IMG/VR virus record: IMGVR_UViG_3300046171_000231 | Coordinates: 124,001 to 188,000 of that record | Reading direction: 5' to 3' (one strand) | Length of the DNA: 64,000 nt | In this document: piece after piece, positions 1 through 64,000 of the stretch | How the letters are laid out: every line of letters begins with the position of its first letter | Position numbering within the stretch: the first letter of the stretch is position 1 | Program-made: the position numbers and the translations under genes | The notes under the pieces: generated by a model | Seen by the model: only the letters and a program-made list of their open reading frames with translations | Database searches by the model: none | What the model was told of the DNA's origin: nothing

Positions 1-285
1 AACGACTTTAACTTTGTTGTTAGCCAATCCAAGAAAGCCACCCTTCGTATTGCTATCCCTTTCCACACGCATCACTTTTGGATCGTTTGCTTTATAACTT
101 ATCTTATATCCATTATGTCCAACTTCTGCTTCATATGATGTATAAGGACCAACTGGTAAGTTGATACTTGGTAATTTACTTTGACGATTTGATAAAGAAC
201 CTATCATACCAATGTGAGATAATCCAATAAGTCCACCTAATCCCAAGGCGAACCATCTACCCCATTTCACTTCTTTCTTTTCCAT
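1..285 (-). CDS. Hypothetical membrane-anchored protein, truncated by the window edge
   Basis: Manual translation MEKKEVKWGRWFALGLGGLIGLSHIGMIGSLSNRQSK... stays open to base 1; its ATG overlaps the upstream stop (TAATG). Confidence 0.75.
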   Translation of the reverse strand, partial: MEKKEVKWGRWFALGLGGLIGLSHIGMIGSLSNRQSKLPSINLPVGPYTSYEAEVGHNGYKISYKANDPKVMRVERDSNTKGGFLGLANNKVKVV

Positions 286-698
286 TATTTTTTAGGTGGT
301 ACTTGTGGTGCAAGAACCATAGGTGCTTGCTCAATTCTGATTGTTTGTGCTGGTGCTGTATTTGCTGCTTTCTCGATTAATATTTCCATATCTTTCTTTG
401 ATATGTTTGCTCCCCCGCCACCAGATCCATCTTTCTTCTTACCTCCTGCTTGGACACCGAAGGTAGCTAAAGTTCCTGTAAAAATCGAAGCTATGAAAGT
501 TGGATCAATTTTTTCTCCTTGCTCATATCCTGGTATTTTAACGTAGTTTAAAGTTAATATTCCTGCAGACCAAGTGAGCACTGCCAATCTAATAATTGTA
601 GAGAGGAATGCCATTTGCTCGTCTTTATCATCTATTGTCTCTTTAAGTTTACCTAGAGGACCTTTAGGTTTTACTTCTTCTTTCTTTGCTTCAGCCAT
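285..698 (-). CDS. Hypothetical membrane protein
   Basis: 137-aa ORF with two hydrophobic segments; translationally coupled to the next gene. Confidence 0.7.
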   Translation of the reverse strand: MAEAKKEEVKPKGPLGKLKETIDDKDEQMAFLSTIIRLAVLTWSAGILTLNYVKIPGYEQGEKIDPTFIASIFTGTLATFGVQAGGKKKDGSGGGGANISKKDMEILIEKAANTAPAQTIRIEQAPMVLAPQVPPKK

Positions 699-737
699 GG
701 GATCAATATGTCTATATTATATATAGACGCTTAATCC

Positions 738-1001
738 TTAGAAACCTAATGGTATTGGTGACATAGGTGATGCAGCAGGTGCGTCTGGTGTTGATGGTGA
801 TGGTAAACCTAGACTACCTCCACCTAAACCACCAAGGTCTCCAAGACTACCAAGTTTATCGGTGACTGCTTCCATTACCTTGCCTTTGACGTTTTCGATA
901 ATCGCATCCTTGCGTATGAATACGTAACCGCCAAGACCAACAACGGTGAGAGATATAACACCACTTGCAATAGCGATTCCATTTACTATCTTTTGTAACA
1001 T
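738..1001 (-). CDS. Hypothetical membrane protein with Gly/Pro-rich tail
   Basis: N-terminal transmembrane helix; low-complexity C-terminus. Confidence 0.7.
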   Translation of the reverse strand: MLQKIVNGIAIASGVISLTVVGLGGYVFIRKDAIIENVKGKVMEAVTDKLGSLGDLGGLGGGSLGLPSPSTPDAPAASPMSPIPLGF

Positions 1002-1021
1002 AATTCTATTTACTCAACAAA

Positions 1022-2432
1022 TTATATAGACAAACTTTTAATGAGTTCTTTATATGAAAGAAAAGAAGTATTTGTAAAGGTTGTGTGCAATTCACTGGAT
1101 ATCTCTTTAACTTCTTCATAAAGATTCATTTCAGATAAAAAATTATGACACTCTTGTTTTGTTAAATGATTTAATCCAAGTAAAGTATGTCCCCATAGTC
1201 CTATTCCAGAACAACCATATAATTGAGGTAAGTCTTCAAAAAATAATCCTCTTACTTTCAGAAGACTAATAATTTTTTTATTGTAGTCAGTTAGGAGTTA
1301 CTCTACTGTCACGACTATAATGAATATTAATAAAATTTTTAAAATCCTCAATCAAATTATCAATATGTTTATTATAAATGGATATGACATTAGGATTTAA
1401 TGTTCTATCTTTAGTTTCTCTAATACATCTTTGACATAAGATATCAATTTGAACTAATGTAAGATGAATATTAGTTGCTTGTAATGGCTCTAAAAAATGA
1501 TATGCAAGACCTAAAGAAATCACATTTTGGTTCCATGATTTTTTTAACTTGCCAGAATCAAATTTAAATGATTTTAATATTTCAGCATCTGGATAGTTAG
1601 ATTTAATTTCATCTACCACATTATTTCCCCATTCATCACAACTTACATATCCACATCCTATTCTTTCTTGAGTTGGTATCTGCCAACACCATCCTAAATT
1701 TAATTTATCTGCCTTCGTCACCATACTAACACTATGTTTTCTAGTAAAAGTCGTAACAGAATTCATTGGTAAGTTATCTTTAAATGATACCCAATCTGAT
1801 TTCTCTGAAAATATTCTACTATATCCTGTACAATCAATAAAAATATCACCCTCTATGATATGATTACTACAAATTATTTTTGATACTTTACCAGTTTCAT
1901 CTCTTTTAATTTTAGATACTGTATCTGAAATATACTTAATATTTTTTCTTTTTAATGATTTATTCTTTAGATATTGAATTGTTAATTTATTATCTAAGTG
2001 CAAGGCACTATTATAATCTTCTAATCTTCCTGTGTAAGGTGATTTATTTTTCCTTTTCAACAATCCATGTAGAGAAGAGGTATCTAATGATTGATTTTGA
2101 ATATATGTAAAATATAAAAAAGAATCAAAGTCTTCGTTTGTAGTTGGAGTTCCATCTATGGGATTGAAGAAAGTAGAACCTTTACCACTCCAATTATTAA
2201 ATTCAATACCAATTTTTGGTGTTGCCTTTGTTTCTCTTAAAAACTCTGCAACATTTATATCAGGTAATTCCTCTATAGTTTCTACAAAGAGTCCAGTTGT
2301 ACCTTCACCAACACCTATAGTGTTTACATCTGGACTTTCTATAATTACATATTCATGATTTGATTGTCTATGTGAAAATATAAGTGCAGATAACCAACCA
2401 GATATTCCACCTCCAACAATTACAAACTTCAT
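1022..2432 (-). pseudogene. Flavin-dependent (tryptophan halogenase-like) halogenase, frameshifted near 1290-1305
   Basis: GxGxxG (VIVGGGISG), GWCWQIP and LEPLQAT motifs. The C-terminal ~90 aa (TDYNKKIISLLKVRG...LWGHTLLGL...SLSI*) continue in another frame to the stop at 1022. Confidence 0.8.
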
Positions 2433-2638
2433 TTATCAAATTCACTTCCCTCTCCCATATATTGAAGAGAGATAATATCGTGATGAACTTCCTTATCCTC
2501 TCTTAATAACCATTCTGCAAATTCCTCACGGATTGAAATTGCATCTTTTAATTGTTCTACATCACCGTCAGTACATAGATCATTCATTCGGTCTATTGAC
2601 CAATCGTAAGTTGTTCTAAGAGTCTTTGTTAAATTCAC
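2429..2638 (-). CDS. Hypothetical protein
   Basis: 69-aa ORF overlapping both neighbours in operon fashion. Confidence 0.65.
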   Translation of the reverse strand: MNLTKTLRTTYDWSIDRMNDLCTDGDVEQLKDAISIREEFAEWLLREDKEVHHDIISLQYMGEGSEFDK

Positions 2639-3071
2639 CGTAGTCTTTACGCATATAGCGTCCTAATATGTTGCTATTATAATACATTGGTGTCCCGTCG
2701 TCAAGTGACTCCATCAACACATTATGTAAAAACAATTGTTTTGTTTCTTCGTAGTTTACTTTTCCAAGGGTTGCGTGGAGGGAGATAATTTCTCTTCTGA
2801 AAGAGTCTTTTCCAATTTCTCTAATATCTCGTTTAAGATCGTCAGAACTTCCATAGTACTTTTTCCAGTCAGACTCTGATGTAACTCTTCGCTTTCCTCC
2901 TTTTGGTTTTCTTTTTTGAGTAAAGTACTTTCTTCCGATATATTGTTTTCCGTTTGTAGTATTGGTGATGCGATAGACGAACCCATAGTAATTCCCGATA
3001 TCATCAGAGGTAAAAGGATTACCTTCATACATCCAAGGGTTTTCATAATCGACTTCCAAAGTAGTAATCAT
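2616..3071 (-). CDS. denA: GIY-YIG endonuclease (T4 endonuclease II/DenA-like)
   Basis: GFVYRITN...KQYIGRK GIY-YIG signature; YYGSS and YNSNI motifs. Confidence 0.75.
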   Translation of the reverse strand: MITTLEVDYENPWMYEGNPFTSDDIGNYYGFVYRITNTTNGKQYIGRKYFTQKRKPKGGKRRVTSESDWKKYYGSSDDLKRDIREIGKDSFRREIISLHATLGKVNYEETKQLFLHNVLMESLDDGTPMYYNSNILGRYMRKDYGEFNKDS

Positions 3072-3125
3072 ATATTAACACATTCATATCTATATATCCA
3101 TAAATATCAATAAACGATTATATAA

Positions 3126-3488
3126 ATGACTGTTTACAGAAAAAACATAACAATCAATGTCGGTGAGACTTTTAGTGAAGATTTAACATTAATGGGTGCT
3201 GATGGTTCTGGTGTTGTTGATTTAACAGGTTATTCTGCACAATCAAAATTAAGAAAGAGTCCCACAAACTATAGGTTTGCAGATATTCAAGTTGGTATTG
3301 TAAATGCATCTCAAGGATTAGTTAATATCTCAATCGCAAGCACAGTAACTAAATTTCTTCAAGGTGGTAGACACGTATATGATATAGTTCTAATCAAACC
3401 TAATGGATTCAAATCTGTTGCAGTTGAAGGTAATGCACTGGTAAGATCAGGTATCAATACCTTTGTACATTACTTTGGTTCTCCATAA
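3126..3488 (+). CDS. Probable virion structural protein (beta-sandwich, BppU N-terminal-like)
   Basis: DLTGYSAQSKLRK...G.V.ISI...T..L..GRHVYDIVL pattern; late-promoter-like CATAAATA upstream. Confidence 0.6.
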   Translation: MTVYRKNITINVGETFSEDLTLMGADGSGVVDLTGYSAQSKLRKSPTNYRFADIQVGIVNASQGLVNISIASTVTKFLQGGRHVYDIVLIKPNGFKSVAVEGNALVRSGINTFVHYFGSP

Positions 3489-3505
3489 ATAAAAGTAAAA
3501 ATATA

Positions 3506-3889
3506 ATGGCAGTTTTTAGTACAAATTTAGTAATATACAAACATACTGACTTTGAGCAAACCTTTGCACTTGAAGATAGTAACACGAATAGTGTCAAAAA
3601 TTTAACAGGTTTTTCTGCCACTTGCAAAATGCAAAGGACATTAAATCTTGGTAGTTTGACAGAGTTTACAATATCATTTTTGAATGATCGAACACTAGGT
3701 AAAGTTAGAATATCATTAACAGATACACAAACAGCAGCGATTGAAGAAGGTAAATATTTTTATGAGCTAATGTTGACTGACCCAAGTAGCGTTGTAGAAA
3801 GAGTAATTGAAGGAATTGTAATCGTAAAACATCCTGTTACTTGGGATTCACCAACTCCCCTAACTCCTTTTGACGCTCAAGTTCCTTAA
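3506..3889 (+). CDS. Probable virion structural protein, paralog of 3126..3488
   Basis: NLTGFSATCKMQR...GKVRISLT..QT..IEEGKYFYELML mirrors the preceding gene; CATAAATA at 3484-3491. Confidence 0.6.
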   Translation: MAVFSTNLVIYKHTDFEQTFALEDSNTNSVKNLTGFSATCKMQRTLNLGSLTEFTISFLNDRTLGKVRISLTDTQTAAIEEGKYFYELMLTDPSSVVERVIEGIVIVKHPVTWDSPTPLTPFDAQVP

Positions 3890-4095
3890 TCTTCAGGAAA
3901 ATCATAAGGTCCATTCAACTTTTTTTCCATATCTCTTTCGTCTAGGACTTCATTAATAAGTTCTTTGAGTTCTATCTTAAGTGCATCAGATATAAGATTC
4001 ATTTTATTCACCTTCAAAGGTGGAATAGCATCTCTTTGACGCTGTACATCATCAGGAGTCGAACTACTCCCAAAGGTCATCGCTTGTGTATCCAT
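3886..4095 (-). CDS. Hypothetical protein
   Basis: 69-aa ORF in the minus-strand late block. Confidence 0.6.
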   Translation of the reverse strand: MDTQAMTFGSSSTPDDVQRQRDAIPPLKVNKMNLISDALKIELKELINEVLDERDMEKKLNGPYDFPED

Positions 4096-4097
4096 AA

Positions 4098-4232
4098 TTA
4101 TTTTTTATTATATATTAACTCAAAATCCTCAGACACACCAACACCAGGTTGATAGTTCTGAGGATTAAGTTTTGCAAGTTTAACTGACTTTAGACCACCG
4201 ATAATGTCAGCACGATTAATAACAGGTTTCAT
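4098..4232 (-). CDS. Small hypothetical protein (44 aa, below the ORF-track cutoff)
   Basis: MKPVINRADIIGGLKSVKLAKLNPQNYQPGVGVSEDFELIYNKK* fills the gap exactly, 2 nt from both neighbours. Confidence 0.65.
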   Translation of the reverse strand: MKPVINRADIIGGLKSVKLAKLNPQNYQPGVGVSEDFELIYNKK

Positions 4233-4234
4233 AA

Positions 4235-5185
4235 TTATCTAAAGTAACCATCCTCTTTAGTGGTTCCACTTTTCTTTTCATACTCTGTAGCTTTTTTATC
4301 TTGATATTTTTTCCTTGCATCACCTACAGGATCAAATTTCTTTAATTTATCAATACCTTTTTTAGCAAGAACACCACCAAGAACAGCAGCACCAGTTTTT
4401 AATGCCATACCTGCTAATCCTTCATCAAGATTTTTTTTTTGCTCCTCGACAATTGCTTGAATAGTTTCTGCATCCATTTCAGTCATTACATAGTTTGCTT
4501 CTTCGATTGTAGCAGCTTGCTCTGAAGATAACAAGTAATCAAGAACAAAATCATAAGGAGTATACTCTTCCTTTGCCATTTCTGCCTTCTTAGCAAGTCT
4601 TGCCTTTGCCATTGCCTGTGCTTTAAGTTTTTGTTTCTCCTGAAATTCTGCTCTCTGTGCACCAGGAGTTCCTCTCCTATAAAAACCAACTCCTGCACCT
4701 TTCTCTCTTTTGATAAACTTTTTATCAAACTTTTGTTTTTTTGTTAGTGGTTCAGGTTTCTTATCAGGAAAATCTTTTTTGAAATCTCCCTCTGATGGTT
4801 TTCCACCACCCTGTGCACCAACCTCATTAGTTCTCTGTCCAAAGACTACACCTTTTTCTGGTTTGTACTCTGGTTCTGGTTTGGGTTTACCCGACATATT
4901 CTGACTACTTCGAGAAATTCTACCTTGAAATGGTTTTGGTTTTAGACCCAATTCTTCTCTAGTCTTTGGTTTATTTGAATTTCTTGTTATTTTTAATTTA
5001 TCTCTATTTTGTTGATATTTTGGTTTGATCTTTGGTTCATTTGATACTGGTGGTTTTTCTGCAAGTCTTTTTGCAGCAAGTTCTGAACCTCTTGTATTAC
5101 GGTTCTCTTCAAGATTTTCAGGTTTAGAAACCTTGTCAGCATAAATCTTTGCAATCTCTTGATATTCTTTTAAGTCTCTAAACAT
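4235..5185 (-). CDS. Lys-rich late protein, probable internal head/virion protein
   Basis: Very basic; contains a YDFVLDYLL...ATIEEANYVMTEM module; TATAAATA at 5209-5216. Confidence 0.65.
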   Translation of the reverse strand: MFRDLKEYQEIAKIYADKVSKPENLEENRNTRGSELAAKRLAEKPPVSNEPKIKPKYQQNRDKLKITRNSNKPKTREELGLKPKPFQGRISRSSQNMSGKPKPEPEYKPEKGVVFGQRTNEVGAQGGGKPSEGDFKKDFPDKKPEPLTKKQKFDKKFIKREKGAGVGFYRRGTPGAQRAEFQEKQKLKAQAMAKARLAKKAEMAKEEYTPYDFVLDYLLSSEQAATIEEANYVMTEMDAETIQAIVEEQKKNLDEGLAGMALKTGAAVLGGVLAKKGIDKLKKFDPVGDARKKYQDKKATEYEKKSGTTKEDGYFR

Positions 5186-5208
5186 TTTAATTAAATATTC
5201 TACTAACT

Positions 5209-5216
5209 TATTTATA
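5209..5216 (-). promoter_or_regulatory. T4-type late promoter TATAAATA (further copies at 6713, 15087, 16825, 58734, 59626)
   Basis: Exact gp55 consensus immediately upstream of late/structural genes. Confidence 0.75.
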
Positions 5217-5224
5217 TCTAAAAT

Positions 5225-6691
5225 TTATCCAGTGTATTTTGAACCGTATGGTGCGACTTTTTGACGTTTTTTAAGATAGTCTACTTCAGTTGCAATGGAT
5301 TGTGCTGTTCTTCCTTTATCCTTTTTCTTTGGTTTACTAATATCAGATAAGTTAAGTCCCATTCTTGTTACTGTTTTGATTTCTTTTCCATCCTTATCTT
5401 TTACAAATTCTGGTTTTAAGTTTTTCTTAATACGTTCTTTATCTGTTTCTTTTTGAGATGCAGCAGCTCCTCCAACTATTCCTCCTAAACCTGCACCTGT
5501 TAATGCTCTCTTAGCAAAACTACTCATACCTTTTCTAGCAGCGGGACTTAATGCTGCAACTGCACCTACTGTAGCAGCAACTCTACCAACTGGTCCTGCT
5601 TTTGCAAGAGCTTTAATAACTGGAGCTGCTTTCTTTGCACCTGGTAATGAAATTGCTTTTTTAAAGAATGCTCTGTTTTGTGGTCCAATTGCTGCTTTGA
5701 CAACATCTTTCTGTACTAATCTCTTTGTTTTTAAAGCACTTTTTTGTGTTTTACTAAGAATATTTTCAGGTTTTATACCATACTTTTTACTTACGGTTCT
5801 TCTGTATTCAGCAGTAGTAACTTTTTTTCCTACGTCTGGTAGTTTAACTTTTGTTGTTTTTTTTGTAATTTTTTTTATAGGTTCTGTAAAACCTCTATTC
5901 TTCCTAGTAAGATTTTTTGTGATTTTCTTTTTCTTTACAGTTCCTGATTTATCATCAAACGGTGTTTGATCAACTACTTCTGATGGTGTTACTGATGTTT
6001 TAGGTTTCACTCTTTTAAATAAAGTTGGTTCTGAACCTGGTTTCGGTTTGTTTGTCTGACTATAACCAGAAGAACTTACTCTTTTTTGATTTACGTCTTT
6101 TGTAAAATCTTTTGCTTTCTTTGATACTTCAGATTGCTTAACTACCTTTGTTTTAGAACTACCACTTGCTCCTGCAGATCCTTCAGTTGATCCAGATGTG
6201 CCAGTTGCCCTAGAGAAAGCATCTCCTCTTGTAGTTTGACGACTTAATTCTTTTATTTTAGCTATTGTTAATTTTCTTTGCTGAACTAAAGATGGTTTTT
6301 TACCGACTCCTGCATCATATAATCTCTTCTCACTTGCCCTTACGTCTGCGATGGATTTTTTTAAACCAGTTCTATCAGGTGCCTTACTTGTAGTTTTAGG
6401 TTTTCCAAACTGTGGTTTAGGTTCCATACTAGGAACCTTTTTACCTGTGTTTTTAAATGTCGTTTTATCTGGTACAAAAGGACCGCCAGCTTTATATAAA
6501 TCTAATCCTGGTTGTACAACTGTTGGTTTTATATTTTTTCCAAATCCCTTCTGAAAACTCTTCTGACTCTTTTTATATTGCTTTAATGCTTCTGAATCTT
6601 TTTCTAGTAATATTTCAAGATACCTTTGTGCCTCCGACAAAATATAATCAGATTCATTAACAACTTTTCTAAAATTCTCAAACGTCCTCAT
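5225..6691 (-). CDS. Very basic Lys-rich late protein, probable internal head/DNA-binding protein
   Basis: 488-aa K/T/S-rich ORF with N-terminus MRTFENF; TATAAATA at 6713-6720. Confidence 0.65.
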   Translation of the reverse strand: MRTFENFRKVVNESDYILSEAQRYLEILLEKDSEALKQYKKSQKSFQKGFGKNIKPTVVQPGLDLYKAGGPFVPDKTTFKNTGKKVPSMEPKPQFGKPKTTSKAPDRTGLKKSIADVRASEKRLYDAGVGKKPSLVQQRKLTIAKIKELSRQTTRGDAFSRATGTSGSTEGSAGASGSSKTKVVKQSEVSKKAKDFTKDVNQKRVSSSGYSQTNKPKPGSEPTLFKRVKPKTSVTPSEVVDQTPFDDKSGTVKKKKITKNLTRKNRGFTEPIKKITKKTTKVKLPDVGKKVTTAEYRRTVSKKYGIKPENILSKTQKSALKTKRLVQKDVVKAAIGPQNRAFFKKAISLPGAKKAAPVIKALAKAGPVGRVAATVGAVAALSPAARKGMSSFAKRALTGAGLGGIVGGAAASQKETDKERIKKNLKPEFVKDKDGKEIKTVTRMGLNLSDISKPKKKDKGRTAQSIATEVDYLKKRQKVAPYGSKYTG

Positions 6692-7079
6692 TATTTTCAG
6701 ACACTTTCTTTTTATTTATATCAAATGATTCATAGGCATCATAGTCTCCAAACAACCAAGCATCTGCTTTTGCTGCTTCACGATATGCTTCAATACTCAT
6801 ATCTTTGAGTCCTTTTACTTCTGATTCTGTTTCAACAACTTTAACTCTGGGTTGAGTATAACCATCCCAACTCTTATGAATCTCTTTCACTTGCTCATCT
6901 ACACTTGCCATTTCCATCTGTATCTTACCCTCGATCCATATCTTTTTCAACCAAGCAACAATACCTAATGCAAGATGTTGTAGATATGGGTTCTTAAATT
7001 TCTTCTTGACCCATCTTTCTGCTTTTGCATACCAAGGATCTGTGCCCTTACCAAATTGTTTCTGAAATTGTATTTTCAT
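6678..7079 (-). CDS. Hypothetical protein
   Basis: 133-aa ORF overlapping both neighbours. Confidence 0.6.
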   Translation of the reverse strand: MKIQFQKQFGKGTDPWYAKAERWVKKKFKNPYLQHLALGIVAWLKKIWIEGKIQMEMASVDEQVKEIHKSWDGYTQPRVKVVETESEVKGLKDMSIEAYREAAKADAWLFGDYDAYESFDINKKKVSENNEDV

Positions 7080-7672
7080 TTGCTTAATCGGATATTGAAT
7101 GAAACTGAGATACGATCTCCATATGATTTATTTTCATTTACTGAATGACTTAAATGTGCAGGAAAAACTAATATTCTACCCTCTACAGGATTAAAACAAT
7201 AAGTGTGATGAAATTTGTTTTGAATTTTAAATTGTGGATTATATGATTCAATTTCATTATATGTCTCAAAATCATTTGGTGACTCAAACACTATATCTCC
7301 AGAATTTTGAGGACATTGAATCCATAAAACTCCTGCCAAGTTACTATTTGGATGATTATGTTTTATATTATAATCACCTGGTTTATTAATATTAATCCAA
7401 GCTTCAACTTTGATATTAGTAGATTCAAGAATTGCAGGAAATCCTGATAGACAATTTATAATAAATTTTTGTAAGACATCATCTTCATTTTTTACTTGAA
7501 ATGGAGGTGACTGCCACCCCCCATAATTTGAAATTAAAACACTTTGAACACCGCTGTGCTTTATGTCGTAAGCATATTTAATTAAATCATCTTTTATTTC
7601 ATCAAATTCATTTACATCAAACTGATGTATTATGGTAGGAAAAAGATTTGTAGTGCTATAACTTAAATCCAC
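7076..7672 (-). CDS. 2OG-Fe(II) oxygenase superfamily protein (TIGR02466-like)
   Basis: WININKPGDYNIKHNHP...LAGVLWI...FPAHLSHSV...RISVSFN. Confidence 0.85.
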   Translation of the reverse strand: MDLSYSTTNLFPTIIHQFDVNEFDEIKDDLIKYAYDIKHSGVQSVLISNYGGWQSPPFQVKNEDDVLQKFIINCLSGFPAILESTNIKVEAWININKPGDYNIKHNHPNSNLAGVLWIQCPQNSGDIVFESPNDFETYNEIESYNPQFKIQNKFHHTYCFNPVEGRILVFPAHLSHSVNENKSYGDRISVSFNIRLSK

Positions 7673-8849
7673 TAAAAGTATCCTTTTTCACATCCTGTTT
7701 AATACCACCGACAATGTAGGATTCTACTTCTGTCTCCTGTGGTGCCACTTGTAATCCTTTTGAAGATATCCAATGCTCTGTCCAAGGTAATGGATTGTTT
7801 CTTGCTGCAATGTCATAAACTGGTTTCAATCCAATTGCTCTCATTCTACGATTTGCTATCCATTCAACATATTGATGAAGTAGTTTGTCATTGAGACCAA
7901 TCATACTTCCATTTGTAAATAGATACTCTGCCCATCGCTTCTCTTCGTTTACACAACGATCAAACATACTATAAGTCCACTGCTCTTCTTCTTTGATGAT
8001 TTCCTTCATCTGTTTGTCGTCACCCTTTCTCCAGTTGTTTATAATATTTTGAGTTATTGCCAAATGGAGGTTTTCATCTCTAGCAATAAGCGAAATGATT
8101 TTCGCAGATCCTTCCATGAGTTTAAGCTCACCAAAAGCAAAACTACAAGCGAAAGATACGTAAAAGCGGATACCTTCCAAAATGTTGACATTAGTAACTG
8201 CACGATAAAGTTTCCTCTTTAATTCTTTTGTTTCCCACTCTGCTGTAGGACTTCCTTTCCAACCTTCTTTCCAGAAGTTACCTGTATCATACTGATGTGC
8301 TTCGTTTATAAAGGTATCATATGACTCTGTAACACTTGATGCTCTGTCTAGGATACGATCATCAGATAGTATCTTATCAAAGACTTCAGATGGGTCTGAG
8401 TATACATTCTTAATAACATATGTGTATGAACGTGAGTGTATCATTTCCATAAATGACCATACTTCCATACAAGCTTCTAACTCAGGTAGAGAACAATATG
8501 GTAAAAATGCCATACCTGGTGCACGACCCTGTACTGAGTCGAGCATAATCTGATACTTAAGATTAGATGTATAAATGTGTTTCTGCTCTGGACGTAGTGA
8601 TTGATAATCGCCACGATCTTTTTGTAATGATACCTCTTCTGGTCTCCAGAAATATCCTAATTGAGACTTTGTTAAATTCTCAAATGCAGGATACTTAAAG
8701 TTATCATATCTTTGAACTCCTAAAGGTTTGCCAAAAAACATAGGTTGTTTTTTTGTGTCGCATTCCTCTGTGTTAAAGACAGTCATGCCTTTAAGATTTG
8801 TCATTGATTTTTTTCCGATAGGTGAAACTTTAAATTGAACAGGATTCAC
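7656..8849 (-). CDS. nrdB: Ribonucleotide reductase class Ia beta subunit
   Basis: FWRPEEVSL, EMIHSRSY, EGIRFYVSF and IARDENLH diiron motifs; VAPQETE tail. Confidence 0.97.
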   Translation of the reverse strand: MNPVQFKVSPIGKKSMTNLKGMTVFNTEECDTKKQPMFFGKPLGVQRYDNFKYPAFENLTKSQLGYFWRPEEVSLQKDRGDYQSLRPEQKHIYTSNLKYQIMLDSVQGRAPGMAFLPYCSLPELEACMEVWSFMEMIHSRSYTYVIKNVYSDPSEVFDKILSDDRILDRASSVTESYDTFINEAHQYDTGNFWKEGWKGSPTAEWETKELKRKLYRAVTNVNILEGIRFYVSFACSFAFGELKLMEGSAKIISLIARDENLHLAITQNIINNWRKGDDKQMKEIIKEEEQWTYSMFDRCVNEEKRWAEYLFTNGSMIGLNDKLLHQYVEWIANRRMRAIGLKPVYDIAARNNPLPWTEHWISSKGLQVAPQETEVESYIVGGIKQDVKKDTFSGFKL

Positions 8850-11154
8850 ACTCTTCCTCCTTTGCGTTACTTAATTCGTTTAATAAACATTCTAGTTTGT
8901 CACTCTTTTCATTTTCTAAGGTGTCACCAACTTCATCAGTTTTAATATCATAAGTGTTTTGGTAGTAAGATGTTTTCCAACCATATTTGTATGTGGTTAG
9001 AAAATCATTTGCCATTACACTAACTGGAACTTCTGAATTATCATAGTGTTGTGGATTGTACGACCAGTTCCCAGAAATCGCTTGGTCAAAGAACTTTTGC
9101 ATAACAGCAACAATATTAATATACCCTGTATTATCAGGCATATCCCAGAGCAACGTATAATTATTCTTTAAGGTATTGTAAGAGGGAACAATCTGCTTGA
9201 GAGGTCCTTTCTTTGACTTCTTGATTGAAAGATATCCTCTTGGAGGTTCTATACCATTAGTTGCGTTGCTAACAACGGAAGATGATTCCGAAGGCATTTG
9301 TGCGGATAATGTGCTGTTTCTTACACCGTATTTCTTTACATCCTGACGAAGAGATTCCCAGTCAAAGTTTAACTTATTTGGAACTAATTCATCAACATCT
9401 GTTTTGTAAGTATCGATTGGAAGTACACCGTGAGAATATTTAGTACGATCAGAATATTGACATGCACCTTTCTCTTTGGCTAGGTTCACAGTGGACTTTA
9501 TCAAATAATATTGGAATGCTTCTGTCAAGTCATGTACCAATTTCCATGCCTCTGGGTCTCCATAAGATACCCCTTGCTTGGCAAGGTAATGTGCTAGACC
9601 AATGTAACCAATTCCGAGGGAGCGTCTTGCTTTAGTAGCGACTTCTGCTGCTCCGACTGGGTATTGTTGAAAATCAATGAGTTCATCAAGACTCCGAACA
9701 CTAAGATCGCAAAGCATTTCAAAATCCGAAACATCCCTAATTTTGCCAATATTAATAGCAGAAAGGATACAGAGAGCAATTTCCCCAGTTTCATCGTCAA
9801 TATGTTGTATAGGTTTGGTTGGTAATGTAATTTCTTGACATAGATTACTCATCTCAACCTTATCAGTAAATGATGAGTGAGAATTGCAATGGTCAATATT
9901 CATTAAATATAGTCTACCAGTTTCTGCTCTTTCTTTCAATAGGTCGAGTATAAGTTCTTGAGCACCTATTGTTTTCTTTGGTATTGTGTCATCATTTTCA
10001 TACTTTAAGTATAGTTCATCAAAATCATCTGTACCAAAACTATCATAAAGCCCTGGCACATCATGAGGAGAAAACAGGGTAATCTCTTTATTCTCAATGA
10101 ACCTCTCATAAAATAATTTACTCAATTGAATACTATAGTCTAATTTACGAACTCTATTATCTTCTGTTCCCTTATTATTCTTTAGAACAATTATATCTTC
10201 TATTTCTTGGTGCCAGATTGGAAAGTGGACAGTTGCTGATCCACCTCTGATGCCATTTTGAGTGCAGCATCTGACAGTTGATTCAAACTTTTTAAGAAAC
10301 GGGACGACACCTGTGTGTTGAACTTCTCCACCCCTGATTTTAGCGTTGATCCCCCTGATCCTACCAGCGTTGATACCGATACCAGCCCTTTGTGCGACAT
10401 ACTTACCAATGGCCATGTCAGAACTAAAAATACTATCCAAGGTGTCGTCAATATCAACCAGAACGCAAGACGCATACTGCCGAAGGGGTGTACGGACTCC
10501 CGCCATGATTGGTGTTGGGATGTTGATTCTGTGTTTGGAAATGGCATCGTAATACTTTTTAACGTAATCTAATCGGATATCTGGTGAATACTTTGAAAAT
10601 ATAGAAGCAGATATCAAAAGATACATGAACTGTGGAGACTCATAAAGCAATCCTTCACTTCTATCTTGTACCAAATATTTATCGACTACTTGGCGAAGTC
10701 CAGCATATGTGAAGAGATAATCTCTTTCGTGGTCTATGAATGTTTCGAGTTTAACAAATTCCTCTTCAGAATACAAATCAAGTAACTCTTTGTCATATAC
10801 TCCTGCATCTACGCACTTCTTAACGTGATCAATAAGTTTTGGGTGGTCGTGTATTCTACCAAAGATTTGTTTACGAACAGAGTATAATAATAGTCTTGCT
10901 GCAACATATTGATAATTTGGATGATCTAAATCTATTAAATCACTTGCTGAACGGATTAATATTTCTTGTATCTCTCCAGTTGAAATACCATCATAGAACT
11001 GTATACCTGATTGTATCTCTACTTGACTTGCAGAGACCCCTGCAAGACCCTTACACGCTTCTTCTACCATTACGTGCATCTTTTCAAGGTTCAATGGTTC
11101 AATAGCACCATTTCTCTTTTTAACCTTTGTTCCGTTGGTCATATTTTTTTCCAA
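8830..11154 (-). CDS. nrdA: Ribonucleotide reductase class Ia alpha subunit
   Basis: N-terminal ATP cone; PTPIMAG, SCVL, SNLCQEI and PSESSS motifs. Confidence 0.97.
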   Translation of the reverse strand: MEKNMTNGTKVKKRNGAIEPLNLEKMHVMVEEACKGLAGVSASQVEIQSGIQFYDGISTGEIQEILIRSASDLIDLDHPNYQYVAARLLLYSVRKQIFGRIHDHPKLIDHVKKCVDAGVYDKELLDLYSEEEFVKLETFIDHERDYLFTYAGLRQVVDKYLVQDRSEGLLYESPQFMYLLISASIFSKYSPDIRLDYVKKYYDAISKHRINIPTPIMAGVRTPLRQYASCVLVDIDDTLDSIFSSDMAIGKYVAQRAGIGINAGRIRGINAKIRGGEVQHTGVVPFLKKFESTVRCCTQNGIRGGSATVHFPIWHQEIEDIIVLKNNKGTEDNRVRKLDYSIQLSKLFYERFIENKEITLFSPHDVPGLYDSFGTDDFDELYLKYENDDTIPKKTIGAQELILDLLKERAETGRLYLMNIDHCNSHSSFTDKVEMSNLCQEITLPTKPIQHIDDETGEIALCILSAINIGKIRDVSDFEMLCDLSVRSLDELIDFQQYPVGAAEVATKARRSLGIGYIGLAHYLAKQGVSYGDPEAWKLVHDLTEAFQYYLIKSTVNLAKEKGACQYSDRTKYSHGVLPIDTYKTDVDELVPNKLNFDWESLRQDVKKYGVRNSTLSAQMPSESSSVVSNATNGIEPPRGYLSIKKSKKGPLKQIVPSYNTLKNNYTLLWDMPDNTGYINIVAVMQKFFDQAISGNWSYNPQHYDNSEVPVSVMANDFLTTYKYGWKTSYYQNTYDIKTDEVGDTLENEKSDKLECLLNELSNAKEEECESCSI

Positions 11155-12113
11155 TTGTTAAATTTTACTTTTGCTTGTAAACCAGAGTATGTATTTGATT
11201 CTAGCACACTCATGATTTTGTGTCCACCCAATACCATATCGTTGATGTCCTTTTCAACAATAGACGTTGGCCAGATTACTACTTTGTATCCTCCATTAAT
11301 GGTTTTGTCGATTCTGTTGACGATTTCTCTGTTGCGAGGTTCATTATCATAAACGTAAATACAATCGCTCCAACCAAACGACCTAATATCAAGATCGGAG
11401 CCGCACATAGCAACACCGTTTTGTACCAAGGTCGCATCGAAGGGTCCTTCAATGATGTATATGGGTTTTTCATTATCAACTTTATCGAGTCCATAAATTT
11501 TTGGAGCATCTTCATTAATCATCACAGTGATATATTTAACAGAGTTAGGACCTAGACTCCTGCCTTGAAATCCGATCAAATTCTTTTCTGTATCATGTAG
11601 TGGTATTATGATACGTGATTCTTCCCTACCGATAGTGTCAAAGGTCTGTTTTTGTGTATTTGCCCACTCTTTAAACTTATGTGCAAAGTAAAATTTTGAT
11701 GGGTCTAATTTTCTCTTTTCAAGATATTCCTTTGCAATCGGAACTTCAGTTGCCTTTGGTAAATCTAACTTCTTTCTGAATACTGGTTTCTTAAATTCTA
11801 ATTTTGGTTCATCAACAACGAAGTTTCTACCACCTGCAAACCCTTCTTTAAACTTCTCCATAGTGTATTGTTTATGAAGAGTTGCATCTATTTGTTTTAG
11901 AAAATTATTAAATGAAGAACTTGCACCGCAGTTATGGCACTTGAAGTTTGTATTTGTCTTAACCTGATAGAAATATCCTCTTGCTTTATTCTTATGTTTT
12001 TGAGAGTCACCACAAATCGGACAACGAAAGTTAAAGAGATTTGGTTTAACTCTTTTAAACTTCTGAAGTCTTGAGGATACGAGACCAATATACTTGGAAT
12101 CAATTATATCCAT
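11139..12113 (-). CDS. gp61: DNA primase (T4 gp61)
   Basis: CPICGDS...CHNC zinc finger; EGPFD and DNEPRN TOPRIM motifs. Confidence 0.95.
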   Translation of the reverse strand: MDIIDSKYIGLVSSRLQKFKRVKPNLFNFRCPICGDSQKHKNKARGYFYQVKTNTNFKCHNCGASSSFNNFLKQIDATLHKQYTMEKFKEGFAGGRNFVVDEPKLEFKKPVFRKKLDLPKATEVPIAKEYLEKRKLDPSKFYFAHKFKEWANTQKQTFDTIGREESRIIIPLHDTEKNLIGFQGRSLGPNSVKYITVMINEDAPKIYGLDKVDNEKPIYIIEGPFDATLVQNGVAMCGSDLDIRSFGWSDCIYVYDNEPRNREIVNRIDKTINGGYKVVIWPTSIVEKDINDMVLGGHKIMSVLESNTYSGLQAKVKFNNWKKI

Positions 12114-12586
12114 TACTCACCTAAAGTGTGTACCACTGGTTTCTCGTGCATCAATACCTTGTATAACTTATGAGTATCTGCACAGGATACTGGTATAAAC
12201 TCGGTTTCACTATCAAAACCTTCATACCTATGAGATTGATTGATGACAATAGAACCCTTTTCTCCTGATACTGACCTATGATAAGTCAGTTTAGGTATAA
12301 GTAGAGCACCACTGGCACGATTAAGATGAACTATATGATATGGATACTTCCAATCAAAGTTAACTAACTCAAACTGTCTTTGACCAGAGACAACCCTATT
12401 ATAGTCGTCCTGATACTTGTGTATATAAAATTGCTTCGCACCCACTCTATCGTTCGGTGGTGATGTTGCAGCACCTGTATGAACAACTAAATCAGAAGCA
12501 TTTGATTCTTCAACTGATATATCATAAAAGATCACATCATCTGTTTCACGAAACACTCTGTGCTTCTTGAAATGAACTTCACTCAT
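12113..12586 (-). CDS. Cupin-fold hypothetical protein
   Basis: FYIHKYQDD and LLIPKLTYHRS cupin-like His motifs. Confidence 0.55.
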   Translation of the reverse strand: MSEVHFKKHRVFRETDDVIFYDISVEESNASDLVVHTGAATSPPNDRVGAKQFYIHKYQDDYNRVVSGQRQFELVNFDWKYPYHIVHLNRASGALLIPKLTYHRSVSGEKGSIVINQSHRYEGFDSETEFIPVSCADTHKLYKVLMHEKPVVHTLGE

Positions 12587-12596
12587 TGTATAGTAA

Positions 12597-13001
12597 TTAC
12601 TTTTCTACTATTATACTTGATTGTGGTGGCACTGTCAATGATCTCATAAATCTCTGTCCGATAGGAGATACTACAAAACTAATCACAGTTAATGCACCTG
12701 CGATTGTCCACATCTTTTTCTCCATCATACGGAGTCTTTGGTCAACTAAACGTATATCTCTTTCACATCCTTTCTTAATTTCATTGGTTGCACGATCCAT
12801 ATCCTTGTGCAATCCATCTATTTTCTCAAATAAAACTGCATCAATACGATCTTGCTTATCTAATTTCTCATTATGTACAGCAAGAAGTTCGCCCATCTTT
12901 ACAGAATTTTCCTGTAATGATTGAACTACTTTCTCTAATCTTTCTAAAATAGCAGCGTTTACACCCGTATTATCGTCCACTTTGAGTATTTTTACCTTCA
13001 A
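12597..13001 (-). CDS. Coiled-coil protein with C-terminal transmembrane segment
   Basis: Heptad-rich sequence followed by WTIAGALTVISFVV. Confidence 0.65.
   Translation of the reverse strand: MKVKILKVDDNTGVNAAILERLEKVVQSLQENSVKMGELLAVHNEKLDKQDRIDAVLFEKIDGLHKDMDRATNEIKKGCERDIRLVDQRLRMMEKKMWTIAGALTVISFVVSPIGQRFMRSLTVPPQSSIIVEK
12610..12638 (-). promoter_or_regulatory. Consensus sigma70-type promoter for the cupin-primase-nrdAB operon
   Basis: TTGACA-17 nt-TATAAT embedded in the last codons of the upstream ORF. Confidence 0.85.
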
Positions 13002-13002
13002 T

Positions 13003-13424
13003 TTATTTATTATTCATCCACATTTTACGAGAACCTGTCCCACCATAAGCATATGTCTTTTTCTTTTTCTTTACAGGAGGTTCATCACCTGCCTCTACTG
13101 AACCTGCAATACCACCACCACTCATAGAGTTTGCTATCGCTACTTCTTCTTTACGAAAATTCTTTATTGCACTAGTTACCTTTTCTTTCGGAGTCATTCT
13201 AGAATCAGCAAATTTTTCTGTAGGGTCTGGTTTTGATTTAATGTTTAGTAAAAATCTAGCAGGGACAGTTGCCATTTTACCAGCATCTATAACTCTCTTT
13301 TTAAGAGATTTACCTTTTGCTTTAGACAGTGATTGCAGTCAGTACCACCACCTCCACCACCAAGACTCATCACTGGTGGAACTTTTTTATTCATCTCTTC
13401 TTGAAATTCACTGAAGGATTTCAT
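13003..13424 (-). CDS. Hypothetical late protein, single-base frameshift near 13340
   Basis: Starts MKSFSEFQEE... at an ATGA overlap with the upstream stop; a 1-nt shift joins LQSLSKAKGKSLKKRVIDAGK to the track ORF 13003..13275. Confidence 0.55.
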
Positions 13425-13765
13425 TCTCCTCCACCTCCTCCATTACCACCGCCACCGTTGCCACCGCCACCGTTGCCACCGCCATTTCCACCACCGTTAC
13501 CACCGTTTCCATTACCACCATTACCATTGCCATTACCACCATTACCATTTCCGTTGCCATTACCATTATCACCATTACCACTATCGGAACGATTATCTCC
13601 TCCACGACCATATCCACCCATATAATATCCTCTTACACCATATCCTTTTCCTTTTCTCTTAATAGGGACGCAAGACTTCAACTTCTTGCTATACTTAAAT
13701 CCTTTCGGACACTTAGCCTTCTTCTTTGCTTCTCTTAAATTTTGTATGACTCTATCGATGTCCAT
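13421..13765 (-). CDS. Protein with Gly/Asn-rich low-complexity tail
   Basis: Basic N-terminus followed by GNGNG/GGNGG repeats. Confidence 0.65.
   Translation of the reverse strand: MDIDRVIQNLREAKKKAKCPKGFKYSKKLKSCVPIKRKGKGYGVRGYYMGGYGRGGDNRSDSGNGDNGNGNGNGNGGNGNGNGGNGNGGNGGGNGGGNGGGGNGGGGNGGGGGE
13430..13580. repeat. Degenerate Gly/Asn-coding microsatellite (CCACCG/CCATTA units)
   Basis: Tandem cca-tta-cca-ccg-ttg runs visible directly. Confidence 0.8.
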
Positions 13766-14136
13766 TAGAGATTGTTGAGTTGATCGAGACAGTCTTGATC
13801 TACATCAATTGTGTCTACTTTTGTTTTTGGATATTCTGGTATCCGTTTTAAAAAAACTAAAAAACTCTTGACGATTGGCCAGAGTTCTTCTTCTAAATTA
13901 TAAAATAATAAAGGAACTGCAGCATCATGAAAAACATTAAACAATATAATTAAATGATTCATAATCAAATGAATCTTCAACTCTCCAGTATTCTTATACC
14001 TTTTAAGCAATCTTTTAATATAACGAATCCTCTTCAAGTCACTTTCAAAGTCATCTTTGGTAACTGCTTGAGGATTGTCATAGAATTTTATAGCGAAGAG
14101 CATATAGTTGCTCTCATTCAATTCATCAAATCTCAT
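13765..14136 (-). CDS. Conserved T4-like phage hypothetical protein
   Basis: FAIKFYDNP...F..DLKRIRYIKRLLKRY...HLIMNHLIILFNVF pattern, familiar from T4-like myoviruses. Confidence 0.7.
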   Translation of the reverse strand: MRFDELNESNYMLFAIKFYDNPQAVTKDDFESDLKRIRYIKRLLKRYKNTGELKIHLIMNHLIILFNVFHDAAVPLLFYNLEEELWPIVKSFLVFLKRIPEYPKTKVDTIDVDQDCLDQLNNL

Positions 14137-14146
14137 ATTATGTCAT

Positions 14147-14431
14147 TTAACTATCTGGGAGAATGGTGTCATCGGATGCATCACCAGTAATTGAACTACA
14201 AGAAACTATCGTTTCAGTCTTAACTCTTAAATTACCGTGCATATCCATGTAAGTTGTAATACCTACATATCCTGCGTGTGCAGGAGTATACTGAGAACCA
14301 GCAGTATTTGCTACTCCTTGTTCAGTAGTATCTACACCATACATCGTGAAGTTGGACGAATCCATACCTTCATGATGTGATGTAAACTTCGGTTCACCAG
14401 CAGTATTATCAGTTTTTCCCCAGAGAGACAT
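14147..14431 (-). CDS. Probable virion structural protein
   Basis: MSLWG start and GNLRVKTETIV motif; paralogous start with the adjacent gene. Confidence 0.6.
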   Translation of the reverse strand: MSLWGKTDNTAGEPKFTSHHEGMDSSNFTMYGVDTTEQGVANTAGSQYTPAHAGYVGITTYMDMHGNLRVKTETIVSCSSITGDASDDTILPDS

Positions 14432-14465
14432 AATTATACCTCGTTAATATATTATATAGTTGTTA

Positions 14466-15059
14466 TTATGCAACAACTGTAACTGTTCCAGCAGCAGTAC
14501 CAATACTAGCAGCAGAAGTAATTGTAGATGCAGTGTTTGTTCCAGCATCCTTAATTGTTCCACTATTCAAGTTCATTGGGTTTGTTCCAATTGAAAGAAC
14601 ATCATCTGCGTTAGTTGCAGCGTTTGCAGCAGCAATTGCTAATGTAAATACTAATTCATTAGTACCTGTACCAGATGCATAAGGTAAGTTATGTGGTCCA
14701 CGACCTGAACCTGTACCTTGGTTTCCGTTTGTAACTGCTAAGTATGGAGTACCACCTGATGTATCAACATCAACTGCCTCGTTAAATCTAGCACGAACAG
14801 ATAAACTAAATCCAGCTGACTTATCAGCAGTAGTTGTAATCCATTCAATTTCTGTGATATCAGCAGCACCAATAGATGTTGTTAATTCACCGATTGCAAC
14901 CAGAACTTCTGGTGTTGCACTTGTATTATCGTTACCACTAAGAGATGAACCAGCTTCCAACACCCAACCACTTGAGTTTGCGAATACTAGTTTCTTCTCA
15001 GCAGTGGTCAAATTCTTAGGTTTTGACTCATCTGAGTCTGTTGCTCCCCATAAAGACAT
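14466..15059 (-). CDS. Probable virion structural protein (Ig-like, Thr/Ala/Gly-rich)
   Basis: MSLWG start, SGWVL, FNEAVDV, YASGTGTNELVF; TATAAATA at 15087-15094. Confidence 0.65.
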   Translation of the reverse strand: MSLWGATDSDESKPKNLTTAEKKLVFANSSGWVLEAGSSLSGNDNTSATPEVLVAIGELTTSIGAADITEIEWITTTADKSAGFSLSVRARFNEAVDVDTSGGTPYLAVTNGNQGTGSGRGPHNLPYASGTGTNELVFTLAIAAANAATNADDVLSIGTNPMNLNSGTIKDAGTNTASTITSAASIGTAAGTVTVVA

Positions 15060-15094
15060 GATTCTCTGTATTATTATTATCAGAGATATTTATA

Positions 15095-15289
15095 TTATCT
15101 TGTCTTTATTGCTGCCTCTACTTGTTCAAGTAACTTGTCATCCATCTCAGTTTTAGTTAATTTAACTGCTTTTTTAAGGATAACTAGGCATAAATCGATA
15201 AGTTTTTCTCCCAATTCTGCATCGTCGGGAATCTTGTCAATAGCATCTGATACAATCTTGGATGCGATTGGTAATAAAAATGAAAACAT
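15095..15289 (-). CDS. Small hypothetical protein
   Basis: 64-aa amphipathic ORF. Confidence 0.6.
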   Translation of the reverse strand: MFSFLLPIASKIVSDAIDKIPDDAELGEKLIDLCLVILKKAVKLTKTEMDDKLLEQVEAAIKTR

Positions 15290-15317
15290 TGTTAATAATA
15301 AGAACTATATTATATAG

Positions 15318-16793
15318 CTATGGTCTGCCTGGTGCCATGTTTGAGGGGTTGGCAGTTCCTGGTCCGTATGGATTATACTTTGGTTTTCTTGTCTTAGGTG
15401 CTGTATCTTTTTTAATTTCACCTGATGGTTCTTTCTTCTTTTTAGTTCCATCTTCATTATATGGACTATTCTTTCCACCTGGTCTCATAATATCAAATGC
15501 AGGGTCATCCTTTGCAGGAGTTCTTTCTGTATTCTTTGGTGCATTATCTCTTTTAGGTGCACCGTGTGTTGGTGTTCCATCTTTTCTAATTATTGTTTCA
15601 TCTATCTTCTCTTCACAAGCATCAACTGCCATCACCATTGGATCTCTTTGACCAGCAGCACGAAGTTTATTCTTGATTAAATTAATCATTGCATACTTGC
15701 TACGAAGATCTGGTTTCTCTTCTTCTTTCTCATCTTCTTTCTTCACAGAAGTTTTAGTCATCATACTCGATACTTTATCTTTCTTTGCTAATTCTTCCTT
15801 TTTCTTTTTCTCATCATACATTTCTATCATTCTTTTCTGTGCTTCAGAAAGAGTAGAACCTTTTAAAAGATGATGAGCATATTGCATACTCTTAGTTTTC
15901 TTCTCCTCTTCTTTTTGAGGATCAGGAGAAAGTGTTACAGCACCTGATGCATAATTGTCAACACCTTTACCAGTTATTTTATCTTTTCCTCTTGGTTCTG
16001 TTGAGATAGTTCCATCTGCTAAGTATGCTTCTGCTTGAGTACGAATTGCTTTACCAATTGCCTTCCTTCTTTTCATAAGATACTTATCAGATTTATTCAC
16101 CTTACCATCATTATTAACATCAGCATCTTCTTTTCCAACTGGATCTAATCCACCACCTTTTGCTTTTGCAGTCATACTACCTTTCTTTCTTTCACCTTCA
16201 TATGGTTCACCGTGGTCTGTCATCTCAACAGATTCAATATTAGGATTACCACGAAGTTCTGTAATCTTAGCACGGTCTGCAAATCTTACATATGATTTAC
16301 CATTCTTATCTGTAACTCTTACTTTATATTTCTGACCAGGTTCTTCATCTAACTGTTGTAGATATGCAAGTTCAAGTTCTTTCTCCGAATCATTCTTTTC
16401 TACGAATACCTTATATAATGCATTTGCAACACCATCAACTGCTAATTCATCTGCACTGTTAATATACTTCTCTGACATACCACCAGTCTTACCAAATAGT
16501 TTTTCTCTAACAGCAGTTCTTTCTGCCTGACCTAATGAACTGTTAGACATATATTGAGCGAAAGCAGCTTTCAAATCTATATCTTCTCTTCTTGCACGAT
16601 ATCTAATATCATAAACTGCCTGACGAATTTTCTTTTCAGAACCTTCTTCAGACGCACCTTTTCCACCACCACCTTTTGCTGCTGGTTTTCCACCACCTTT
16701 CGCTTCAAGAGGTGCAGATTTTCCTTTAGATTTTGCCATTGCAGCAGGTGCAAACTTTCTTGCTGGAAGACTTTCAGCTATATCAGTGCTCAT
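15318..16793 (-). CDS. Late virion-associated protein with a dockerin/EF-hand-like loop
   Basis: DADVNNDGKVNKSDKYL motif; TATAAATA at 16825-16832. Confidence 0.6.
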   Translation of the reverse strand: MSTDIAESLPARKFAPAAMAKSKGKSAPLEAKGGGKPAAKGGGGKGASEEGSEKKIRQAVYDIRYRARREDIDLKAAFAQYMSNSSLGQAERTAVREKLFGKTGGMSEKYINSADELAVDGVANALYKVFVEKNDSEKELELAYLQQLDEEPGQKYKVRVTDKNGKSYVRFADRAKITELRGNPNIESVEMTDHGEPYEGERKKGSMTAKAKGGGLDPVGKEDADVNNDGKVNKSDKYLMKRRKAIGKAIRTQAEAYLADGTISTEPRGKDKITGKGVDNYASGAVTLSPDPQKEEEKKTKSMQYAHHLLKGSTLSEAQKRMIEMYDEKKKKEELAKKDKVSSMMTKTSVKKEDEKEEEKPDLRSKYAMINLIKNKLRAAGQRDPMVMAVDACEEKIDETIIRKDGTPTHGAPKRDNAPKNTERTPAKDDPAFDIMRPGGKNSPYNEDGTKKKKEPSGEIKKDTAPKTRKPKYNPYGPGTANPSNMAPGRP

Positions 16794-16804
16794 TTTAATG
16801 ATAA

Positions 16805-18076
16805 TTACTTTCTAACTTTATATTTATTTATAAATTGAAATCCATAAGAACTTCCAGGAACCATAGTTTCGACGTATTTACGGAGTTTATCAGTGCCAGT
16901 TAATCTCTGATCTGCTGAAACACCCGATGGAGTTGTTGCATTTACAACTGCTTCTTGCAAATCTTTCACCCAAGATTTAAACATTATATTATTCTCTGCA
17001 ACACATATCAAATGATTTGCACCACGACGAATAATACGTCCTATTAGACCTGTATTTAAGTTTTCAACTTTATCACCAATATTAAAAATCTCCTTCTTAA
17101 CGTATGATTCTCTTAAATTTTCTGTATCATATTTTGGTGCAATCTCCCATATATTCCAAAACTCTTTCATCTCCTTAACATTCATTGTTTGTCTTACTGT
17201 ATCAAACAATGTCATTGCCATTTTTCTTGGAGTGTCTTCTGGTAATCCTGCACGGAATGATTTGAAATCTCCTTCTGCTGCTGCAAGTCTCATTCTTGAA
17301 GATGATAAACCTTCCATACCTTCTGCATCAGGATCACGATCACCTGATGAAACAACTTCCATATTATCGAATTGATAGAGTTGACCATTATAATTTTGTG
17401 ATAATTTATCAAACTCTTTTACACGATCCTGTCCTGCGACTATTCTAACATTAGTATATCCATCATTATGTGCTTTCTTTAATACATCAAAAATAGTACG
17501 ATTCGCTCCGTCATTTATAATTCTTTCACTGTGTTGTGGGAACATTTGTCTCATCATTGATACTTTAGTGTCAGCATCAAGTGGATTTTTCTTAGGATCT
17601 TGTGACCTTGATGGGACAATTATATAATCACTTTCTTCTTGCTCTGCTGATTGTGCAGCTATATCCATTAATTGTTGATGACCTGCGTGTGGTGGATTAA
17701 ATCTACCAAATGCAAGAGTTAATGTTCCTTTTGTTTTTTCAACTGGTGGCGGACCTGCTGCTAAATCGGGACTTTGAACTTGTTGTTGCTGCTGCTGTTG
17801 ATCTGGTGCAGGTTCTTGTTGTGGTGCTTGTTGACCCTCTGGTGGAACCTCCATATTAGGATCAGATAAATTCTTTTCCTTTTCTGATTGCTCTGGATCT
17901 TTTCCACCTACTTTCTGTCTCTTATTATAAAACTTTAACTTACCTTTCTCTGTCTTCGCTACAAATTCTCCTGTATTTCTATCAGTCCATCCACCATGAC
18001 CGTCACCAACTAAACCCAATCTTGCTGCTTGTTGGGTTGCAGTGCTCTCAGTAATAAATTGTAAAAATGATTTCAT
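16805..18076 (-). CDS. Cytidylyltransferase-like (HIGH-family) nucleotidyltransferase
   Basis: FGRFNPPHAGH (HxGH), VAGQDR and LSSSRMR motifs. Confidence 0.85.
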   Translation of the reverse strand: MKSFLQFITESTATQQAARLGLVGDGHGGWTDRNTGEFVAKTEKGKLKFYNKRQKVGGKDPEQSEKEKNLSDPNMEVPPEGQQAPQQEPAPDQQQQQQQVQSPDLAAGPPPVEKTKGTLTLAFGRFNPPHAGHQQLMDIAAQSAEQEESDYIIVPSRSQDPKKNPLDADTKVSMMRQMFPQHSERIINDGANRTIFDVLKKAHNDGYTNVRIVAGQDRVKEFDKLSQNYNGQLYQFDNMEVVSSGDRDPDAEGMEGLSSSRMRLAAAEGDFKSFRAGLPEDTPRKMAMTLFDTVRQTMNVKEMKEFWNIWEIAPKYDTENLRESYVKKEIFNIGDKVENLNTGLIGRIIRRGANHLICVAENNIMFKSWVKDLQEAVVNATTPSGVSADQRLTGTDKLRKYVETMVPGSSYGFQFINKYKVRK

Positions 18077-18279
18077 CAGTCTTTTATTAGTTTCAATAAG
18101 ATTTCATTCTTATTGTGCGTCATATACTCAAGAATAGACGCTCTGGTATGTTTATATTTATCATCTTTGTCAGCACCCAATATTCTATAAGAAAAAAACA
18201 TAAAGTTATCGTAGATATTTCCTCGGATAATTTTTTGTTTTTTAAACTGAATTATTAGTGATTCAATTAAATCATTCAT
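18076..18279 (-). CDS. Hypothetical protein
   Basis: 67-aa ORF coupled to both neighbours. Confidence 0.55.
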   Translation of the reverse strand: MNDLIESLIIQFKKQKIIRGNIYDNFMFFSYRILGADKDDKYKHTRASILEYMTHNKNEILLKLIKD

Positions 18280-19652
18280 GAGCTTGTTACAGGATTTTCA
18301 TTTGCAGAAGAACCTATAAGTTCTTTTAGAAAGGCACCCTTCTCTACGTAATTACGATAATATAAGTATGGTCTACCTTTAGAGTCTTTTAAATTTTGAA
18401 CCATAGACCTCAACTGAATCAGAGTTTTATTAGACTCTGCCTCTTCAATAACTATTGTTGGCAGACCACTTTTACCAACATTAAATTTTACATCAAAGTT
18501 ATAATCTAATAATTTTTGAGACACATTTTTAAAATCATAAATTGTTGCTTCACCCCTATTTAAGTCAATTATTTCAACAGTGTTACCATTTTCATCAACT
18601 ACTCCTGCATTATCTCGTGTTGCAAATTGTTTAATTCCTGAACCCAATATAGACTTTGCTCCTTGTGGATTTAATTTTAATTTACTTCTAAGTTTATCTG
18701 CTGCTTGTTTATAGATATATTCCATTTTTTTTGCACCACTAGTTTTAGTTTGAAATTGTTGTTGTTCTGCTGACATATTTTCTTGAATAGCCGTAGAAAA
18801 AAATGTAGAGACAGCGGAAAATTCACCTCCACTTACTTGTCCAAATAAGGCAGTATCGTCAACTTTGAGAGATACATTTATATTAACACCTTTTAAAAGA
18901 CCTTTATCATTTGTTATTTTGACTTGTACATCAATCTTTGTACTCCTAGAATCTGATACTCCATCAGCTTTAACTTCAACTGTGTCAATTCTTTTATTAT
19001 AATATATTGTATTTACCCACTCTCTTACAACTTGTCTATCAGCATATTGGATTGACGCAGTAATATATTGTGCTAATGCCTCTATATTAGCAGGGTTTGT
19101 AAGAAAATTCATATTAGTTGGTTTCAGAACTATTGTAAGTCGTATTACATCTTGACCAGGTATACCAACATTAGGTGCAGTTCCAGTAAAAGTTGCAGTA
19201 TTTCTTGCTGCATTTACACTCAAACTACGAATAATATTTTTTACTGCTGCTGCATCAGTTTGTTTATTTCTATTAATAAATCTTGCTGCTAACGCTGCTG
19301 CAAAGACACCTTCAGCAATATCTCCTAAGTTACCACTTACACTAGTAGGTGCTGACAGTGATCCAAACTTAATTAATTTATTTTCAGTTGTCAATAAATC
19401 TATACCCATCGCAGCAGATTTCTGCCTTTGAGCAACATTTGTCACAAATGAATTTATTAAATTTTCTTGTCCCTTTTTTATAACAACACTTTGTTTATTT
19501 GTATATCGATTTGGATCTAATCTACTATCTTTCTTTTCATCATTCTCTCTTTTTATAGACAATCCCCTTTCAATACTGGCATTTAAATCTTCTACAAGAT
19601 TTCCCAATAATTTTATTAAGTTAACAGAATCTTTACTATCTAATCTTGCCAC
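18276..19652 (-). CDS. Hypothetical protein, possible PD-(D/E)XK nuclease fold
   Basis: GDIAEGVF...TKIDVQV...NVSLK spacing resembles PD-(D/E)XK catalytic elements. Confidence 0.45.
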   Translation of the reverse strand: MARLDSKDSVNLIKLLGNLVEDLNASIERGLSIKRENDEKKDSRLDPNRYTNKQSVVIKKGQENLINSFVTNVAQRQKSAAMGIDLLTTENKLIKFGSLSAPTSVSGNLGDIAEGVFAAALAARFINRNKQTDAAAVKNIIRSLSVNAARNTATFTGTAPNVGIPGQDVIRLTIVLKPTNMNFLTNPANIEALAQYITASIQYADRQVVREWVNTIYYNKRIDTVEVKADGVSDSRSTKIDVQVKITNDKGLLKGVNINVSLKVDDTALFGQVSGGEFSAVSTFFSTAIQENMSAEQQQFQTKTSGAKKMEYIYKQAADKLRSKLKLNPQGAKSILGSGIKQFATRDNAGVVDENGNTVEIIDLNRGEATIYDFKNVSQKLLDYNFDVKFNVGKSGLPTIVIEEAESNKTLIQLRSMVQNLKDSKGRPYLYYRNYVEKGAFLKELIGSSANENPVTSS

Positions 19653-19790
19653 TTACTTTTTCTTTTTATTATTTATTTCTAGATACGCTAACTTAATTTC
19701 TTTATGTCTTAAAATAATTTTCTTTGCCTCTGTCATTTCTTCATGATAAAAGACAATTGGTTGTTCGTGTAATCCTGCATCGCCACTCAT
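19653..19790 (-). CDS. Small hypothetical protein (45 aa)
   Basis: MSGDAGLHEQPIVFYHEEMTEAKKIILRHKEIKLAYLEINNKKKK*; ATGA overlap. Confidence 0.55.
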   Translation of the reverse strand: MSGDAGLHEQPIVFYHEEMTEAKKIILRHKEIKLAYLEINNKKKK

Positions 19791-19966
19791 TCTTCTTCTC
19801 CTAAACTTAACGGTTTACCAAAAGTTTTATATGTTAGTTGCTCTTTTAGGAAGTCAACTTGTAACTTTAAACTTTTGTTTTCTTTCTCAAGAACATCTAT
19901 GTGCTCTTCATATACATGAATCATACTTTGTAGTTCATTATTTTTTAATTCTAAGTCCCAGTCCAT
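19787..19966 (-). CDS. Small coiled-coil hypothetical protein (59 aa)
   Basis: MDWDLELKNNELQSMIHVYEEHIDVLEKENKSLKLQVDFLKEQLTYKTFGKPLSLGEEE*. Confidence 0.6.
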   Translation of the reverse strand: MDWDLELKNNELQSMIHVYEEHIDVLEKENKSLKLQVDFLKEQLTYKTFGKPLSLGEEE

Positions 19967-20004
19967 ACGGGTTATAGTATATTATAAATTTAATGTTTTC
20001 TTTA

Positions 20005-20415
20005 TTATCTGTCGTCTGCTGAACGATTCTCTGATTCATACACATTAAACTCTCCACCAGGATATCTTTTCTTTAACTTTTCTACGTTTCCTGCAACCAC
20101 ATCTTCAAGTGAAACATCGAGTGCTGCACAAGCTTGCATCACGTACCACATAACGTCACCCAACTCAATAATAAGATGTTCTCGATTGTCGTCGTTCCAA
20201 GGCTTACCTTGGAAAACCATCTTCTTGACGATTTCCATAAACTCACCACCTTCAGCACTAATCCCAACAGCAGCAGTAAGGAGCCTGTGAATATTGGCAC
20301 CCTTTCCGTCAAGGGAACTAATACTCTCAATAAAGCATTGATAATCCTTACTGGAATCGGATGTGACACCATCCACGAATAGAGCATACTTATCAAAGTC
20401 AATTTTTTTAGTCAT
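20005..20415 (-). CDS. mazG: MazG-like nucleoside triphosphate pyrophosphohydrolase
   Basis: GISAEGGEFMEIVKK...ELGDVMWY...NVEKLKKRY. Confidence 0.9.
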   Translation of the reverse strand: MTKKIDFDKYALFVDGVTSDSSKDYQCFIESISSLDGKGANIHRLLTAAVGISAEGGEFMEIVKKMVFQGKPWNDDNREHLIIELGDVMWYVMQACAALDVSLEDVVAGNVEKLKKRYPGGEFNVYESENRSADDR

Positions 20416-21793
20416 TAAAATTTAAATTCTGCGAACGATTTTTTAAAGGTTTCTTCTCTTCATCATTATACTCTTGTTCTGTTTTATTGTCAAGAATATC
20501 ATCCTGTGCTTTTTGTTCACAGTCATATAATCTCATCTTTGCACGATCTACACCCACAACAAATCTTTTGTAGATGGTTGGATCATTATATCTATTCTTC
20601 AATTGTTTGACCATTATTTGCCCAAGACCCTCAAGCTCCTCTGTACTAATAAGAGCAAACATAAGATCAGCAGTGGCGGGAAGACCGAACGACTCGCTTG
20701 TGTCAGTAAGATCAACATCACTACTACCGAAACCAGAACGAGTCGTCTGAGTAGCGGAGACGATAGGTACATTAGCCTCAACTGCAAGACCACGGAGTTC
20801 TTCAGCAATGGCTTTAATATACGAGTAAGAATTGACATTGTTGTTTGTGCGATAACGAGATGATGCACATATATTCAGATAATCTATGAATATTATATCA
20901 GGAGTAAATGACTTCTTCAGTGCGAGTTCATTTAACAATGATTTAAAATGACCTGAATGTGCAGATGCAGTAGGATACTCTTTAATTATAAGAGTTCCTT
21001 GAGTTTTTTTACTAATATTATTTACCTTATTTTCAAACATAGGTTTGGGTAAATCAGTAATGTCTTGTATATTAACATTCAATAAATTTGCATCTATTCT
21101 TTCTGCAATCTTTTCTTCTGCCATTTCAAGAGTAATGTATAGAACATTTTTACCTTCTAGAAGGACAGAACTAGCGTGATGGCACATAAACAAAGACTTA
21201 CCTACACCAGTACCCGCAAGTGCAATATTAAGTGTTTTGTTTGGGAGACCTCCCTTTGTAATTTTATTAAAGAGTTCTAGATCAAATTGAACCCTACTTT
21301 CTTTTCTATGATATGACTCGTATCTTGCTTCATAGTCTTCTAAGTAATCGTGCCCTACATGATTATCGAAAGAAACAGCCAGAGCATCAGAGAGAATGTT
21401 AGGAATAGCATCCCTTCCTTTTTTGTCATCTTGTCCATCTGCTAGTGCAATCGACTCCATAAGTGCCAAATATATAGCACGATCACGACACCATTTCTCA
21501 GTTGAATCAAGTAACCATTGACTATCTATTGGTGCATCATCAAATATTTTTGTAGTATCTCTTGCTTCTTTTATTTCTGTTTCTGTTAAGTCAGTACGAT
21601 TCTCAATCTCAATATTCAGTGCTTCAACTGTAATCGCAGCATCATACTTGACAATGAATTGTGTTACCTCTTCAAATATTATCTTTTCAGTTTTATTCTC
21701 AAAATATTCTGGTTCAATGAATGGAATTACTTTACGAGAGTATTCTTCATCAAAAATCAGATTACGAAGAATAGTGGTCTCAATTCGTTCCAT
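20408..21793 (-). CDS. gp41: Replicative DNA helicase (T4 gp41)
   Basis: Walker A LAGTGVGKS; ITLEM, DYLNI and KQLKNRY motifs. A likely frameshift in the last codons hides a KKSFAEFKF* tail. Confidence 0.95.
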   Translation of the reverse strand: MERIETTILRNLIFDEEYSRKVIPFIEPEYFENKTEKIIFEEVTQFIVKYDAAITVEALNIEIENRTDLTETEIKEARDTTKIFDDAPIDSQWLLDSTEKWCRDRAIYLALMESIALADGQDDKKGRDAIPNILSDALAVSFDNHVGHDYLEDYEARYESYHRKESRVQFDLELFNKITKGGLPNKTLNIALAGTGVGKSLFMCHHASSVLLEGKNVLYITLEMAEEKIAERIDANLLNVNIQDITDLPKPMFENKVNNISKKTQGTLIIKEYPTASAHSGHFKSLLNELALKKSFTPDIIFIDYLNICASSRYRTNNNVNSYSYIKAIAEELRGLAVEANVPIVSATQTTRSGFGSSDVDLTDTSESFGLPATADLMFALISTEELEGLGQIMVKQLKNRYNDPTIYKRFVVGVDRAKMRLYDCEQKAQDDILDNKTEQEYNDEEKKPLKNRSQNLNFND

Positions 21794-22789
21794 ATGAATA
21801 CTGTTCTTTTGCAATATTATCTAACTTTTCCATTATATCATCTGTAAAATATTTGTCTGGATTTTTATATATTTCTTTAGCATATACTTTTTTTCCATTC
21901 ATTTCATATCTACCTGCAACATTTTTCCAGAGACCACCTATCTCCCCTAAGTCTAAAAGACCATAGTATTTGTCTAGTCCTCTTTCATCATAATAAAGAC
22001 GAACTTCAACTTCTTTATTTTCTCTACTTAAACGTGACTTATGAGTCTTTGCCTTGATAATGTTTCCAATGACATCTTTTCCGTCTTTTTCTTTCTTCTT
22101 GGTAAGATAGATGATTGTAGATGCAGCATACTTGAGACCGCTGCCTCCTCCCATTTCTTTAGTTGGGACGTAAGATCCGATAACGTCATAGGTGTGATTA
22201 GTTACTATAAGTGGAATGTTTGCTTGACCAAGTTTGAGTGTAAGCATTCTGAATGCTCCTTTGACAAGTTGAGATTTGGTCATATCTCGAACCATCTTAT
22301 CATTTAATGTGTCGGTAATTTCTTTCTCAGTTGAAAGCATACCTAGAGAGTCTAACACAAACATACAAGGTTTGCGATTCTCTTCTTCTGTCTTAAGGTA
22401 TATATCTACTGCCTTTAGTGCCTTACCACGAAACTGTTCGATTCGTTACGACATTGACAACAACCAACCGTGCTGTATCAATTCCACGAGACTGCCAAAA
22501 GTCCTTTGGTGACTGCAGCTTCAGTGTCAAAATAGAGGCAATACCCATCAGGATTAGTGTCCAAAAAGTTTTTGACGACAGCGAGAGAGAAGTAAGTCTT
22601 TCCAGTAGAGCTTTCGCCAGCGATAGCAGTGATCTTATTACTAGAAACACCACCATAAATGGAACCGCTAACCACTGCATTAAAGATGTGTGATCCTGTG
22701 TCGATGAATCTTTCTGTTTCATCTATGTCTGCTGCAATTTTGGTGAAATCATCTCCGATCTCCTTAACTATTTCTTTCAAAAAATCCAT
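21780..22789 (-). CDS. uvsX: RecA-like recombinase UvsX with two +1 frameshifts (~22492 and ~22442)
   Basis: Walker [10 protein letters not shown] and VLDSLGML. Removing one G and one A restores [34 protein letters not shown]. Confidence 0.9.
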
Positions 22790-22790
22790 A

Positions 22791-22949
22791 CTAACTTTCT
22801 TTGCGATGATGTACTTCAACGTATGCTTGGCACTTAGGACAAGAGAGATTACTTACAAAGTCATATGCATGATCTTTGCCATAAAACTCTTCTTCTAAAT
22901 CGTGGTCTCCACCCCAGATGAGTTCAGTACCACAGTGCCAACAATCCAT
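22791..22949 (-). CDS. Small zinc-ribbon protein (52 aa, not in ORF track)
   Basis: [17 protein letters not shown]...[12 protein letters not shown] with two CxxC pairs. Confidence 0.7.
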
Positions 22950-22958
22950 TTTATTTTT

Positions 22959-22987
22959 ATTATACTATTTTTTCACTCAAACGTCAA
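22959..22987 (-). promoter_or_regulatory. Sigma70-type promoter for the zinc-ribbon/uvsX/gp41 operon
   Basis: TTGACG-17 nt-TATAAT. Confidence 0.75.
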
Positions 22988-22989
22988 GG

Positions 22990-23160
22990 TTATATTGATA
23001 TTCCTTTTTCTTCACGCAGTATTTTTTTGTAAGGTCCGTCAGGGTTGTTATCTCTAACATCTTTGACTTCTTTCAGTAAATGATACAATCGTGCATCTCC
23101 TCCAAGAGAAAGAGCATTTACGATTGTTTCTAAATCGTTATCATTAATAGGTAATTCCAT
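22990..23160 (-). CDS. Small hypothetical protein (56 aa)
   Basis: MELPINDNDLETIVNALSLGGDARLYHLLKEV...; TAATG overlap with the gp43 stop. Confidence 0.6.
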   Translation of the reverse strand: MELPINDNDLETIVNALSLGGDARLYHLLKEVKDVRDNNPDGPYKKILREEKGISI

Positions 23161-25661
23161 TAGGAAAAAAATAGTTCTAAGTTTACAGTTTTTTCAACAT
23201 TCCACCCAATTGCATCTAAGATTGTTCTGAGTGGTTCAACAAAACTTTTGTCAAATTGTAAGTCGTAATCGACATACTTTTCAAGGTCAAGTTCTCTAGG
23301 AAAATCTTGAATGAATGATATTACATTCTCTTGAATAATATTTGGTTTTTTCAAATAGAGAAATTTGACCTTTTCTCCATTTCCAATAAGTGAGTACTTA
23401 TTATCAATCTTTTTCGCTTTAACATAATGATTAAACAATAATGCACCCCGTATATGTATAGGAGTTCCCTTTGCATAAATCGTAGAAGTCGCTTTATACT
23501 TCTGAACATTTGATGCAGTGCGAGGAAAAGCAATCTCTTCTGGTGGTAGCTTTTTGAATTGTTTTCTGGACTCATCAATAAATTCAATGACATCTTCTTC
23601 AGTGCCATTCATCATCAACTTGAGTGCACTTTTAATTAATGCACGACAAGGTGCAGGAGTTGAAGATTTAACTGCTTCAATACCCATCATCTTGAGATTT
23701 GGTTTTTCATATCGAACACCTTCACTATCCCACACATTTAAAATATATCTTTTCTTTGCTGTCCAGATGCCACGGTCTGCGATATTCTCTCGCTTCATAA
23801 ACATCTTTTGATCATAAGCATTTACGTAGTTCGCCAACGTTTCATAAGAACTCGTAATATACTTCTCAAGTTCCATTTCACAGATCTTATTAAGGAACGA
23901 CACAATGCTTTGATTAGTCGTCTCTCTCCCTTTGTATACAGTTTCGACCAAAGGACCAAGATTAAGGTAGATGGAATCAGTATCGCTGGCAATAACATAG
24001 TCTTCACCCTCCGTTTTGAGTATTTTGTTTAAGTATGCATTCATTTTGTTTTCTATCCAACGAATAGAAACCTGCCCTGATAAGGTAATTGCTTCCGCAT
24101 TTGCTAATTTGTAATAGCGGAAGTATTGATTACCAATCGCACCATAGGCAGAGTTAAGAGAAATCTTCTTTGCCATCTGGATATTATTGCAACGGGCAAT
24201 CTCTTTAGTCAGTTCAACTGTAGGAGTTTTTTCATATGCTTTCTTTGCCTTAATCATCCTCTTCTTGAAGATGACCCTTTCATTATACATCTTCTCCATC
24301 AGCTCTGGTAAGAAACCACGAACATCCTTTCGATACATTGCACCATTTGCACAAACAGCATTTTCTTTGTACATCTCAAAAGTCAAATCTTCATTAAGAA
24401 TTTTATCAACCGTAACAGAAGGATGTCTTGTATCTAATAAAGTTTCTGGTGAAATATTGTATTGCATAATCAAATGCGGATATAGACTATTCAAGTCAAA
24501 TGATACTACCCAATCATATTTGCCAGGTATTGGTTCTTTTACATATGCACCTGCATACTTATCATTTTTATGTGACCTATTCTTTGGAGGTATAACAATA
24601 TTTCTTCTCTTCAAATAATTGTAGATAATCGTATCCCACATTCTTACCTGATAAAATACATCTTCATAGTTGACCTTCGCATCATATGCCATTGTCAATG
24701 CAAGCTCAATCAACTTCATCTTGTCCTCAAGACGGTCAACAAGTTCCACGTCAATGATGTTATATTCTACAAACTTTTGCCATCCTTGAGTATAGAAGTC
24801 TTTGAATGTATCAAATTCTGAGTGGTCAAGTTTCTTTTGTCCAAGTTCAACAGATGCAATATAATCTAATCGATATGACTCTTGTGCCTTATAAGTAAAC
24901 TTCTTATATAAGTCAAGATAATCTAACTGCGATACACCACCAATATCATAAGAAATTTGTTTACGACCCATTATATGAGTTTCTTCTTCAGTTACGAGAC
25001 CCCAAGGTGACATTCTCTTCTTAAGTTTCTCACCAAGTATTCTGTCAATACGACGACAGAGATATGGAATATCATAAAACTTACTATTCCAACCAGTGAT
25101 AACTTCTGGTGTATTATCTTCAATCATCCACCAGTTGATGAAATCTGTTAGAAGTTCATATTCTGTAGTGAATGATTTATAAGTAACATTCTCTTGCTTA
25201 TTATTAAATGCACCAAGACCCCAAGTGCGTATTTGTTTTGTTGTATAATCTTGTAATGAGATAAGTAATATTTCTTCTGCAGCAGATTCTACATCAGGGA
25301 ATCCATATTCTGATTTAACCTCAATATCAATTGTAGTTAATTTAATTCTTTCAATATCAAACTTTAATTCTTGCTCTGGATATTTGTCCGAAATATATTG
25401 ATAGATAAATCTTTCATTACCATAGATGTTAAAGTTTTCAACCTCATTATAATTTTTAATAAAGTCTCTACATTCACGAACTGTACCAGGTTCAATTGGT
25501 TCAACGGGCAAACCGTCAAGTGTTTTATATTTTGTCTTTCTTTTTGAATCTACAAATAATGTTGGATAGAACTTTTCACGAGTAGCAAAGTGCTTTCCAT
25601 CTTCATATCCACGAACCAAGAAATTATCTCCGACCATTTGGACGTTGGTATAAAATCTCAT
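23160..25661 (-). CDS. gp43: Family B DNA polymerase (T4 gp43)
   Basis: Exonuclease DIE; SFDLNSLYP, KISLNSAYG and ASDTDS motifs. Confidence 0.98.
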   Translation of the reverse strand: MRFYTNVQMVGDNFLVRGYEDGKHFATREKFYPTLFVDSKRKTKYKTLDGLPVEPIEPGTVRECRDFIKNYNEVENFNIYGNERFIYQYISDKYPEQELKFDIERIKLTTIDIEVKSEYGFPDVESAAEEILLISLQDYTTKQIRTWGLGAFNNKQENVTYKSFTTEYELLTDFINWWMIEDNTPEVITGWNSKFYDIPYLCRRIDRILGEKLKKRMSPWGLVTEEETHIMGRKQISYDIGGVSQLDYLDLYKKFTYKAQESYRLDYIASVELGQKKLDHSEFDTFKDFYTQGWQKFVEYNIIDVELVDRLEDKMKLIELALTMAYDAKVNYEDVFYQVRMWDTIIYNYLKRRNIVIPPKNRSHKNDKYAGAYVKEPIPGKYDWVVSFDLNSLYPHLIMQYNISPETLLDTRHPSVTVDKILNEDLTFEMYKENAVCANGAMYRKDVRGFLPELMEKMYNERVIFKKRMIKAKKAYEKTPTVELTKEIARCNNIQMAKKISLNSAYGAIGNQYFRYYKLANAEAITLSGQVSIRWIENKMNAYLNKILKTEGEDYVIASDTDSIYLNLGPLVETVYKGRETTNQSIVSFLNKICEMELEKYITSSYETLANYVNAYDQKMFMKRENIADRGIWTAKKRYILNVWDSEGVRYEKPNLKMMGIEAVKSSTPAPCRALIKSALKLMMNGTEEDVIEFIDESRKQFKKLPPEEIAFPRTASNVQKYKATSTIYAKGTPIHIRGALLFNHYVKAKKIDNKYSLIGNGEKVKFLYLKKPNIIQENVISFIQDFPRELDLEKYVDYDLQFDKSFVEPLRTILDAIGWNVEKTVNLELFFS

Positions 25662-25909
25662 TACGCAGTTAGTTCAGTATATTTGTCCTTAATTGTACCA
25701 TTTGGGTCTGCAATCGTCAATATATCTTCAGCACGAATCATAAACTCTGTTTGATTTGTAATATCTGCTTTCCAAGGCTTCATATCATCAATACCATTAT
25801 AGACATATGGTTTGATTAGTTTACAATTAGGATCACCCAATTGAGCATCTACTTCTACAATCTCTGTAATCAAAGTACAGTGAGCATTTAACATTACACA
25901 TTTAATCAT
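25661..25909 (-). CDS. Hypothetical protein (Sm-like beta fold)
   Basis: Resembles the adjacent upstream ORF; coupled to the gp43 start. Confidence 0.6.
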   Translation of the reverse strand: MIKCVMLNAHCTLITEIVEVDAQLGDPNCKLIKPYVYNGIDDMKPWKADITNQTEFMIRAEDILTIADPNGTIKDKYTELTA

Positions 25910-26249
25910 CTTCTTCTTCCTCTTCTTCCTTCATTTCAAAAGTCTTCAATTTATCTAGGTATAATTGAGTTACTGAATTAAGCGGTTCAACAACAGTTAA
26001 TACACTATCTACAGGTATTATCATTTGGGTATCTTGAGATAATATTATCCACGGTAGTAAAGTAACATTAATACCAAAGTCACCATCTTTCTTTTCTTCC
26101 TCAGTCATAAATTGTTTTTCATTTATCTCAACTGTATGAGGATTTTCAAGTAAGTATGCTTGTGGTTCATCTTTTCCCTCTGCAGATAATTCTTTCATTT
26201 CTGAAATTAATTGCTCACCAGTTTTAAGTAAAGTAAGTTTGATTGACAT
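25902..26249 (-). CDS. Hypothetical protein (Sm-like beta fold)
   Basis: MSIKLTLLKTGEQLISE...LLENPH...PWIILS pattern. Confidence 0.65.
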   Translation of the reverse strand: MSIKLTLLKTGEQLISEMKELSAEGKDEPQAYLLENPHTVEINEKQFMTEEEKKDGDFGINVTLLPWIILSQDTQMIIPVDSVLTVVEPLNSVTQLYLDKLKTFEMKEEEEEEDD

Positions 26250-26265
26250 TTTTCTATCTAATTAA

Positions 26266-26323
26266 CTGGTAGATTCCTATAGCCGCTTATGCTGAACCTA
26301 CCAAAGGGCATAACCGCAGCCAG
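26266..26323 (-). ncRNA. Putative H-type pseudoknot in a 5' leader
   Basis: UUAUGC/GCAUAA stem crossed by a 10-bp helix UGGUAGGUUC/GAAUCUACCA; the G-U pairs are only valid on the minus strand. Confidence 0.65.
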
Positions 26324-26341
26324 TATTTCTCTGACAAATAT

Positions 26342-26370
26342 ATTATAGCACAACTTTTCCAATTGTCCAA
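26342..26370 (-). promoter_or_regulatory. Sigma70-type promoter overlapping the purM 3' end
   Basis: TTGGAC-17 nt-TATAAT with an extended -10 TG. Confidence 0.6.
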
Positions 26371-27275
26371 CTTTTATATCCAAATGCATCTATTGTATCG
26401 TGAGTATCAATTTCACTTTGCTCTGGTATTACCACACAATACCCAATACCAAGATTAAAAACTTTTTTCATTTCCTCTTCTGGTATCTCACCTGCTGACA
26501 TTATCTTTTGAAATATTTTAGGTAACGGCCAAGAATTATAATCAATATCTGCCTTTAATCCATCAGGTAAACATCGTGGTAGATTCTCTGGAATACCACC
26601 CCCAGTAATATGTGCCATACCTAATATAGGAACTTCATTTATAAGTTCCATTACAAGTGGAGCATAGATATGAGTTGGTGTTAAAAGTTTTTTCGTTGCT
26701 TTTAATTTTTTCTGTCTTATTAAATGATTAACTAAACTGTAACCATTGCTATGAATACCACTACTTTCGATTCCGATTATAAGGTCTCCTTCTTGAATAA
26801 TTGAACCATCAATTATTTCAGATGACTCAACGATTCCTGTACTAAATCCTGCGAGGTCAATATCAAAAGTCATTGGATGTTCAGCAGTTTCACCACCAAT
26901 AAGTTCAACACCTGCTAACTCACAACCTTTAATGATACCTGTCATAATATCATCTACAACAGGGTTTATTGTGTTTAGAGAAATGTAATCTAAAAAATAT
27001 AAAGGTTTTGCACCACAAGTAATAATATCATTGACACACATTGCAACCAAGTCAATACCTATAGTTTTATAGTTATCTAAACGATTACAAATACAAATCT
27101 TTGTTCCAACTCCATCAGTACCAGAAACTAAAATAGGTTCCTCATATCCACGAGGAACCTTATACATACCACCGAATCCACCGATGGTAGGTACTTTTTG
27201 TTTTAGTCTTTCAACGAAAGCATTACCTGCTTCAATATCAACACCCGATGATTTATAGGTAGTTTTTTCTTGCAT
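26343..27275 (-). CDS. purM: Phosphoribosylformylglycinamidine cyclo-ligase (AIR synthetase)
   Basis: YKSSGVDIEAGN, GTDGVGTK, MCVNDI, GGETAE, HSNGYSL and HITGGG motifs. Confidence 0.95.
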   Translation of the reverse strand: MQEKTTYKSSGVDIEAGNAFVERLKQKVPTIGGFGGMYKVPRGYEEPILVSGTDGVGTKICICNRLDNYKTIGIDLVAMCVNDIITCGAKPLYFLDYISLNTINPVVDDIMTGIIKGCELAGVELIGGETAEHPMTFDIDLAGFSTGIVESSEIIDGSIIQEGDLIIGIESSGIHSNGYSLVNHLIRQKKLKATKKLLTPTHIYAPLVMELINEVPILGMAHITGGGIPENLPRCLPDGLKADIDYNSWPLPKIFQKIMSAGEIPEEEMKKVFNLGIGYCVVIPEQSEIDTHDTIDAFGYKSWTIGKVVL

Positions 27276-27687
27276 GATGTTCTGGAACTATCTTACCCAA
27301 TTTGACGGTAAGTAATCCATCTTTAAATAGAACCTCTCTGACTTCAATATCTTCTGATAGTGACCAGGTTCTGTTGAAAGATCTCTGAGCCAGTCCTTGA
27401 TAGACATACTCGGATTCTTTCTCTTTTTCTTTTTTCTTTCCTTCAACAATAAGTTTTCCATATTCAGTATAAACATGAAGTTCATTTTTACTAAATCCTG
27501 CTAATGCTATTTCTAGTATTGATTCAACATTATTTACGTGAATAAGATTGTAGGGTGGATAGTTTGTTGCGGTTTCGTAAGAATTGAAAAAATTATCTAG
27601 GTATGAGTCCATACCAATTCCATTCTTAGAAATAATCTTCATTAGTTCTGGAAGATTAGCAGAGTGATACTTCTGTAGTGAAGTCAT
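27253..27687 (-). CDS. hsp20: Small heat shock protein (Hsp20/IbpA-like)
   Basis: NYPPYNL, LEIALAGF, GLAQRSFNRTW and DGLLTV alpha-crystallin motifs. Confidence 0.93.
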   Translation of the reverse strand: MTSLQKYHSANLPELMKIISKNGIGMDSYLDNFFNSYETATNYPPYNLIHVNNVESILEIALAGFSKNELHVYTEYGKLIVEGKKKEKEKESEYVYQGLAQRSFNRTWSLSEDIEVREVLFKDGLLTVKLGKIVPEHHARKNYL

Positions 27688-27750
27688 AATAGTTCTCCTT
27701 TAAAAGCGAGTGTAAATTGTGTCCCCGAAGGCGACATTACTAATTATAAC
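27688..27750 (-). promoter_or_regulatory. hsp20 extended -10 promoter and structured 5' UTR
   Basis: TGT-TATAAT at 27743-27751; cUUCGg hairpin; CUCGCUUU-U-AAAGGAG hairpin occluding the Shine-Dalgarno. Confidence 0.6.
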
Positions 27751-27785
27751 ACTAACGTCTTAATTAAGAGTGTAGAAAACCGCAT

Positions 27786-27830
27786 AAAAAAAGACCCTCT
27801 GCCCCACTCTCTGAGTTGCATCTTAGGTCT
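27786..27830 (-). terminator. Putative intrinsic terminator downstream of manA
   Basis: AGACCU...GGGUCU stem followed by U7. Confidence 0.55.
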
Positions 27831-28020
27831 AAAAAAGGAGGGAGGTTGGGTTCCTGTGTACCAACAAAAGATGGGCATTACTACAGAGTAAATACATCTT
27901 TGCCTGAGACCCGACTGGTAAGTCGATTCTGACTCGCATCAGCAGCACCACCTGTGTCTCATCACCTTAACCAGCGATTGCCAGTAAGTTTATTCAGTCA
28001 CTCCCATTGTTGCGTCCAAC
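27831..28020 (-). ncRNA. manA: Probable manA RNA motif
   Basis: GC-rich, structured ~190-nt intergenic RNA (GGGAGUGACUGAAUAAACUUACUGGC...GGUGAUGAGACACAGGUGGUGCUGCU...CCUCCC). Matches my recollection of manA and its known ibpA/hsp20 context; not confirmed by a covariance-model search. Confidence 0.7.
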
Positions 28021-28026
28021 AATATA

Positions 28027-28060
28027 AGTATAGCATAAAAAAAGGAGGTGTCAACCCTCC
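28027..28060 (-). promoter_or_regulatory. regA terminator with overlapping sigma70 promoter driving manA
   Basis: GGAGG-GTTGACA-CCTCC-T7 hairpin; TTGACA-16 nt-TATACT with TG extension. Confidence 0.7.
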
Positions 28061-28491
28061 CCTTCTTCTTTCTTCTTTTTAGCACCAATATTGTATTTCG
28101 TTTCTAAAATCCATTCACCTTTATCTTTAAATGATAACACTTTGATTTGATTAAGTGGTGCAATGTCCTGTATACGAACTACATCGACCACACCAACCAA
28201 TCCCCAATCAGCAAGAAGCTGAGCAATACGATTGCGACGCTGAACATCGTTAGAAGTAAGGTTAGCGTGTTTCCCGTCAAGAGCAAAAAGTTCTTTAAAG
28301 TGGACAAGATAGTACCTCCCTTGCTTATGAAGTATGTGACAACTTTGATATATTTTCTTTTCTTTCCTACTTGCTACACCAATTCTTGTGAGAGTTTCTC
28401 TGACTTTCAGGAAATCATCTGGTTCATTCAATGTTACCTCCACCATTTGGTCGGGAGACCATGTGACGACAGGTTCTTTAACAACACTCAT
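28051..28491 (-). CDS. regA: Translational repressor RegA
   Basis: DFLKVRETLTRIG...QSCHILHKQGRYYLVHFKELF. Confidence 0.95.
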   Translation of the reverse strand: MSVVKEPVVTWSPDQMVEVTLNEPDDFLKVRETLTRIGVASRKEKKIYQSCHILHKQGRYYLVHFKELFALDGKHANLTSNDVQRRNRIAQLLADWGLVGVVDVVRIQDIAPLNQIKVLSFKDKGEWILETKYNIGAKKKKEEGEG

Positions 28492-28857
28492 TTCGCTCCT
28501 CCAGTATCAAATTTAGATTTTATAAAGTTGAGTTGTTTTTTTGTCAGAATTTTTAAAGCTTGTTTTGCTTTTTCGTTACTATAACCATAATAACGTTTTA
28601 CATAATCAAGGTCTTTAATCATATCCTTACGAAGCCAAGGAGAGAATCTCTTCTTAGTTCTGAGAGTATTTATATAAAAGTCGTATTGCATACGCTTTGG
28701 TAAGAAATTATACTTATTCATTTCGTTTGCAAAAAGGACTGCATCTAAGTGTCCAGAGAAACAACGATTAATAATATATGGAGGATAATCTTTCTCTACT
28801 AAAGGGTCTTCATCTATTAAATTTTTCTTTGTTTGGTTGATTGAATTTAACCAATCT

Positions 28858-28868
<11 letters not shown>
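28488..28868 (-). CDS. gp62: Clamp loader small subunit (T4 gp62)
   Basis: [11 protein letters not shown]...YPPYIINR...QYDFYIN...RFSPW; probable true start at 28868. Confidence 0.88.
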
Positions 28869-31607
<2,739 letters not shown>

Positions 31608-31608
31608 A

Positions 31609-31776
31609 TTATCCATTCACCATTTCATCATCCATAGTTTTATTTCGGATGACAATTGTATTACTATCATAGTCAGGATAAAATTCAATTATATCCTCGG
31701 TGTCCCAACACATTTCCTCATAAAGCATATTGAGTTTTTGCATGTCTTGGTACATATCTGATGGTCTTTCATCCAT
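31609..31776 (-). CDS. Small acidic hypothetical protein (55 aa)
   Basis: [32 protein letters not shown]...; abuts the dam stop. Confidence 0.6.
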
Positions 31777-32634
31777 TTAAAAAATTCCTAGTTTGTAATT
31801 AAAAAGAAGTAATTCCTTTCTAGTTTTTTGATTTCTCATATACTCCCCGACAGAACGCATTGTATATGTCAAATCAAATTCAGCAACATTCCAATTTGTA
31901 AATCTATCTTTTACTAATTGGTCTGAATTGTAACTTATAAGCATTTCAGAATTATATATTTCACAAGCTTTTGCAAAATTATCGTGGTCAAACTTTTTAT
32001 GCATTGAACCCTTTCTACCATACAAATTATCCTTAATATCGTATGGTGGGTCAAGATAAATAAATGTTTTTTCTTTATCTCCTAACAAATGACGATAATC
32101 AACATTAGTAATATACCAATCCTCAATCAGTTTACTATAAACTGGTAATTTATCAATACCTCTCATTGAGAAGTTTGCATCACTGGCTTGTGCTGAAAAG
32201 GATGATGATTCAGTAAGACCGCTGAAAGAACATTTGTTTATAATGTAGAAACAAACAGCACGGTCTTTATCTACAATATCAAGGTCATATAATTTTTCTT
32301 TTGCATCTTCAAACAATCCTTTCGCAGAACCACGATCAGGAAATCTTGATTTTAATTGTTGCAATTCACTATGAACATAGTCACCATTAACCTGTAACTG
32401 TAACCAGAAATTATATAATGGTTCATACAAATCATTAACTACAATCTTAAGTTTTGGATACTTCTTAGTAATATGTAATGCTACACTTCCACCACCTAAA
32501 AATGGTTCATAATAAACATCATAAAATCTTAAGTCTGGAATAAATGGTTCCATCTTTTTGCAAGCACGAGACTTGCCACCAGGATAACGAAGTGGTGTCT
32601 TATATGATTTAAGTGATTTAATCGTCGTGGTCAT
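31777..32634 (-). CDS. dam: DNA adenine methyltransferase (Dam/D12 class)
   Basis: LRYPGGKS, EPFLGGGSV and YLDPPY motifs. Confidence 0.92.
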   Translation of the reverse strand: MTTTIKSLKSYKTPLRYPGGKSRACKKMEPFIPDLRFYDVYYEPFLGGGSVALHITKKYPKLKIVVNDLYEPLYNFWLQLQVNGDYVHSELQQLKSRFPDRGSAKGLFEDAKEKLYDLDIVDKDRAVCFYIINKCSFSGLTESSSFSAQASDANFSMRGIDKLPVYSKLIEDWYITNVDYRHLLGDKEKTFIYLDPPYDIKDNLYGRKGSMHKKFDHDNFAKACEIYNSEMLISYNSDQLVKDRFTNWNVAEFDLTYTMRSVGEYMRNQKTRKELLLFNYKLGIF

Positions 32635-32764
32635 CCCAAGGGTCAGTTAAATTTTCATTAGCAAAGAATCCCTTATACACACCATAAGCAGCTAACAAAA
32701 TAGTAATAACTGCAATTGATATACCAAATGTGTAATCAGGATTTAAATTAAGATGCGGAATCAA
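32618..32764 (-). CDS. psbN: Photosystem II biogenesis protein PsbN (48 aa, TTG start, not in ORF track)
   Basis: Single TM helix then YGVYKGFFANENLTDPWDDHDD*; GGAGG Shine-Dalgarno upstream of the TTG. Confidence 0.8.
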   Translation of the reverse strand: MIPHLNLNPDYTFGISIAVITILLAAYGVYKGFFANENLTDPWDDHDD

Positions 32765-32985
32765 TATATAATTCCTCCACCTGTTCTTCTCTGTCTTAAT
32801 TCTTCAAGTTCAATTTTAATCTCAATTATTTCGGTAAGGTCATTTACTGAATTAGACATCGATTGATATCCTGCACCAACAAAGATTTGTCCTGCCATTA
32901 CTGCAACAGTGCAAGCACCCCAGAACAAATAATATTGATAAGATTTGATTTGTGCTTTAGTTTTAGCGAAAGTTGATTTAGTCAT
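32761..32985 (-). CDS. Hypothetical membrane protein
   Basis: TM segment YYLFWGACTVAVMAGQIFVGAG followed by a coiled coil. Confidence 0.6.
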   Translation of the reverse strand: MTKSTFAKTKAQIKSYQYYLFWGACTVAVMAGQIFVGAGYQSMSNSVNDLTEIIEIKIELEELRQRRTGGGIIY

Positions 32986-33269
32986 TATATAATTAATTTT
33001 TTAGTAGGTGTTGATAACTTACCAAACATTGTATTATATTGTTCGATAATCTCTTCTTGAGGATTTCCTTCATACACAACATATTTTTTAGTAACTTCAA
33101 TTTTATCTTTTTGAAGTAAAGGAGACCAAGGAGCAAAAGCAATTCTTCCCTCTTGTGGAGAAGGAACTGCTACGATTGGATTTTCGATTACATAAGAATC
33201 ATTTGTTTCTTCAACGATGTCGGTGATTACATCTTCACCAGACCACATACGAATTAGTTTTACAGTCAT
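32985..33269 (-). CDS. Conserved phage hypothetical protein (Sm-like fold)
   Basis: VKLIRMWSGEDVI...ENPIVAV...FAPWSP pattern. Confidence 0.7.
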   Translation of the reverse strand: MTVKLIRMWSGEDVITDIVEETNDSYVIENPIVAVPSPQEGRIAFAPWSPLLQKDKIEVTKKYVVYEGNPQEEIIEQYNTMFGKLSTPTKKLII

Positions 33270-33288
33270 TTAAATTTCCATTAATTAT

Positions 33289-33317
33289 ATTTTAGCAAGT
33301 AAACATTAAAAAGTCAA
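33289..33317 (-). promoter_or_regulatory. Sigma70-type promoter
   Basis: TTGACT-17 nt-TAAAAT with TG extension, abutting the doxX stop. Confidence 0.65.
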
Positions 33318-33740
33318 TTATTCAAAAGGTAAATGTGGTCTTTTGAATTTTATTCTAAACTTTCTTAAAAATATATCAAGTGCAAAGTCTCCTCCACCAT
33401 AACAAAGGACACAGAATGCACCCCCAAAGTATAGTATTAAAAGTTCAAGTAAGTAGATATTAAAACCTGATGTGGCAACTGCGTGATATATTGCAACTGA
33501 TATTGTCCCAACAATAGATAATGCACCAAGTCTTGTAAGCAATCCAACAATTATTAACCAACTACCATATATTTCAGAGTATGCAGCAATATATGATAAG
33601 AAAATTGGAAATGGTAATCCAAGAGGTTTTACAAAAGCGTTTGCAAAATTTTCTATATCTGCTGTTTTTTCGTATCCGTGATGTATCAACATAGTTCCTA
33701 TTGATAATCTTAGAATTAATAAACCGAAAGATTTAATCAT
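33318..33740 (-). CDS. DoxX family membrane protein
   Basis: LILRLSIGTMLIHHGYEK...EIYGSWLIIVGLLTRLGA; four TM helices. Confidence 0.85.
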   Translation of the reverse strand: MIKSFGLLILRLSIGTMLIHHGYEKTADIENFANAFVKPLGLPFPIFLSYIAAYSEIYGSWLIIVGLLTRLGALSIVGTISVAIYHAVATSGFNIYLLELLILYFGGAFCVLCYGGGDFALDIFLRKFRIKFKRPHLPFE

Positions 33741-34678
33741 TTGAATTCACACTCCACCATAATTTCTGTTAACGCTGCCAAAAGATTAATTTCTTGATCT
33801 GCGACGAACGCAATTTGGTATTGATATTTTGCAATAATAAGGACAGCAGCAGGTATAGTGCTATGCTCCAAGGAATCATATAAGCTATCGTAAATACGAC
33901 GCAATAACATAGAAGTGTCGTTGTCCAAGTTGGAAACAACCCACTTACGAACTTCCGAAAAGTTTTTTTGTTTGAGACTTTTAATGAGATCATTTACTGC
34001 AACATCTGAGAAAACTGCTAATATACCACTATCTATTTTTCCACTTACTGAGTATCTCTGACACTCATTTAATACTCTTCTCCAATCAGGAAAATGACTA
34101 TTAATTAATTGTGCTACAACTTTTTTATCTGCCTCTATCTTTTCTTGTTCAAGAATATTTGTAAGTCTTGAAAAGAATTGAGTTGCTATTGCGGGTTTGT
34201 CTCTTTTGTGTATAGAGAAATCAACAACACTGCACCGAGAATGGAGTGGCTCAATAATCTTGTTTTTGTAGTTGCAGGTAAAGATAAACCTACAGTTTTT
34301 TGAGAACTCCTCAATAGACGCTCTGAGAAGGAGCTGTACATCGGAAGTGGTATTGTCTGCTTCATCAATGATGATGACTTTATGTTTCGACTCACTTGTA
34401 AGAGAGACGGTAGATGCAAAGTTCTTTGCGTTGTTCCGAACAGTGTCCAGAAAGCGTCCTTCATCCGATCCATTAATAACATAAAAATCTGCTCCAAGTT
34501 GATGGCACAATGCCTTTGCTACTGTGGTCTTACCAATACCTGGTGGACCTGACAATAACATATTTGGTATCTCACCTCTTTCAACAAAATCTTGAAATGT
34601 TTTCTTTATACCTTGCGGTAGAATACATTCATCAATTGTCTTGGGTCTGTATTTTTCAACCCATATAAAATCACTCAT
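33737..34678 (-). CDS. gp44: Clamp loader large subunit (T4 gp44)
   Basis: WVEKYRP, GPPGIGKT, IIDEAD and HSRC motifs. Confidence 0.95.
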   Translation of the reverse strand: MSDFIWVEKYRPKTIDECILPQGIKKTFQDFVERGEIPNMLLSGPPGIGKTTVAKALCHQLGADFYVINGSDEGRFLDTVRNNAKNFASTVSLTSESKHKVIIIDEADNTTSDVQLLLRASIEEFSKNCRFIFTCNYKNKIIEPLHSRCSVVDFSIHKRDKPAIATQFFSRLTNILEQEKIEADKKVVAQLINSHFPDWRRVLNECQRYSVSGKIDSGILAVFSDVAVNDLIKSLKQKNFSEVRKWVVSNLDNDTSMLLRRIYDSLYDSLEHSTIPAAVLIIAKYQYQIAFVADQEINLLAALTEIMVECEFK

Positions 34679-34902
34679 TATTTAAAACCTTTTGATTTTG
34701 GTTTTGGTTTGTCAAGAACATGAATAACTGTTCCTTGAAACCAAGGTGAATTACAATTATTCCACCAATATTCTTGAACCTCATCCCAAGATTCTACCAC
34801 AAAAGATTTATTTTGACAAACTATTCGATAATGATGACGATCATAAGAACCGTCAGAAGTTTGAGAAAAATATCTTGGGTCATCTTTAGCAATTAATTGC
34901 AT
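34678..34902 (-). CDS. Hypothetical protein
   Basis: 74-aa ORF coupled to gp44. Confidence 0.6.
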   Translation of the reverse strand: MQLIAKDDPRYFSQTSDGSYDRHHYRIVCQNKSFVVESWDEVQEYWWNNCNSPWFQGTVIHVLDKPKPKSKGFK

Positions 34903-35365
34903 TTTCTTTTGCCCTCCATTCTTTTCTCATTCTAACATACACATCACTTTTCGCAACAATATCACGAACTTTTTTAAATACTCTTGCAGATTCAGCATAT
35001 TTACTTGATAAGTTATCTGCTTCTTGAGGTAATACTTCTTTAGTTCCTTTTTTGTATTTCCTACCAGAGTTATGATTCGCATATCTTCTTGCTCTAGTAA
35101 ATCCCATTTCTAAAAATTTACGACACATATCCATACCAATGAAGTCTCCTTCATCACGGTAATCAAGATACAAAGCAAAAATTTTGTTAGAAGATATTAT
35201 TGCTTCTCTAGGAGTTTTGAATCTCCAATGATTACAAATAGTGTTAGTATAAGGGCGAACCAGTAAAACTCCTTGCTCTCCCCTTCCAATACGATAAAGT
35301 TCACGAGTTTCCGTATCTGTAAAATTAAGTTTTTTGTAATCGAGGTCATAGTCAAATTCTTTCAT
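34886..35365 (-). CDS. DUF4385-like protein
   Basis: YRIGRGEQGVLLVRPY...WRFKT...GMDMCRKFLEMGFTRARRYANH. Confidence 0.75.
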   Translation of the reverse strand: MKEFDYDLDYKKLNFTDTETRELYRIGRGEQGVLLVRPYTNTICNHWRFKTPREAIISSNKIFALYLDYRDEGDFIGMDMCRKFLEMGFTRARRYANHNSGRKYKKGTKEVLPQEADNLSSKYAESARVFKKVRDIVAKSDVYVRMRKEWRAKENAINC

Positions 35366-35896
35366 AGCCAATTTGGTTTTTTGGATGGGTCACGTAAATA
35401 ATTAGATGCAGCCCAAGGTTTGGACGATATATAACGTTTGTAAGCAGTAAGAGTGTCAATGCTTGTGTCATATTTAAACTCATCGGGACCTGCGAATGCG
35501 AATGGTGTTGCTTCTCTGTAGGCATAGTAATGTCTTTCCTGTTTTTTCTTCAAACACTTTCTCTGCTGCATTCATTGCAGTTTGACAAGAGTGTACTTTA
35601 CCATACCTATGAGTATACTCTTCAAGTAATCCAAAACCATGTTGAATTAACCACGCAGTGTTTGCAATACTTTCTGCTGCCCAGATAGTGCAAGGATGTC
35701 CTCGAAAGGCACCTTTCTCTGTGTTGTATGGTGTTCCGTCTTTCTTGGGTAATAAATCATTACCCCAATCATAATACCATTTAGAAAAAACTACTGCTAA
35801 CATCTGGCAAGTTTCTAATGGCATTTTGACAATGTGTTTATCAGGTAGAACCTCTGCCGAAACAACAGGGTCAGGGTCTGTCACAAAAATGTTCAT
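35362..35896 (-). CDS. Pyrimidine dimer DNA glycosylase-like (DenV family) with a +1 frameshift near 35523
   Basis: MNIFVTD...DKHIVKMPLETCQML...HPCTIW...Y..RYGKVH; the C-terminus continues in ORF 35362..35571. Confidence 0.7.
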
Positions 35897-35916
35897 AATA
35901 TAAGTTTGATACTTTT

Positions 35917-35945
35917 ATTATAACAGAACATTTATTATTTGACAA
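35917..35945 (-). promoter_or_regulatory. Sigma70-type promoter overlapping the oxygenase 3' end
   Basis: TTGTCA-17 nt-TATAAT with TG extension. Confidence 0.7.
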
Positions 35946-36456
35946 TATAATAATTTATATTTACCACTATTCTTCTATCTTTATCCGTACAACTGACAGG
36001 AGCATGTTTTGTTGAGCAGTCAAATGTGACCATTCTATTTGCAACACTATTTACAAATGTACCATCTTCAAATTTTGTACCTCCATTATTAGTATTCATA
36101 TACAATATAGAAGTGGTAATTTTATCTTTTCTTTTATCTTCATAGTCTGTATGAAACCATCCCGTATTTTGCTCTGATGTTTTATAATTACAATTTGCTT
36201 TGAATTTATCTACTCTTTCTACGTTTAATTTTGAAAAACAACTACTACTTTTAAAATAAAAATAGTAGTGGCTATTTGTATCTCCATCTTCTACAAAACC
36301 ATGAATTAACTGAGGAACATTATCTCCTATAAATTTTCCATCAACTACGTTTCCATGACTATGTGGTTGCCAGTACCAAGGAAAATCTCTTCCCTCCATT
36401 TCATTTTTTATTTTATAAAATTCATTATCTGGTAAAAAATTATCAACTATCTTCAT
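35935..36456 (-). CDS. 2OG-Fe(II) oxygenase superfamily protein
   Basis: WFHTD (HxD)...FD...KHA...RIVVNINY. Confidence 0.82.
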   Translation of the reverse strand: MKIVDNFLPDNEFYKIKNEMEGRDFPWYWQPHSHGNVVDGKFIGDNVPQLIHGFVEDGDTNSHYYFYFKSSSCFSKLNVERVDKFKANCNYKTSEQNTGWFHTDYEDKRKDKITTSILYMNTNNGGTKFEDGTFVNSVANRMVTFDCSTKHAPVSCTDKDRRIVVNINYYIVK

Positions 36457-36706
36457 TTTCTTCCAAATCATATTCCCAATCTTCTATTACAATATTAGCA
36501 AACAATCTATCACTAAGTAAGTCTAATTGTTCCTTTGCTTTATCTCTACTCTCTGCATCAAAAGTTAATTCAATGAGTTTATTAATTCTTAAAGTATCTA
36601 CAGTAATATCAGATGCAACTCTATTTACATTCGCTCTTACAGCATTTCCTGCAGCATCAGATACTGACGCTCTTAATCTAATATAAACCTTTGCTTTGAA
36701 TTTCAT
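36443..36706 (-). CDS. purS: Phosphoribosylformylglycinamidine synthase PurS subunit
   Basis: FKAKVYIRLRASVSDAAG...KLIEL...RLFANIVIEDW. Confidence 0.85.
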   Translation of the reverse strand: MKFKAKVYIRLRASVSDAAGNAVRANVNRVASDITVDTLRINKLIELTFDAESRDKAKEQLDLLSDRLFANIVIEDWEYDLEENEDS

Positions 36707-36707
36707 T

Positions 36708-38252
36708 TTAAGAATAAATGTTATCTTTTAGAAATTGATAGTGAGTTGGTTGATTATCAACCCACTTCATAATAGTCTTACGATGTTGTTGCCATTGTTC
36801 ATGTAATTTATCTATATTTTTATCATTTGAAATTTGTTGAAGAACATATTTTTCATTTAAAGGATTATTACCTAAACCAGCTGCGATATATAACCACCCA
36901 TCATTTTCACTTGAGTCAAACTTCATAATTTTATTCATAGAATCTTTACTTGTACTAACGTTTAAACAATCTCTCCAATATTCTGTATCTGTTCTTTGAG
37001 ACAGTGTATAGTGTGCAAGCACAAAATTTTTGTAAGTATCCATCATTGCATCTGTAGAATTATTAAAAAAGTCAATATCAAATTGTGTTACGAATGAATC
37101 TCTTCTTACAAGAGTATCACATAATACGATAGCACATTGATGAGATGTTAATAATCCAGTGGATTCTAATGGTTCTAGGAAACCATATGACAATCCAATT
37201 GCTACACAATTTTTCTTCCAAGCAACATCATGTTTTCCATGTTTAATTTTTATATGTTCAAATTCTACTTTTTCATCTACTTCAGAATTAAATCCTTTAG
37301 ATTTTTTCTTAAAAAATCTTTTACTTAAATATTGTTTAAATTCATTTTCTGCTTTTTCTTGACTTGTGTATTTACTACTATAAACATATCCTGTTCCAAT
37401 TCTATCCCAGAGAGGAATATTCCAACACCATCCATTTTCAAGAGCAACGTTATCTGTGTAAGTAGACATTTCACTCTCAATATTATTATACTCAATGTTT
37501 GCTTTTATTGCACTATCATTAAACAATTCATTTTGAAATGAGCGAAATGGAACATTTAAATATTTTTCTAAAAGTAAAGATTTAAATCCTGTACAATCAA
37601 CATATAAATCTGATTTAATACTTTCATTATCGACAGTTATTAATTTGCAAATACTTTCATCAGAATTCAATATAATATCTTTAATTTCAGTTATTTTATG
37701 AATTACTCCATTCGGAATACAATGTTCATCTCTTAAATATTTTCCAAATAATTCTGCATCTAAATGATAAGCTATATCATCTGCTAAATTAAAATTACCT
37801 ATACTCATATCTGAATTAACAGGTATTTTAGATTTCTCTGCTATAAATGTATTATGATTTACAAATCTAGAAAACTCTTCATATGGATATAATTTTTTTC
37901 CAAATTTAGAACGGAGTAGAAAAAATTCAATTGCATTATTTTTGTAAGTATCTTTTAAGTCATATTTTCCAAATGGATATTGAAATCTTTCTCCTTGACC
38001 TTCTCTCCAGTTTTTAAATGCAATAGATGTCTTATAAGTTGCTTTACATTTTGGCATCCACTCACTATCATCTAATTCTAATCTATTAAGTAATTCATTA
38101 AATTTTTGTAAGGTTGATTCACCAACACCTATAGTTTTTATCTTTTGAGATTCTATTAAGGTAATTTTTATATTTGAATACTTAGATAATAAGGCTGCTG
38201 TCATCCATCCTGCAGAACCACCACCAACTATAGTGACAGATTTTATCTTCAT
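36708..38252 (-). CDS. Flavin-dependent (tryptophan halogenase-like) halogenase, intact
   Basis: IVGGGSAG, GVGEST, AYHLDA, GWCWNIP, FLEPLEST and HY...RTDTEYW motifs. Confidence 0.9.
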   Translation of the reverse strand: MKIKSVTIVGGGSAGWMTAALLSKYSNIKITLIESQKIKTIGVGESTLQKFNELLNRLELDDSEWMPKCKATYKTSIAFKNWREGQGERFQYPFGKYDLKDTYKNNAIEFFLLRSKFGKKLYPYEEFSRFVNHNTFIAEKSKIPVNSDMSIGNFNLADDIAYHLDAELFGKYLRDEHCIPNGVIHKITEIKDIILNSDESICKLITVDNESIKSDLYVDCTGFKSLLLEKYLNVPFRSFQNELFNDSAIKANIEYNNIESEMSTYTDNVALENGWCWNIPLWDRIGTGYVYSSKYTSQEKAENEFKQYLSKRFFKKKSKGFNSEVDEKVEFEHIKIKHGKHDVAWKKNCVAIGLSYGFLEPLESTGLLTSHQCAIVLCDTLVRRDSFVTQFDIDFFNNSTDAMMDTYKNFVLAHYTLSQRTDTEYWRDCLNVSTSKDSMNKIMKFDSSENDGWLYIAAGLGNNPLNEKYVLQQISNDKNIDKLHEQWQQHRKTIMKWVDNQPTHYQFLKDNIYS

Positions 38253-38512
38253 TTCTTCTTTAATTCTTTCATATATTCCTCTCTACCATCTTTAGTAAAG
38301 ACTTTCTTTTCGTAATCAAAGTAAGGATGAGGTTGGGCATTTTCAAAAGGATTCTTCGATACATTTTTCAATACAATAAATTTATCCTTTGCAAAAGTTC
38401 CTGCAACCTGTACTTCGATATTATCACCATCTTTCCAGTTTATTTGACCTTTCAGATTAGTATGAAGCATAGCTTCTTGTATCTGGTCAATAAGTTCTTG
38501 TGTCAGTTTCAT
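38249..38512 (-). CDS. Hypothetical protein
   Basis: 87-aa ORF coupled to both neighbours. Confidence 0.6.
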   Translation of the reverse strand: MKLTQELIDQIQEAMLHTNLKGQINWKDGDNIEVQVAGTFAKDKFIVLKNVSKNPFENAQPHPYFDYEKKVFTKDGREEYMKELKKK

Positions 38513-38733
38513 TAATCAAATATTCCGTATTGTGTTAGATCGTATTTTACTTTAGCAATACCTTCTTCTTTTACTCTATTAGGTTGTCCTATTTTTGCTA
38601 GAATATCAGCAGGTATTTTCTTTTTAGTAATGTCATAGGGTATAGGTGCGTTTGCTACACATACCCTTACACATTCTAATTCTTCATCAGTCAATGGTAT
38701 CATTGTCCAATCAATTTTATCCATATCAACCAA
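38512..38733 (-). CDS. Hypothetical protein
   Basis: 73-aa ORF following gp45. Confidence 0.55.
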   Translation of the reverse strand: MVDMDKIDWTMIPLTDEELECVRVCVANAPIPYDITKKKIPADILAKIGQPNRVKEEGIAKVKYDLTQYGIFD

Positions 38734-39400
38734 ATGTTGAATCTGGTTCTAGTGCTATAAAGTACTTAAGATTATATTGCTTATTTGTAAACTCGGAAAG
38801 TAATTTAGATGAAATTACTACATCATATGCACCAGGTATAATTTTAATATTTTCTACCTTAAAGTTAAATTCAAAAGTCTGGTCTGTCTCTCCAACATAA
38901 ACTGCATATTCATTCGATGTATCATTCTTCTTATCACGAACAACCATATGAATATCTCCATCTTTACCTAGAACAGATAAGTCAGGTAGTTGATATACTG
39001 CTGCTGCCTTTACAAGTTTTTCTAATGAAGTACTTTCTAATTGAAAAGTTACTTCTTGAGTAGGTAAATTAATCTCCTTATCTGGTGGAGCAATAATTAC
39101 CTGTGGGTCTGCATAAAAATACTTGACTCTTCTTTTACCTTCTTCAATTGAAATGTATGCATCTTTTGAGAAGTCAAGATTAGGGTCTTGATGTAAACTT
39201 AATCCATTTAAGAACTGATTGAGATCATATATTGCAACGTCTCTAGGAAAGTCCTCTGGAATATCTGCTTCAGCAAGAATATTCTTTGCAACTGATATTG
39301 TGCGAAGTTGGTTCCCTTCTTTAACAAGAATTGAATTATTAATTCCTGCAAAGTTTTTAAGAACTGTAAGTGTACTGTCTGATAATTTCATGAAATGCAT
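38726..39400 (-). CDS. gp45: Sliding clamp (T4 gp45)
   Basis: MKLSDSTLTVLKNFAGINNSIL...IYDLNQFL...YFIALE. Confidence 0.95.
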   Translation of the reverse strand: MHFMKLSDSTLTVLKNFAGINNSILVKEGNQLRTISVAKNILAEADIPEDFPRDVAIYDLNQFLNGLSLHQDPNLDFSKDAYISIEEGKRRVKYFYADPQVIIAPPDKEINLPTQEVTFQLESTSLEKLVKAAAVYQLPDLSVLGKDGDIHMVVRDKKNDTSNEYAVYVGETDQTFEFNFKVENIKIIPGAYDVVISSKLLSEFTNKQYNLKYFIALEPDSTFG

Positions 39401-39402
39401 AA

Positions 39403-40792
<1,390 letters not shown>

Positions 40793-40812
<20 letters not shown>

Positions 40813-41899
40813 TAGTCTCAGGCATTTCAAAGTCTGCATCTACTTTATCATATAATTCCATAAATGATTGCTTTGTTTCATCATCAAAACGATTTATGCA
40901 AACTTGAATTGCTTTTGCTTTGTTCTTAAAGATAGAGAAAGCACGAACGATGTGAACAAGTCTACGAGTGCTGATTAGGTCTTCGATACCACCATCATAG
41001 AATGTCTTACGAATAATGTCTGCCCAATCTACAAGTTTCTTGATAAACTCAGCATCTTTAACACCGATTCTATCTGCATGTAATCCAAGTAGTTTGATTT
41101 CATTATTCACACTTGGGTATGCTTGCTCAAATGTTACTGGGAATCTTTCAAGGAAGGCTTCATTGAGCACGTTAGTTCCAATAAATCTTCCGTCGTCTGA
41201 ACCCTTACCTTTAGTATTTGCGGTGGCGAGTATGTTGAATCCTCTAGCTGGCTTAACGAATCTTCCAATTTTTTTAAGAAAAACTCCATTTCCCTCAAGG
41301 ACTGATTGAAGGCAGAGAATCTTGTTAGAGGCAAGGTCGATTTCGTCAAGGAGCAAGATTGCACCTCGCTCAAGTGCTTCGATGACTGGGCCATTGTGCC
41401 ATACTGTGGCACCATCAACAAGACGGAAACCGCCAATAAGATCATCTTCATCTGTTTCAATAGTAATGTTTACACGGATAAGTTCTCTACCTAACTGAGC
41501 ACAAGCTTGTTCTACAGAGAATGTTTTACCATTACCAGATAATCCAGTAATGAATGTTGGATAGAATTGTTTTGATTGTATTACTTTCTTTACATCATTG
41601 AAGTTTCCAAACTTGAAGAATGTTTCGTCAATTGCAGGAACTAAATTCTTTTCAGATGCAGGTAATACTGCAGGAGATTGGAATGTTCTTTCAATCTGCT
41701 CTACATCTTTTTGTGTGACTTCAAGATTCCACTTACCTTTTGATACTTTGAAACTCGCTAGTTTCTTAGTAACTGTTTGATAAGTAATATCATTCATTGC
41801 ACAAAATGCTTTGATATCTGCTGTTGTAATCTCAGTACCGTATAGGTTCTTAAGTTTTTCGATTGCTTGCTCGGAAGTCATTTTAGTTTCAAAGGGCAT
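40793..41899 (-). CDS. cobS: CobS/MoxR-like AAA+ ATPase
   Basis: Walker A GLSGNGKT, Walker B LLLDEID, ATANTKG and FLERF. Confidence 0.88.
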
Positions 41900-41933
41900 A
41901 ATAATAAAAGGTTTGTTTCTTAACTATACCTAT

Positions 41934-41990
41934 ATTATAGTTAAAAAAAAGGGGTCGGTAAACCCCTTGTGTGCCAGTTTGTCAACTGGT
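41934..41990 (-). promoter_or_regulatory. Putative early-promoter element (palindrome, hairpin, -10)
   Basis: CCAGTTGACAAACTGGCAC, then AAGGGG/CCCCTT hairpin with T-run, then TATAAT. Confidence 0.6.
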
Positions 41991-42254
41991 TTACATTGTC
42001 TCCATATATTCGATATGGTCTTTCAATTGTTTAATTAGTTTTGATTTATTATGTCTTCTATCTAATTCAATACCGATTGTACGACCAAATGTTTCTAATT
42101 CTAGTTTTGACATAGAATCATAATCAAGAGGTTCTGGATTCACAGGGTCTTCTACTGAAGCAGGTGCTGTATCTTCTACTGAAGGTGTAGTAGTAACATC
42201 TTCATATGCAGAGTGAACTTCATTAGTTGATAGTAAATCTGTAAAACGTGTCAT
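41991..42254 (-). CDS. Hypothetical protein with a C-terminal Rho_N/HeH-like helix pair
   Basis: DSMSKLELETFGRTIGIELDRRHNKSKLIKQL. Confidence 0.6.
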   Translation of the reverse strand: MTRFTDLLSTNEVHSAYEDVTTTPSVEDTAPASVEDPVNPEPLDYDSMSKLELETFGRTIGIELDRRHNKSKLIKQLKDHIEYMETM

Positions 42255-42391
42255 TCTTCTGTACTTGCTTCGGGTTCTGTTGCAGGTTCCTCTGTTGGTT
42301 CTGCTTCAACCTTGGGTTCTTCCTTCGGTGCATATACTTTAGAATATGCATTCATCATGTCCTGTGCTTCTCTAGGTGTAATTCTAACCAT
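42251..42391 (-). CDS. Small Glu/Pro-rich protein (46 aa)
   Basis: MVRITPREAQDMMNAYSKVYAPKEEPKVEAEPTEE...*; ATGA overlap. Confidence 0.55.
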   Translation of the reverse strand: MVRITPREAQDMMNAYSKVYAPKEEPKVEAEPTEEPATEPEASTEE

Positions 42392-42418
42392 AATATTAAC
42401 GTAAGGTAACTTTATTTA

Positions 42419-44653
42419 TCAAGCTACCAATTCTATAAATTCACTTAATATCTTTTTATTCATCTTCTTACCCTTAAGACTTTTAGTAAATGCTCTCTTT
42501 ATCTCTGCTTTAGTTGCATCTTCTTTAACTTCAAACTCTCCATCATTATTCAAAGCAGATGATGCCATACCAAAGTAAGTGTGATATCCAGATGTAGTGA
42601 TTGCAAAAGACCTTTCCTTCTTCCAACGATGCATCATTTTTATTGATTCTGGAGTTTCATATCCACAATATCTACGAATGAATGAACCACCTTCACGACT
42701 TACAAGAACACGAATACCAATGAAATTAGTTTGTGGGAAACTATCTTTTAGATTTTCAAGTAACATATCAGTTGCTTCATATCTACCAGAGTCTTTTGAA
42801 AGATAAGTCTTACCTAACTTACGGTCACGCAATACACAACCATCACTAAAATAGTTTGTACCCATATATGGTTCATCTTCCCATTGTCTTTGAACCTCAC
42901 GATGATAACGAAGTGGTTGACTTTCTCCATCAGTAAGCACAACACATTGTACTTTCTCTGCACCAGTTCTCTTTTGAAAATCAGGAAGTAATGTGTGTAA
43001 AGTAACCATTGCTTCATTCAAAGGTGTTCCAGATAATCTATATCCATATGGCACATCTAGGTAAGGTGTATTCATATTCCAAGCAAATATACACGCAGAC
43101 CTCCAAATATTAATCATTTGTGTATCTAAATCTTTTGACCTAGTTTGATTACTAAACATATTCAATAAAGCAAATTGGTTGTTGACTTCTGCCATCATAT
43201 CCTTTGGTTCATAGAAAGTCTCTCCATTTGCATGCATAGCTGGTCTAGGATAGTCTGATGTAAATGCATATACATCATAAGGTATTTGAACTTTACGACA
43301 GAACCAGATTAGATTATAGAGTTGCTTAAGAGTATCGAGTAAAACATTGTTCATTGAACCAGACCAATCAAGTATGAATACAAGTCCGTGATTCTTACCA
43401 TCAGGAAGAACAGTAACTTTCTTGAAAAGGTCTTCACTAAATTTGTAATTGATAAGTTTAGTTGTATCAAGAACACCAGTGCGACTTGTAGTAGCACGAG
43501 CATATGCAGATGCAGACTTCTTACACTCAAACTCTTTGACAAGATAGTTTACTTCTTTCTGTGCAGACTTTTTGAATGCATAGAAGTCTTTATCTAATTC
43601 TGCAAATGGGTCATAAGATTCTGGGATTCTATCAGGATTGCAAAGTGAAGTAAAGTAGTTTGGATTTTCTTTGAACTGTTTTTGTATTCTCCAATTTAAA
43701 TTAGTCCAATGCTCATCAAATGCTTTATGTACTTTTTCATTTGAGATTACTACTTTTTTGATATCTACCTTTGGCAATTCAATGTAATGATTCTCACGAG
43801 TACCTTTGTTTACTAAATCTTTAAGTGCTTCATCAAGTGCATCCATAGTCTCAACTTCTGGTTCTTGTGGTTCATCAAGTGCCTGAGTGCCACCACTGAT
43901 TTTATCCATCATATTTTCAATCTCTTCAAGTGTTGGTTCTTGAGATTGTGGTTTCTGATAATCTAAATCTACTTCTTCTCCAGACTCTTCTGATTCTGAT
44001 TTAGGTGAACCACTTAAACCTTCATCACCTAAATCTATACCCATATCATTTTCTACTTCTTGTCTTTCTTGTCTATCTTCTTCTATCTTCTGCTTTGTTA
44101 AGTCATACAACTGCTTTGCAAGAACAAGGACTTCATCAAATGTCTCTGCTAATTCAATCTTACTTACAAGTAAATTCTCTTCAATATCAAAGTCAATATC
44201 TACAAAGTGACCAATCTTGAAGTGTAGATTAACTCTATCTGCAAGGTTTAACTCATCTAGGTCTTTGTTTTCAATCTCAAAGAAATCCTTATCTGATAAT
44301 TCGTGGTATGCATTATAGAATGTCTTGTTTAATCCTTCATATCTTCTCTTGATTAACTTTTCAATACGAGCATCTTCAACAACATTAACAAACTGTTGAG
44401 GTACTTTTACCTCTTTCCACCACTCTGTATCAGGTGTGTAGAGTGCGTGTCCAACTTCGTGACCAACTAACATATCAATTACTCCGTTACTTGCTTTCTC
44501 CCACATCGGAAGTGTAAGTACACGAGTTTGTACATTGAACTGTGCTGTTTCGACTTGCTTGTGCTCAACTACAATGTCTTCTGTGGCAAGTAACTTAGCA
44601 AGTTGTGATTTGATTTCGTGTTGGACTGTCATAATGTTGTTTGCTTTATACAT
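42419..44653 (-). CDS. CobT-like protein: N-terminal HExxH metallopeptidase-like domain plus C-terminal vWA domain
   Basis: GHEVGHAL, NVVEDARIE, MIDAS DWSGSM, GTPL and LTDGE motifs. Confidence 0.8.
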   Translation of the reverse strand: MYKANNIMTVQHEIKSQLAKLLATEDIVVEHKQVETAQFNVQTRVLTLPMWEKASNGVIDMLVGHEVGHALYTPDTEWWKEVKVPQQFVNVVEDARIEKLIKRRYEGLNKTFYNAYHELSDKDFFEIENKDLDELNLADRVNLHFKIGHFVDIDFDIEENLLVSKIELAETFDEVLVLAKQLYDLTKQKIEEDRQERQEVENDMGIDLGDEGLSGSPKSESEESGEEVDLDYQKPQSQEPTLEEIENMMDKISGGTQALDEPQEPEVETMDALDEALKDLVNKGTRENHYIELPKVDIKKVVISNEKVHKAFDEHWTNLNWRIQKQFKENPNYFTSLCNPDRIPESYDPFAELDKDFYAFKKSAQKEVNYLVKEFECKKSASAYARATTSRTGVLDTTKLINYKFSEDLFKKVTVLPDGKNHGLVFILDWSGSMNNVLLDTLKQLYNLIWFCRKVQIPYDVYAFTSDYPRPAMHANGETFYEPKDMMAEVNNQFALLNMFSNQTRSKDLDTQMINIWRSACIFAWNMNTPYLDVPYGYRLSGTPLNEAMVTLHTLLPDFQKRTGAEKVQCVVLTDGESQPLRYHREVQRQWEDEPYMGTNYFSDGCVLRDRKLGKTYLSKDSGRYEATDMLLENLKDSFPQTNFIGIRVLVSREGGSFIRRYCGYETPESIKMMHRWKKERSFAITTSGYHTYFGMASSALNNDGEFEVKEDATKAEIKRAFTKSLKGKKMNKKILSEFIELVA

Positions 44654-44655
44654 CT

Positions 44656-44710
44656 ATTATAACAACGAAACCGCCCCAAGGGACGGTCAAGTGGACACTT
44701 TATCAACTGT
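44656..44710 (-). promoter_or_regulatory. Second putative early-promoter element
   Basis: ACAGTTGATAAAGTGTCCAC, then GC hairpin, then TATAAT; same layout as 41934..41990. Confidence 0.6.
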
Positions 44711-44713
44711 CTA

Positions 44714-44932
44714 CTATCTGACTTTTTTCTCAAATTCACCAAGCTTCTTCTTACCTTTATTTAATGCTTCATATCCTTTATTGATAAGCAAATTCATAGC
44801 ATTCTTTTTCAAGTCTTTAACTTCTTTACTTTTAGCAAAGGTTTTCATTTGTGGCACTATAGTATCAGCAAATCCTTTCATAGTTGCTTTCATACTATCA
44901 ACATCTTCTTGAAATTGTGAGAATGTTTTCAT
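44714..44932 (-). CDS. Small basic protein with capsid-targeting-like N-terminus
   Basis: MKTFSQFQED start. Confidence 0.6.
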   Translation of the reverse strand: MKTFSQFQEDVDSMKATMKGFADTIVPQMKTFAKSKEVKDLKKNAMNLLINKGYEALNKGKKKLGEFEKKVR

Positions 44933-45195
44933 TTCTTTCCCTGTAATTTTTCTAAAACTGATACTTCTTGTATCGGTGCTACATCATTTAAACCATTTGC
45001 ATCAAACCACGGTGCATCTTCCCAACTAAATCCCTCACCAAAAGTATTATCAGGTGCGACAACATACCAATGACACTTTGCATCAGGTATATCTACAGCA
45101 CAAACTGCCCAATCATCTGCCCACTGAGGTACTTGAACATACATCACGGGTAAGTGATTCGCAAATAATGAAAGGATAAAGGAAAAAATAAACAT
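44929..45195 (-). CDS. Hypothetical protein with signal/TM N-terminus
   Basis: Trp/Asp-rich 88-aa ORF. Confidence 0.6.
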   Translation of the reverse strand: MFIFSFILSLFANHLPVMYVQVPQWADDWAVCAVDIPDAKCHWYVVAPDNTFGEGFSWEDAPWFDANGLNDVAPIQEVSVLEKLQGKK

Positions 45196-45398
45196 TATGC
45201 GTTCTCATTTACAGCAGTAGTATCCCAACCAGCTGTTGTTTTCTTTTCCCAAATGTATGCTACTGCTTTTGCATTCGCTTGAGAACTATATGTAGAGCGA
45301 TCAGCGTAAGATTCAGTCCAACGATTATCACCTTTGTAATAAACCGTTCCAACTCCTGCTGAAGTCATCATACTAGTTTTTTTAATATGCCAAACCAT
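45195..45398 (-). CDS. Hypothetical protein
   Basis: 67-aa ORF with TAATG coupling. Confidence 0.6.
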   Translation of the reverse strand: MVWHIKKTSMMTSAGVGTVYYKGDNRWTESYADRSTYSSQANAKAVAYIWEKKTTAGWDTTAVNENA

Positions 45399-45421
45399 TT
45401 TATCAGTTTTTTAGGTATTTA

Positions 45422-47134
45422 TTAAGAAACAACACGAGAGAAACCTTTGACTTTCTCAAACCTTATCACACTATTAAATTTATCATGTAAGTCTACTTTA
45501 TGAGATATTACAAATACATTCGCATCTTTAATTACAAACCTGATTATCTTTAAGAATTCTTCAGTTCCCATACCATCAAGAGAACTATCAAATACCTCAT
45601 CCATAATCAATAGATTAGTATTTACTGAGTTCTTAACTCTTGCAACTTCTCTCCAAGTGAATAGTAATGCTAAGTCAATACGCATCTTCTCACCTTCACT
45701 AAAAGAGCTATAAGAAAAGTTCTCGTGAATTGGAGATTCTATCGTCTCACAAAATTCCTCATCTAACTTAAAGTTGATATAGAAATCCATCATCTGCAGA
45801 TAACGATTGACCTGTTGATTAATAAGTGGTAGATATTTTTTAATTATTTTTGTCTTAACTCCGTCATCTTTCAATAGCGAATATGCAAAATCATGATAAA
45901 TGATTTCTTCTTTCTTATCTGCTATTTCTTTAAAAATGTTTTGGAGATTTTGATTAAACTCTTTTAATTTTTCATCCTCAGTATTTCTGTTTGCAAGTTG
46001 AGTGGTAAGTTTTTGAATTTCTGATTCCAAATCTCTGACCTGTCGTTGACATCCAGAAATTCGAGTATTGTTTTGAGAAATGCCATTATTGAGTTTAGTA
46101 ATCTCCTTTGAAAGTTTGGTGAAAAGATGCTCTCTTTCTTCTTCGTTTTTAATTGCTTTTTCTAGTTCTTGATAACCAGATTGCAACTCTTTTGCTTTAG
46201 TTTGAGCATCACTAATTCTATTTAAACGAAACGATTCTTCTATCTCTTGAGTGCATGTAGGACATGTTACATTATCAGTAAAGAACTTATGTTCCTTCGT
46301 AATGGTTGCTACTTTCTGACTTAATTGACCCTTATATTTGTTAAGAGTCCGTAACTTTTTATTAGTTCCTGTGACCTTTTCTTGCTCTTCAGTTAACTCT
46401 ACAACTTGATTTTCTAATCCTTGATTATTAGATGAATACTCATCTTGTTCTTCGAGGAGGGTTGTAATTTTATCTTTTTTTCCTTGAATATTTGCCTTTC
46501 CACGATTCTCCAACTCTTCAATAAACTTCTTTTGCATATCTAACTTATCTTTTATATTCTCTCTAGCTAAGTCTAAAACTCTTATCTCATCCTTCTGTTT
46601 TCTTATCTTATCACGAATAATTACATTCATCGCAGAGAAAATACGAATATCTAATAAGTCTTCAATCACTTCTCTTCGATTTGTTCCTGACAATTGCATA
46701 AAAGGAACAAAAGCACTACTACCCAGAATTACTATCTGAGTAAAGGACTTATAGTTTACTTTAAGTATATTTTCCTCTAAAATCTTTTGAGTTGCACGGT
46801 CATCTGCCTGTTTGTGCATCTTTTGACCATCAACTTCTATTTCAAATAAATTTGGTTTGATTGATCTTCTTACAAGATATTGTCTTCCACTAATATCAAA
46901 CTCAACTTCAACACAACAATCTTTCTCATTCGTTGCATTTATGAGTTGAGACTTATTAATTTTACGAAAAGGTTTATTAAACAAACTAAAAGTCAAGGCA
47001 TCCAACACAGTGGATTTACCTGTACCGTTTGTTCCTACTATCAAATTCGTTGCATTTTTTTGGAAATCTATTTCCGAAAACTGGTCTCCAGTTGACAGAA
47101 AATTCTTCCATCTAATCTTTTGAAACGTTATCAT
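45422..47134 (-). CDS. gp46: Recombination endonuclease SMC-like subunit (T4 gp46)
   Basis: GTNGTGKS, CPTC zinc hook, FSEGEK and LLIMDE motifs. Confidence 0.95.
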   Translation of the reverse strand: MITFQKIRWKNFLSTGDQFSEIDFQKNATNLIVGTNGTGKSTVLDALTFSLFNKPFRKINKSQLINATNEKDCCVEVEFDISGRQYLVRRSIKPNLFEIEVDGQKMHKQADDRATQKILEENILKVNYKSFTQIVILGSSAFVPFMQLSGTNRREVIEDLLDIRIFSAMNVIIRDKIRKQKDEIRVLDLARENIKDKLDMQKKFIEELENRGKANIQGKKDKITTLLEEQDEYSSNNQGLENQVVELTEEQEKVTGTNKKLRTLNKYKGQLSQKVATITKEHKFFTDNVTCPTCTQEIEESFRLNRISDAQTKAKELQSGYQELEKAIKNEEEREHLFTKLSKEITKLNNGISQNNTRISGCQRQVRDLESEIQKLTTQLANRNTEDEKLKEFNQNLQNIFKEIADKKEEIIYHDFAYSLLKDDGVKTKIIKKYLPLINQQVNRYLQMMDFYINFKLDEEFCETIESPIHENFSYSSFSEGEKMRIDLALLFTWREVARVKNSVNTNLLIMDEVFDSSLDGMGTEEFLKIIRFVIKDANVFVISHKVDLHDKFNSVIRFEKVKGFSRVVS

Positions 47135-47390
47135 TCTTAGGTGGTGGAACGACTATATCGTTCGGTGTGATCACAGCGTACTTATAATTATACAGCTTAC
47201 AAGTCTTTATGGCAACTGTATCTTCAATTTCTATAACATTTAAGTCAGTGTCTTCATCATCATTCAACATCATAGCATATCTTTCCGCATCATCCTCTTC
47301 CTCAAACATAAAGAGAACTTTTTCCCCATACCGATTTAAAACAGCATAGGCACCATCGTCCCGTCTGTCTTTAAGTGAAAGAAGATACAT
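47112..47390 (-). CDS. Hypothetical protein
   Basis: MYLLSLK...GAYAV...KVLFMFEEEDDAERYA. Confidence 0.65.
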   Translation of the reverse strand: MYLLSLKDRRDDGAYAVLNRYGEKVLFMFEEEDDAERYAMMLNDDEDTDLNVIEIEDTVAIKTCKLYNYKYAVITPNDIVVPPPKNDNVSKD

Positions 47391-48430
47391 TAGTCTACCT
47401 CGCAAGCTTCTGTGTATATTTTTTGTAGAATTCCTTTAATGAGAGTTTTATCTCCTTCAAACTCAGATTCATCAATATAGCGATTCAATATACCAATCGT
47501 ATTCTCAGTTTCTTCAACTTCAAAGTCTGCACTTTCTGTTAAAACAAAATTTTCAATTATCTTTAAGTCTTGAATACCAGAGTTGTATAATTTATCTATA
47601 AACTTTTCAAATTGCTTTTGGTCGGTTTTCTTCTTTACAACTACTTTAATAATCTTATCTTTAAAATCTCTAGTATCAAATAACTTATAATTCGTATCTT
47701 CATAGTAAATATTATAAAATAGTCTATAAGGGTTGTTTACGGGTTTGTGTTCAATTGTTTTGGTATCAAAGATGTGAAACCCTCTTGTGTCCATAACATC
47801 ATTCCAGTACATTTCATAAGGGTTTCCGAGATAATATATCTTTCCATTATTAGAACGAGTATGATAATGACCTGAGTAAACACGATAAAATTTATCAAAT
47901 ACCTTTGTGTCCATTCCGTGTTCCATTGTATGACCACGAGTTGCTACAAAACCATTTAATTCAAGATGACCCATTATTACATCAGCAGATGTAGTATCCA
48001 TCATCTCAAGAGTTTGTAATTTATTCTCTTCATTAATCCAAGGAAGAAACAATATATCTAATCCACCAAGATTTACAGTAGTTGGTTCTGAATAAACTTT
48101 TACATTCTCATATTCCTTTAATAAAAGTTCGACTGTATTAATTTCATTTGTATCTTTATAGTATGCAGTATGATTACCAACGATTGTATGGACTGTTATA
48201 CCCATTGCTTGCAATCGGTCATAGTAGTTCTTTTTTGACCACTCAAGCGTTGCTAGGTCAATATTACGACGATTATCAAAAGTATCACCCATATCCACAA
48301 CAGTATCAATCTTATTTTTCTCCAAGTATGGAAAAAAGGTATTATCGTAAAACTTTTTGAAATATTTGTGTATATAATCAGCACCTTTTCTTGCACCGAA
48401 GTGCTGGTCTGTAATGATTGCTAACTTTTC
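47390..48430 (-). CDS. gp47: Recombination endonuclease nuclease subunit (T4 gp47, Mre11-like); start codon appears corrupted
   Basis: ITDQHFG, MGDTFDNR, VGNHT and SGHYH phosphoesterase motifs. Confidence 0.93.
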   Translation of the reverse strand, partial: EKLAIITDQHFGARKGADYIHKYFKKFYDNTFFPYLEKNKIDTVVDMGDTFDNRRNIDLATLEWSKKNYYDRLQAMGITVHTIVGNHTAYYKDTNEINTVELLLKEYENVKVYSEPTTVNLGGLDILFLPWINEENKLQTLEMMDTTSADVIMGHLELNGFVATRGHTMEHGMDTKVFDKFYRVYSGHYHTRSNNGKIYYLGNPYEMYWNDVMDTRGFHIFDTKTIEHKPVNNPYRLFYNIYYEDTNYKLFDTRDFKDKIIKVVVKKKTDQKQFEKFIDKLYNSGIQDLKIIENFVLTESADFEVEETENTIGILNRYIDESEFEGDKTLIKGILQKIYTEACEVD

Positions 48431-48905
48431 TATTTGAGGACTTGTACTGAATATTATCTTTAATTGTATTATAATCAGAACTACTACCTGCCATTGCACT
48501 ATCATCAACTGTCATCACTTCTTCAAATCCTGTCTTCTCAATTATCTTTGTTTTAATTTCTAATTGCTTCTTTTCCTTCTGTATTCTTCTTAGAAATGCA
48601 TAGTGTATGATTTGAGTAAAGTAAGCAAATGGATTTCTTGACTTCTCTGGGTCAAAGTTATGAATATACTGAACACAATTCTCTATTCCATCAGATATCA
48701 TATCATCACGAAACATATAGTTTACAAAGTTTGGTTTATATGATAAGTGTGTGGCAATCTTTAAAAAACAAGAACCTAAGTAATTTGTAATGCGTGGTTT
48801 AGGTAAATCATTTTCCTTTGCTTCTTTTACCTGTGCACGATATACAATTAATGCTTCTAACAGTTCACGATTATTTACATAATGCTCTGATTTTTTCTTT
48901 GCCAT
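48378..48905 (-). CDS. gp55: Late-transcription sigma factor (T4 gp55); native stop appears lost near 48428
   Basis: HYVNNREL...IATHLSYKPNFVNY...DMISDGIENC...NPFAYFTQI. Confidence 0.93.
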   Translation of the reverse strand: MAKKKSEHYVNNRELLEALIVYRAQVKEAKENDLPKPRITNYLGSCFLKIATHLSYKPNFVNYMFRDDMISDGIENCVQYIHNFDPEKSRNPFAYFTQIIHYAFLRRIQKEKKQLEIKTKIIEKTGFEEVMTVDDSAMAGSSSDYNTIKDNIQYKSSNRKVSNHYRPALRCKKRC

Positions 48906-48927
48906 ATACCTGACTTAATATATTGAT

Positions 48928-48956
48928 AGTATAACATATTTTATAAGACTTGACAA
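48928..48956 (-). promoter_or_regulatory. Sigma70-type promoter for gp55
   Basis: TTGTCA-17 nt-TATACT with TG extension. Confidence 0.7.
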
Positions 48957-49657
48957 GTTACTACTGATTCAAGATAAAATTTGCTACATTATTATATTCA
49001 TCAGTTGTTAACTCAGTTTTATTAGTATTACGTATATTAAAAGACATTATAATTCTTTCACCATCTGTGGGTGGAACTTCATGTTGTGTTTGAGGTGAAA
49101 ACAAAACTAAAGAGTCATTCTTCGGATAAACTGGTTTTTGACCATCAAATATTATTGGAGATGCATTATCTTCAACATAAGCATAATAACATCCTGATAT
49201 AAGAAATCCATCTAATAAGTTACCATGATCATGCTTCACTGTAAAGTTACCTTTCCGATAATGTGCTACCCAGAACTCTCCTACCTCTAAAACTTCTTTT
49301 GTAGAAAATAACTTATTATATAAATTTTGAGAATATTGTAATATCAAATTTAAATAGTTTGAAAATATATCAGTTAGTAAATGAGTTTCGTATACACTAG
49401 CCCAAGCTTTTACATTTGACTCCATTCCAACTGGATTTTCTCTCTCATAATCTATTATTAAATCTTTAATATGATTACTTCTATCTTTACCAAATAAATT
49501 GGTAGTCATTGATGTAGGAAGAAGATTTGATTTATTATACAACTTAGCTAACTTTGCAAGTTTATCATTAGTCAGATAACCTTCATCATACAAATGTGTA
49601 TACTGTTGTACTATTTGGTCAATGTTTATCTGCTTTTTCTCACTCACTTGACAAGTT
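48948..49657. repeat. 12-bp direct repeat ACTTGACAAGTT (48948-48959 and 49646-49657) flanking one gene
   Basis: Identical 12-mers at both ends of ORF 48961..49647. Confidence 0.8.
48961..49647 (-). CDS. 2OG-Fe(II) oxygenase-like protein (TIGR02466-like)
   Basis: FWVAHY..G..TVKHDH...SGCYY...FSPQTQHEV...RIIMSFN. Confidence 0.75.
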   Translation of the reverse strand: MSEKKQINIDQIVQQYTHLYDEGYLTNDKLAKLAKLYNKSNLLPTSMTTNLFGKDRSNHIKDLIIDYERENPVGMESNVKAWASVYETHLLTDIFSNYLNLILQYSQNLYNKLFSTKEVLEVGEFWVAHYRKGNFTVKHDHGNLLDGFLISGCYYAYVEDNASPIIFDGQKPVYPKNDSLVLFSPQTQHEVPPTDGERIIMSFNIRNTNKTELTTDEYNNVANFILNQ

Positions 49658-49676
49658 CCATAAATTTATGTACAAT
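49648..49676 (+). promoter_or_regulatory. Sigma70-type promoter pointing antisense into 49692..50108
   Basis: TTGACA-17 nt-TACAAT on the plus strand. Confidence 0.55.
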
Positions 49677-49691
49677 AACCTTTGTAGAGGT

Positions 49692-50108
49692 TCAAGGGTT
49701 GTTAGGCTTATCTATATTATTCTTAAAGATATTCTCAAGGCTCTCACGAGCATCTTCAACTGTAGTCAATAATCCCATCTTATTATTTAAGGATACTTGA
49801 CCATCAATTTCAATATCAATATCATCTTCATTTAAATATCTGGTATAAAATTTAATCATCTGTTCATCAGTTACTTCAGACATCGTAATAATTTTATCAT
49901 ACTTTATTAAAAATAAATCTTGATCTGGTAACTCTAACCAAGGTTTGACTTTAACATATTTTCCTGCAGGACTAGAAAGCATTTTCATTATTACTGGATT
50001 TGAAAGCATGATAATAGAGTCTCCATCATTCTCATCGACAGAAACAAGTGAGAAGATTTCCTCCCCTGTAATAAGTTTTAGAACTGCGTGAAATTCGTCT
50101 CCCATCAT
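49692..50108 (-). CDS. Conserved phage hypothetical protein (Sm-like fold)
   Basis: AVLKLITGEEIFS...NPV...VKPWL pattern. Confidence 0.7.
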   Translation of the reverse strand: MMGDEFHAVLKLITGEEIFSLVSVDENDGDSIIMLSNPVIMKMLSSPAGKYVKVKPWLELPDQDLFLIKYDKIITMSEVTDEQMIKFYTRYLNEDDIDIEIDGQVSLNNKMGLLTTVEDARESLENIFKNNIDKPNNP

Positions 50109-50743
50109 ACTCCTATATTATAATTGACAATGCATCTAGTATTACTATTTATAGGTTGTTTTGCTGCGTGATATAACCGACCATCAAATATAACCATTCG
50201 TCCTTGTTTTGGTGTTACACTTTCTTTTATAGTATATTTTTCATTAGGAAGTTCCTCTCTTTCATTGTATATGACAGTATCACCATCACTATCACAAACA
50301 TAATAAAGAGCCACCATAAAATTAATATCCTCTTCTATATCAATATGTGCTGTATCTATTGTTCCGTCCGTGTTTATTGGAAATTGTAAAAAAGAACGTC
50401 CTTGAAGAACTTGTACATTAGAAAGTCCTAGTTTTAAACCAACTCTTTGTAGCATAGGTACAAATAATTCATGATAGTCACTATGTACCCTACCTAGTAA
50501 GTTAGGTTTATGAGGTTCATAATTATCTTCTGTCCATTCTTTAGGTAGGTTAACATATTGATGAGAAAGACCAGGTCTATGTTTACTATCATCATCAAAA
50601 GCTACTGTAACATCTTCAATATAATGCCAAGGAAACTGTAGTCCAGTATGATCTATTCCACCAAGTAATTCTGTTTTTATTTTATTTTGATAATCTTTTT
50701 CAATAAAGTCATCAATGACCATAATTTGATTTTTAAATTTCAT
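50105..50743 (-). CDS. 2OG-Fe(II) oxygenase superfamily protein
   Basis: AHID (HxD)...YYVCDSDGDT...PKQGRMVIFDGRLYHA...RCIVNYN. Confidence 0.85.
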   Translation of the reverse strand: MKFKNQIMVIDDFIEKDYQNKIKTELLGGIDHTGLQFPWHYIEDVTVAFDDDSKHRPGLSHQYVNLPKEWTEDNYEPHKPNLLGRVHSDYHELFVPMLQRVGLKLGLSNVQVLQGRSFLQFPINTDGTIDTAHIDIEEDINFMVALYYVCDSDGDTVIYNEREELPNEKYTIKESVTPKQGRMVIFDGRLYHAAKQPINSNTRCIVNYNIGV

Positions 50744-52209
50744 TAATTTTTCAAAGGTATTTTTACAATGTCATAGTTAAAATTCTCTTCATTATACACT
50801 TTTATTCTCTCAATGAGATGGTTCAGTGTATAATTTCTTCTTGATTTGTAACTAATATCATCGGCAATATCATATAGAGTTGCCTTTGTTTTATTGTTTC
50901 CCTTTCTTAAGACTCTTCCGATTGATTGAAGGTTTCGTATTCGAGATTTAGATGGGGAAGCAAAGATGACATTATGAAGGTTCTTAATGTTGATTCCTGT
51001 TGAGAAGGTTCCGTATGAGGCAATAATGATTGCGTTATTCTCCATCTCTGTAATTGAGCGAACCTCTTCTCGATCTTCTGTTGCAACTCCTCCGTGTACG
51101 AAGAAGACTTGTCGTTGTTCAAGTACATTGCTCTCCTGTATTAAATTATATAGCGGTTCTCCGTGTCCTTCGACCCTTGCAAATAGAATTAATGTATTAC
51201 CTTTAAGATCAAGGGCAAGATTTTTAATAAAATTATTTCTCTTTTGATGTCCAATAATATATTGAATCTCATCCTCAAATGTCTCAAATTTATTTGGTGA
51301 GTGTTTCAATAGAAGCACATTAATATCCAACGTCGCTACATGACCTTTCTTCATAAGCTCGTCTGTCTTAATAATTTTATAAGAAGGACCAAATAAACCT
51401 TCTAATACCCACTTATGGGTCTGTGTTCCATCAAGAGTTCCTGTGAAACCAAAACGATACTTGGCATTATCAAGTTTTGACATTATAGATATTAATGACT
51501 TTGATTTAAACTGATGTGCCTCATCTCCGATTACACATCCAAAACGATTAAAGTACTTACGAGGAAGTTTGTAGATCGATTGCCAAGTTGTAATGATTAC
51601 TTGAGAATCTGTTTCTCTTTCTTTACCTGCATATATCTTGTGACAAAATGAGCCAACTTCCCAACCATAATCCTCGAAATCTTTATACATCTGTTCTACT
51701 AAAGATGTCGTCGGAACTACTATCAGAATACTTAGTTTTCTTTCAACGTAATATCTCACAATCCCGTATATCATCAGCGACTTTCCTGAAGCAGTTGGAG
51801 ATATCAATAACCTACGATTGTATTTTAAAGCGTCGTGTACTCCCTGAATCTGATAATCTCTAGGTTTATATTTACTTACAGCGTTTAAATAATCTTTGAC
51901 ACCCTCTTCACATATACCATCATTTACCTCAAAAGGTAAACCATAGAACTTGCTTGGTTGAAAATCATATGTATATCCGTGGTCTTTACAGAACTGTACG
52001 ATCTTATCTAACAGTCCGACATATATTTGATTGTTCTGAATATTAAATAACCTTATCTTTCCGTCCCAATACTTATTCTTATAAGTTGGCATAAACTTTG
52101 CACCTGGTACTTCAAAGGTGAAATAGTCTGCTAACTCATAATAAACATGCATTTCAGACTCAATCTGAAGATGCACTTCATTCTTTTTTGATATTATCAA
52201 ATGCGACAT
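50743..52209 (-). CDS. uvsW: SF2 RNA-DNA/DNA-DNA helicase UvsW
   Basis: PRDYQ, SPTASGKS, GDEAH, FTGT and QSIGRVLR motifs. Confidence 0.95.
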   Translation of the reverse strand: MSHLIISKKNEVHLQIESEMHVYYELADYFTFEVPGAKFMPTYKNKYWDGKIRLFNIQNNQIYVGLLDKIVQFCKDHGYTYDFQPSKFYGLPFEVNDGICEEGVKDYLNAVSKYKPRDYQIQGVHDALKYNRRLLISPTASGKSLMIYGIVRYYVERKLSILIVVPTTSLVEQMYKDFEDYGWEVGSFCHKIYAGKERETDSQVIITTWQSIYKLPRKYFNRFGCVIGDEAHQFKSKSLISIMSKLDNAKYRFGFTGTLDGTQTHKWVLEGLFGPSYKIIKTDELMKKGHVATLDINVLLLKHSPNKFETFEDEIQYIIGHQKRNNFIKNLALDLKGNTLILFARVEGHGEPLYNLIQESNVLEQRQVFFVHGGVATEDREEVRSITEMENNAIIIASYGTFSTGINIKNLHNVIFASPSKSRIRNLQSIGRVLRKGNNKTKATLYDIADDISYKSRRNYTLNHLIERIKVYNEENFNYDIVKIPLKN

Positions 52210-52250
52210 AACATCGATCAATATCAATTATTTAGTCGTGTTTTATAAAC

Positions 52251-52406
52251 CTATCCTACAATAGTATCAAACCAATCTTGACTCATTCCTGAGATAATTT
52301 TGTCTGCTGAATCATTATCTATTGCATAGTTTTCATCTATGAGATGCTGTTTCACTTTCTCATAGTTCTCGTGAATCTTTTTTGTTTCTTTTGGTGTTGG
52401 TTTCAT
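52251..52406 (-). CDS. Small hypothetical protein (51 aa)
   Basis: MKPTPKETKKIHENYEKVKQHLIDENYAIDNDSADKIISGMSQDWFDTIVG*. Confidence 0.6.
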   Translation of the reverse strand: MKPTPKETKKIHENYEKVKQHLIDENYAIDNDSADKIISGMSQDWFDTIVG

Positions 52407-52466
52407 AGTAATCTCTTTCGTCCTGAATATTCTATATTCTAAATAAATTAGTTTTGCTTTAAATTC

Positions 52467-53267
52467 ATGACAAAGTTAATTGAACCTAAAAAATATACGA
52501 AGACACTTGACCTTTTGAGGTCATTTTTTTTGTCTAGAGGTTTTTTAGAAGTCCATACCCAAAACCGTCTAAGTATTCTCGCTGCTTGTGAAGATCCAGA
52601 AACAGTAGCAACATATGAATATAATGGTGAAGTGTGGCCGTTACCACAAACGGGACAAATGTGGTTGGAGTATGAGTTACTTAAAAATCCTGATGTGCCT
52701 GGTTTCTTTTGTTTATCGACTTCATATCGACAAGAACCAAATCCAGTTGCTGGTAGACACGAAGTAATCTTTCCCATGTTTGAGTTTGAAATGCATGGTG
52801 GTGTTGATGCACTCGAAGAGATGGAGAAAGATTTAGTTGCACATTTAGGAATTGATCTTAATCATTCTCAGATAAAAAGTTATAAACTATGGCAGAAAAT
52901 ATTTGGTCATGAAGAATTAGATCACGCTGATGAATCTCTCATACAAACAGGTATGATTACAGATTTTCCTGAGTGGACTTCACCTTTCTGGAATATGGCA
53001 AGAAATGAGGATGATACTAGTAAAAAGATTGATGTAATCTTAAATGGTATGGAAACAATTGGTAGTGCAGAACGCAGTACTGACAAAAAACAAATGCGTG
53101 ATACCTTTCATACAATATCTGATGGACAGTATGCTGACCTTCTTTTCAAATTATTTGGTAAGGAAAGAGTTGAGAAAGAATTAGAAGAGTTCTTAGAGTT
53201 CGATTTCTTCCCCAGAAGTGGTGGAGGTATTGGTGTTACTCGTATAATGGATGCGATTCCTGATTAA
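52467..53267 (+). CDS. Stand-alone class II aminoacyl-tRNA synthetase catalytic domain (AsnRS/asparagine synthetase A-like)
   Basis: Motif 1 RSFFLSRGFLEVHT, QTGQMWLE, motif 2 YRQE...RH...FPMFEFE and motif 3 SGGGIGVTR; no anticodon-binding domain. Confidence 0.8.
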   Translation: MTKLIEPKKYTKTLDLLRSFFLSRGFLEVHTQNRLSILAACEDPETVATYEYNGEVWPLPQTGQMWLEYELLKNPDVPGFFCLSTSYRQEPNPVAGRHEVIFPMFEFEMHGGVDALEEMEKDLVAHLGIDLNHSQIKSYKLWQKIFGHEELDHADESLIQTGMITDFPEWTSPFWNMARNEDDTSKKIDVILNGMETIGSAERSTDKKQMRDTFHTISDGQYADLLFKLFGKERVEKELEEFLEFDFFPRSGGGIGVTRIMDAIPD

Positions 53268-53695
53268 TTATATCCTGATTGAAACTTATTCCATTCAATT
53301 GCATTTTTAATTTGATATGTTCGATTAGATACTGCTCTTATAACTTCTTCTAAAAATTTAAGCATAATATCATAGTATTTAATTTTCATATCAACTTTAT
53401 TCATTCTATCGTCTGCTTCAAGATGTCTTTGGATAGCATCTTTTTCACGAACCTTATATGGAAATGGTTCTTCGATATATGCTTCTGCTGGTGCCTTACC
53501 TGTGTAATAATTATATCTTTCTAATCTAACTTTACTATATTGTGTTCTTGCCTTCTCTCTCATTAAAGTAATTGTATTATAAAGTGTATAATACTTTGAG
53601 TGAAGTTGAGGTATTTTTAAAGATTCATCATGTAAATTATCAGGATCGATATGAGAATCTTTTTCCCACATCTCCTGTATTTGTTCAAGATTCAT
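53264..53695 (-). CDS. uvsY: Recombination mediator UvsY
   Basis: WEKDSHID...ESLKIPQLHSKY...RTYQIKNAIEW. Confidence 0.88.
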   Translation of the reverse strand: MNLEQIQEMWEKDSHIDPDNLHDESLKIPQLHSKYYTLYNTITLMREKARTQYSKVRLERYNYYTGKAPAEAYIEEPFPYKVREKDAIQRHLEADDRMNKVDMKIKYYDIMLKFLEEVIRAVSNRTYQIKNAIEWNKFQSGYN

Positions 53696-54231
53696 GTAGT
53701 GCTACTTACTAAATCGTATATTGTATATTTGAATGTTGCCTCTGCTGTAAAAAATTGTACGTCAGTATTTGTTGCATCAAATTCTAAAGAAGTTAAAGAT
53801 ATTGGAAATAAATCATTAAATTTAACTTTTGCAACTTCTCTATAATTACTATTCAGTATTCTTAGAGTGCCATCACAAAATGCTTCTTTGGGATCTCTTT
53901 GTCCATCAGGGTCTGTAATTATTTCTTTAAATTGTTTTCCAGACTCTGGAAATCCTAATCCTTTTAACCAACCATATACAGAAAGATAATTTTCCATATT
54001 TTCATCAACTAAAAAACGAAGAGTAAAATCTCCAAAAGTTAGTCTTTCACCAGGCACATCAATATTTTTTAAGTATGATGCTTGAGTAGTAAGTTCGAGG
54101 CTTAACTCTGGTATTCTAGCAGAATTTGAGAAAAAGTCAACCTTCGGAAACTTAGTCAAATTAAATTTAAATCCTACTCCCGAAAGAAAATTTCTATTAT
54201 CTATTTGCTTTACAAATGCCGAATTAGTCAT
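53692..54231 (-). CDS. gp3: Tail completion/sheath stabilizer (T4 gp3)
   Basis: NRNFLS..GFKF...PGERLTFGDFTLRFLVDENMENY...F..LFPISL. Confidence 0.85.
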   Translation of the reverse strand: MTNSAFVKQIDNRNFLSGVGFKFNLTKFPKVDFFSNSARIPELSLELTTQASYLKNIDVPGERLTFGDFTLRFLVDENMENYLSVYGWLKGLGFPESGKQFKEIITDPDGQRDPKEAFCDGTLRILNSNYREVAKVKFNDLFPISLTSLEFDATNTDVQFFTAEATFKYTIYDLVSSTT

Positions 54232-54249
54232 TATCTTTTTGATTATTTA

Positions 54250-54687
54250 TTATCTTTGAGTGAAATCAATCCCTTCCAAGTGGTCATATTCGTGTTGAAA
54301 GACTCTTGCTGCAAAACCATCTAGTTTTATTTTATGCTCTTTTTTATCCTCGTCCTCATATTTTACAATGATTCGATTTGGTCTATTGACATTTATAATC
54401 TCATCAGGATAGGATAAACATCCTTCTTCAAACCAACCACAATCTTTATATCTTTTGATAATACGAGGATTAAAACAAGTGATTATTTCCTCTGTTTCCA
54501 TATGTATTATCATCACAAATACTCTTTCACTAATACCAATTTGATTTGCAGACAGACCGACCCCCTCGTAATGAATCATATTCTCTTTCAGAATTCGAGA
54601 AATTTCACGACGATCTAAATCCTCACTACACGGTTTCATTTTTTCGTGTAGTATTGGGTGTGTGTTAGGTGTTAGTTGTAGTATCAT
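54250..54687 (-). CDS. def: Peptide deformylase, C-terminally truncated type
   Basis: GVGLSANQ, EGCLS and QHEYDHLEG motifs. Confidence 0.93.
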   Translation of the reverse strand: MILQLTPNTHPILHEKMKPCSEDLDRREISRILKENMIHYEGVGLSANQIGISERVFVMIIHMETEEIITCFNPRIIKRYKDCGWFEEGCLSYPDEIINVNRPNRIIVKYEDEDKKEHKIKLDGFAARVFQHEYDHLEGIDFTQR

Positions 54688-54856
54688 CTTTCCTTGGATT
54701 ATTTAGAAACCAAGAAGGAGACTCCATAATAACATCTATATAAACCGTTTTTGCATAGTGAATCCCACGGTAACACAGAAAAGCAAAGACCTCATCTATA
54801 TCGTGCTTATCTTCGTCCCATTCTGGTTCTTGTCCTCTACCTAATAAGTGTAACAT
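54665..54856 (-). CDS. Small hypothetical protein
   Basis: 63-aa ORF with GGAGG upstream and a CTAAATA late-type element. Confidence 0.55.
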   Translation of the reverse strand: MLHLLGRGQEPEWDEDKHDIDEVFAFLCYRGIHYAKTVYIDVIMESPSWFLNNPRKDDTTTNT

Positions 54857-54901
54857 TTGTCTTAGCCTCCCGTAACATTATTTAGGTTTCCAAACATTGA
54901 C

Positions 54902-54930
54902 AAAAAAAGAGACCCCCGAAGGAGTCTCTG
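54902..54930 (-). terminator. Intrinsic terminator with UUCG loop
   Basis: GAGACTCC-TTCG-GGGGTCTC-T7. Confidence 0.85.
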
Positions 54931-54944
54931 ATATCTCGAACGAG

Positions 54945-56081
54945 TTATTTATCTTCTGGAAAAACTACTCTTATAGCATCAGTTTCTCCTTCAATTTGAG
55001 GAACCCAATAAAGTTCTAATGGAAGTTTGTTAAGTTCAATTTTTGGAAGTCCAACCTTCCAAAGAGGATTCGTATTAATCAGTTTGTTTGCGTAAGAAAT
55101 ATACCAATTAATTGTGTTGTTAAGAATATCTTGAATTGTATCAATCATTTCTTGCCTCTCTGCTTCAATCTGATGTTCGCATATAGATTTACTTGAAGCA
55201 CATACTCGAACTGTTTCACCTTTTGTCCACGCTGCCCAAGTCCACTTTAGAACATCATTAGCATAACGATAATAAAATCCTTCATCAAGTATTTTGTGAT
55301 AACACATAAGACCATCTAAATCTGATACTTTATTTTTGTTAAAACGTGGATTTGATAATATCCATTCTTTTATTTCTTCTGGAGTTGTGTTAAAAACTCT
55401 TGATGACTTTTGTTTAGTATCTAGAATTTTGTTAATTATTCCTCCAATAGTTCCTTTGTGACCTTTCTTTGGAAAACGAAGGTAAGCACCCGATACTTCA
55501 AGTAATAATTTGATATTACTTTTAGTTAGTGGAATATTATCATCTATCATGCATTTCTGTATCTGATAAAAATCTGCTACCTTTGCATTTTCAGAATGAT
55601 CAGTTGCATTTGCTCTCATACCCATTAAGGTCATTGCTGTTGCATCTGATAATCTATCAAGAATAGCATTACCTGTTAACTTGCGTTCATATTTTGCAAT
55701 AGGAGCATGCCTCCATCCATTTTCGTTAAGTGCTCTCACAAGATGACGATGATCAAAATACCATTCTCCATCTGTGTTTATAAAAACACTAACTGGCCAA
55801 CCAAAAAATAACCATAAAAAGTTCATAGTTGATGCAACTAATGATTCAAATTTTTCTTGAATCAGTTCACTTTTACGTGGTGTGTTTTTTGAAGGAGGTG
55901 CTTTTAAGTCCGCTACAGGTCTTGATTCAAACCCCTTAAACGAAAAAAGAGGGTAATCAGGTCCATCTGATTCTCCTACTCCGAGTTGATCAATAGGAAA
56001 ATCTTCCCTATTTTGATCTATTTTTACTGTTTTGTACATATTCTTATTGATATGAATTTGGATTGAACATTGACTCACCAA
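54945..56081 (-). CDS. Hypothetical protein, possible ParB/Srx-like N-terminal domain
   Basis: NTPRK...FESLVAS...GWPVSV...WYFDHRHLVRAL resembles ParB box elements; likely start MYKTV at ~56039. Confidence 0.5.
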   Translation of the reverse strand: MVSQCSIQIHINKNMYKTVKIDQNREDFPIDQLGVGESDGPDYPLFSFKGFESRPVADLKAPPSKNTPRKSELIQEKFESLVASTMNFLWLFFGWPVSVFINTDGEWYFDHRHLVRALNENGWRHAPIAKYERKLTGNAILDRLSDATAMTLMGMRANATDHSENAKVADFYQIQKCMIDDNIPLTKSNIKLLLEVSGAYLRFPKKGHKGTIGGIINKILDTKQKSSRVFNTTPEEIKEWILSNPRFNKNKVSDLDGLMCYHKILDEGFYYRYANDVLKWTWAAWTKGETVRVCASSKSICEHQIEAERQEMIDTIQDILNNTINWYISYANKLINTNPLWKVGLPKIELNKLPLELYWVPQIEGETDAIRVVFPEDK

Positions 56082-56092
56082 CGCTCCCCCAA

Positions 56093-56139
56093 ATTATAAC
56101 ACAAAGGCAATAAAAAAGCAACCCCGAAGGATTGCTTTG
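56093..56139 (-). terminator. gp23 terminator (UUCG loop) with overlapping sigma70 promoter
   Basis: AAGCAATCC-TTCG-GGGTTGCTT-T run; TTGCTT-17 nt-TATAAT with TG extension. Confidence 0.8.
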
Positions 56140-56161
56140 TTTTAAAATTGTAATATTTAAA

Positions 56162-57556
56162 TTACATAAGGTTGGAAACCTTAACTCTTCTGTAGTAACG
56201 GTTTGTGTTACGTGTAAGTGTTCCAAGTCCTTGAGTTGTTCCTTGTGAGAATGGGTTCTCAACCATACCATATCTGGTCTTGAATCCAATTTTTGGTTGG
56301 AATGTATCCTGACCAACCGCACGAACCATCTGTAATGGTACATATGGGCAGTAGAATAATCCAGCGTCATAAGGAGATGAACCTTTGTATCCGATAACAT
56401 AGTACTGAGTAGCAGCAACGTTAGCAGCAAATGGGTCAATGTACACTCTGTACTTACCTTGTAATACACCAGCAAATGTATTGCCTGTGTCATCTACATT
56501 AAGGTTAGCGTTAAGAGCAGGAGTGTAGTCTAATACACCAGCCATTGTCAATGCAGAAGCAACGTCAGCAGAACAAAGGATCATGTTACCCTTTCCTCTA
56601 CGAGTCTCTTGTGCGATTGCGTTAGCATCTCTTTCCATCTGGAATATGAGACCTTTGAACTTCTCAACTGACCATCTTCCGTTGGAGTCTGTGTCTAAGT
56701 CGAATGTTCCACCAGAAGCAACGTTTGCTTGAGCACCAGGCTTCGCTACGTTGTAAATTGTTCTGATAACTTCTCTGTTGATTTCAGCAAGTATCTCTGT
56801 TGAAAGGATATTTGCTAACTCAGCCTCTGCGTTCAATCCGTGGATTGCCTTAAGGTCTTGAGCAAGTTCTAAACTGTACTCTGCCTTTAGTGCTCTGGAC
56901 TTCGCTGTAACGGTCACTTTCTCGATTGAGAATGCCATTTCGTTGAAGTTATCACCAGTTGTACCTAGATCTTCAGAATCTCCAGTTGTCATACCCTGAC
57001 CTACGTTGTAGTCAGTAGCATTTGCTTGAGATGCAGTTCCACCAAGTAATCCTGGATTTGTACCACTTTGAGCAGTTGTACCTAAACCAACGTTAGATGC
57101 ACCAGTAGCAGTGAAACCTGCTGTGTTGTCAAATCCTTCATTCTGACCAGAGAATGCTGAATCTGCTTCGTTGAATAGTGCTTCTGAACCAGACTGAGTT
57201 TTGAATCTGGATCTCATTGCAAAGATTAGTCCAGTTGGACCATTCATTGGTTGTACACCAGCCAAATCGTATGCCACCAAGTTAGGCATTGAACGACGAA
57301 TTAGACTGATAAGTACTGGGTCGAAACCAGCAACAGGACCTGCAGCAGTTGCACCAGCGGTGAATCCACCTGTGCCAGCAGCGTTTGTTGGTTGTTCTGC
57401 AAGGAATGATGCTTCCTCACGTAATTCTTTTTCTTGGTTTTCTAACAGGATAGCGGTTGTAGCTCTTCTATGAGCGTCTTTGATTGGATCAACTCCATCA
57501 TAGTCGAGAATAGGTCCCCACTTTTCCTGCAAATGTTCTGTGTTATACATTTGCAT
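56162..57556 (-). CDS. gp23: Major capsid protein (T4 gp23)
   Basis: EKWGPILD, LIRRSMP, VQPMNGPTGL, KSRALKAEYS and YCPYVPL. Confidence 0.98.
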   Translation of the reverse strand: MQMYNTEHLQEKWGPILDYDGVDPIKDAHRRATTAILLENQEKELREEASFLAEQPTNAAGTGGFTAGATAAGPVAGFDPVLISLIRRSMPNLVAYDLAGVQPMNGPTGLIFAMRSRFKTQSGSEALFNEADSAFSGQNEGFDNTAGFTATGASNVGLGTTAQSGTNPGLLGGTASQANATDYNVGQGMTTGDSEDLGTTGDNFNEMAFSIEKVTVTAKSRALKAEYSLELAQDLKAIHGLNAEAELANILSTEILAEINREVIRTIYNVAKPGAQANVASGGTFDLDTDSNGRWSVEKFKGLIFQMERDANAIAQETRRGKGNMILCSADVASALTMAGVLDYTPALNANLNVDDTGNTFAGVLQGKYRVYIDPFAANVAATQYYVIGYKGSSPYDAGLFYCPYVPLQMVRAVGQDTFQPKIGFKTRYGMVENPFSQGTTQGLGTLTRNTNRYYRRVKVSNLM

Positions 57557-57602
57557 TTTGATTTTTACCTCTTACGGTTTGTTGTTTGAATAAATGTTAA
57601 AT

Positions 57603-58682
57603 TCACTTTTTGGCAGCTCTGGATAGAACGTTCAAATAGGCTTGCATTCTAGGAGTAGTCTCTTCCGAGATTACTTCATCTGTTGAAACCTCTTCTGATA
57701 AGTTCTCAGAGGTGCTCTTTGGAGCACTAGTTTTTGATGGGAAATAAGATTCCTTCAATGTAACTAGTTTCTCACGATAGTCTGTCTCACTTTCAAACTC
57801 AACATTTTCGGCAAGAGTAGCGAGTTTTTCCTTCTGAGTGTCTGCAAGACCTTCAGCTACAGCAGTGAAAACACCGTCTGCATTGGATTCTGCCAATCTA
57901 CGATTTAGAGCAACGTTACGATCTATTTGCTCATTGAGTTTTGATTCCATTTCATCAAGTTTGTCTACCATGCTATTGAGTACATCGTATTTTTCTTCAG
58001 GGATTGTTACATAATGTTCTTCAAAAAGTGACTTCATACCTTCCAAGAAGGATTCTGTCATCTCTGTTTTAAGTCCTGCTTCTACTTGGAGTGCATTTTC
58101 TTGCATCCACTCGTCAGCGACATACTCAAGGTATCCATCAACTCTTTCAGTTAATCCTGCCTTGATTGTGTCTAACTCTTCAACGAGAGCAGTAGCATAA
58201 GACTCTTGTAATTCTTCTTTGATTTCTGCAACTTTAGTTTTGATTGCAGCTTCAAAAATTGTCTTTGCTTTGTTTTGGAACTCTTCGGAAAGTTCTTCAC
58301 CTTCAAGAAGTGCTGCAACGTCTGCTTCGACATCATAACTTTCTTCTTCTTCGATGACTTCTTCCTCAGAAGTTTCTTCTTCAGCGACTACTTCATCTGT
58401 AGTTGCTTCTTCTTCAGCGACTACTTCATCTGTAGTTGCTTCTTCTTCCTCGATAACTTCCTCCTCTGTTTCTGCCTCTTCTGCTTTCATAGCTTTGGCA
58501 TTAACAACATCTTTCACTTGTGCAAGTGTAAGTGCAGGATCTTTCAGCTTTGCTGAATCGTCATCAGGTTTATAGTTTTCTGGTGTAGGTCCACCTAGAT
58601 CTTCTACTGGAATGCCTGATGAAGGCATTGGATCTGCAGGTTTTGCACCTTTGGTGACTACGTTTTCTTCGATGTTTTCCAT
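57603..58682 (-). CDS. gp22: Prohead core scaffold protein (T4 gp22)
   Basis: Acidic; LSEEF..KAKTIFEAA, YLEYVADEW and YREKL..LKESYF. Confidence 0.92.
   Translation of the reverse strand: MENIEENVVTKGAKPADPMPSSGIPVEDLGGPTPENYKPDDDSAKLKDPALTLAQVKDVVNAKAMKAEEAETEEEVIEEEEATTDEVVAEEEATTDEVVAEEETSEEEVIEEEESYDVEADVAALLEGEELSEEFQNKAKTIFEAAIKTKVAEIKEELQESYATALVEELDTIKAGLTERVDGYLEYVADEWMQENALQVEAGLKTEMTESFLEGMKSLFEEHYVTIPEEKYDVLNSMVDKLDEMESKLNEQIDRNVALNRRLAESNADGVFTAVAEGLADTQKEKLATLAENVEFESETDYREKLVTLKESYFPSKTSAPKSTSENLSEEVSTDEVISEETTPRMQAYLNVLSRAAKK
58375..58448. repeat. 33-bp exact tandem duplication in gp22 (EEEATTDEVVA x2)
   Basis: tcttcttcagcgactacttcatctgtagttgct repeated twice plus a partial copy. 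Confidence 0.9.
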
Positions 58683-58753
58683 TTAGTGTAAAAAGTTACC
58701 GTGGATTTATTGAAATTCGTAAGAATCTATACTTATTTATAGCTTTCTTAAAT

Positions 58754-59404
58754 TTAGAGATTATTTAGAAAATCTTGAAACAGACTAAGTTTCTTTTCTT
58801 CTAATCTATTTTGTGTGACAAGTGTGTTAATACGCTTCTCAGTTTTTGCTGCGAGTTCTTCACGAAGACTTCCACCTTCCCAAACCCACTCTCTTCCTTC
58901 CATTATTCCATTCACAAAAGCGTCTGGTGCGGAAGGGTCTGCTACTATATCAGCAGCGGTTGCTAATTGAAAATCTTCTCCAACCATTTTACAACCATTA
59001 CTACTTTCTCTTAGTGATCCGATACCACGAGAAGACACTCCAAGTTTTACTCCTTCATCTAAAAGAGAAGATGCAATTTTACCCATTGGAGTAGATAGTA
59101 AAGTCGCTTTTCCTCTAAAATTATTTCCCTCTCTTACGAGCGAGGTAATTTTGTGGGATACACGATCTAAGTTAACTGTTGGACCTTCAGGATGACCAAG
59201 TTCACCAAGTGCTCTGCCTTGAGAGACAAAAGTTTTGTTGTATCTTCTGACTTCATTTTCAAGAATATCAACAGGATACATTCTACCATTACGATTTTTG
59301 ATACCACCTTGAAGAAACACACCCTCGATACAGAGACGTTTTGATTTCCCTTTACCTTCGGTGATAAATTTTACTTGTGAGACTTCTTCTGTGATAAGTT
59401 TCAT
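58754..59404 (-). CDS. gp21: Prohead protease (T4 gp21)
   Basis: NRNGRMYP, GELGHP, GVSSRG and DIVADPS. Confidence 0.95.
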   Translation of the reverse strand: MKLITEEVSQVKFITEGKGKSKRLCIEGVFLQGGIKNRNGRMYPVDILENEVRRYNKTFVSQGRALGELGHPEGPTVNLDRVSHKITSLVREGNNFRGKATLLSTPMGKIASSLLDEGVKLGVSSRGIGSLRESSNGCKMVGEDFQLATAADIVADPSAPDAFVNGIMEGREWVWEGGSLREELAAKTEKRINTLVTQNRLEEKKLSLFQDFLNNL

Positions 59405-59601
59405 TATTCTGATTCCTCTTCAGTTGGTTGTTCATCTGACACTTCTTCTTCCTCTGGTACTTCATCAAATATAGTTGAAGCAACATCAGGTCTAAAAGCA
59501 TCAATACGAGCAGCTGCTTTTGCCATTAATGTATCTTTTATTTTATTAGATACATCACTAGCACTAGCGTCAGTCGCAATCAAATCCACTAATTCTTCCA
59601 T
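59404..59601 (-). CDS. Small acidic prohead core protein (gp67/gp68-position)
   Basis: Acidic 65-aa ORF between gp20 and gp21; TATAAATA at 59626-59633. Confidence 0.6.
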   Translation of the reverse strand: MEELVDLIATDASASDVSNKIKDTLMAKAAARIDAFRPDVASTIFDEVPEEEEVSDEQPTEEESE

Positions 59602-59628
59602 AAGATTAAATTATAGCAATATGTTTAT

Positions 59629-61293
59629 TTATATCTCTGCTGATTTGGTATCTTTTTGATACTCAGCATCAGTAATTTGTGCTTCTGCTTCTACATCTGG
59701 ATCTTGTGGTACATCACCTAAATCTTCACCACCTTCTTGAGGTAATGGTTCTCCAGTTATTGGGTCAACCTCTGCAGGATTTGGAATGATACCTTTTTGT
59801 ATTTCATCTTCAATCTGCATATCAATCTCTTCAATTTCCTGATCTGTTTGACGTAATACTCTCTTTCTTACAAATTCAGTTGAATAATACTTACCAATAT
59901 AAGGTTCAATTTGTGCAAGATTACCTAAACGACCTTGTATCATTTCAGTTTCTTTGAGCTCTGCAAACTGATTATCATATAAGAAGTCATATTGAATATG
60001 ATCTTCCATCTTATTCCAGTCTTCTGGAGTTACAATATTCTTTAATATTAACTGAGTTTTGAGCATATCATTGAACATATGTGCAAAACGCTTTCTTAAA
60101 CGACCTACAAACTTTGCAAATTTAAGTTCGTCTCTTAATATTTCTGATGAACGACCTAAGTTAAACCCACCTTCTGCAGCAATTCTTGACTCAGGAATAC
60201 CTAATGCACGATATAATTTCTTCTGAAAATATTCAATATCGGAAAGTTCACCAAGATTTTGTCCACCTGGTAGAGTTGTGATTTCAGTTCCACGACCACC
60301 TTCTCTTCTTGGCAACCAAAAATCTTCCATCATACTCATAAATTTACGATCATCACGAACTTCACCAGTTTGTGCGTTGTAAGTTAACTTATTACGATAG
60401 CGACTCATTACCTCTTTAAGATATTGTTCTGCCTTAACTTTTGGTAAATTTCCAACATCAATATAAAATATTCTTCTTTCTGGTGCTCTTGATAAACGAT
60501 AGATAACAAGACTATCTTCAATCATTCTTAATTGATTGAGTGCTTTGATTGCTTTATGAAGATATGAAAGAACACGATTCTTATTTCGATCTACTAAACC
60601 AGATGTACACATAGTAATTGAATCTTTTGCAATTTTAGTCGATCCTTTACCTGCTTGTGCAATCATCCCTGTTGGATAATTAGGTTTCATTGAATAGATG
60701 TAGTATTCATCAAATTCAGGACTCATAATACTATCGTCCTTACTATTAATTCTTATGTAAGGATCATCTTTACCATTCTTCCTTTTTTCTTGTTTAACAA
60801 ACTTCAACTTCATCGGGTCAATATATCTTAAATCCTTGAGTCCTTCCTGTGGATTTTTTGTATCGATTACCTTTAGATAATATAAACGACCATCTATATA
60901 CCAATTTCTAAAAATTTCGTGAGACTTCTTATCAAAGTCCATCAATTCTTTAATATATCTGAACTCTTCTCTAATTTTTTTCTTTATGCCATCACTCGCA
61001 TTAAGATTTGATAGTTCAACTTCAACAGGAGAATCATATAGATCACTTACAATTGCTTCATTAACAACATCTTCAATGGCACCATCTGCTTCTGGATGCA
61101 GAGCCATCTCTCTATATCTTTTAATTAATTCGTGTTCAGAACGATATGCACCTTCAATATCTACGTATTGACCATAAAATCCACTTGCTATATAATTATC
61201 AACCCCGTCCTCATTATTTTTGGGGACAGGGGAGACAATAGAAGTTGATTTATCTTCTGTTTCTTCAATAGAAAAACCGAAAAGTTTTGCCAT
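59629..61293 (-). CDS. gp20: Portal vertex protein (T4 gp20)
   Basis: WYIDGRL, LRMIEDSLVIYRLSRAPERRIFYIDVG and EDFWLPRREGG. Confidence 0.97.
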   Translation of the reverse strand: MAKLFGFSIEETEDKSTSIVSPVPKNNEDGVDNYIASGFYGQYVDIEGAYRSEHELIKRYREMALHPEADGAIEDVVNEAIVSDLYDSPVEVELSNLNASDGIKKKIREEFRYIKELMDFDKKSHEIFRNWYIDGRLYYLKVIDTKNPQEGLKDLRYIDPMKLKFVKQEKRKNGKDDPYIRINSKDDSIMSPEFDEYYIYSMKPNYPTGMIAQAGKGSTKIAKDSITMCTSGLVDRNKNRVLSYLHKAIKALNQLRMIEDSLVIYRLSRAPERRIFYIDVGNLPKVKAEQYLKEVMSRYRNKLTYNAQTGEVRDDRKFMSMMEDFWLPRREGGRGTEITTLPGGQNLGELSDIEYFQKKLYRALGIPESRIAAEGGFNLGRSSEILRDELKFAKFVGRLRKRFAHMFNDMLKTQLILKNIVTPEDWNKMEDHIQYDFLYDNQFAELKETEMIQGRLGNLAQIEPYIGKYYSTEFVRKRVLRQTDQEIEEIDMQIEDEIQKGIIPNPAEVDPITGEPLPQEGGEDLGDVPQDPDVEAEAQITDAEYQKDTKSAEI

Positions 61294-61320
61294 AGTATAA
61301 TATTTTTGTTATATGTTTAT

Positions 61321-61908
61321 TTAGCTGATGTCTACACCGCCTGATACGGGACTGTCTCCCTTAAGAATTTCAATATACTGAACCTGAAGTTCAACAGTAA
61401 ATTCTTGAATACCTTGAGCGTCATATGATAATTCGATAGGACCGACCTGTGTTGGGAAGGTATCATAGAAACGATATTTCCTGATACTTTGTCCATCACG
61501 ATCAAGTTGGAATACAAATGCGTCAGACTGATATGCAGCAGGATTAACTAATCCAGTGTTATCACTTAACTTGTTGATTGTATTCATCCAGTTCTCAAAT
61601 GCAGATCTTATTGCAAAGTCTGTATCGTTGATTACTGTGACTGTCCATGAATCGAACGTTCTGTCACCTGCGATTTTAAGAACCCTTCCTCGGAAAGGAA
61701 CTTCTATTTGTGCAATGTTTGATGCGGGTAATCTTGCTCCTTTAACCAAGAACCTTGATTTGTCAAGAACATCCTGTGCTGGTTGAGCAGCATCTGGGAA
61801 TGTGAGGACTACTTCAAACAGATTAGCACGAGCACCGCCACCTGTCAACTTACTTTTAAAGTCTGAAATCGTTCTTAATGGTGGTGGATTGACCTGATTT
61901 CTAGCCAT
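61321..61908 (-). CDS. gp19: Tail tube protein (T4 gp19)
   Basis: GGARANLFEV, VPFRGRVLKIAGDRTFDSWT and FPTQVGPIEL. Confidence 0.93.
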   Translation of the reverse strand: MARNQVNPPPLRTISDFKSKLTGGGARANLFEVVLTFPDAAQPAQDVLDKSRFLVKGARLPASNIAQIEVPFRGRVLKIAGDRTFDSWTVTVINDTDFAIRSAFENWMNTINKLSDNTGLVNPAAYQSDAFVFQLDRDGQSIRKYRFYDTFPTQVGPIELSYDAQGIQEFTVELQVQYIEILKGDSPVSGGVDIS

Positions 61909-61929
61909 AGTTGATTAAACCTCTGTTAA

Positions 61930-64000
61930 TTAAACGGAACCGATTACTTCTTCAAAATCAACACCAGTTCTGGTGGCGACAAAGGTTAGACCAATGAAGT
62001 TGATAGAACGTGCTGGTTTGATAAAGATGTCAGCAACAAATTCATTACGATCAATGACTGCTGCAGTATTATTTGTTTCATCGCAAATCACAACAAAGTC
62101 AAATATACCTCTGTTGGATTGAACCTCTCTTAGGAATGGTTCAATGATATTTACGAAGTTTGTCCTTGTTAGTTCGTCGTTGAACTCAAAGAGTTGATCC
62201 TTTGCTGCTGCTGAAATAGCATCTTCAAGGAAAATAAACAATCTACGAACGTTAATTCGGTCAAATGCCGAAGACTTACCAAATGAAGTTTTGTCTCCAA
62301 AGAGAACAATACCAGCACCTGGTGAGAGCATAACAGGATTAACTCTATTTGAATATAGAATGTCTCTCTGTTTTTTGCCTGGATTATAGGCAAGTTTCAC
62401 TGAGTTTAGAATTGCACCTCTTGCAGTACCTGCAGGAGAGAACCAAGGGAACTGTTCAATATCAGTTCTTGCACAAGTTCCAGCAATATCACCATTCAAT
62501 GGCACATATCTAAATGTATTATTGAATCTATCGAACATATATTTGTATCCACTATCGAATACACCATATGTTGAAGATGATATTGGAGCATAGTAACTTA
62601 CGATGTTTTCAGTCATCGTATCAATGTTATTGACAGTTACAGAACCTACTGAACTATCATTCAAGAATGCTTGACGATAAGGTGAAATAAATGCGACTGC
62701 ATCTTTTCTTGCTTCAGCAACTGCAATACATTTTTCTGCAAGAGCTTGTGACTGCTCTTTTGGATGATGAGCAGCACCCATCATTATAAAGTCAACTTCA
62801 ATTTCCTCTGTGTTTGAGAATAATTCATAACCACTGATTAAGTCATCAACACCTGATGTCAAAGCACCAACTGTTGTATAGTCTGTCTTATCTCCGTAGT
62901 TTGTACCACCTGCTAGAGATGATGTAACTACACCTGAAGCACCAAAGTTAACTCCACTTGCATCTTGATCCCATCCACTATCTGCATCTAAATTACCGAT
63001 TGCAGTTGCAGTTCCAGCAGTAAATCCAGTTGTTGTAATTCCTGCAGGAGCACTACCACCGTAAATGTATTGTGAGTTTGTTGCAAGATATTTTCTCCAG
63101 TATGCAGTTGAACCTACTGAATATTCGGCATCTTTTGCTTTTGAAAGATTTAGATGCTTTTCAAGAATTGTTCCAGCATTACCTGTAATTGTTCCTTTAT
63201 CATCTATGACAACAACGTGAAGTTCATCAAATCTACCACCTCTTGAGGAAGCATAAGATGATGTGCCAGGTGCGTCTGCTATTTGATCCCACTCTAAACT
63301 TAGTGGATTACCATTTGCATCTGTTTTTGTTAACACTATGTTTTGTCGTTCAAACCAGTCAACTGCTGCAGTAACACTCTGTACTGTTCCTCCAATATTT
63401 GAACCAGCAGCACTTGCTTCAACGTTTCCAGTATTAAATTTGTAGACACCACCATTTTGGTAACTTACATTTGTAACTGTTCCAGCAGTTGAAACGTGTG
63501 CTATTGTTTTTACACTTATAGTACCTGAACCAACTTCAGTAACAATACCCTTAACGTAACCATCAAGAACACTTGTTCCTCCAGCACCAGCAACGATTCT
63601 ACCAGCAGCAGATTGTGTGATTCCTAATCCAACTGTACTGATACCAGATACTGTTAATATTTGGTCTGCTTTTGCATCAATGATTGCAACTCTAAGTCCG
63701 TTTGCATATGTACCAGGTGTTTTTGATGCAACTGTAACACCAGTAATTGTATTGTCATCATAACCTAATTGGTTATAGTGAGTATCACTCTTGATTCTTA
63801 TAGAAGAAGCAGCTCCTACAAAAGCATTCTTCAGACCAACACCAGTTAATGTGTCGTAATCGTCAGCACGAATAACTTGAAGTGTGCCACCGTATGCTAG
63901 GTAAGAAGATGCAACCATCCAATATTCATAGTGATTATCTATTGAATATGGTTGTCCAAAAGTCTGTAATAGATCCTCCTCACTCTCAATGAGTTGTGCG
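61930..64000 (-). CDS. gp18: Tail sheath protein (T4 gp18), 5' end beyond the window
   Basis: PWFSPAG..RG, FDRINVRRLF and KPARSINFI; the frame stays open to base 64000. Confidence 0.96.
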   Translation of the reverse strand, partial: AQLIESEEDLLQTFGQPYSIDNHYEYWMVASSYLAYGGTLQVIRADDYDTLTGVGLKNAFVGAASSIRIKSDTHYNQLGYDDNTITGVTVASKTPGTYANGLRVAIIDAKADQILTVSGISTVGLGITQSAAGRIVAGAGGTSVLDGYVKGIVTEVGSGTISVKTIAHVSTAGTVTNVSYQNGGVYKFNTGNVEASAAGSNIGGTVQSVTAAVDWFERQNIVLTKTDANGNPLSLEWDQIADAPGTSSYASSRGGRFDELHVVVIDDKGTITGNAGTILEKHLNLSKAKDAEYSVGSTAYWRKYLATNSQYIYGGSAPAGITTTGFTAGTATAIGNLDADSGWDQDASGVNFGASGVVTSSLAGGTNYGDKTDYTTVGALTSGVDDLISGYELFSNTEEIEVDFIMMGAAHHPKEQSQALAEKCIAVAEARKDAVAFISPYRQAFLNDSSVGSVTVNNIDTMTENIVSYYAPISSSTYGVFDSGYKYMFDRFNNTFRYVPLNGDIAGTCARTDIEQFPWFSPAGTARGAILNSVKLAYNPGKKQRDILYSNRVNPVMLSPGAGIVLFGDKTSFGKSSAFDRINVRRLFIFLEDAISAAAKDQLFEFNDELTRTNFVNIIEPFLREVQSNRGIFDFVVICDETNNTAAVIDRNEFVADIFIKPARSINFIGLTFVATRTGVDFEEVIGSV

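Follow-up and report, generated by a model that had tools for sequence, protein, structure and literature searches.

A cyanophage with four tagged genes probably injects varied proteins, one of them an enzyme, together with its DNA

Why do four open reading frames (ORFs) of a single cyanophage open with almost the same few residues? The window, i.e. the whole stretch of 64,000 nucleotides analyzed here, is part of a 235,761-bp genome (G+C content 34%) of a marine T4-like cyanomyovirus near P-SSM2. A sequence-only reading had pointed out that these N-termini resemble the capsid targeting sequence (CTS) of phage T4 and had predicted a set of unrelated cargo proteins, which are cleaved by gp21 after a Glu, packaged into the head and injected with the DNA. 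Indeed, all four peptides are present at the positions it had given, each opening a minus-strand ORF, and in four out of four cases the leader starts at Met1, the first ATG after an in-frame stop located 6-17 codons upstream.

5225-6691, minus strand: 488-aa protein starting with MRTFENF; lysine-rich, disordered, pI 10.4, no Pfam or PHROG family
6653-6691, minus strand: leader of the 488-aa protein, codons 1-13, MRTFENFRKVVNE|S
13287-13424, minus strand: 45-aa ORF, read here as the 5' part of a frameshifted gene
13395-13424, minus strand: leader of the 45-aa ORF, MKSFSEFQEE
16805-18076, minus strand: leader-bearing nucleotidyltransferase of 423 aa ('cytidylyltransferase', T4-GC190)
18047-18076, minus strand: leader of the 423-aa enzyme, codons 1-10, MKSFLQFITE|S
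44714-44932, minus strand: basic 72-aa protein, pI 9.8
44903-44932, minus strand: leader of the 72-aa protein, codons 1-10, MKTFSQFQED

When the N-termini of all ORFs of 30 aa or more in the whole genome were scanned for M[KR][STA][FYW]xx[FYW], only these four ORFs matched. The strict motif M[KR][ST][FY]xxF was found at 4 of 338 gene starts (greedy calling over the whole genome) compared to an expectation of 0.04. Four matches were not attained in any of 5000 column permutations, and the motif occurred at none of 1272 internal Met positions. In the P-SSM2 genome it was observed three times vs 0.02 expected. A fifth candidate, located outside the window, is a 94-aa protein with a pI of 10.1 that starts with MKDFKTFMEQ (genome positions 190641-190925).

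In the T4 CTS, targeting depends on residues 4 and 7 and processing on residues 8 and 10 (PMC9026906). The aromatic residue at position 4 and the Phe at position 7 are present as F4 and F7 in all four leader proteins. The processing residues, an aliphatic one at P3 and Glu at P1, are found in I8-T-E10|S of the 423-aa enzyme and in V11-N-E13|S of the 488-aa protein. Thus, the predicted gp21 site is of the canonical (L/I/V)-x-Glu form in two of the four leaders, while those of the 72-aa protein (Q8 and D10) and the 45-aa ORF (Q8 and E10) lack the aliphatic residue 8. As a control, the same DNA pattern was applied to T4 (NC_000866), where it recovered ipI, ipII, ipIII and gp61.1, the leaders reading MKTFKEF...ITE|A in ipI and MKTYQEFIAE|A in ipII and ipIII. 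The resemblance is specific and appears functional, with the same residues fixed that determine targeting and processing in T4. From this we consider it likely that the four proteins have in common a T4-type propeptide that targets them to the capsid, and since the tag matches the T4 head-loading signal, the phage probably injects varied proteins along with its DNA.

The 423-aa enzyme is the leader-bearing protein for which the most could be learned, and beyond its leader it is organized as follows.

Residues 11-50: conserved small domain
Residues 51-105: Q/P/E-rich disordered linker
Residues 117-300: NMNAT/PPAT-like Rossmann domain
Residues ~336-369: SH3-like beta domain

It matches Pfam CTP_transf_like (PF01467, 44 bits vs a cut-off of 21 bits) and phrog_395 (E 1e-102). 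In the AF2 model the core (117-300) has a pLDDT of 70-90, and Foldseek assigned the model a probability of 1.0 to NadM (2qjo), NadD (5deo) and PPAT (7yyb) at target-normalised TM-scores of 0.55-0.68. In a 25-sequence alignment, the catalytic motifs HxGH (H130-A-G-H133) and SxSxxR (S258-S-S260-R-M-R263) are invariant or nearly so, and F4 and F7 of the leader are invariant. The protein is a member of the CTP_transf_like superfamily (NMNAT, NadD, PPAT), and it is an ortholog of PSSM2_194 of P-SSM2 (annotated T4-GC190, 81% identity).

Over about 85 enzyme orthologs, F4, F7, L or I at position 8 and E10 are almost invariant, and positions 5, 6 and 9 are free. The motif M-K-x-F-x-x-F-[LI]-x-E-[STAN] is kept at 80 IMG/VR loci and in P-SSM2, S-SM1, Syn9, ACG-2014d and S-RIM2, including orthologs with an identity as low as 38%; S-WAM1 and Melnitz have variant leaders. 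Ser3, which can be replaced by Thr, has codons of the TCN as well as the AGY type. At position 8, four different codons for Leu and three for Ile are in use (TTA, CTA, TTG, CTT, ATT, ATA, ATC), while Glu10 is GAA or GAG and Phe is TTT or TTC. Since Ser3 and position 8 are written with unrelated codons, selection acts on the peptide. In purified S-SM1 virions, the ortholog T4-GC190 was detected at a peptide count of 25 (PMC3037559, Table S8); it was not detected in the virion proteomes of S-PM2 and Syn9 (PMC3037559). Cytidyltransferases are reported to turn up frequently in cyanophage virion proteomes (PMC10665884). For the three non-enzyme leader proteins, no homologs were found among phages having a virion proteome.

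The window also encodes the head-assembly proteins on which such a system would depend.

56162-57556, minus strand: gp23 major capsid protein (Pfam Gp23, E 8e-151)
57603-58682, minus strand: gp22-like scaffolding core protein; acidic, many [LIV]xE sites, TATAAATA ahead
58754-59404, minus strand: gp21 prohead core serine protease (Pfam Peptidase_S77, E 6e-34)
59404-59601, minus strand: acidic 65-aa protein between gp20 and gp21, TATAAATA upstream
6713-6720, minus strand: TATAAATA, motif resembling T4-type late promoters; the ATG of the 488-aa gene follows 21 nt downstream

The protease aligns with the T4 gp21 structure 5JBL (phmmer E 4e-22) including GELGHP and GVSSRG, and is predicted to be the processing enzyme for the leaders. 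The protease itself carries ITE6 and KFITE16|G near its N-terminus, and this F-I-T-E recurs in the leader of the 423-aa enzyme. The gp22 assignment rests on synteny, the gene being located between those of gp21 and gp23, and composition and late-promoter motif agree with this position. By its position, the 65-aa protein may be a prohead core protein like gp67/gp68, and gp23 is likely to mature at LAE54|Q, as we infer.

The 488-aa protein is a candidate internal head protein. Its Atlas model has a pLDDT of 0.46, and among 114 full-length relatives F4 is present in 106 and a hydrophobic residue 7 in 110, with [IVL]xE at 11-13 or 14-16, i.e. at a variable distance. The motif TATAAATA ahead of its gene occurs in 20 copies on the coding strand vs 2 on the opposite strand, and 16 copies lie 13-51 nt ahead of gene starts, which include those of the gp22 gene and the 65-aa core-like gene.

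The 45-aa ORF is an incomplete gene, namely the 5' part of one of ~139 aa that is frameshifted. Its family reads MK[ST]Fx[EQ]FQE[ED]..LGGGGGGTD..., and the relatives are 64-74 aa or longer. Past the ORF, frame 2 reads ...SKAKGKSLKKRVIDAGKMATVPARFLLNIKSKPDPTEKFA..., matching the relatives P0126 and P0132, and two further features belong to this region.

13003-13275, minus strand: basic 90-aa ORF, pI 10.0, continuing the reading frame of the relatives
13326-13338, minus strand: frame-break site, with 2 bases in the window that environmental contigs of the same phage lack

In each of four runs (four independent metagenome studies), a contig spanning 13126-13439 shows two single-base omissions, and without the 2 bases the 45-aa ORF and 13003-13275 would be joined in one frame. 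The latter is the probable 3' part of the leader gene.

In the 72-aa protein, F4 and F7 are present, L or I is missing at position 8 and Asp stands at position 10. In the T4 leader, Asp10 stops processing and leaves targeting unaffected; with Q8 and D10, cleavage of the 72-aa leader is doubtful. All 11 IMG/VR relatives carry MKTFSQF[QK]ED, and the leader is shared by an unrelated 81-aa ORF (L114), in which VNE comes next.

That the tag sits on unrelated cargos, as had been predicted, was borne out both within and beyond the window. The four window proteins have no mutual similarity outside the tag, and all except the enzyme (pI 6.6) are basic (the 488-aa protein and the 72-aa protein as listed above, the parts of the frameshifted gene 8.7 and 10.0). 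In IMG/VR, at least 119 loci matched in a pattern scan, a set from which the conservation of FQE[ED] cannot be read because FQE[ED] was fixed in the pattern. The 80 of these loci that were examined all lie on T4-like cyanophage-type contigs and form 17 unrelated cargo clusters, every one with a pI of 9.5-11.3. A wider scan (1.4 Mb) gave 28 unrelated clusters, 25 of them basic (by pI, 25 of 27 clusters reach 9.5 or more), compared to a background of 8.6% basic proteins among all genes (binomial P ~6e-25). A large leader subclass has F-Q-E-[ED] and no aliphatic residue at position 8, and the cargo sets vary between phages.

Packaging, cleavage and injection in the present phage, as we infer them, would proceed as follows. 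Late in infection, proteins with M-K/R-x-F-x-x-F would enter the assembling prohead via their affinity for the scaffolding core (gp22, small core proteins), and gp21 would cut the leader after the Glu of an aliphatic-x-Glu triplet, with I-T-E10 (423-aa enzyme) and V-N-E13 (488-aa protein) as candidate sites. Remaining next to the DNA inside the head, the cargo would be expected to pass into the host cell along with it. Here, this cargo would comprise the NMNAT/PPAT-like enzyme with intact catalytic motifs and three or more very basic proteins that are small or disordered, including the one that is frameshifted in the assembly. The FQEE/FQED leaders, in which the targeting residues are kept and the canonical cleavage residues are missing, may be packaged uncleaved; alternatively, since these leaders keep E9 and an F7-x-E9 site is possible, they might be cut after E9 with Phe7 at P3.

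The same leader and protease logic would apply if the tagged proteins were directed to the prohead core as assembly or scaffold parts, which are degraded and expelled at maturation without injection, as T4 gp22, gp67 and gp68 are. The small, low-complexity or disordered nature of the cargos and the late-promoter motif common to the gp22, core-like and 488-aa genes fit such a role. However, mature S-SM1 virions contain the enzyme ortholog at counts comparable to those of gp6 and gp22, its intact catalytic motifs would be needless in an assembly factor, the cargo set is phage-specific unlike essential core components, and the leader-bearing T4 internal proteins persist in the head (PMC9026906). 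We therefore regard this explanation as unlikely. A mere similarity by chance or N-terminal compositional bias could draw on the frequent Lys at position 2 (K or R occupies this position in 14% of gene starts), but we give it practically no weight: it is ruled out by the permutations, by the conservation of the motif among distant orthologs and by the recurrence of the leader on at least 27 unrelated cargo families.

Two further explanations leave the capsid aside. The conserved start could be an mRNA element at the AUG of co-regulated genes, acting in translation initiation or as a repressor site, for which T4 provides a precedent in its translational operators that overlap start codons. The first codons are AT-rich (ATG AAA xCx TTT) and AAA and TTT predominate, a preference which fits the low G+C content of the genome. 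Yet the varied codons at positions 3, 8, 10 and for Phe indicate conservation at the amino-acid level, the fixed residues are the T4 peptide determinants, and [LIV]xE lies at a variable distance in the 488-aa family, which makes this reading very improbable. The leader could also be a module with another cellular role, e.g. a helix docking to a host target or the membrane or a degradation signal, and the enzyme in virions would then reflect co-purification. A short helix is modeled by AF2 at enzyme residues 4-9 with low confidence, the authors of the S-CREM2 study noted that abundant proteins could co-purify, and the enzyme was not detected in two of the virion proteomes mentioned above. We consider this role improbable, since the leader has no hydrophobic core or signal-peptide features, the match also covers positions 8 and 10 and the small residue that follows Glu, for which only gp21 processing offers a rationale, the gp21 of the window carries the same F-I-T-E in its N-terminal region, and within the sets examined all contigs with the leader are those of T4-like phages.

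With the capsid-targeting propeptide as the preferred reading, we conclude that Kyanoviridae probably carry a T4-type capsid-targeting system, the cargo of which comprises a nucleotidyltransferase and basic proteins. More tentatively, it is possible that in T4-like cyanophages and their marine relatives an ancient ten-residue tag loads a large, fast-evolving and unrecognised repertoire for co-injection, which would consist of dozens of unrelated basic proteins and a universally conserved NMNAT-like nucleotidyltransferase. The F-Q-E-[ED] subtype of the tag may mark cargo that enters the head without the canonical cleavage. If true, the enzyme, loaded beforehand, could be active within seconds of the start of infection, e.g. 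on the pool of NAD or another nucleotide cofactor, and might counter host defence, in viruses that rank among the most abundant of the ocean.

The closest known system is the capsid targeting sequence of T4 IPI, IPII and IPIII (Mullaney and Black 1996; reviewed in PMC9026906). In both phages the tag starts at residue 1 with the consensus M-K-[TS]-[FY]-x-[EQ]-F including the aromatic residue 4 and Phe 7, the leaders of ipII/ipIII and the 423-aa enzyme share an aliphatic residue 8, Glu10 and a small residue thereafter, and those of ipI and the 488-aa protein share an (I/V)-x-E placed later. Likewise, the cargos are unrelated, mostly basic and spread over the genome, and a homologous gp21 protease, a scaffold and gp23 are present. 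The systems differ in that the present phage belongs to the Kyanoviridae, T4 to the Straboviridae, and in the F-Q-E-[ED] subclass without an aliphatic residue at 8. T4 IPI* is an anti-restriction protein, an inhibitor of GmrSD. A likeness of the cargos to such proteins, as proposed in the sequence-only reading, is not supported by homology: PHROG and Pfam matches show no similarity of their sequences to IPI, IPII or IPIII, no Pfam or PHROG family was found for the 45-, 72- and 488-aa proteins, and tblastn of the 72- and 488-aa proteins against 50,697 phage records gave no match. To our knowledge, the giant phages SPN3US and phiKZ use another cleavage motif and no short common N-terminal tag of the T4 form. 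Many of their head-internal proteins are reported to be processed by a related protease, which cuts behind Glu, and to be ejected afterwards (PMC5694885, PMC7411985). T4-GC190, the ortholog of the 423-aa protein, is among the core genes of cyanomyoviruses (Sullivan et al. 2010, PMC3037559), and its association with virions is left unexplained in the papers found or treated as possible contamination; no mention of its CTS-like leader was found in the searchable literature. A precedent for an enzyme as cargo is T4 Alt, which is packaged into the head as an active enzyme, processed by gp21 and delivered with the DNA (PMC9026906); Alt is an ADP-ribosyltransferase, whereas the enzyme described here is an NMNAT/PPAT-like nucleotidyltransferase.

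The sequence-only reading had claimed four N-termini in the window that resemble the capsid targeting sequence (CTS) of T4, and all four could be validated, each of these leaders opening a minus-strand ORF at the coordinate given there:

16805-18076, minus strand, 423-aa nucleotidyltransferase ("the enzyme"), N-terminus MKSFLQFITE
5225-6691, minus strand, 488-aa protein, N-terminus MRTFENFRKVVNE
44714-44932, minus strand, 72-aa protein, N-terminus MKTFSQFQED
13287-13424, minus strand, 45-aa ORF, N-terminus MKSFSEFQEE

When the whole genome was scanned, M[KR][STA][FYW]xx[FYW] opened only these four ORFs (ORFs ≥30 aa). The strict form M[KR][ST][FY]xxF was observed four times among the 338 genes called by a greedy ORF heuristic, compared with 0.04 expected from position-specific composition; 0 of 5000 column permutations reached four, and 0 of 1272 internal methionines carried the strict motif. 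Prochlorococcus phage P-SSM2 has three strict-motif genes, where 0.02 are expected, namely PSSM2_114 (MRTFQEFLQLCE), PSSM2_115 (MKSFKQFLEE) and PSSM2_194 (MKSFSQFLTE). A relaxed scan revealed a fifth candidate in our genome, a 94-aa ORF with the N-terminus MKDFKTFMEQ and a pI of 10.1 (genome positions 190641-190925, minus strand), which is located about 2.6 kb past the window end, directly downstream of a 599-aa ORF. The homologous neighbourhood of many IMG/VR contigs contains a 51-aa leader ORF (MKTFKQFQEEWSNKYKKSIDCSNPKGF...).

As a positive control, the identical degenerate DNA pattern was run against the T4 reference genome, where the four examined among the nine matches are starts of annotated genes: ipI (MKTFKEFTSTTTPVSTITE/A, the slash standing after the Glu), ipII and ipIII (both MKTYQEFIAE/A) and gp61.1 (MKTFKEFIKE/D). 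The latter is a 54-aa hypothetical protein (NC_000866 18966-19130; locus L125:1967-2131, minus strand), whose CTS-like leader carries I8 and E10. In the T4 CTS, residues 4 and 7 mainly govern targeting and residues 8 and 10 processing, Asp at position 10 stops processing and spares targeting, and propeptides comprise 10-19 residues (PMC9026906).

The window spans positions 124001-188000 of a genome assembled as one 235,761-bp contig with a G+C content of 34.5%, of which the minus strand holds 93% of the genes according to rough gene calling. The nearest named relative is P-SSM2, which shows about 77% nucleotide identity in parts of a test stretch. The window contains the head module of the T4 type, with the following genes:

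58754-59404, minus strand, gp21 prohead protease (Pfam Peptidase_S77, E 6e-34)
56162-57556, gp23 major capsid protein (Pfam, E 8e-151)
between gp21 and gp23, an acidic gp22-like scaffold gene
upstream, a 65-aa core-like gene beside a 554-aa ORF, called gp20-like by its position alone

The window gp21 can be aligned with the solved structure of T4 gp21 (5JBL, E 4e-22), and GELGHP and GVSSRG coincide in this alignment. Its N-terminal region (MKLITE6/E...VKFITE16/G) holds two (I)-T-E sites, which suggests that the protease undergoes N-terminal autoprocessing, as proposed for T4 gp21, and the F-I-T-E of the second site (KFITE16/G) is identical to that of the enzyme leader. gp23 has LAE54/Q where its maturation site is expected, and both this site and those of gp21 are putative processing sites. 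A complex prediction of gp21 (216 aa) with enzyme residues 1-40 scored 0.00, which is uninformative in either direction.

The 423-aa enzyme contains a CTP_transf_like domain (44 bits, cut-off 21 bits), matches PHROG 395 "cytidyltransferase" (E 1e-102) and is the ortholog of PSSM2_194, annotated as T4-GC190. Eighty IMG/VR orthologs (58-90% identity) start with M-K-[ST]-F-x-x-F-[LI]-x-E-[STAN] with almost no exceptions. Across 25 aligned enzyme sequences, M1, F4 and F7 never change, K2 and E10 hardly ever do, and positions 5, 6 and 9 are variable. The design is kept in more distant orthologs, i.e. in S-SM1 (MKKFSAFLNE/A), Syn9 (MKKFSAFLSE/A), ACG-2014d (MKKFSDFLSE/A), S-RIM2 (MKKFSAFLTE/A), S-WAM1 (MRFRQFIIE/A) and Methylophilales phage Melnitz (MKKFSEIIE/A). 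The strict pattern with [ST] at position 3 gave no match in S-SM1, Syn9 and S-PM2; the first two carry Lys3 (MKKFSAFL[NS]E). The residues that are evolutionarily fixed in the enzyme leader are therefore the four identified by T4 genetics.

In the AF2 model of the enzyme, the leader has low confidence and forms a short helix over residues 4-9. Behind it come a small beta domain, a linker that is disordered (51-105), a Rossmann core modelled with confidence (117-300) and an SH3-like C-terminal domain. A sequence search of solved structures gave no match for the enzyme, and Foldseek grouped its core with NMN/NaMN adenylyltransferases and phosphopantetheine adenylyltransferase (probability 1.0). 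Because the HxGH and SxSxxR motifs are fully or almost fully conserved in the 25-sequence alignment, the enzyme is probably active. Residues 11-50 form the conserved small N-terminal beta domain (QQAARLGL.GDGHGGWYD..GEF.AKT.KG.LKFYNKRQ), and the SH3-like domain (about 336-369) matches phrog_4808, a short family annotated in PHROGs as 'ribonucleotide reductase alpha subunit'.

Variation in other named phages concerns both the tag and the enzyme. The F7 form of the tag had no match in RB49, HTVC008M and Melnitz, where position 7 is L/I in Melnitz, so the exact form is not universal among T4-like phages. The Melnitz nucleotidyltransferase (MZ577097, 680 onward) is encoded without the linker and the small N-terminal domain, and a very basic 130-aa ORF (MKKFSELTSELIE/R; L151:291-683) lies immediately upstream. 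In MED4-213 (HQ634174) the gene is split into two ORFs (L152:680-1246 and 1270 onward), of which the catalytic half opens with MEIVDYK... and has no leader, and the C-terminal half opens with MKSLADF; this leader loss predicts that packaging is lost as well. Versions of about 550-570 bp are listed for three phages (Sullivan 2010, Table S8). The Vibrio phage KVP40 (NC_005083) has two ORFs with CTS-like leaders, at 39187 and 58233 (L277, L278): a 215-aa ORF (MKQFCNFLAE/V) with a glycine-rich stretch resembling a SAM-methyltransferase motif and an acidic 484-aa ORF (MKLFTEFYQE/V).

The 488-aa protein is lysine-rich (K+R 23%, pI 10.4) and matches no family in Pfam or PHROG. Its model in the Atlas lacks order (pLDDT 0.46), and the Atlas search gave only sub-threshold matches (0.83 or less). 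Neither this nor the 72-aa protein had a tblastn match among 50,697 phage records, and the proposed analogy to T4 IP anti-restriction proteins thus found no homology support in Pfam, PHROG or, for these two proteins, tblastn. Among 114 full-length metagenomic relatives of the 488-aa protein, F4 is kept in 106 and a hydrophobic residue 7 in 110, and [I/V/L]-x-E is retained at residues 11-13 or 14-16 (e.g. ...VVNE/S, ...YIKE/N, ...EIYE/S, ...NLQE/K), which is the longer propeptide form, like that of T4 IPI.

A perfect TATAAATA, the octamer of the T4 late-promoter consensus, is located 21 nt upstream of the ATG of the 488-aa gene, from which we infer that this gene is expressed late. Genome-wide, the octamer occurs in 20 copies on the coding strand and two on the other, and 16 copies lie 13-51 nt ahead of gene starts, among them the starts of the gp22-like scaffold gene and of the 65-aa core-like gene; within the window its first base is at 5216, 6720, 15094, 16832, 50153, 58741 and 59633 (minus strand). 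The genes preceded by it are likely to form a late regulon, which also includes two unannotated neighbours of leader genes (4235-5185, 316 aa; 15318-16793, 491 aa).

The 72-aa protein is basic (pI 9.8), and 11 IMG/VR relatives retain MKTFSQF[QK]ED. An unrelated 81-aa ORF shares the first 11 residues of this leader and continues with VNE/L. Because the targeting residues are present together with Q8 and D10, the 72-aa protein should, by T4 rules, be packaged yet remain uncut at position 10. Relatives of the 45-aa ORF found by word search have lengths of 64-74 aa or more, and their sequence MK[ST]Fx[EQ]FQE[ED].NKKVPPV..LGGGGGGTD... leads into a basic tail; in the window the corresponding sequence runs on in a different frame into a 90-aa ORF (13003-13275, minus strand). 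Contigs of four runs, each from a different study, were aligned to 12900-13900, and in every run the contig covering 13126-13439 is missing two single bases inside 13326-13338, the removal of which joins both ORFs into one frame of about 139 codons. From this we conclude that the window copy carries a frameshift, whether a true variant or an assembly error, and that the gene extends over 13003-13424.

Beyond this genome, the pattern MK[ST]Fx[EQ]FQE[ED] was found at no fewer than 119 IMG/VR loci, and homologs of this genome's genes were present at all of the 80 loci examined. The 74 complete leader ORFs at these 80 loci fall into 17 unrelated clusters after leader removal, all with a pI of 9.5-11.3. 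A wider scan for M[KR]xFxxF at ORF starts across 1.4 Mb of collected contigs yielded 218 ORFs that group into 28 clusters. The pI is ≥9.5 in 25 of these clusters, a value reached by 8.6% of this genome's genes (binomial P ~6e-25, with the cluster as unit). The three non-basic clusters are the enzyme, an acidic 108-aa family (MKSFKQFLSE/S) and one spurious hydrophobic ORF. The IMG/VR sets were picked by leader or cargo, i.e. the protein part behind the leader, so that these counts are not prevalence estimates, and the conservation of FQE[ED] is unreadable from the set found with the MK[ST]Fx[EQ]FQE[ED] pattern, which fixed these residues. Leader ORFs that lie only in the flanks of these loci, and hence outside the selection made by the pattern, carry either Glu10 after L/I8 (FITEA, FIGET, FIKEI) or else Glu9 (FKEAA, FQESA, FNESA, FMEDQ), and the latter type suggests a possible second cleavage register with Phe7 as P3 and Glu9 as P1.

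The simplest account of these results is that Kyanoviridae inherited a T4-type targeting and processing system, in which the N-terminal tag would confer affinity for the scaffolding core, gp21 would cut it off after the Glu and the cargo would stay with the DNA in the head. A chance resemblance to the CTS is excluded by the permutation and expectation counts at gene starts. An RNA-level element at the gene start is contradicted by the varied codons for the same leader residues of the enzyme, in which Ser3 is encoded by both TCN and AGY with Thr also present, position 8 by four Leu and three Ile codons and Glu10 by GAA and GAG, and from which we conclude that selection acts on the peptide.

A role of the leader proteins restricted to the scaffold fits poorly, since the enzyme persists in virions and the cargo sets vary between phages. 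Sullivan et al. (2010) count T4-GC190 among the core genes of cyanophages and among the virion proteins established by experiment, with 25 peptide counts in S-SM1 virions (gp6 25, gp22 22, gp21 8) and no detection in the S-PM2 and Syn9 virion data sets (their Table S8). Less probably, this virion association reflects co-purification, a possibility raised in the S-CREM2 paper, which describes cytidyltransferases as frequently seen in cyanophage virion proteomes. The enzyme looks metabolic and belongs to the core of all cyanomyoviruses, so its presence in virions is puzzling, and under the preferred account of an inherited T4-type system the leader would provide a concrete mechanism for it.

The T4 CTS, and the packaging of varied proteins by T4-like phages through it, were already established (PMC9026906). 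A link between the CTS and cyanophages is absent from the searchable literature, with subscription papers outside our reach and an earlier mention possible, and the CTS is absent from the Petrov 2010 review. Not described in the searchable literature are thus a putative tag in cyanomyoviruses, found conserved at the T4 functional positions, its occurrence on many unrelated basic ORFs in contigs of marine T4-like phages, with F-Q-E-[ED] as one subtype, and the explanation it would provide for why the core nucleotidyltransferase is found with virions. The ten-residue motif could serve as a genome-wide predictor of head-packaged and probably injected proteins in Prochlorococcus and Synechococcus phages, which would be prime candidates for counter-defence and early takeover of the host, because injected proteins act ahead of any phage gene expression. 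Since the tag is preserved from Straboviridae (T4) to Kyanoviridae at the positions identified by T4 genetics, our comparison suggests that the targeting and processing system was part of the ancestral T4-type head, and the leader could also be used to load foreign proteins into the heads of cyanophages, a practice already in use with T4.

What the first reader, a model, noticed from the sequence alone, without database searches (positions are those of the whole stretch)
26250..26370. Unassigned H-type pseudoknot/switch heading the transcript that leads to DNA polymerase
Minus-strand RNA CUGGCUGCGGUUAUGCCCUUUGGUAGGUUCAGCAUAAGCGGCUAUAGGAAUCUACCAG. Stem UUAUGC/GCAUAA (extendable by GGCUGC/GCGGCU) has a loop that pairs over 10 bp with GAAUCUACCA. 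The extended lower stem and the pseudoknot look sterically competing, as in a switch. It begins ~15 nt after a predicted TSS and ends 16 nt before an AU-rich, SD-less start, two short ORFs upstream of gp43. It resembles the T4 gene 32 pseudoknot operator in layout. I could not match it to a riboswitch or ribozyme I know.
Basis: partly seen in the sequence, partly recalled or inferred. Interest (0 to 1): 0.75.

Follow-up and report, generated by a model that had tools for sequence, protein, structure and literature searches.

The report
Portable pseudoknot RNA of cyanophages

Summary
The window comes from a 236-kb T4-like cyanophage close to P-SSM2. On the minus strand a host-type promoter (-10 at 26347-26342) fires at about G26335. 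The RNA starts with hairpin P1 (26335-26319). Then come UGCGG and hairpin P2 (26313-26287). The P2 loop pairs over 9 bp with 26276-26268, which makes an H-type pseudoknot.

About 90 distinct homologues in viral metagenomes and named cyanophages show strong compensatory covariation in P1, P2 and the pseudoknot. No Rfam family matches.

The extension of the lower stem is not conserved, because its GG belongs to P1. The tenth pseudoknot pair is also unsupported.

There is exactly one copy in each of nine carrier genomes searched whole. Five other cyanomyovirus genomes have none, and a strict consensus pattern found none in 185,579 prokaryote genomes.

What follows the RNA varies. It can be tRNA-Arg or tRNA-Pro 2-5 nt downstream (31 of 100 loci), unrelated ORFs 14-23 nt downstream, or a hairpin and a second promoter. 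Only 11 of 80 loci encoding a close gp43 relative carry it.

My best reading is an autonomous, early-expressed structured RNA that acts through its fold. Its function is unknown. It is a well-supported new RNA family.

The parts
26364..26369 (-). -35-like hexamer TGGACA, inside the 3' end of purM
   Evidence: Promoter scan gives TGGACA-16-TATAAT, 11 of 12 matches, with TG before the -10. A -35-like hexamer is found at 16-18 nt in 63 of 88 homologues.
26342..26350 (-). Extended -10 (TGcTATAAT). The purM stop codon TAA (26345-26343) lies inside the hexamer.
   Evidence: 88 of 92 distinct homologous upstream regions have a -10-like hexamer, and 54 have the TGn extension.
26319..26335 (-). P1: 5'-terminal hairpin GUCAG-AGAAAUA-CUGGC. 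G26335 is the predicted +1.
   Evidence: In 71 of 88 homologues a helix of 5 bp or more starts exactly 6 nt after the -10 hexamer and ends at the C of CUGCGG. There are 24 distinct stem sequences. P1 is also part of the MFE fold.
26314..26318 (-). Junction UGCGG. Together with C26319 it forms the near-invariant CUGCGG.
   Evidence: 47 of the 48 distinct homologues found with the loop-only pattern read CUGCGG (the other reads CUGCGA), and that pattern did not fix this stretch. Possible pairing of CUGC with GCGG never varies, so it is untestable.
26287..26313 (-). P2 hairpin: UUAUGC (26313-26308) paired with GCAUAA (26292-26287), with a 15-nt loop CCUUUGGUAGGUUCA
   Evidence: Five of the 6 pairs change on both sides in class A and all 6 do in class B. 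99.8-100% of cells are paired. P-SSM2 carries a compensatory GC-to-CG change.
26294..26302 (-). 5' strand of the pseudoknot, GGUAGGUUC, inside the P2 loop
   Evidence: Covaries with 26268-26276. Variant pairs seen: GGUGG/CCACC, GGCAG/CUGCC, GCUAG/CUAGC, GACGG/CCGUC, AGUGG/CCACU.
26277..26286 (-). Linker GCGGCUAUAG, near-invariant (GCGGCKAUAG in the family)
   Evidence: 45 of the 48 distinct homologues found with the loop-only pattern carry it unchanged.
26268..26276 (-). 3' strand of the pseudoknot, GAAUCUACC
   Evidence: 4 pairs change on both sides in each class. The G-U pairs (18 GU at one position) fit only this strand.
26250..26267 (-). A+U-rich spacer AGUUAAUUAGAUAGAAAA before the ATG of the first DUF6561 ORF (25902-26249)
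   Evidence: This stretch is not conserved among homologues. The ATG lies 14-23 nt after the pseudoknot whenever an ORF follows directly.

Best explanation

**How it is made (inferred).** A host sigma-70-type promoter with an extended -10 starts transcription at G26335. This promoter is of the type thought to drive early cyanophage genes (my knowledge; timing not tested here). The first base is already paired in hairpin P1.

**Structure (shown by covariation).** P1 is followed by UGCGG and then hairpin P2. Nine bases of the 15-nt P2 loop pair with the 3' tail across a 10-nt linker, GCGGCUAUAG. The result is a compact H-type pseudoknot with more than 20 near-invariant unpaired or junction bases.

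**Behaviour as a unit (shown).** The promoter and RNA travel together and sit in front of whatever gene comes next.

**How it most likely works (inferred).** It acts as an autonomous RNA through its folded shape, by binding a protein or a small ligand. It does not act by controlling one particular downstream gene.
- Where a tRNA follows 2-5 nt downstream, RNase P would release it as a discrete RNA.
- In this window it starts the DUF6561-DUF6561-gp43 transcript. Here it may be cut off in the A+U-rich spacer, or stay as a base-paired 5' end.
For: **Structure.**
- Covariation supports P2 and the pseudoknot in two size classes. RNAalifold agrees.
- P1 is defined independently by the promoter on one side and the core on the other, and has 24 stem variants.

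**Constraint.** The element is 93-96% identical to P-SSM2, P-SSM5 and AG-345 viruses, while the adjacent purM is only about 68% identical.

**Autonomy.**
- One copy was found in each of nine carrier genomes searched whole: the window's own genome, P-SSM2, two IMG/VR genomes, S-SM2, ACG-2014f, S-SKS1 and Bellamy.
- Syn9, S-PM2, P-SSM4, P-HM2 and S-RSM4 have no copy, yet they are T4-like cyanophages too. So the element is dispensable for core phage functions.
- What follows is unrelated from locus to locus: tRNA-Arg or tRNA-Pro at 2-5 nt in 31 of 100 loci, and many different ORFs.
- In 15 loci the next ORF has its own promoter.
- In 7 distinct loci a conserved hairpin UGCCAG..CUGGCA follows the pseudoknot.

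**Mode of action.** The unpaired conserved bases lie in junctions, and the P1 loop varies. That fits recognition of shape better than an antisense seed.
Against: - No transcript data were available. The start site, a discrete RNA species and its stability are all inferred.
- No intrinsic terminator follows the element in most loci. It is therefore also the leader of the downstream RNA, and a role in cis cannot be excluded.
- No partner protein emerged from the gene co-occurrence test, which returned only lineage markers.
- The near-constant spacing to the next ATG (14-23 nt) could reflect a role in cis rather than tight packing.
Confidence: 0.45

Rival explanations
1. It is a generic 5' leader module that acts in cis. 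The base-paired +1 and the compact pseudoknot would protect the transcript from decay that depends on the 5' end (RNase E, RNase J, pyrophosphohydrolase). Alternatively the nascent RNA would modify the transcribing polymerase, as HK022 put RNA does, so that it reads through pauses and terminators.
For: - P1 starts exactly at the predicted +1 in 71 of 88 homologues.
- The element always lies directly after a promoter and on the same strand as the downstream genes or tRNAs.
- No terminator separates it from them in most loci.
- In many loci a hairpin followed by a T-run precedes its promoter, so it opens a new transcription unit.
Against: - There is a single copy per genome of 190-250 kb, although these genomes have many early transcription units.
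- Related phages with the same kinds of genes lack it.
- A simple stabiliser would not need more than 20 invariant junction bases.
- Next to a tRNA, RNase P would cut the RNA off the transcript, which undoes any tethered effect on the polymerase.
- In 15 loci the next ORF has its own promoter.
Confidence: 0.25
2. It is a riboswitch or a protein-bound translational operator that controls the downstream DUF6561-gp43 operon. It would resemble the T4 gene 32 pseudoknot operator, possibly with two competing folds.
For: - In the window the pseudoknot is followed by 17 nt of unstructured A+U-rich RNA and a start codon without a Shine-Dalgarno sequence.
- Direct ORF starts lie 14-23 nt after the pseudoknot.
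- In one locus, L180, the downstream ORF is gp32 itself.
- The many invariant bases look like an aptamer.
Against: - Downstream genes share no pathway, and a third of loci have a tRNA 2-5 nt away with no room for an expression platform.
- Only 11 of 80 loci encoding a close gp43 relative carry the element.
- The phage's own gene 32 is more than 100 kb away.
- The proposed competing lower stem is not conserved.
- The start codon and spacer are not paired with the element and are not conserved.
Confidence: 0.08
3. It is a small self-cleaving ribozyme of a new class.
For: - It has a compact pseudoknotted fold of 50-70 nt with many invariant unpaired bases.
- It lives in phages and often lies next to tRNAs.
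- Small ribozymes share these traits (my knowledge).
Against: - It matches no ribozyme family in Rfam.
- Nothing conserved lies beyond the pseudoknot that could hold a cleavage site.
- Cleavage at the 5' end would have little point at a transcription start.
- RNase P already explains processing next to tRNAs.
Confidence: 0.05

Closest known systems
T4 gene 32 mRNA pseudoknot operator
   Same: Both are H-type pseudoknots at the extreme 5' end of a phage transcript. In this window the pseudoknot is followed by unstructured A+U-rich RNA up to the start codon. One homologue, L180, really does sit upstream of a gp32 gene.
   Different: - This element has an extra 5' hairpin and no sequence likeness to the T4 operator.
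- It is not linked to gene 32 in this genome, which lies more than 100 kb away, nor in 99 of 100 loci.
- It abuts tRNAs in a third of loci.
T4 small stable RNAs, species 1 and 2 (rnaC, rnaD)
   Same: Both are small structured phage RNAs of unknown function that share a transcription unit with tRNA-Arg and lie within a few bases of it (T4 annotation). In 25 of 100 loci the cyanophage element lies 2-5 nt upstream of tRNA-Arg(UCU).
   Different: - The T4 RNAs lie downstream of the tRNA and are 119 and 139 nt long.
- The covariance model finds nothing significant in the T4 region (best E 0.29).
- In this window no tRNA is nearby.
HK022 put RNAs (polymerase-binding antiterminator RNAs)
   Same: Both are structured RNAs of about 70 nt encoded directly after a promoter, and they act whatever genes follow (my knowledge of put).
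   Different: put consists of two stem-loops without a pseudoknot, and it occurs after each of two early promoters. Here there is one copy per genome. No antitermination target was identified, and no homology was tested.
manA and wcaG RNAs (Rfam RF01745, RF01761)
   Same: These too are conserved structured RNAs of T4-like cyanophages and marine metagenomes, found in the same variable genome region. A manA RNA lies 1.5 kb upstream in this window. The downstream gene classes partly overlap: nucleotide synthesis and mannose metabolism (PMC2864571).
   Different: The fold and size differ, and no model matches. manA and wcaG are not reported next to tRNAs. This element is fused to its own promoter.

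Membership tests
Any Rfam 15 family | Covariance-model match at the gathering score | tested here: not met
   In the whole window only manA reaches its gathering score, at 27835-28022. At E<=10 over 26150-26450 there are only two chance snoRNA matches.
T4 gene 32 translational operator | Lies in the 5' leader of gene 32 | tested here: not met
   The downstream ORF is DUF6561. The phage's own gp32 starts near G000:44,970 and the element is at 150,267-150,335. Only 1 of 100 loci (L180) has gp32 downstream.
T4 gene 32 translational operator | 5'-terminal H-type pseudoknot followed by an unstructured A+U-rich tract that reaches the ribosome-binding site | tested here: inconclusive
   Met in the window. 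Not met in the 31 loci where a tRNA starts 2-5 nt after the pseudoknot.
T4 gene 32 translational operator | Bound cooperatively by gp32 | not testable with these tools
   This needs a binding assay.
Metabolite riboswitch | Conserved aptamer supported by covariation | tested here: met
   Searches show the covariation. Searches show more than 20 invariant bases.
Metabolite riboswitch | Consistent association with genes of one pathway | tested here: not met
   Downstream are tRNA-Arg, tRNA-Pro, DUF6561, DUF7212, purM, purH, peptide deformylase, phosphomannomutase, gp32, a 2OG-Fe oxygenase and unknown ORFs.
Metabolite riboswitch | Expression platform: a terminator or anti-terminator, or sequestration of the ribosome-binding site | tested here: not met
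   Only 2-5 nt separate the element from tRNAs. Only 11 of 92 distinct downstream regions have any hairpin within 25 nt, four of those lie inside a tRNA, and none has a U-rich tail. The spacer and ATG are unpaired and not conserved. The competing stem is not conserved.
Metabolite riboswitch | Binds a ligand | not testable with these tools
   This needs in-line probing or ITC.
PeSL-type mobile promoter/stem-loop cassettes of T4-type phages | Several near-identical copies per genome flanking variable genes | tested here: not met
   Exactly one match in each of nine carrier genomes searched whole.
T4 rnaC/rnaD small stable RNAs | Likeness in sequence and structure | tested here: not met
   Model R1 over the T4 tRNA region with filters off gives a best E of 0.29, and that match lies inside a tRNA gene.
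tRNA or tmRNA | Recognised by ARAGORN | tested here: not met
   No tRNA or tmRNA is found in the window.

The most novel reading that the evidence does not exclude
The family is a new functional class of phage RNA whose fold does biochemical work. It could be a new ribozyme. It could be an RNA that binds and reprograms a host machine such as RNA polymerase, a ribonuclease or a defence protein. Or it could be a ligand sensor that works without a classical expression platform. In each case it would be delivered early in infection from its own promoter and, in many phages, released by tRNA processing.
Probability: 0.2. Interest if true: 0.85.

Novelty: new variant of a known kind. Interest (0 to 1): 0.62.

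Why it matters
Marine T4-like cyanophages are among the most abundant viruses in the ocean, yet only a handful of their non-coding RNAs are known (manA, wcaG, PhotoRC-II, glnA, CfrI). Several properties make this family a good subject for experiment:
- It has unusually clean comparative support, with three covarying helices including a pseudoknot.
- It has more than 20 near-invariant unpaired bases.
- It has its own strong host-type promoter and a single copy per genome.
- It appears to be found only in viruses.
- Cultured hosts and phages that carry it already exist: P-SSM2, P-SSM5, S-SM2, S-SKS1, ACG-2014f and Bellamy.

Its fusion to tRNA-Arg or tRNA-Pro at a fixed spacing of 2-5 nt suggests that phages use tRNA processing to release a second RNA product. 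The same idea could help explain the T4 species 1 and 2 RNAs, whose function is, to my knowledge, still unknown.

For annotation there are two lessons. The element should be marked in these genomes, where it is unannotated or overlaps dubious small ORFs. It should also not be read as a regulator of gp43 or purM.

Tried and rejected
1. **Rfam.** Both the gathering-score scan and the permissive scan found no family.
2. **Single-sequence folding.** The result is not significant, z = -0.70. The claim therefore rests on comparative data only.
3. **BLAST of the 800-nt region.** Only purM matched. The short element had to be searched on its own.
4. **The 14-mer scan.** About half of its hits were chance matches, and I filtered them by the flanking motifs.
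5. **Ascertainment bias.** The first pattern fixed the loop and the second fixed the junctions. I therefore judged each region only on the set that left it free.
6. **MAFFT alignment with P1.** It misaligned P1 and the two size classes. I counted the pseudoknot per class, and tested P1 by anchoring it on the promoter.
7. **T4 rnaC/rnaD homology.** None found.
8. **Cellular homologue.** A strict 24-base pattern found none in genome contigs. A looser scan would have drowned in chance hits, so I did not run one.
9. **Partner protein by gene co-occurrence.** I compared six genomes that carry the element, including the window's own, with five that lack it. Only nucleotide-sugar enzymes, tail-fibre proteins and a glycosyltransferase-like protein of 254 aa came out. 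These mark the lineage and are not partners.
10. **The 43-aa ORF at 26258-26389 that overlaps the element.** Rejected as a gene, because homologues differ by indels of 1-2 nt and vary by paired changes.
11. **Opposite-strand RNA.** Rejected, because the frequent G-U pairs would become C-A mismatches.
12. **Literature.** I found no description of this element. The catalogue of 10,006 viral candidate RNAs (PMC10690425) may contain it, but its tables are not held.

Full report
**Setting.** The window is bases 124,001-188,000 of a complete 235,761-bp virus record. The genes on the minus strand mark it as a T4-like cyanophage. In order they are:
- a clamp-loader subunit
- RegA (28051-28491)
- a manA RNA (27835-28022, 188 bits)
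- Hsp20 (27253-27687)
- PurM (26343-27275)
- the element
- two DUF6561 ORFs (25902-26249 and 25661-25909)
- family-B DNA polymerase gp43 (23160-25661)

Among named phages, the closest copies of the element are in P-SSM2 and P-SSM5.

**The observation.**
- Folding this sequence alone is not impressive. The z-score is -0.70.
- The 69-nt stretch is 93-96% identical in P-SSM2, P-SSM5 and two single-cell virus assemblies. The adjacent purM is only about 68% identical.
- In P-SSM2 the element lies between hsp20 and a different gene.
- Even the five-sequence alignment shows a compensatory GC-to-CG change in the hairpin stem.

**Collecting the family.** I ran two exact-pattern scans of IMG/VR. One was anchored on the loop and the other on the junctions. 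After filtering they gave about 90 distinct true homologues. All share one plan:
1. A sigma-70-type promoter.
2. Six bases later, a hairpin P1 of variable sequence and length.
3. UGCGG.
4. A 6-bp stem P2 of variable sequence around a conserved loop.
5. GCGGCKAUAG.
6. A 3' strand complementary to the loop.

There are two size classes. The window belongs to the longer one, with a 9-bp pseudoknot. The shorter class has 8 bp.

**Structure tests.**
- On ungapped alignments made per class, P2 and the pseudoknot are paired in 97-100% of cells.
- Nine to ten pairs change on both sides, and no shuffle reaches the observed covariation score.
- Pairing collapses to 20-53% when the partner columns are slid.
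- Pseudoknot variants include GGUGG/CCACC, GGCAG/CUGCC, GCUAG/CUAGC, GACGG/CCGUC and AGUGG/CCACU.
- RNAalifold finds the pseudoknot helix unaided.
- P1 was tested without folding. In 71 of 88 homologues a helix of at least 5 bp runs from the base 6 nt after the -10 hexamer to the C of CUGCGG. There are 24 different stems.
- The first transcribed base is therefore predicted to be paired.
- The many G-U pairs fit only the minus strand.

- The tenth pseudoknot pair is unpaired in 24 of 49 sequences.
- The two outer pairs of the lower-stem extension can form in only 12 of 58 sequences, because those bases belong to P1.
- CUGC/GCGG never varies, so it can be neither supported nor rejected.
- With P2 at 6 bp and a 10-nt linker, an ordinary H-type geometry needs no switch. 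This last point is inference.

**Identity.** No Rfam 15 family matches. ARAGORN finds nothing. I built a covariance model of the 53-nt core.
- It finds exactly one copy in each of nine carrier genomes searched whole. These are the window's own genome, P-SSM2, two IMG/VR genomes of 231 and 207 kb, S-SM2, ACG-2014f, S-SKS1 and Bellamy.
- It finds none in Syn9, S-PM2, P-SSM4, P-HM2 or S-RSM4.
- BLAST adds S-B05, S-B43, RB11-B, S-H68, SynMITS9220M01 and S-SCSM2R.
- The element is annotated in none of these records. In a few, an annotated CDS or tRNA lies over the match.
- A strict 24-base pattern finds nothing in 185,579 prokaryote species genomes.

**Context.**
- In 31 of 100 distinct loci a tRNA starts 2-5 nt after the pseudoknot, most often at 4 nt. 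It is Arg-UCU in 25 loci and Pro-UGG in 6.
- Elsewhere an ORF starts 14-23 nt after the pseudoknot. These include DUF6561 (24 loci), purM, purH, peptide deformylase, phosphomannomutase, one gp32 and several unknowns.
- In 15 loci the next ORF is a conserved 73-aa protein with its own promoter. In 7 distinct loci a conserved hairpin UGCCAG..CUGGCA comes first.
- Only 6 of 75 newly fetched loci encoding a close gp43 relative, plus 5 fetched earlier, carry the element.
- The phage's own gene 32 is more than 100 kb away.

**Interpretation.**
- A gene-specific riboswitch or operator is unlikely. The downstream genes share no pathway, and next to tRNAs there is no room for an expression platform.
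- A generic promoter cassette or universal 5' stabiliser is hard to square with one copy per genome and with absence from related phages.
- The pattern fits a small autonomous RNA gene fused to its promoter. It would act through a conserved fold and be released by RNase P where a tRNA follows.
- This is inference. No expression data were available.
- A role in cis, as 5'-end protection or put-like modification of the polymerase, remains a serious rival. A new ribozyme is a minor one.

**Search for a partner.** I compared the window genome's own ORFs with five other genomes that carry the element and five that lack it.
- Fourteen ORFs were present in all carriers and in no non-carrier.
- Those that could be named are nucleotide-sugar epimerases, tail-fibre or baseplate proteins, and a very conserved glycosyltransferase-like protein of 254 aa.
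- These reflect lineage and gave no RNA-binding lead.

**Known relatives by analogy only.**
- *T4 gene 32 pseudoknot operator.* The layout is similar, but membership fails.
- *T4 rnaC and rnaD, next to tRNA-Arg.* The context is similar, but the model finds no match.
- *HK022 put RNA.* The position after a promoter is similar.
- *manA and wcaG RNAs of cyanophages.* They share the same genome region (PMC2864571).
- *Catalogue of 10,006 viral candidate RNAs (PMC10690425).* It may list the element, but I could not check this.

**Verdict.** The structure is real and strongly supported, and it belongs to no named family. The proposed switch and the proposed link to gp43 or purine metabolism are not supported. 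The function is unknown. I rate it a good candidate for experiment.

Noticed in passing
window 27835-28022 (-): A full-length manA RNA (RF01745, 188 bits) lies between regA and hsp20-purM. It fits the published association of manA with ibpA-type chaperone and nucleotide-synthesis genes.
   Followed up: partly
window 28858-30120 (-): A 420-aa ORF matches the C-terminal domain of glycine dehydrogenase (glycine cleavage P-protein; GcvP2_C, E 1.6e-43). It overlaps the clamp-loader ORF at 28488-28991 by 134 nt. To my knowledge this is an unusual auxiliary gene for a cyanophage.
   Followed up: no
window 25661-26249 (-): Two DUF6561 ORFs of 115 and 82 aa lie in tandem directly upstream of gp43. DUF6561 is also the most common ORF downstream of the element in other loci.
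   Followed up: partly
window 27135-27160 (-): An 11-bp G+C-rich hairpin followed by a T-rich run looks like a terminator. It lies about 115 nt inside the purM coding sequence.
   Followed up: no
L185:2010-2560 (+): The tRNA-Arg-like sequence after the element seems to break off after the D-arm. An ORF of 153 aa rich in cysteine pairs follows. This may be an interrupted or intron-bearing tRNA gene.
   Followed up: no
L007, L010, L017, L032, L139, L142 and L171, the 10-40 nt after the pseudoknot: A conserved hairpin UGCCAG-loop-CUGGCA without a U-tail is followed by a second TTGAC...TATAAT promoter and a conserved 73-aa ORF that begins MALTEKFK. The hairpin may be a 3' domain or a processing site of the RNA in that lineage.
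   Followed up: partly
G000:C1:227050-227814 (-), outside the window (L421): A 254-aa protein (phrog_1574, weakly glycosyltransferase-like) is 75-89% identical across the five other genomes that carry the element. tBLASTn (E <= 1e-4) does not find it in the five genomes that lack the element.
   Followed up: partly
L019, L031, L046, L060 and many others, the 30 nt before the -10 hexamer: In many loci the sequence CGATCCCTTTTTTT, which looks like a terminator tail, runs straight into the element's promoter. In the window that position is taken by the 3' end of purM.
   Followed up: no

Follow-up and report, generated by a model that had tools for sequence, protein, structure and literature searches.

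Host-derived gcvP, purM and purS genes were probably inserted independently into the replication region of a P-SSM2-like cyanomyovirus

The genes gcvP, purM and purS are all known from cyanophages. Both purM and purS are established host genes of myo-cyanophages (PMC9983427), and the annotations of P-HM1, P-HM2 and MED4-213 include gcvP; in a metagenome study (PMC3686209), glycine dehydrogenase is listed among the cyanophage genes that are over-represented in the Red Sea and at HOT, and our literature search found no functional study of cyanophage gcvP. manA RNAs have been associated with nucleotide-synthesis and ibpA genes (PMC2864571). Here, we analyzed a stretch of 64,000 nucleotides (the window) from an IMG/VR record of 235,761 bp, in which purM, gcvP and purS are all on the minus strand and interspersed with the replication genes gp43, gp62, gp44 and gp45. 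An earlier note had identified the three genes, placed them among these four and proposed that they form one glycine/one-carbon/purine module; matches to Pfam and TIGR profiles corroborate the identities and the coordinates corroborate the placement. For the origin of the arrangement, the best explanation, and a probable one, is that the record comes from an uncultivated P-SSM2-like T4-type cyanomyovirus, that the window is its replication region into which the three host-derived genes were inserted independently, and that the indels interrupting gcvP are errors of the record.

The replication genes resemble those of P-SSM2 throughout (all features given here with coordinates are on the minus strand). 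The gp45 sliding clamp (38726..39400; 78% identical to P-SSM2 gp45 over residues 3-223) marks the upstream limit of the cluster, and the gp43 DNA polymerase (23160..25661; Pfam DNA_pol_B and exonuclease domain) matches its P-SSM2 counterpart over the full length with 85% amino acid identity. Between them, the clamp-loader operon runs in the order gp44, DoxX, small ORFs, dam, orf55, gcvP, gp62 and regA, with reading frames that overlap or abut. It comprises the gp44 clamp-loader large subunit (33737..34678; Pfam AAA and Gp44_lid, 84% identity to P-SSM2 gp44), a DoxX-family membrane protein (33318..33740; Pfam DoxX, E=1e-18), a dam-type N6-adenine DNA methyltransferase (31777..32634; Pfam MethyltransfD12, 64% identity to P-SSM2 dam), the gp62 clamp-loader small subunit (28488..28868; Pfam Phage_clamp_A) and the translational repressor RegA (28051..28491; Pfam Translat_reg, E=6e-45, 93% identity to P-SSM2 RegA). 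Residues 1-124 of a 126-aa P-SSM2 ORF align to positions 28868-28497 with 82% identity, and the ATG at 28868, which gives an 11-nt overlap with the end of gcvP, is the likely start of gp62.

The gcvP gene (28858..31616; Pfam GDC-P and GcvP2_C) encodes the P-protein, glycine dehydrogenase (decarboxylating), and is colinear with residues 1-912 of the 914-aa MED4-213 protein, as well as with P-HM2 GcvP, though in this record its coding sequence is broken into four pieces spread over three frames. The N-terminal and C-terminal pieces score 379 bits (positions 1-300) and 652 bits (504-939) against TIGR00461, a sum above the 859-bit cut-off, and the two pieces between them align to MED4-213 GcvP at residues 307-386 and 390-503; the gene thus matches the single-chain P-protein model colinearly over its full length. 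The match to the Synechocystis P-protein 4LGL has E=3e-169, and the PLP-binding lysine motif is present in the C-terminal half, aligned to that of 4LGL (codon 688 of the bridged reading). A 55-aa ORF of unassigned function (orf55, 31609..31776), for which a profile search returned no family match, overlaps the start of gcvP by 8 nt and abuts dam; in 63 of 80 related viral contigs, gcvP is directly preceded by a homologue, indicating that orf55 travels with gcvP. Relatives of gcvP are encoded by at least 314 IMG/VR stretches, and of the 80 contigs examined about 70 have the gene flanked by dam-orf55 on one side and gp62-regA on the other. In the phylogeny, the phage GcvPs cluster together (support 100) inside a larger group that adds 11 picocyanobacterial sequences (support 99); the gcvP described here belongs to this single phage P-protein clade, which branches beside picocyanobacterial GcvP.

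The purM gene (26343..27275; Pfam AIRS and AIRS_C) is intact and encodes a phosphoribosylformylglycinamidine cyclo-ligase (AIR synthetase) of 310 aa that scores 352 bits against TIGR00878, above the equivalog cut-off of 236, over model positions 2-330 of 332, and is 65% identical to P-SSM2 PurM. Its ATG lies at 27275, and the protein begins MQEKTTYKSSGVDIEAGN, a typical PurM N-terminus. The preceding gene is hsp20 (27253..27687; Pfam HSP20, 65% identity to P-SSM2 hsp20), encoding a small heat-shock protein. Direct reading of the junction places the hsp20 stop at 27253-27255 and confirms that, as the earlier note had observed, the last 23 nt of hsp20 overlap the start of purM. Ahead of hsp20-purM lies a 363-nt spacer that holds a manA RNA motif (RF01745; 27835..28022), a candidate riboswitch forming the 5' leader (Infernal, 188 bits versus a gathering score of 55.2, full model 1-192 covered), and a sigma70-like site, TTGACA-16-TG-TATACT (28027..28054). 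This site, which closely follows the regA stop and precedes the manA RNA, is a candidate promoter by consensus match (11/12), in a region where promoter-like sites do not exceed the number expected by chance. On this arrangement, purM would be translationally coupled to hsp20 behind its own promoter-like site and manA RNA leader.

The purS gene (36443..36706) is also intact. It directly follows a tryptophan-halogenase gene and encodes the 87-aa small subunit of a three-part FGAM synthase (Pfam PurS, PF02700, E=2.5e-18, 66.5 bits versus 22.2). The protein scores 60.8 bits against TIGR00302 (cut-off 39; positions 1-80 of 80) and 69.5 bits against NF004630, just below the 75-bit cut-off. It is 60% identical to a 108-aa P-SSM2 protein annotated 'purL', which itself matches Pfam PurS and is a mis-annotated purS.

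The earlier note had reported PurL and PurQ missing from the window and had named purL, purQ, purN, purH and thyX as genes to seek in the rest of the genome. Neither PurL nor PurQ is encoded in the window or anywhere else in the 235,761-bp record: purM is the sole AIRS_C gene in the genome and there is no GATase_5 gene. A search of the whole 235.8-kb genome revealed no purN or purH and, equally, no gcvH or gcvT and no SHMT or FolD, whereas thyX is present outside the window. The phage genome thus does not encode the PurL and PurQ partners of a three-part FGAM synthase, and those of PurS would have to be the host's. As the phage lacks gcvH and gcvT, its GcvP needs the host H, T and L proteins, in agreement with the reliance on host GcvH/T/L put forward earlier; at a Prochlorococcus locus, gcvH is directly upstream of gcvP.

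Whether these genes constitute one module is best judged from their relatives. A span of 10.4 kb holds all three, on one strand and interspersed with replication genes, and gcvP itself is part of the clamp-loader operon. The phage has in ThyX a consumer of methylene-THF, and the biochemistry agrees with textbook accounts of glycine cleavage and purine synthesis; one selected, co-expressed module, carrying photorespiratory glycine through C1 units to dNTPs during replication, would account for this. However, the genes do not co-occur across the related phages compared (the gcvP isolates P-HM2 and MED4-213, together with P-SSM2 and one 59-kb contig). P-HM2 and MED4-213 have gcvP and neither purM nor purS, P-SSM2 has purM and purS without gcvP, and the 59-kb gcvP relative, which includes regA and hsp20, lacks purM and purS. 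Their apparent transcription contexts are also three rather than one: gcvP in the gp44-gp62 block, purM under its own leader with the manA RNA, and purS after the halogenase, with purS placed elsewhere in P-SSM2. Nor does the phage encode PurN, PurH, FolD or SHMT to join C1 units to purines; moreover, the glycine cleavage system uses up the glycine that PurD also requires. Restraint of the Calvin cycle has been reported for cyanophages and would lower, not raise, the supply of photorespiratory glycine. The module is therefore not borne out, and we regard it as unlikely; gcvP, purM and purS appear from their distribution to have been inherited separately. Of the proposed co-expression with replication, one part stands: because no spacers set gcvP apart from its neighbors in the gp44...gp62 clamp-loader operon, its co-transcription with the replication genes is plausible. 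The part concerning purM appears not to, since the spacer with its promoter-like site and manA RNA suggests that purM is not simply read together with the clamp-loader genes.

The second alternative concerns gcvP itself, which is not one uninterrupted frame in this record: three 1-nt indels, a deletion at ~30691, a deletion in a T run at ~30446-30455 and an insertion at ~30105-30106, split it. The gene could truly be a pseudogene in this phage lineage, inactivated only very recently, in which case the glycine branch of the module would be dead. The indels are three non-compensating, frame-breaking lesions within 600 nt, two of them outside homopolymers, and their density is six times the record mean (three in 2.76 kb versus 0.5 expected at the mean rate, Poisson P=0.015). 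In addition, a weak contig joint suggests relatives in which gcvP is exactly missing (28868 to 31623), and hence that the gene is dispensable.

Against this, gcvP is in frame at the indel sites in all 70 of the related IMG/VR contigs that span them, so the indels are unique to this record. Near-identical contigs from other metagenomes and metatranscriptomes have one additional letter in each of 30191-30510 and 30649-30878 and one fewer at 30103/30107, differences that restore the frame. Contig L007, with the same gene context and 95.5% DNA identity, is one of the 70. When the three shifts are bridged with X, the reading has no in-frame stops, and the gene has no other lesions. Between the window and L007, dS is 0.28 with 14 amino acid changes in 605 codons; omega is 0 for codons 1-308 and, past the first shift, lies at 0.04-0.055 in all three segments, so that gcvP is under strong purifying selection with omega about 0.05. 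The record as a whole contains 20 frameshift junctions in 109 kb of P-SSM2-alignable coding sequence, and the essential genes broken likewise include gp17 terminase, psbA, uvsX, phoH and gp7; a viable phage could not have genuine shifts in all of terminase, psbA, uvsX and gp7. Nucleotide alignment confirmed 1-nt indels in four of the other frameshifted genes (five indels), and indels are clustered elsewhere too, with six in about 3 kb of gp7. The best public sequencing run contained only 0.60 of the words sampled from the record.

Because all 70 relatives are in frame and essential genes are broken in the same way, the indels are most likely errors of the record rather than biology, and the real phage most likely carries an intact gcvP of about 919 aa. 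Real frameshifts in gcvP, which the earlier note had recognized as fatal to its proposal, are thus most likely not what the record contains, and a pseudogene is quite improbable. Conserved coding sequence in this viral record contains an indel about every 5 kb, so no pseudogene or frameshift call within the record should be taken at face value.

For an intact gcvP, gene content and context lead us to infer how the enzyme would act with host partners, in which direction flux would run and when the gene would be expressed. The phage P-protein would load host lipoyl-GcvH with the aminomethyl group of glycine, releasing CO2, after which host GcvT and lipoamide dehydrogenase would give 5,10-methylene-THF, NH3 and NADH. 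The resulting C1 units could feed phage ThyX, for dTMP, and the formyl-THF-dependent purine steps of the host; PurS would have to assemble with host PurL and PurQ in step 4, and PurM would catalyze step 5. A route from photorespiratory glycine through C1 units to dNTPs is plausible, its photorespiratory link being purely conjectural. Contigs from RNA libraries cover the gcvP region, but such contigs are no proof of transcription. We tentatively suggest, as a possibility that falls short of probable, that in a large uncultivated oceanic lineage of cyanomyoviruses a replication-phase gcvP, carried as the P-protein only, raises host glycine cleavage and thereby the methylene-THF from which ThyX makes dTMP in an AT-rich phage. 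As the glycine cleavage system is reversible and the P-protein alone is carried, GcvP could instead run in reverse to provide glycine for PurD, release NH3 and NADH, or keep glycine from reaching toxic levels once host protein synthesis has stopped, but nucleotide supply agrees better with the conserved position in the replication operon and with a phage-encoded ThyX, which leaves these roles very improbable.

Should phage GcvP drive host glycine cleavage in infection, cyanophages would redirect glycine and one-carbon metabolism in addition to the routes that they are already known to divert, namely those of pentose phosphates, photosynthesis and nucleotides. As gcvP is common in ocean viromes, this could, if true, matter for the flow of C and N in infected Prochlorococcus.

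Compared with the described systems, the manA RNA conforms to RF01745: here it leads an ibpA-type chaperone gene (hsp20) and a nucleotide-synthesis gene, the classes reported for the motif, and no difference was found as far as tested. P-SSM2 has a manA motif at the syntenic place (L087 7838-8035) and shares with the window the order regA, manA RNA, hsp20, purM and gp43. The two differ in that P-SSM2 has an extra gene, PSSM2_175, between hsp20 and purM, which are not so separated in the window. Furthermore, purS of P-SSM2 directly follows the manA RNA in the regA-gp43 interval, whereas that of the window is 8 kb away after the tryptophan halogenase, and P-SSM2 carries purN and purH, both lacking from the genome of the window.

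Picocyanobacterial GcvP, from Prochlorococcus and Synechococcus, is the sister group of the phage clade. These proteins and Synechocystis 4LGL resemble phage GcvP over the full length, with two GDC-P halves and a C-terminal domain, and have in common with it the PLP-lysine motif and a C-terminal LVCSC, but the phage and picocyanobacterial sequences are only 54-60% identical over the N-terminal 309 residues, and the host gcvP, of about 969 aa, adjoins gcvH, whereas the phage gene is carried without gcvH or gcvT. P-HM1, P-HM2 and MED4-213 are Prochlorococcus phages of Eurybiavirus; their GcvPs (T4-like gene cluster 540/2105) belong to the same phage clade and are single-chain P-proteins, about 74% identical in amino acid sequence and colinear over 912 residues. 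Unlike theirs, the gcvP of this record contains three 1-nt indels, and, while theirs lies beside nrdB/nrdA, that of the window occupies the interval from dam-orf55 to gp62, within the clamp-loader operon of a P-SSM2-like genome.

The order of genes in the replication region was established with Pfam, NCBIfam and a comparison with the Prochlorococcus phage P-SSM2, in an IMG/VR record of 235,761 bp that CheckV rates as complete and of which bases 124001-188000 make up the window. The long ORFs of the window lie almost all on the minus strand, as do all the genes considered here: gp45 (38726-39400), a tryptophan halogenase (36708-38252), purS (36443-36706), a denV-like 178-aa gene (35935-36471), a Pyr_excise/PSSM2_151-like gene (35365-35896), DUF4385 (34886-35371), DUF7441 (34678-34902), gp44 (33737-34678), DoxX (33318-33740), two small ORFs (32761-33269), dam (31777-32634), a 55-aa ORF (orf55; 31609-31776), gcvP (28858-31616), gp62 (28488-28868), regA (28051-28491), a 363-nt spacer (27688-28050), hsp20 (27253-27687), purM (26343-27275), two DUF6561 genes (25661-26249) and gp43 (23160-25661). 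The earlier note's observation that gcvP, purM and purS sit amid replication genes is therefore right in all particulars, including the 23-nt overlap of the purM start with the end of hsp20 (the purM ATG lies at 27275 and the gene begins MQEKTTYKSSGVDIEAGN).

In the record, gcvP is split over three frames into four pieces, which run colinearly with the 914-aa glycine dehydrogenase found intact in the Prochlorococcus phages MED4-213 and P-HM2 (74% amino-acid identity). Nucleotide alignment traces the breaks to exactly three single-base indels: a base missing at about 30691, a T missing from a T run at about 30446-30455 and an additional base at about 30105-30106. Relatives of the gene are encoded by 314 IMG/VR stretches, of which the best 80 were examined; all three sites are in frame in every one of the 70 contigs that span them (70/70), and only one contig of the 80, L016, has a frame change inside gcvP (about 3529-3550, gcvP residues 556-562), away from the sites of the window. 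The closest contig, L007 (95.5% DNA identity, identical neighbours), carries gcvP in one open frame. Between the window and L007, dN/dS is 0 across codons 1-308 and 0.044, 0.055 and 0.039 in the three segments after the first shift, past which dS is 0.28 with 14 amino-acid changes in 605 codons; once the three shifts are bridged with X, gcvP contains no in-frame stops. As a gene old enough to have gathered three indels should show relaxed constraint, these low values argue against decay. Window positions 26300-31700 (5,401 letters) were also compared with contigs from two metagenomes of seawater and from two RNA libraries, and the near-identical contigs (0-4 mismatches) have one letter more within 30191-30510 and within 30649-30878, and leave one letter out at 30103/30107. 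The best run in a search of sequencing runs had 0.60 of the sampled words of the record, and this comparison of the indels is with near-identical contigs of other samples only.

Frameshifts are spread through the record. Every P-SSM2 ORF of at least 90 aa was compared with the whole record; over the 109 kb of coding sequence that could be aligned, this showed 20 frameshift junctions, in conserved and partly essential genes that include the large terminase gp17, psbA, uvsX, phoH, a helicase, sugar epimerases, glycosyltransferases and gp7 (six times); the single-base indels in gp17, psbA, uvsX and phoH are borne out by nucleotide alignment. Two junctions lie inside the window, in uvsX (about 22442-22496) and in the PSSM2_151-like/Pyr_excise gene (about 35522). 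Since a viable phage cannot have all these genes broken, the frameshifts are attributed to indel errors of the record, estimated at about one in every 5 kb of the alignable coding sequence. From the in-frame relatives, the record-wide frameshifts, the low dN/dS and the near-identical contigs, the gcvP indels are likewise judged to be errors of the record, not gene decay. The alternative, that gcvP is a real pseudogene, is improbable: its three indels in 2.76 kb exceed the mean of the record (Poisson P = 0.015), but the indel errors of the record cluster at other places too. An intron, a programmed frameshift or another genetic code was rejected as the origin of the split, the pieces being contiguous and colinear and the breaks single-base and common to no relative. 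With the indels read as record errors, pseudogene calls anywhere in IMGVR_UViG_3300046171_000231 are suspect.

The two large GcvP pieces by themselves score 379 + 652 bits on TIGR00461 (cut-off 859), and the C-terminal piece, which includes the PLP-lysine motif, aligns to 4LGL, the structure of the Synechocystis P-protein, at E = 3e-169. In a maximum-likelihood tree of the N-terminal 309 residues (99 rows, quick search, SH-aLRT support), all 19 of the 19 phage sequences form one group (support 100), within which P-HM2 and MED4-213 make up a subclade. This group is nested in one with 11 Prochlorococcus/Synechococcus-type sequences (support 99), outside which other cyanobacteria and Bacteroidota fall. 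The unrooted tree fits a single old acquisition of phage gcvP from a picocyanobacterial host. An uncultured Prochlorococcus sequence (L098 3039-6383) has gcvH (129 aa) directly upstream of gcvP (969 aa); a search of the whole record showed gcvH, gcvT, SHMT and FolD to be absent from the phage genome, and thyX to be present. This comparison indicates that the phages took gcvP without gcvH.

No spacers separate gcvP from dam-orf55 on one side and gp62-regA on the other: orf55 and the gcvP start share 8 nt, and the probable gp62 start, at 28868, falls 11 nt within the gcvP end. The dam-orf55-gcvP-gp62-regA arrangement recurs in about 70 of the best 80 contigs. As gcvP is embedded in the clamp-loader operon, its co-transcription with the replication genes is plausible. 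Within the same 80, orf55, which has no assigned function, goes along with gcvP in 63 contigs, and the DoxX-family membrane protein encoded directly after gp44 is found in just 15.

Between regA and hsp20, the spacer contains a manA RNA motif of full length (RF01745, a candidate riboswitch; 27835-28022, minus strand, 188 bits) as the leader of hsp20-purM, together with a sigma70-like site near consensus (28054-28027), a consensus match only, singled out for its position. Promoter-like sites overall are not above chance (70 sigma70-like matches against 85 expected), and neither are terminators (6 against 5.5). The T4-type late promoter TATAAATA occurs 8 times in the window, where 8.07 occurrences are expected, with none upstream of gcvP, purM or purS except one inside gp62. 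T-rich hairpin-like sequences follow the manA motif. P-SSM2 has the motif at the syntenic place (L087 7838-8035), directly upstream of purS-hsp20-PSSM2_175-purM, and manA RNAs were reported earlier from the 5' UTRs of cyanophage nucleotide-synthesis and ibpA chaperone genes (Weinberg et al. 2010, PMC2864571).

Both PurM and PurS are intact and above their equivalog cut-offs; purL, purQ, purN and purH were not found anywhere in the phage genome (whole record searched). The P-SSM2 gene PSSM2_173 (L087 8051-8374, 108 aa), annotated as 'purL, 5-phosphoribosylformylglycinamide amidotransferase', is a PurS homologue, 60% identical to the PurS of the window and with a match to Pfam PurS; its annotation looks wrong. 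In the window, a gap of one base separates purS from the halogenase gene, which lies directly upstream between gp45 and gp44 and encodes a 514-aa member of the flavin-dependent tryptophan-halogenase family (Pfam E = 8.5e-107). It shares just 29% identity with the halogenase of P-SSM2, which occupies another genome position.

By established pathway knowledge, a P-protein on its own can raise only the initial reaction of glycine cleavage and depends on host lipoyl-GcvH, GcvT and lipoamide dehydrogenase; the overall reaction yields methylene-THF, CO2, NH3 and NADH. The methylene-THF could supply the phage's own ThyX and, by way of host FolD, the two reactions of purine synthesis that use formyl-THF. 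In purine synthesis itself, phage PurS would have to join host PurL and PurQ, and PurM would make AIR in the step that follows. Because glycine is also the PurD substrate, flux direction and benefit are not fixed by phage gcvP, and nothing in the sequence supports the specific link to photorespiratory glycine that had been proposed as the source.

The earlier note had grouped gcvP, purM and purS as one module, a view that is not supported, as the three do not occur as a set across phages. In MED4-213 and P-HM2, gcvP is present and both purM and purS are missing, whereas P-SSM2 has purM and purS and lacks gcvP; a 59-kb relative with gcvP-gp62-regA-hsp20 is without purM. A single low-depth RNA-library contig joins 28868 to 31623, with 16 other letters in the place of gcvP (sides of 20-21 letters), and a single such contig joins 26319 to 27251, at the purM borders (sides of only 20-21 letters). 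These weak joints suggest that relatives exist that are missing exactly gcvP or exactly purM. The three genes are best viewed as distinct cassettes, and the stretch of the replication region that carries them as plastic.

Of these genes, purM and purS are already well established as host genes of myo-cyanophages (PMC9983427). Three isolates (P-HM1, P-HM2 and MED4-213) have an annotated phage glycine dehydrogenase, and PMC3686209 lists it among the cyanophage gene clusters with enrichment at HOT and in the Red Sea; our literature search found this one table entry only, and no functional study of cyanophage gcvP or glycine cleavage. A tblastn search of phage records for further carriers gave, beyond the three isolates, matches of at most 46% identity, all in enteric, Listeria or Staphylococcus records or short fragments, which look like host DNA. 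What is new is modest: in a P-SSM2-like lineage that is abundant in viromes, gcvP has a second locus, which is conserved and lies within the clamp-loader operon, whereas in the cultured phages it lies beside nrdB.

What the first reader, a model, noticed from the sequence alone, without database searches (positions are those of the whole stretch)
27685..27737. ROSE-like RNA thermometer in the phage hsp20 leader
The leader reads ...ACUCGCUUUUAAAGGAGAACUAUUAUG. UCGCU is the ROSE consensus U(U/C)GCU and pairs with the SD (C-G, U-A, C-G, bulged G, C-G, U-A, U-A), reproducing the bulged-G SD hairpin of bacterial small-HSP thermometers. It is preceded by a stable cUUCGg hairpin. I know of no description of such a thermometer in a cyanophage.
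Basis: partly seen in the sequence, partly recalled or inferred. Interest (0 to 1): 0.68.

Follow-up and report, generated by a model that had tools for sequence, protein, structure and literature searches.

The report
ROSE-type leader of phage hsp20
The small heat-shock gene of this ocean cyanobacterial virus sits behind a short two-hairpin RNA leader that hides its ribosome-binding site; the leader is a diverged relative of the ROSE RNA thermometers of proteobacteria and is conserved in hundreds of marine phages, so these viruses probably tune chaperone synthesis to temperature, though that has not been tested.

Summary
On the minus strand, upstream of an IbpA-like hsp20 (27253-27687), lie an extended -10 box, a cUUCGg hairpin with a bulged G (27720-27736), a 9-nt linker, and a 6-bp hairpin in which CUCGCUU pairs with AAGGAG around a bulged G (27695-27710). 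The AUG is unpaired. Taken alone this instance is not significant: fold z = -1.3, SD occlusion rank 15 of 73 genes, and the motif occurs at about chance frequency. Comparison decides it. All 314 cyanomyovirus hsp20 leaders examined have the element and the bulged G is invariant. Both helices show compensatory changes, and RNAalifold recovers the SD hairpin unaided. Rfam ROSE_3, the short two-hairpin Pseudomonas ibpA thermometer, gives full-length but sub-threshold matches on 11 of 29 phage leaders and nowhere else, with a near-identical hairpin I (GGAUGCC...GGGUCC). Sampled host genomes lack the element. It is therefore a diverged ROSE-type leader acquired together with an IbpA-type gene. Thermosensing itself is untested. 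Hairpin II is predicted to be about 4 kcal/mol weaker than in bacteria, and IbpA-style autoregulation is a plausible co-mechanism. I found no earlier description. A manA riboswitch candidate lies directly upstream.

The parts
27253..27687 (-). hsp20: a 144-aa IbpA-like small heat-shock protein, the regulated gene
   Evidence: Pfam HSP20 E=5e-14. The best NCBIfam match is IbpA at 89.5 bits, below the equivalog cut-off of 212. It is 37% identical (E=4e-25) to the IbpA that follows a bona fide ROSE_3. R93, Y34 and R97 of E. coli IbpA are conserved.
27685..27687 (-). AUG start codon, unpaired, 7 nt after the SD
27695..27710 (-). Hairpin II, the SD-sequestering hairpin: anti-SD CUCGCUU (27710-27704, bulged G27707), loop UUA, SD AAGGAG (27700-27695)
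   Evidence: Present in the MFE fold. RNAalifold consensus. Pair counts: pair 1 is CG 96 / GC 3 and pair 6 is UA 82 / AU 5 / UG 4. Present in 314/314 leaders with the G invariant. Predicted dG is -3.1 (20 C) and -1.1 (37 C) kcal/mol; the bulge costs about 4 kcal/mol.
27711..27719 (-). A/C-rich single-stranded linker
   Evidence: Unpaired in all folds. Conserved A/C-rich composition. Collinear with the ROSE_3 linker.
27720..27736 (-). Hairpin I: a stable 5'-proximal stem with a cUUCGg tetraloop and bulged G27732
   Evidence: Three pairs show changes on both sides and 99.3% of cells are paired. Loops swap between UUCG, GAAA, GCAA, GUAA and AUUG. dG is about -9.3 at 20 C and -6.3 at 37 C. Counterpart of ROSE_3 hairpin I.
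27743..27751 (-). Promoter-like extended -10 (TGTTATAAT); the inferred TSS is about 27736-27739, at the foot of hairpin I
   Evidence: Read from the sequence. In 258 of 294 relatives TATAAT, TTAAAT or TATAAATA ends 8-12 nt before the hairpin I core. In P-HM2, hsp20 is in expression cluster Mid (C) while the upstream regA is Late (D). The TSS is inferred, not mapped.
27786..27845 (-). Terminator-like structure: CCUCCCUCC (27845-27837, the 3' strand of manA's outer stem) can pair with GGGGCAGAGGG (27805-27795), followed by UCUUUUUUU (27794-27786)
   Evidence: Fold at -13.1 kcal/mol. The simple terminator scan did not flag it because the loop is long. Relatives carry a stem plus T-run at the same place.
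27835..28022 (-). manA RNA (RF01745), a riboswitch candidate, directly upstream
   Evidence: 188 bits against a gathering score of 55.2, full length. Lies directly upstream of hsp20 in 14 of 61 loci. Weinberg 2010 lists 'ibpA chaperones' among manA-associated genes.
28027..28054 (-). Near-consensus sigma-70 promoter driving manA (TTGACA, 16 nt, TG-n-TATACT)
   Evidence: 11 of 12 matches plus TG

Best explanation
The hsp20 mRNA of this T4-like cyanophage starts at its own promoter and carries a leader of about 50 nt. The leader is a diverged, minimal ROSE-type element related to the short two-hairpin ROSE_3 thermometers of Pseudomonas ibpA. Hairpin I is a stable tetraloop stem at the 5' end. 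It does not melt in the physiological range and probably protects the transcript and helps it fold. Hairpin II pairs CUCGCUU with the Shine-Dalgarno AAGGAG around an invariant bulged G, which keeps the helix marginally stable. At low temperature the SD is mostly sequestered and translation is damped. As temperature rises across the ocean range, hairpin II opens progressively and more Hsp20 is made. The gene and its leader came as one cassette from an IbpA/ROSE-type lineage, not from the cyanobacterial host. Shown here: the structure, its conservation and covariation, its similarity to ROSE_3, the IbpA-like nature of the protein, and its absence from sampled hosts. Inferred: the transcription start, the temperature response, and the role of hairpin I.
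For: Anatomy and fold. Conservation: the element is present in 314/314 leaders from four divergent Hsp20 query groups. It is also present in all six more divergent cyanomyoviruses tested, at 25-69 bits. Covariation: RNAalifold recovers the SD hairpin unaided. On the alignment 98.9% of cells pair, against 93.3% in shuffles (0/500), and the slid controls fall to 42-66%. Compensatory variants are GUCGCUU...GAGGAC, GACGCU...GAGGUC and CUCGCUA...UAGGAG, plus the UUGCU form of the consensus. Specificity: the model gives one hit in 235.8 kb. Homology to ROSE_3: full-length matches of 19.9-28.6 bits fall on 11 of 29 phage leaders and nowhere else in those loci. The reciprocal search aligns 4 of 6 proteobacterial ROSE_3 sites in register. 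The joint alignment is collinear. Protein: IbpA-like. The published phylogeny places phage sHSPs with bacterial class A, not with cyanobacterial sHSPs (PMC3827213). Hosts: among 151 genomes of the host family only two sites hit, and neither is a host hsp20 leader. Validated analogue: Pseudomonas short ROSE-like thermometers have the same design, and there hairpin II alone confers thermoregulation (PMC3669281). Marginal stability is preserved: the median hairpin II dG at 20 C is -3.35 with an IQR under 0.4 across 42 variants, and the bulge, which costs about 4 kcal/mol, is never lost.
Against: No experiment shows a temperature response. No Rfam ROSE model reaches its gathering score, and the window's own leader gives no ROSE hit even at E<=10. 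Predicted hairpin II stability (-3.9 at 15 C, -2.3 at 30 C) is below that of bacterial ROSE_3 in its open state at 42 C (about -4.6), so repression may be weak or leaky. Predicted SD occlusion is unexceptional within this genome, rank 15 of 73. The core of helix II is invariant, so covariation rests on the terminal pairs and on a few lineages. Sequence-specific recognition by a protein would conserve those bases equally well. The TSS is not mapped. Transcripts reading through from the manA promoter would carry the leader internally. Ocean temperature changes little within one infection, which makes a classical heat-shock role less obvious (inference).
Confidence: 0.6

Rival explanations
1. The leader is mainly an autoregulatory operator. 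Free phage Hsp20 oligomers bind their own 5'UTR and repress translation, as E. coli IbpA does. Titration of Hsp20 by unfolded or assembling proteins then relieves the repression. On this view temperature is at most a secondary input, and the two bulged-G hairpins are the protein's recognition features.
For: IbpA self-represses through its ROSE-type 5'UTR. This needs R93 (irreplaceable), an aromatic residue at Y34, and positive charge at R97/K98 (PMC10474464). R93, Y34 and R97 are conserved in all eight phage Hsp20s aligned with the real E. coli IbpA, whereas IbpB has Q and F at the first two positions. Near-invariant bases in the anti-SD and the similar (U/C)GC(C/U) bulged-G context in both hairpins would suit protein recognition. 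The weak hairpin II would benefit from a protein clamp.
Against: K98 is not conserved. No binding data exist for any phage Hsp20. In bacteria autoregulation works on top of the thermometer rather than instead of it, so this is more a complement than a rival.
Confidence: 0.2
2. The leader is a constitutive expression module with no sensing role. Hairpin I stabilises the 5' end against RNase E, and hairpin II merely sets a fixed, moderate translation rate. It would then be an inherited ROSE-derived relic kept for mRNA stability and dosage.
For: Hairpin I sits at the inferred 5' end and is very stable. Krajewski et al. propose transcript stabilisation for ROSE hairpin I. Hairpin II is weak, and its predicted SD occlusion is ordinary for this genome.
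Against: A fixed damper would not need an invariant bulged G or stability held within about 0.4 kcal/mol across 42 variants. Any hairpin this marginal responds to temperature to some degree for purely physical reasons.
Confidence: 0.12
3. The conserved bases are a DNA site, a Pho box bound by host PhoB, as listed for S-PM2d hsp20 (ATTCAAACTCGCTTAAATA at -31).
For: Table 2 of PMC10976474 lists it as a putative Pho box.
Against: The same paper reports that the fragment did not bind PhoB in EMSA and that the gene was not regulated by phosphate. In my alignments the proposed spacer (TCG) is the invariant part and the proposed repeat (the loop) is the variable part. The site lies downstream of the -10 box.
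Confidence: 0.01
4. It is a chance hairpin or a small upstream ORF rather than a functional RNA structure.
For: The single-sequence statistics are unremarkable. In the window a 17-codon frame runs from the AUG inside hairpin I to a UGA overlapping the hsp20 start.
Against: The element is conserved across the family with compensatory changes. The distance from hairpin I to the AUG varies freely modulo 3, at 85/132/77. The start of that frame is GUG, UUG or absent in relatives.
Confidence: 0.01

Closest known systems
Short ROSE-like RNA thermometers of Pseudomonas ibpA (Rfam ROSE_3, RF02523; Krajewski et al. 2013, PMC3669281)
   Same: The 5'UTR has two hairpins. Hairpin I is stable, temperature-insensitive and nearly the same in sequence (gGAUGCC...GGGUCc, with the same bulged G). 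A single-stranded linker of similar length follows. Hairpin II pairs U(U/C)GCU imperfectly with the SD. The AUG is unpaired. An IbpA-type gene lies downstream.
   Different: Scores are sub-threshold: at most 28.6 bits against 43 required, and no hit for the window itself. Hairpin II lacks the extra G-C and A-U pairs and is predicted to be about 4 kcal/mol weaker. Hairpin I is shorter, at -9 against -21 kcal/mol at 20 C. The leader is AU-rich. The promoter is phage-type (-10-like or late-like) instead of sigma-32. It is found in viruses of cyanobacteria. Function is untested.
Classical ROSE elements (RF00435, rhizobia) and the E. coli ibpA thermometer (ROSE_2, RF01832)
   Same: U(U/C)GCU pairs with the SD, with a bulged G opposite it. 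They control class A sHSP genes (the NMR work on ROSE is from my own knowledge).
   Different: They have three or four hairpins and are 70-120 nt long. The final hairpin is long and usually includes the AUG. No match at E<=10.
IbpA translational self-repression through the ibpA 5'UTR (PMC10474464)
   Same: An IbpA-like protein with R93, Y34 and R97 conserved sits behind a ROSE-type leader.
   Different: K98 is not conserved. No binding data exist for the phage proteins.
Cyanobacterial hsp17 thermometer of Synechocystis (single short hairpin; cited in PMC3669281)
   Same: A very short, weak SD-masking hairpin controls a small heat-shock gene in a cyanobacterial setting.
   Different: It is not ROSE-type and not related in sequence. 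The phage leader was not found in front of any host hsp20 in 151 genomes of the host family.
Phage lambda cIII RNA thermometer (own knowledge)
   Same: A temperature-sensitive mRNA structure in a phage.
   Different: It has a different fold and different logic (two alternative structures, with translation favoured at the lower temperature range). It is unrelated to sHSP genes.

Membership tests
ROSE-like RNA thermometers (as defined in PMC3669281) | Lies in the 5'UTR of a small heat-shock (class A / IbpA-type) gene | tested here: met
   Pfam HSP20 match. The best NCBIfam match is IbpA. 37% identical to an IbpA that follows a bona fide ROSE_3.
ROSE-like RNA thermometers (as defined in PMC3669281) | [quoted passage not shown] | tested here: met
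   UCGCU pairs with AGGAG in the MFE fold and in the RNAalifold consensus. Present in 314/314 leaders, and three carry UUGCU.
ROSE-like RNA thermometers (as defined in PMC3669281) | A bulged G lies opposite the SD | tested here: met
   G27707 is unpaired in every fold and invariant in 314 leaders. Its predicted cost is about 4 kcal/mol.
ROSE-like RNA thermometers (as defined in PMC3669281) | Two to four hairpins, with stable 5' hairpin(s) | tested here: met
   There are two hairpins. Hairpin I has three covarying pairs and dG of about -9 kcal/mol at 20 C.
ROSE-like RNA thermometers (as defined in PMC3669281) | Hairpin II melts with temperature and translation becomes temperature-dependent | not testable with these tools
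   Only nearest-neighbour predictions are available: dG goes from -3.9 at 15 C to -1.6 at 37 C.
Rfam ROSE_3 (RF02523) | Covariance-model score at or above the gathering score of 43 bits | tested here: not met
   The window and the whole genome give no hit at E<=10. Relatives score 19.9-28.6 bits.
Rfam ROSE_3 (RF02523) | Full-length collinear match at the sHSP leader | tested here: met
   11 of 29 phage loci match model positions 1-69 on the leader, with no ROSE_3 hit elsewhere. The reciprocal hits are in register. This holds for relatives, not for the window's own subtype.
Rfam ROSE (RF00435) and ROSE_2 (RF01832) | Any covariance-model match | tested here: not met
   No hit at E<=10 in the window region or in 29 related loci.
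manA RNA (RF01745), the adjacent element | Covariance-model score at or above the gathering score of 55.2 bits | tested here: met
   188 bits, full length, at 28022-27835 on the minus strand.
Cyanobacterial Pho box | PyTTAAPyPy(T/A) repeats bound by PhoB, with regulation by phosphate | tested here: not met
   Published EMSA and transcriptome data for S-PM2d hsp20 show no binding and no regulation. The conservation pattern is the reverse of what a Pho box predicts.
IbpA equivalog (NCBIfam NF008013) | Score at or above the curated cut-off of 212 bits | tested here: not met
   89.5 bits over nearly the full length. The protein is IbpA-like but not an equivalog.

The most novel reading that the evidence does not exclude
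An ibpA-plus-ROSE cassette of proteobacterial type entered the core genome of marine T4-like cyanophages, and also sits in a pelagiphage, a rhizobiophage and a Pseudomonas phage. It was stripped down to a minimal hairpin tuned to cool water. This would be the first ROSE-type thermometer known in a virus, and the first thermometer of this class working in cyanobacterial cells. In P-SSM2-like phages such as this one it lies in series with the manA riboswitch candidate, so one viral chaperone gene would combine a metabolite signal, temperature, and possibly free-chaperone feedback.
Probability: 0.4. Interest if true: 0.75.

Novelty: new member of a known kind. Interest (0 to 1): 0.62.

Why it matters
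hsp20 is one of the 25 genes shared by all cyanomyoviruses (PMC3037559), and these viruses kill a large share of the ocean's main primary producers. A conserved temperature-responsive or chaperone-responsive switch on a core viral gene would be a direct molecular link between sea temperature and viral infection. It can be tested with simple reporter fusions. It would also extend ROSE-type thermometers from alpha- and gamma-proteobacteria to viruses and to cyanobacterial cytoplasm. It gives a clear case of a regulatory RNA travelling together with its gene. The natural series of 42 hairpin II variants could be used to study how such thermometers are tuned to low temperature. On the practical side, a new Rfam family, or a widened ROSE_3 seed, would annotate hundreds of phage genomes and correct mis-called hsp20 starts.

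Tried and rejected
1. Single-sequence statistics (shuffle z-score, SD occlusion rank, motif frequency) do not set this leader apart. They were dropped as arguments for or against.
2. Rfam at gathering thresholds finds only manA. A permissive scan of the window finds no ROSE family.
3. Pho box: rejected on published EMSA data and on the conservation pattern.
4. Conserved uORF: rejected, because the frame is not conserved.
5. Host origin: R1 searched in 151 genomes of the host family gave only a phage-like contig in a single-cell genome and one hit inside a coding region. A further weak hit in that single-cell genome has no element and no sHSP gene downstream.
6. The scan for cellular relatives of Hsp20 returned mostly phage DNA binned into MAGs. 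The true cellular hits (Hellea, Maricaulaceae) are only 26-31% identical and showed no ROSE or R1 hit.
7. RNA reads: the runs are held only as contigs, so they cannot show a 5' end, strand or expression level. They show only that the region occurs in RNA libraries.
8. The MAFFT alignment misplaces hairpin I by one column between subgroups, so helix I counts were taken from the model-based alignment, which leans towards the model's structure.
9. A RegA operator or a T4 MotA box was considered from memory of their consensus sequences. No resemblance worth testing was found, and cyanophages are not known to have MotA.
10. The large protein searches, structure prediction and complex prediction were not used, because the family scans settled the identity of the protein.

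Full report
WHAT IS THERE. The window comes from a complete 235.8-kb T4-like cyanomyovirus related to P-SSM2. The feature lies on the minus strand. The gene order is gp62 clamp loader, regA (28051-28491), an intergenic region, hsp20 (27253-27687), then a purM-like gene. Reading the minus strand, the intergenic region holds the following, in order:
- a near-consensus sigma-70 promoter (28054-28027);
- a full-length manA RNA (28022-27835, 188 bits);
- a terminator-like structure ending in a U-run (27845-27786);
- an extended -10 box, TGTTATAAT (27751-27743);
- hairpin I with a cUUCGg tetraloop and a bulged G (27736-27720);
- a 9-nt A/C-rich linker;
- hairpin II, in which CUCGCUU pairs with AAGGAG around bulged G27707 (27710-27695);
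- 7 nt of spacer, then the AUG (27687-27685).

IS THIS ONE INSTANCE MORE THAN CHANCE? No. The leader folds no better than shuffles (z = -1.29). Predicted SD occlusion at 20 C ranks 15th of 73 SD-bearing genes in this genome. U(U/C)GCU occurs next to a strong SD at about the chance rate, 2 of 46 against about 1.2 expected. Hairpin II is weak: dG is -3.1 kcal/mol at 20 C and -1.1 at 37 C. The case rests on comparison with other phages.

COMPARATIVE EVIDENCE. I collected 328 hsp20 loci with four divergent Hsp20 queries against IMG/VR, plus isolate genomes, and extracted 314 leaders.
- All 314 have the same layout: a -10-like box, a tetraloop hairpin with a bulged G, an A/C-rich linker, (C/G)(U/A)(C/U)GCU, a loop of 3-8 nt, the SD, and the AUG.
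- On an unbiased MAFFT alignment of 129 non-redundant leaders, RNAalifold predicts exactly the SD hairpin.
- On a model-based alignment of 100 leaders, 98.9% of cells pair, against 93.3% in shuffles (0 of 500 reach it) and 42-66% when partners are slid.
- Helix I has three pairs with changes on both sides, and its loop switches among UUCG, GAAA, GCAA, GUAA and AUUG.
- Helix II has an invariant core, which is expected because the SD itself cannot vary. Its outer pairs show compensatory changes: C-G to G-C in GUCGCUU...GAGGAC, G-C plus A-U in GACGCU...GAGGUC, and U-A to A-U in the P-HM2 clade. Three leaders carry the alternative consensus UUGCU.
- The bulged G never changes, although removing it would add about 4 kcal/mol of stability.
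- Across 42 distinct hairpin II variants, the predicted dG at 20 C stays within about 0.4 kcal/mol (IQR).
- The covariance model R1 finds one site only in the whole phage genome.
- The distance from hairpin I to the AUG is not conserved modulo 3, which rules out a conserved uORF.

RELATION TO ROSE. The window's own leader matches no Rfam ROSE model even at E<=10. Related leaders do match.
- ROSE_3 (RF02523) gives full-length matches of 19.9-28.6 bits (gathering score 43) on 11 of 29 phage loci tested. The match is always on the hsp20 leader, and there is no ROSE_3 hit elsewhere in those loci.
- In the ROSE_3 consensus, hairpin I reads gGAUGCC...GGGUCc with a bulged G, which is almost the majority phage hairpin I. 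Hairpin II reads ACUcGCu...aGgAG.
- Bona fide ROSE_3 elements that I found in Pseudomonadota genomes (77 and 66.6 bits) precede IbpA genes behind sigma-32-type promoters.
- The phage model aligns with four of six such sites in register, though weakly, at 8-11 bits. A joint alignment is collinear from hairpin I to the AUG.
- Krajewski et al. (PMC3669281) validated these short elements experimentally. They describe a 61-62-nt UTR, a GC-rich hairpin I that does not melt, a single-stranded linker, a hairpin II that melts and by itself confers thermoregulation, and an unpaired AUG. This is the phage architecture.

THE PROTEIN AND THE ORIGIN OF THE CASSETTE. The phage protein scores best against IbpA. 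It is 37% identical to the IbpA behind a bona fide ROSE_3. The literature places it with bacterial class A sHSPs rather than with cyanobacterial ones (PMC3827213). In 151 genomes of the host family, R1 found only a phage-like contig inside a single-cell genome and one site inside a coding region. A further weak hit in that single-cell genome has no element and no sHSP gene downstream. Gene and leader therefore look like one cassette of IbpA/ROSE type, not a host-derived gene.

R1 hits directly upstream of hsp20 in six more divergent cyanomyoviruses (25-69 bits). It also hits there in Sinorhizobium phage Phosso (35.7 bits), Pseudomonas phage Ettore (18.3 bits) and Pelagibacter phage HTVC008M (14.9 bits).

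HOW IT PROBABLY WORKS. In 258 of 294 relatives a TATAAT, TTAAAT or TATAAATA box ends 8-12 nt before the core of hairpin I, so the transcript should start at the foot of hairpin I (inferred). In P-HM2, hsp20 belongs to the middle expression cluster while the upstream regA is late, which fits a separate transcription unit (PMC5082946 S2 Table).

Hairpin I (about -9 kcal/mol at 20 C) should stay folded and may protect the 5' end, as proposed for ROSE hairpin I. Hairpin II should hold the SD closed in the cold and open gradually. From the predicted free energies, I estimate that the open fraction rises roughly twenty-fold between 15 and 30 C.

Against a strong switch: hairpin II is about 4 kcal/mol weaker than bacterial ROSE_3 hairpin II, at -2.8 against -6.9 kcal/mol at 25 C. 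It could be a cold-tuned thermometer. It could equally be a leaky one that needs a partner.

A plausible partner is Hsp20 itself. E. coli IbpA represses its own translation by binding its ROSE-type UTR, and this requires R93, Y34 and R97/K98 (PMC10474464). R93, Y34 and R97 are conserved in all the phage proteins aligned with the real E. coli IbpA.

WHAT WAS ALREADY KNOWN.
- The association of manA RNA with 'ibpA chaperones' is in Weinberg et al. 2010.
- The bases of hairpin II were listed as a putative Pho box for S-PM2d hsp20, but the fragment did not bind PhoB and the gene did not respond to phosphate (PMC10976474).
- I found no paper in the library that describes an RNA thermometer in a cyanophage. 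A 2024 review treats thermometer-like regulation in phages as speculation.

VERDICT. Thermosensing remains an inference. I file the element as a new, diverged member of the ROSE-like class, closest to ROSE_3. It is not a member of the Rfam family by score.

Noticed in passing
window 27786-28054 (minus strand): A strong sigma-70 promoter drives a full-length manA RNA. The 3' strand of manA's outer stem (CCUCCCUCC, 27845-27837) can instead pair with GGGGCAGAGGG (27805-27795) just before a U-run. This looks like a terminator/anti-terminator expression platform reading into hsp20. manA lies directly upstream of hsp20 (gap 123-147 nt) in 14 of 61 loci and further upstream in 13 more.
   Followed up: partly
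window 27810-28025: In four RNA-library runs from two studies, summed contig depth over manA is 10-50 times that of the flanks. This may mean a stable, abundant manA RNA. However, depth is summed over related phages and contigs are a poor measure of expression.
   Followed up: no
L001, L002 versus window 27720-27760; read laying loose ends at 27721: Two IMG/VR contigs encode a 100% identical Hsp20 with an identical linker and hairpin II, but carry a different promoter and a GAAA-type hairpin I. Contigs in all four RNA libraries break at the same point (27721). Hairpin I plus the promoter seems to be exchanged as a module.
   Followed up: partly
L084 (P-HM2, GU075905.1) 593-665: The annotated hsp20 start of P-HM2 lies 72 nt too far upstream, so the annotated CDS swallows the whole leader. 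The conserved SD and AUG are at about L084:665. S-CAM7 has two closely spaced AUGs, and its annotated start may also be off by a few codons.
   Followed up: partly
L357 (Sinorhizobium phage Phosso), L358 (Pseudomonas phage Ettore), L356 (Pelagibacter phage HTVC008M): The same two-hairpin leader model hits directly upstream of the sHSP genes of three phages that do not infect cyanobacteria, at 35.7, 18.3 and 14.9 bits. The cassette is therefore not confined to cyanophages.
   Followed up: partly
L330-L335, L339; L333/L340 (Prochlorococcus sp. AG-418-C09, 189-kb contig): Cyanophage-type hsp20 contigs (53-60% identity) sit in MAGs labelled Psychromonas, Actinomycetota, Acidibacter, Thermoplasmata, Formosa and Paceibacterota, which probably reflects binning contamination. 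A 189-kb contig in a Prochlorococcus single-cell genome looks like an infecting myovirus.
   Followed up: no
window 27684-27737 (minus strand): A 17-codon frame starts at the AUG inside hairpin I and ends at a UGA that overlaps the hsp20 AUG. Neither its frame nor its start codon is conserved in relatives.
   Followed up: yes
hairpin I and hairpin II, all leaders (A1, A2): Both hairpins carry a bulged G in a similar (U/C)GC(C/U) context: AUGCC paired with GGGU, and CUCGCU paired with AGGAG. The same is true of the ROSE_3 consensus. This could be a shared recognition feature for a protein such as Hsp20/IbpA.
   Followed up: no
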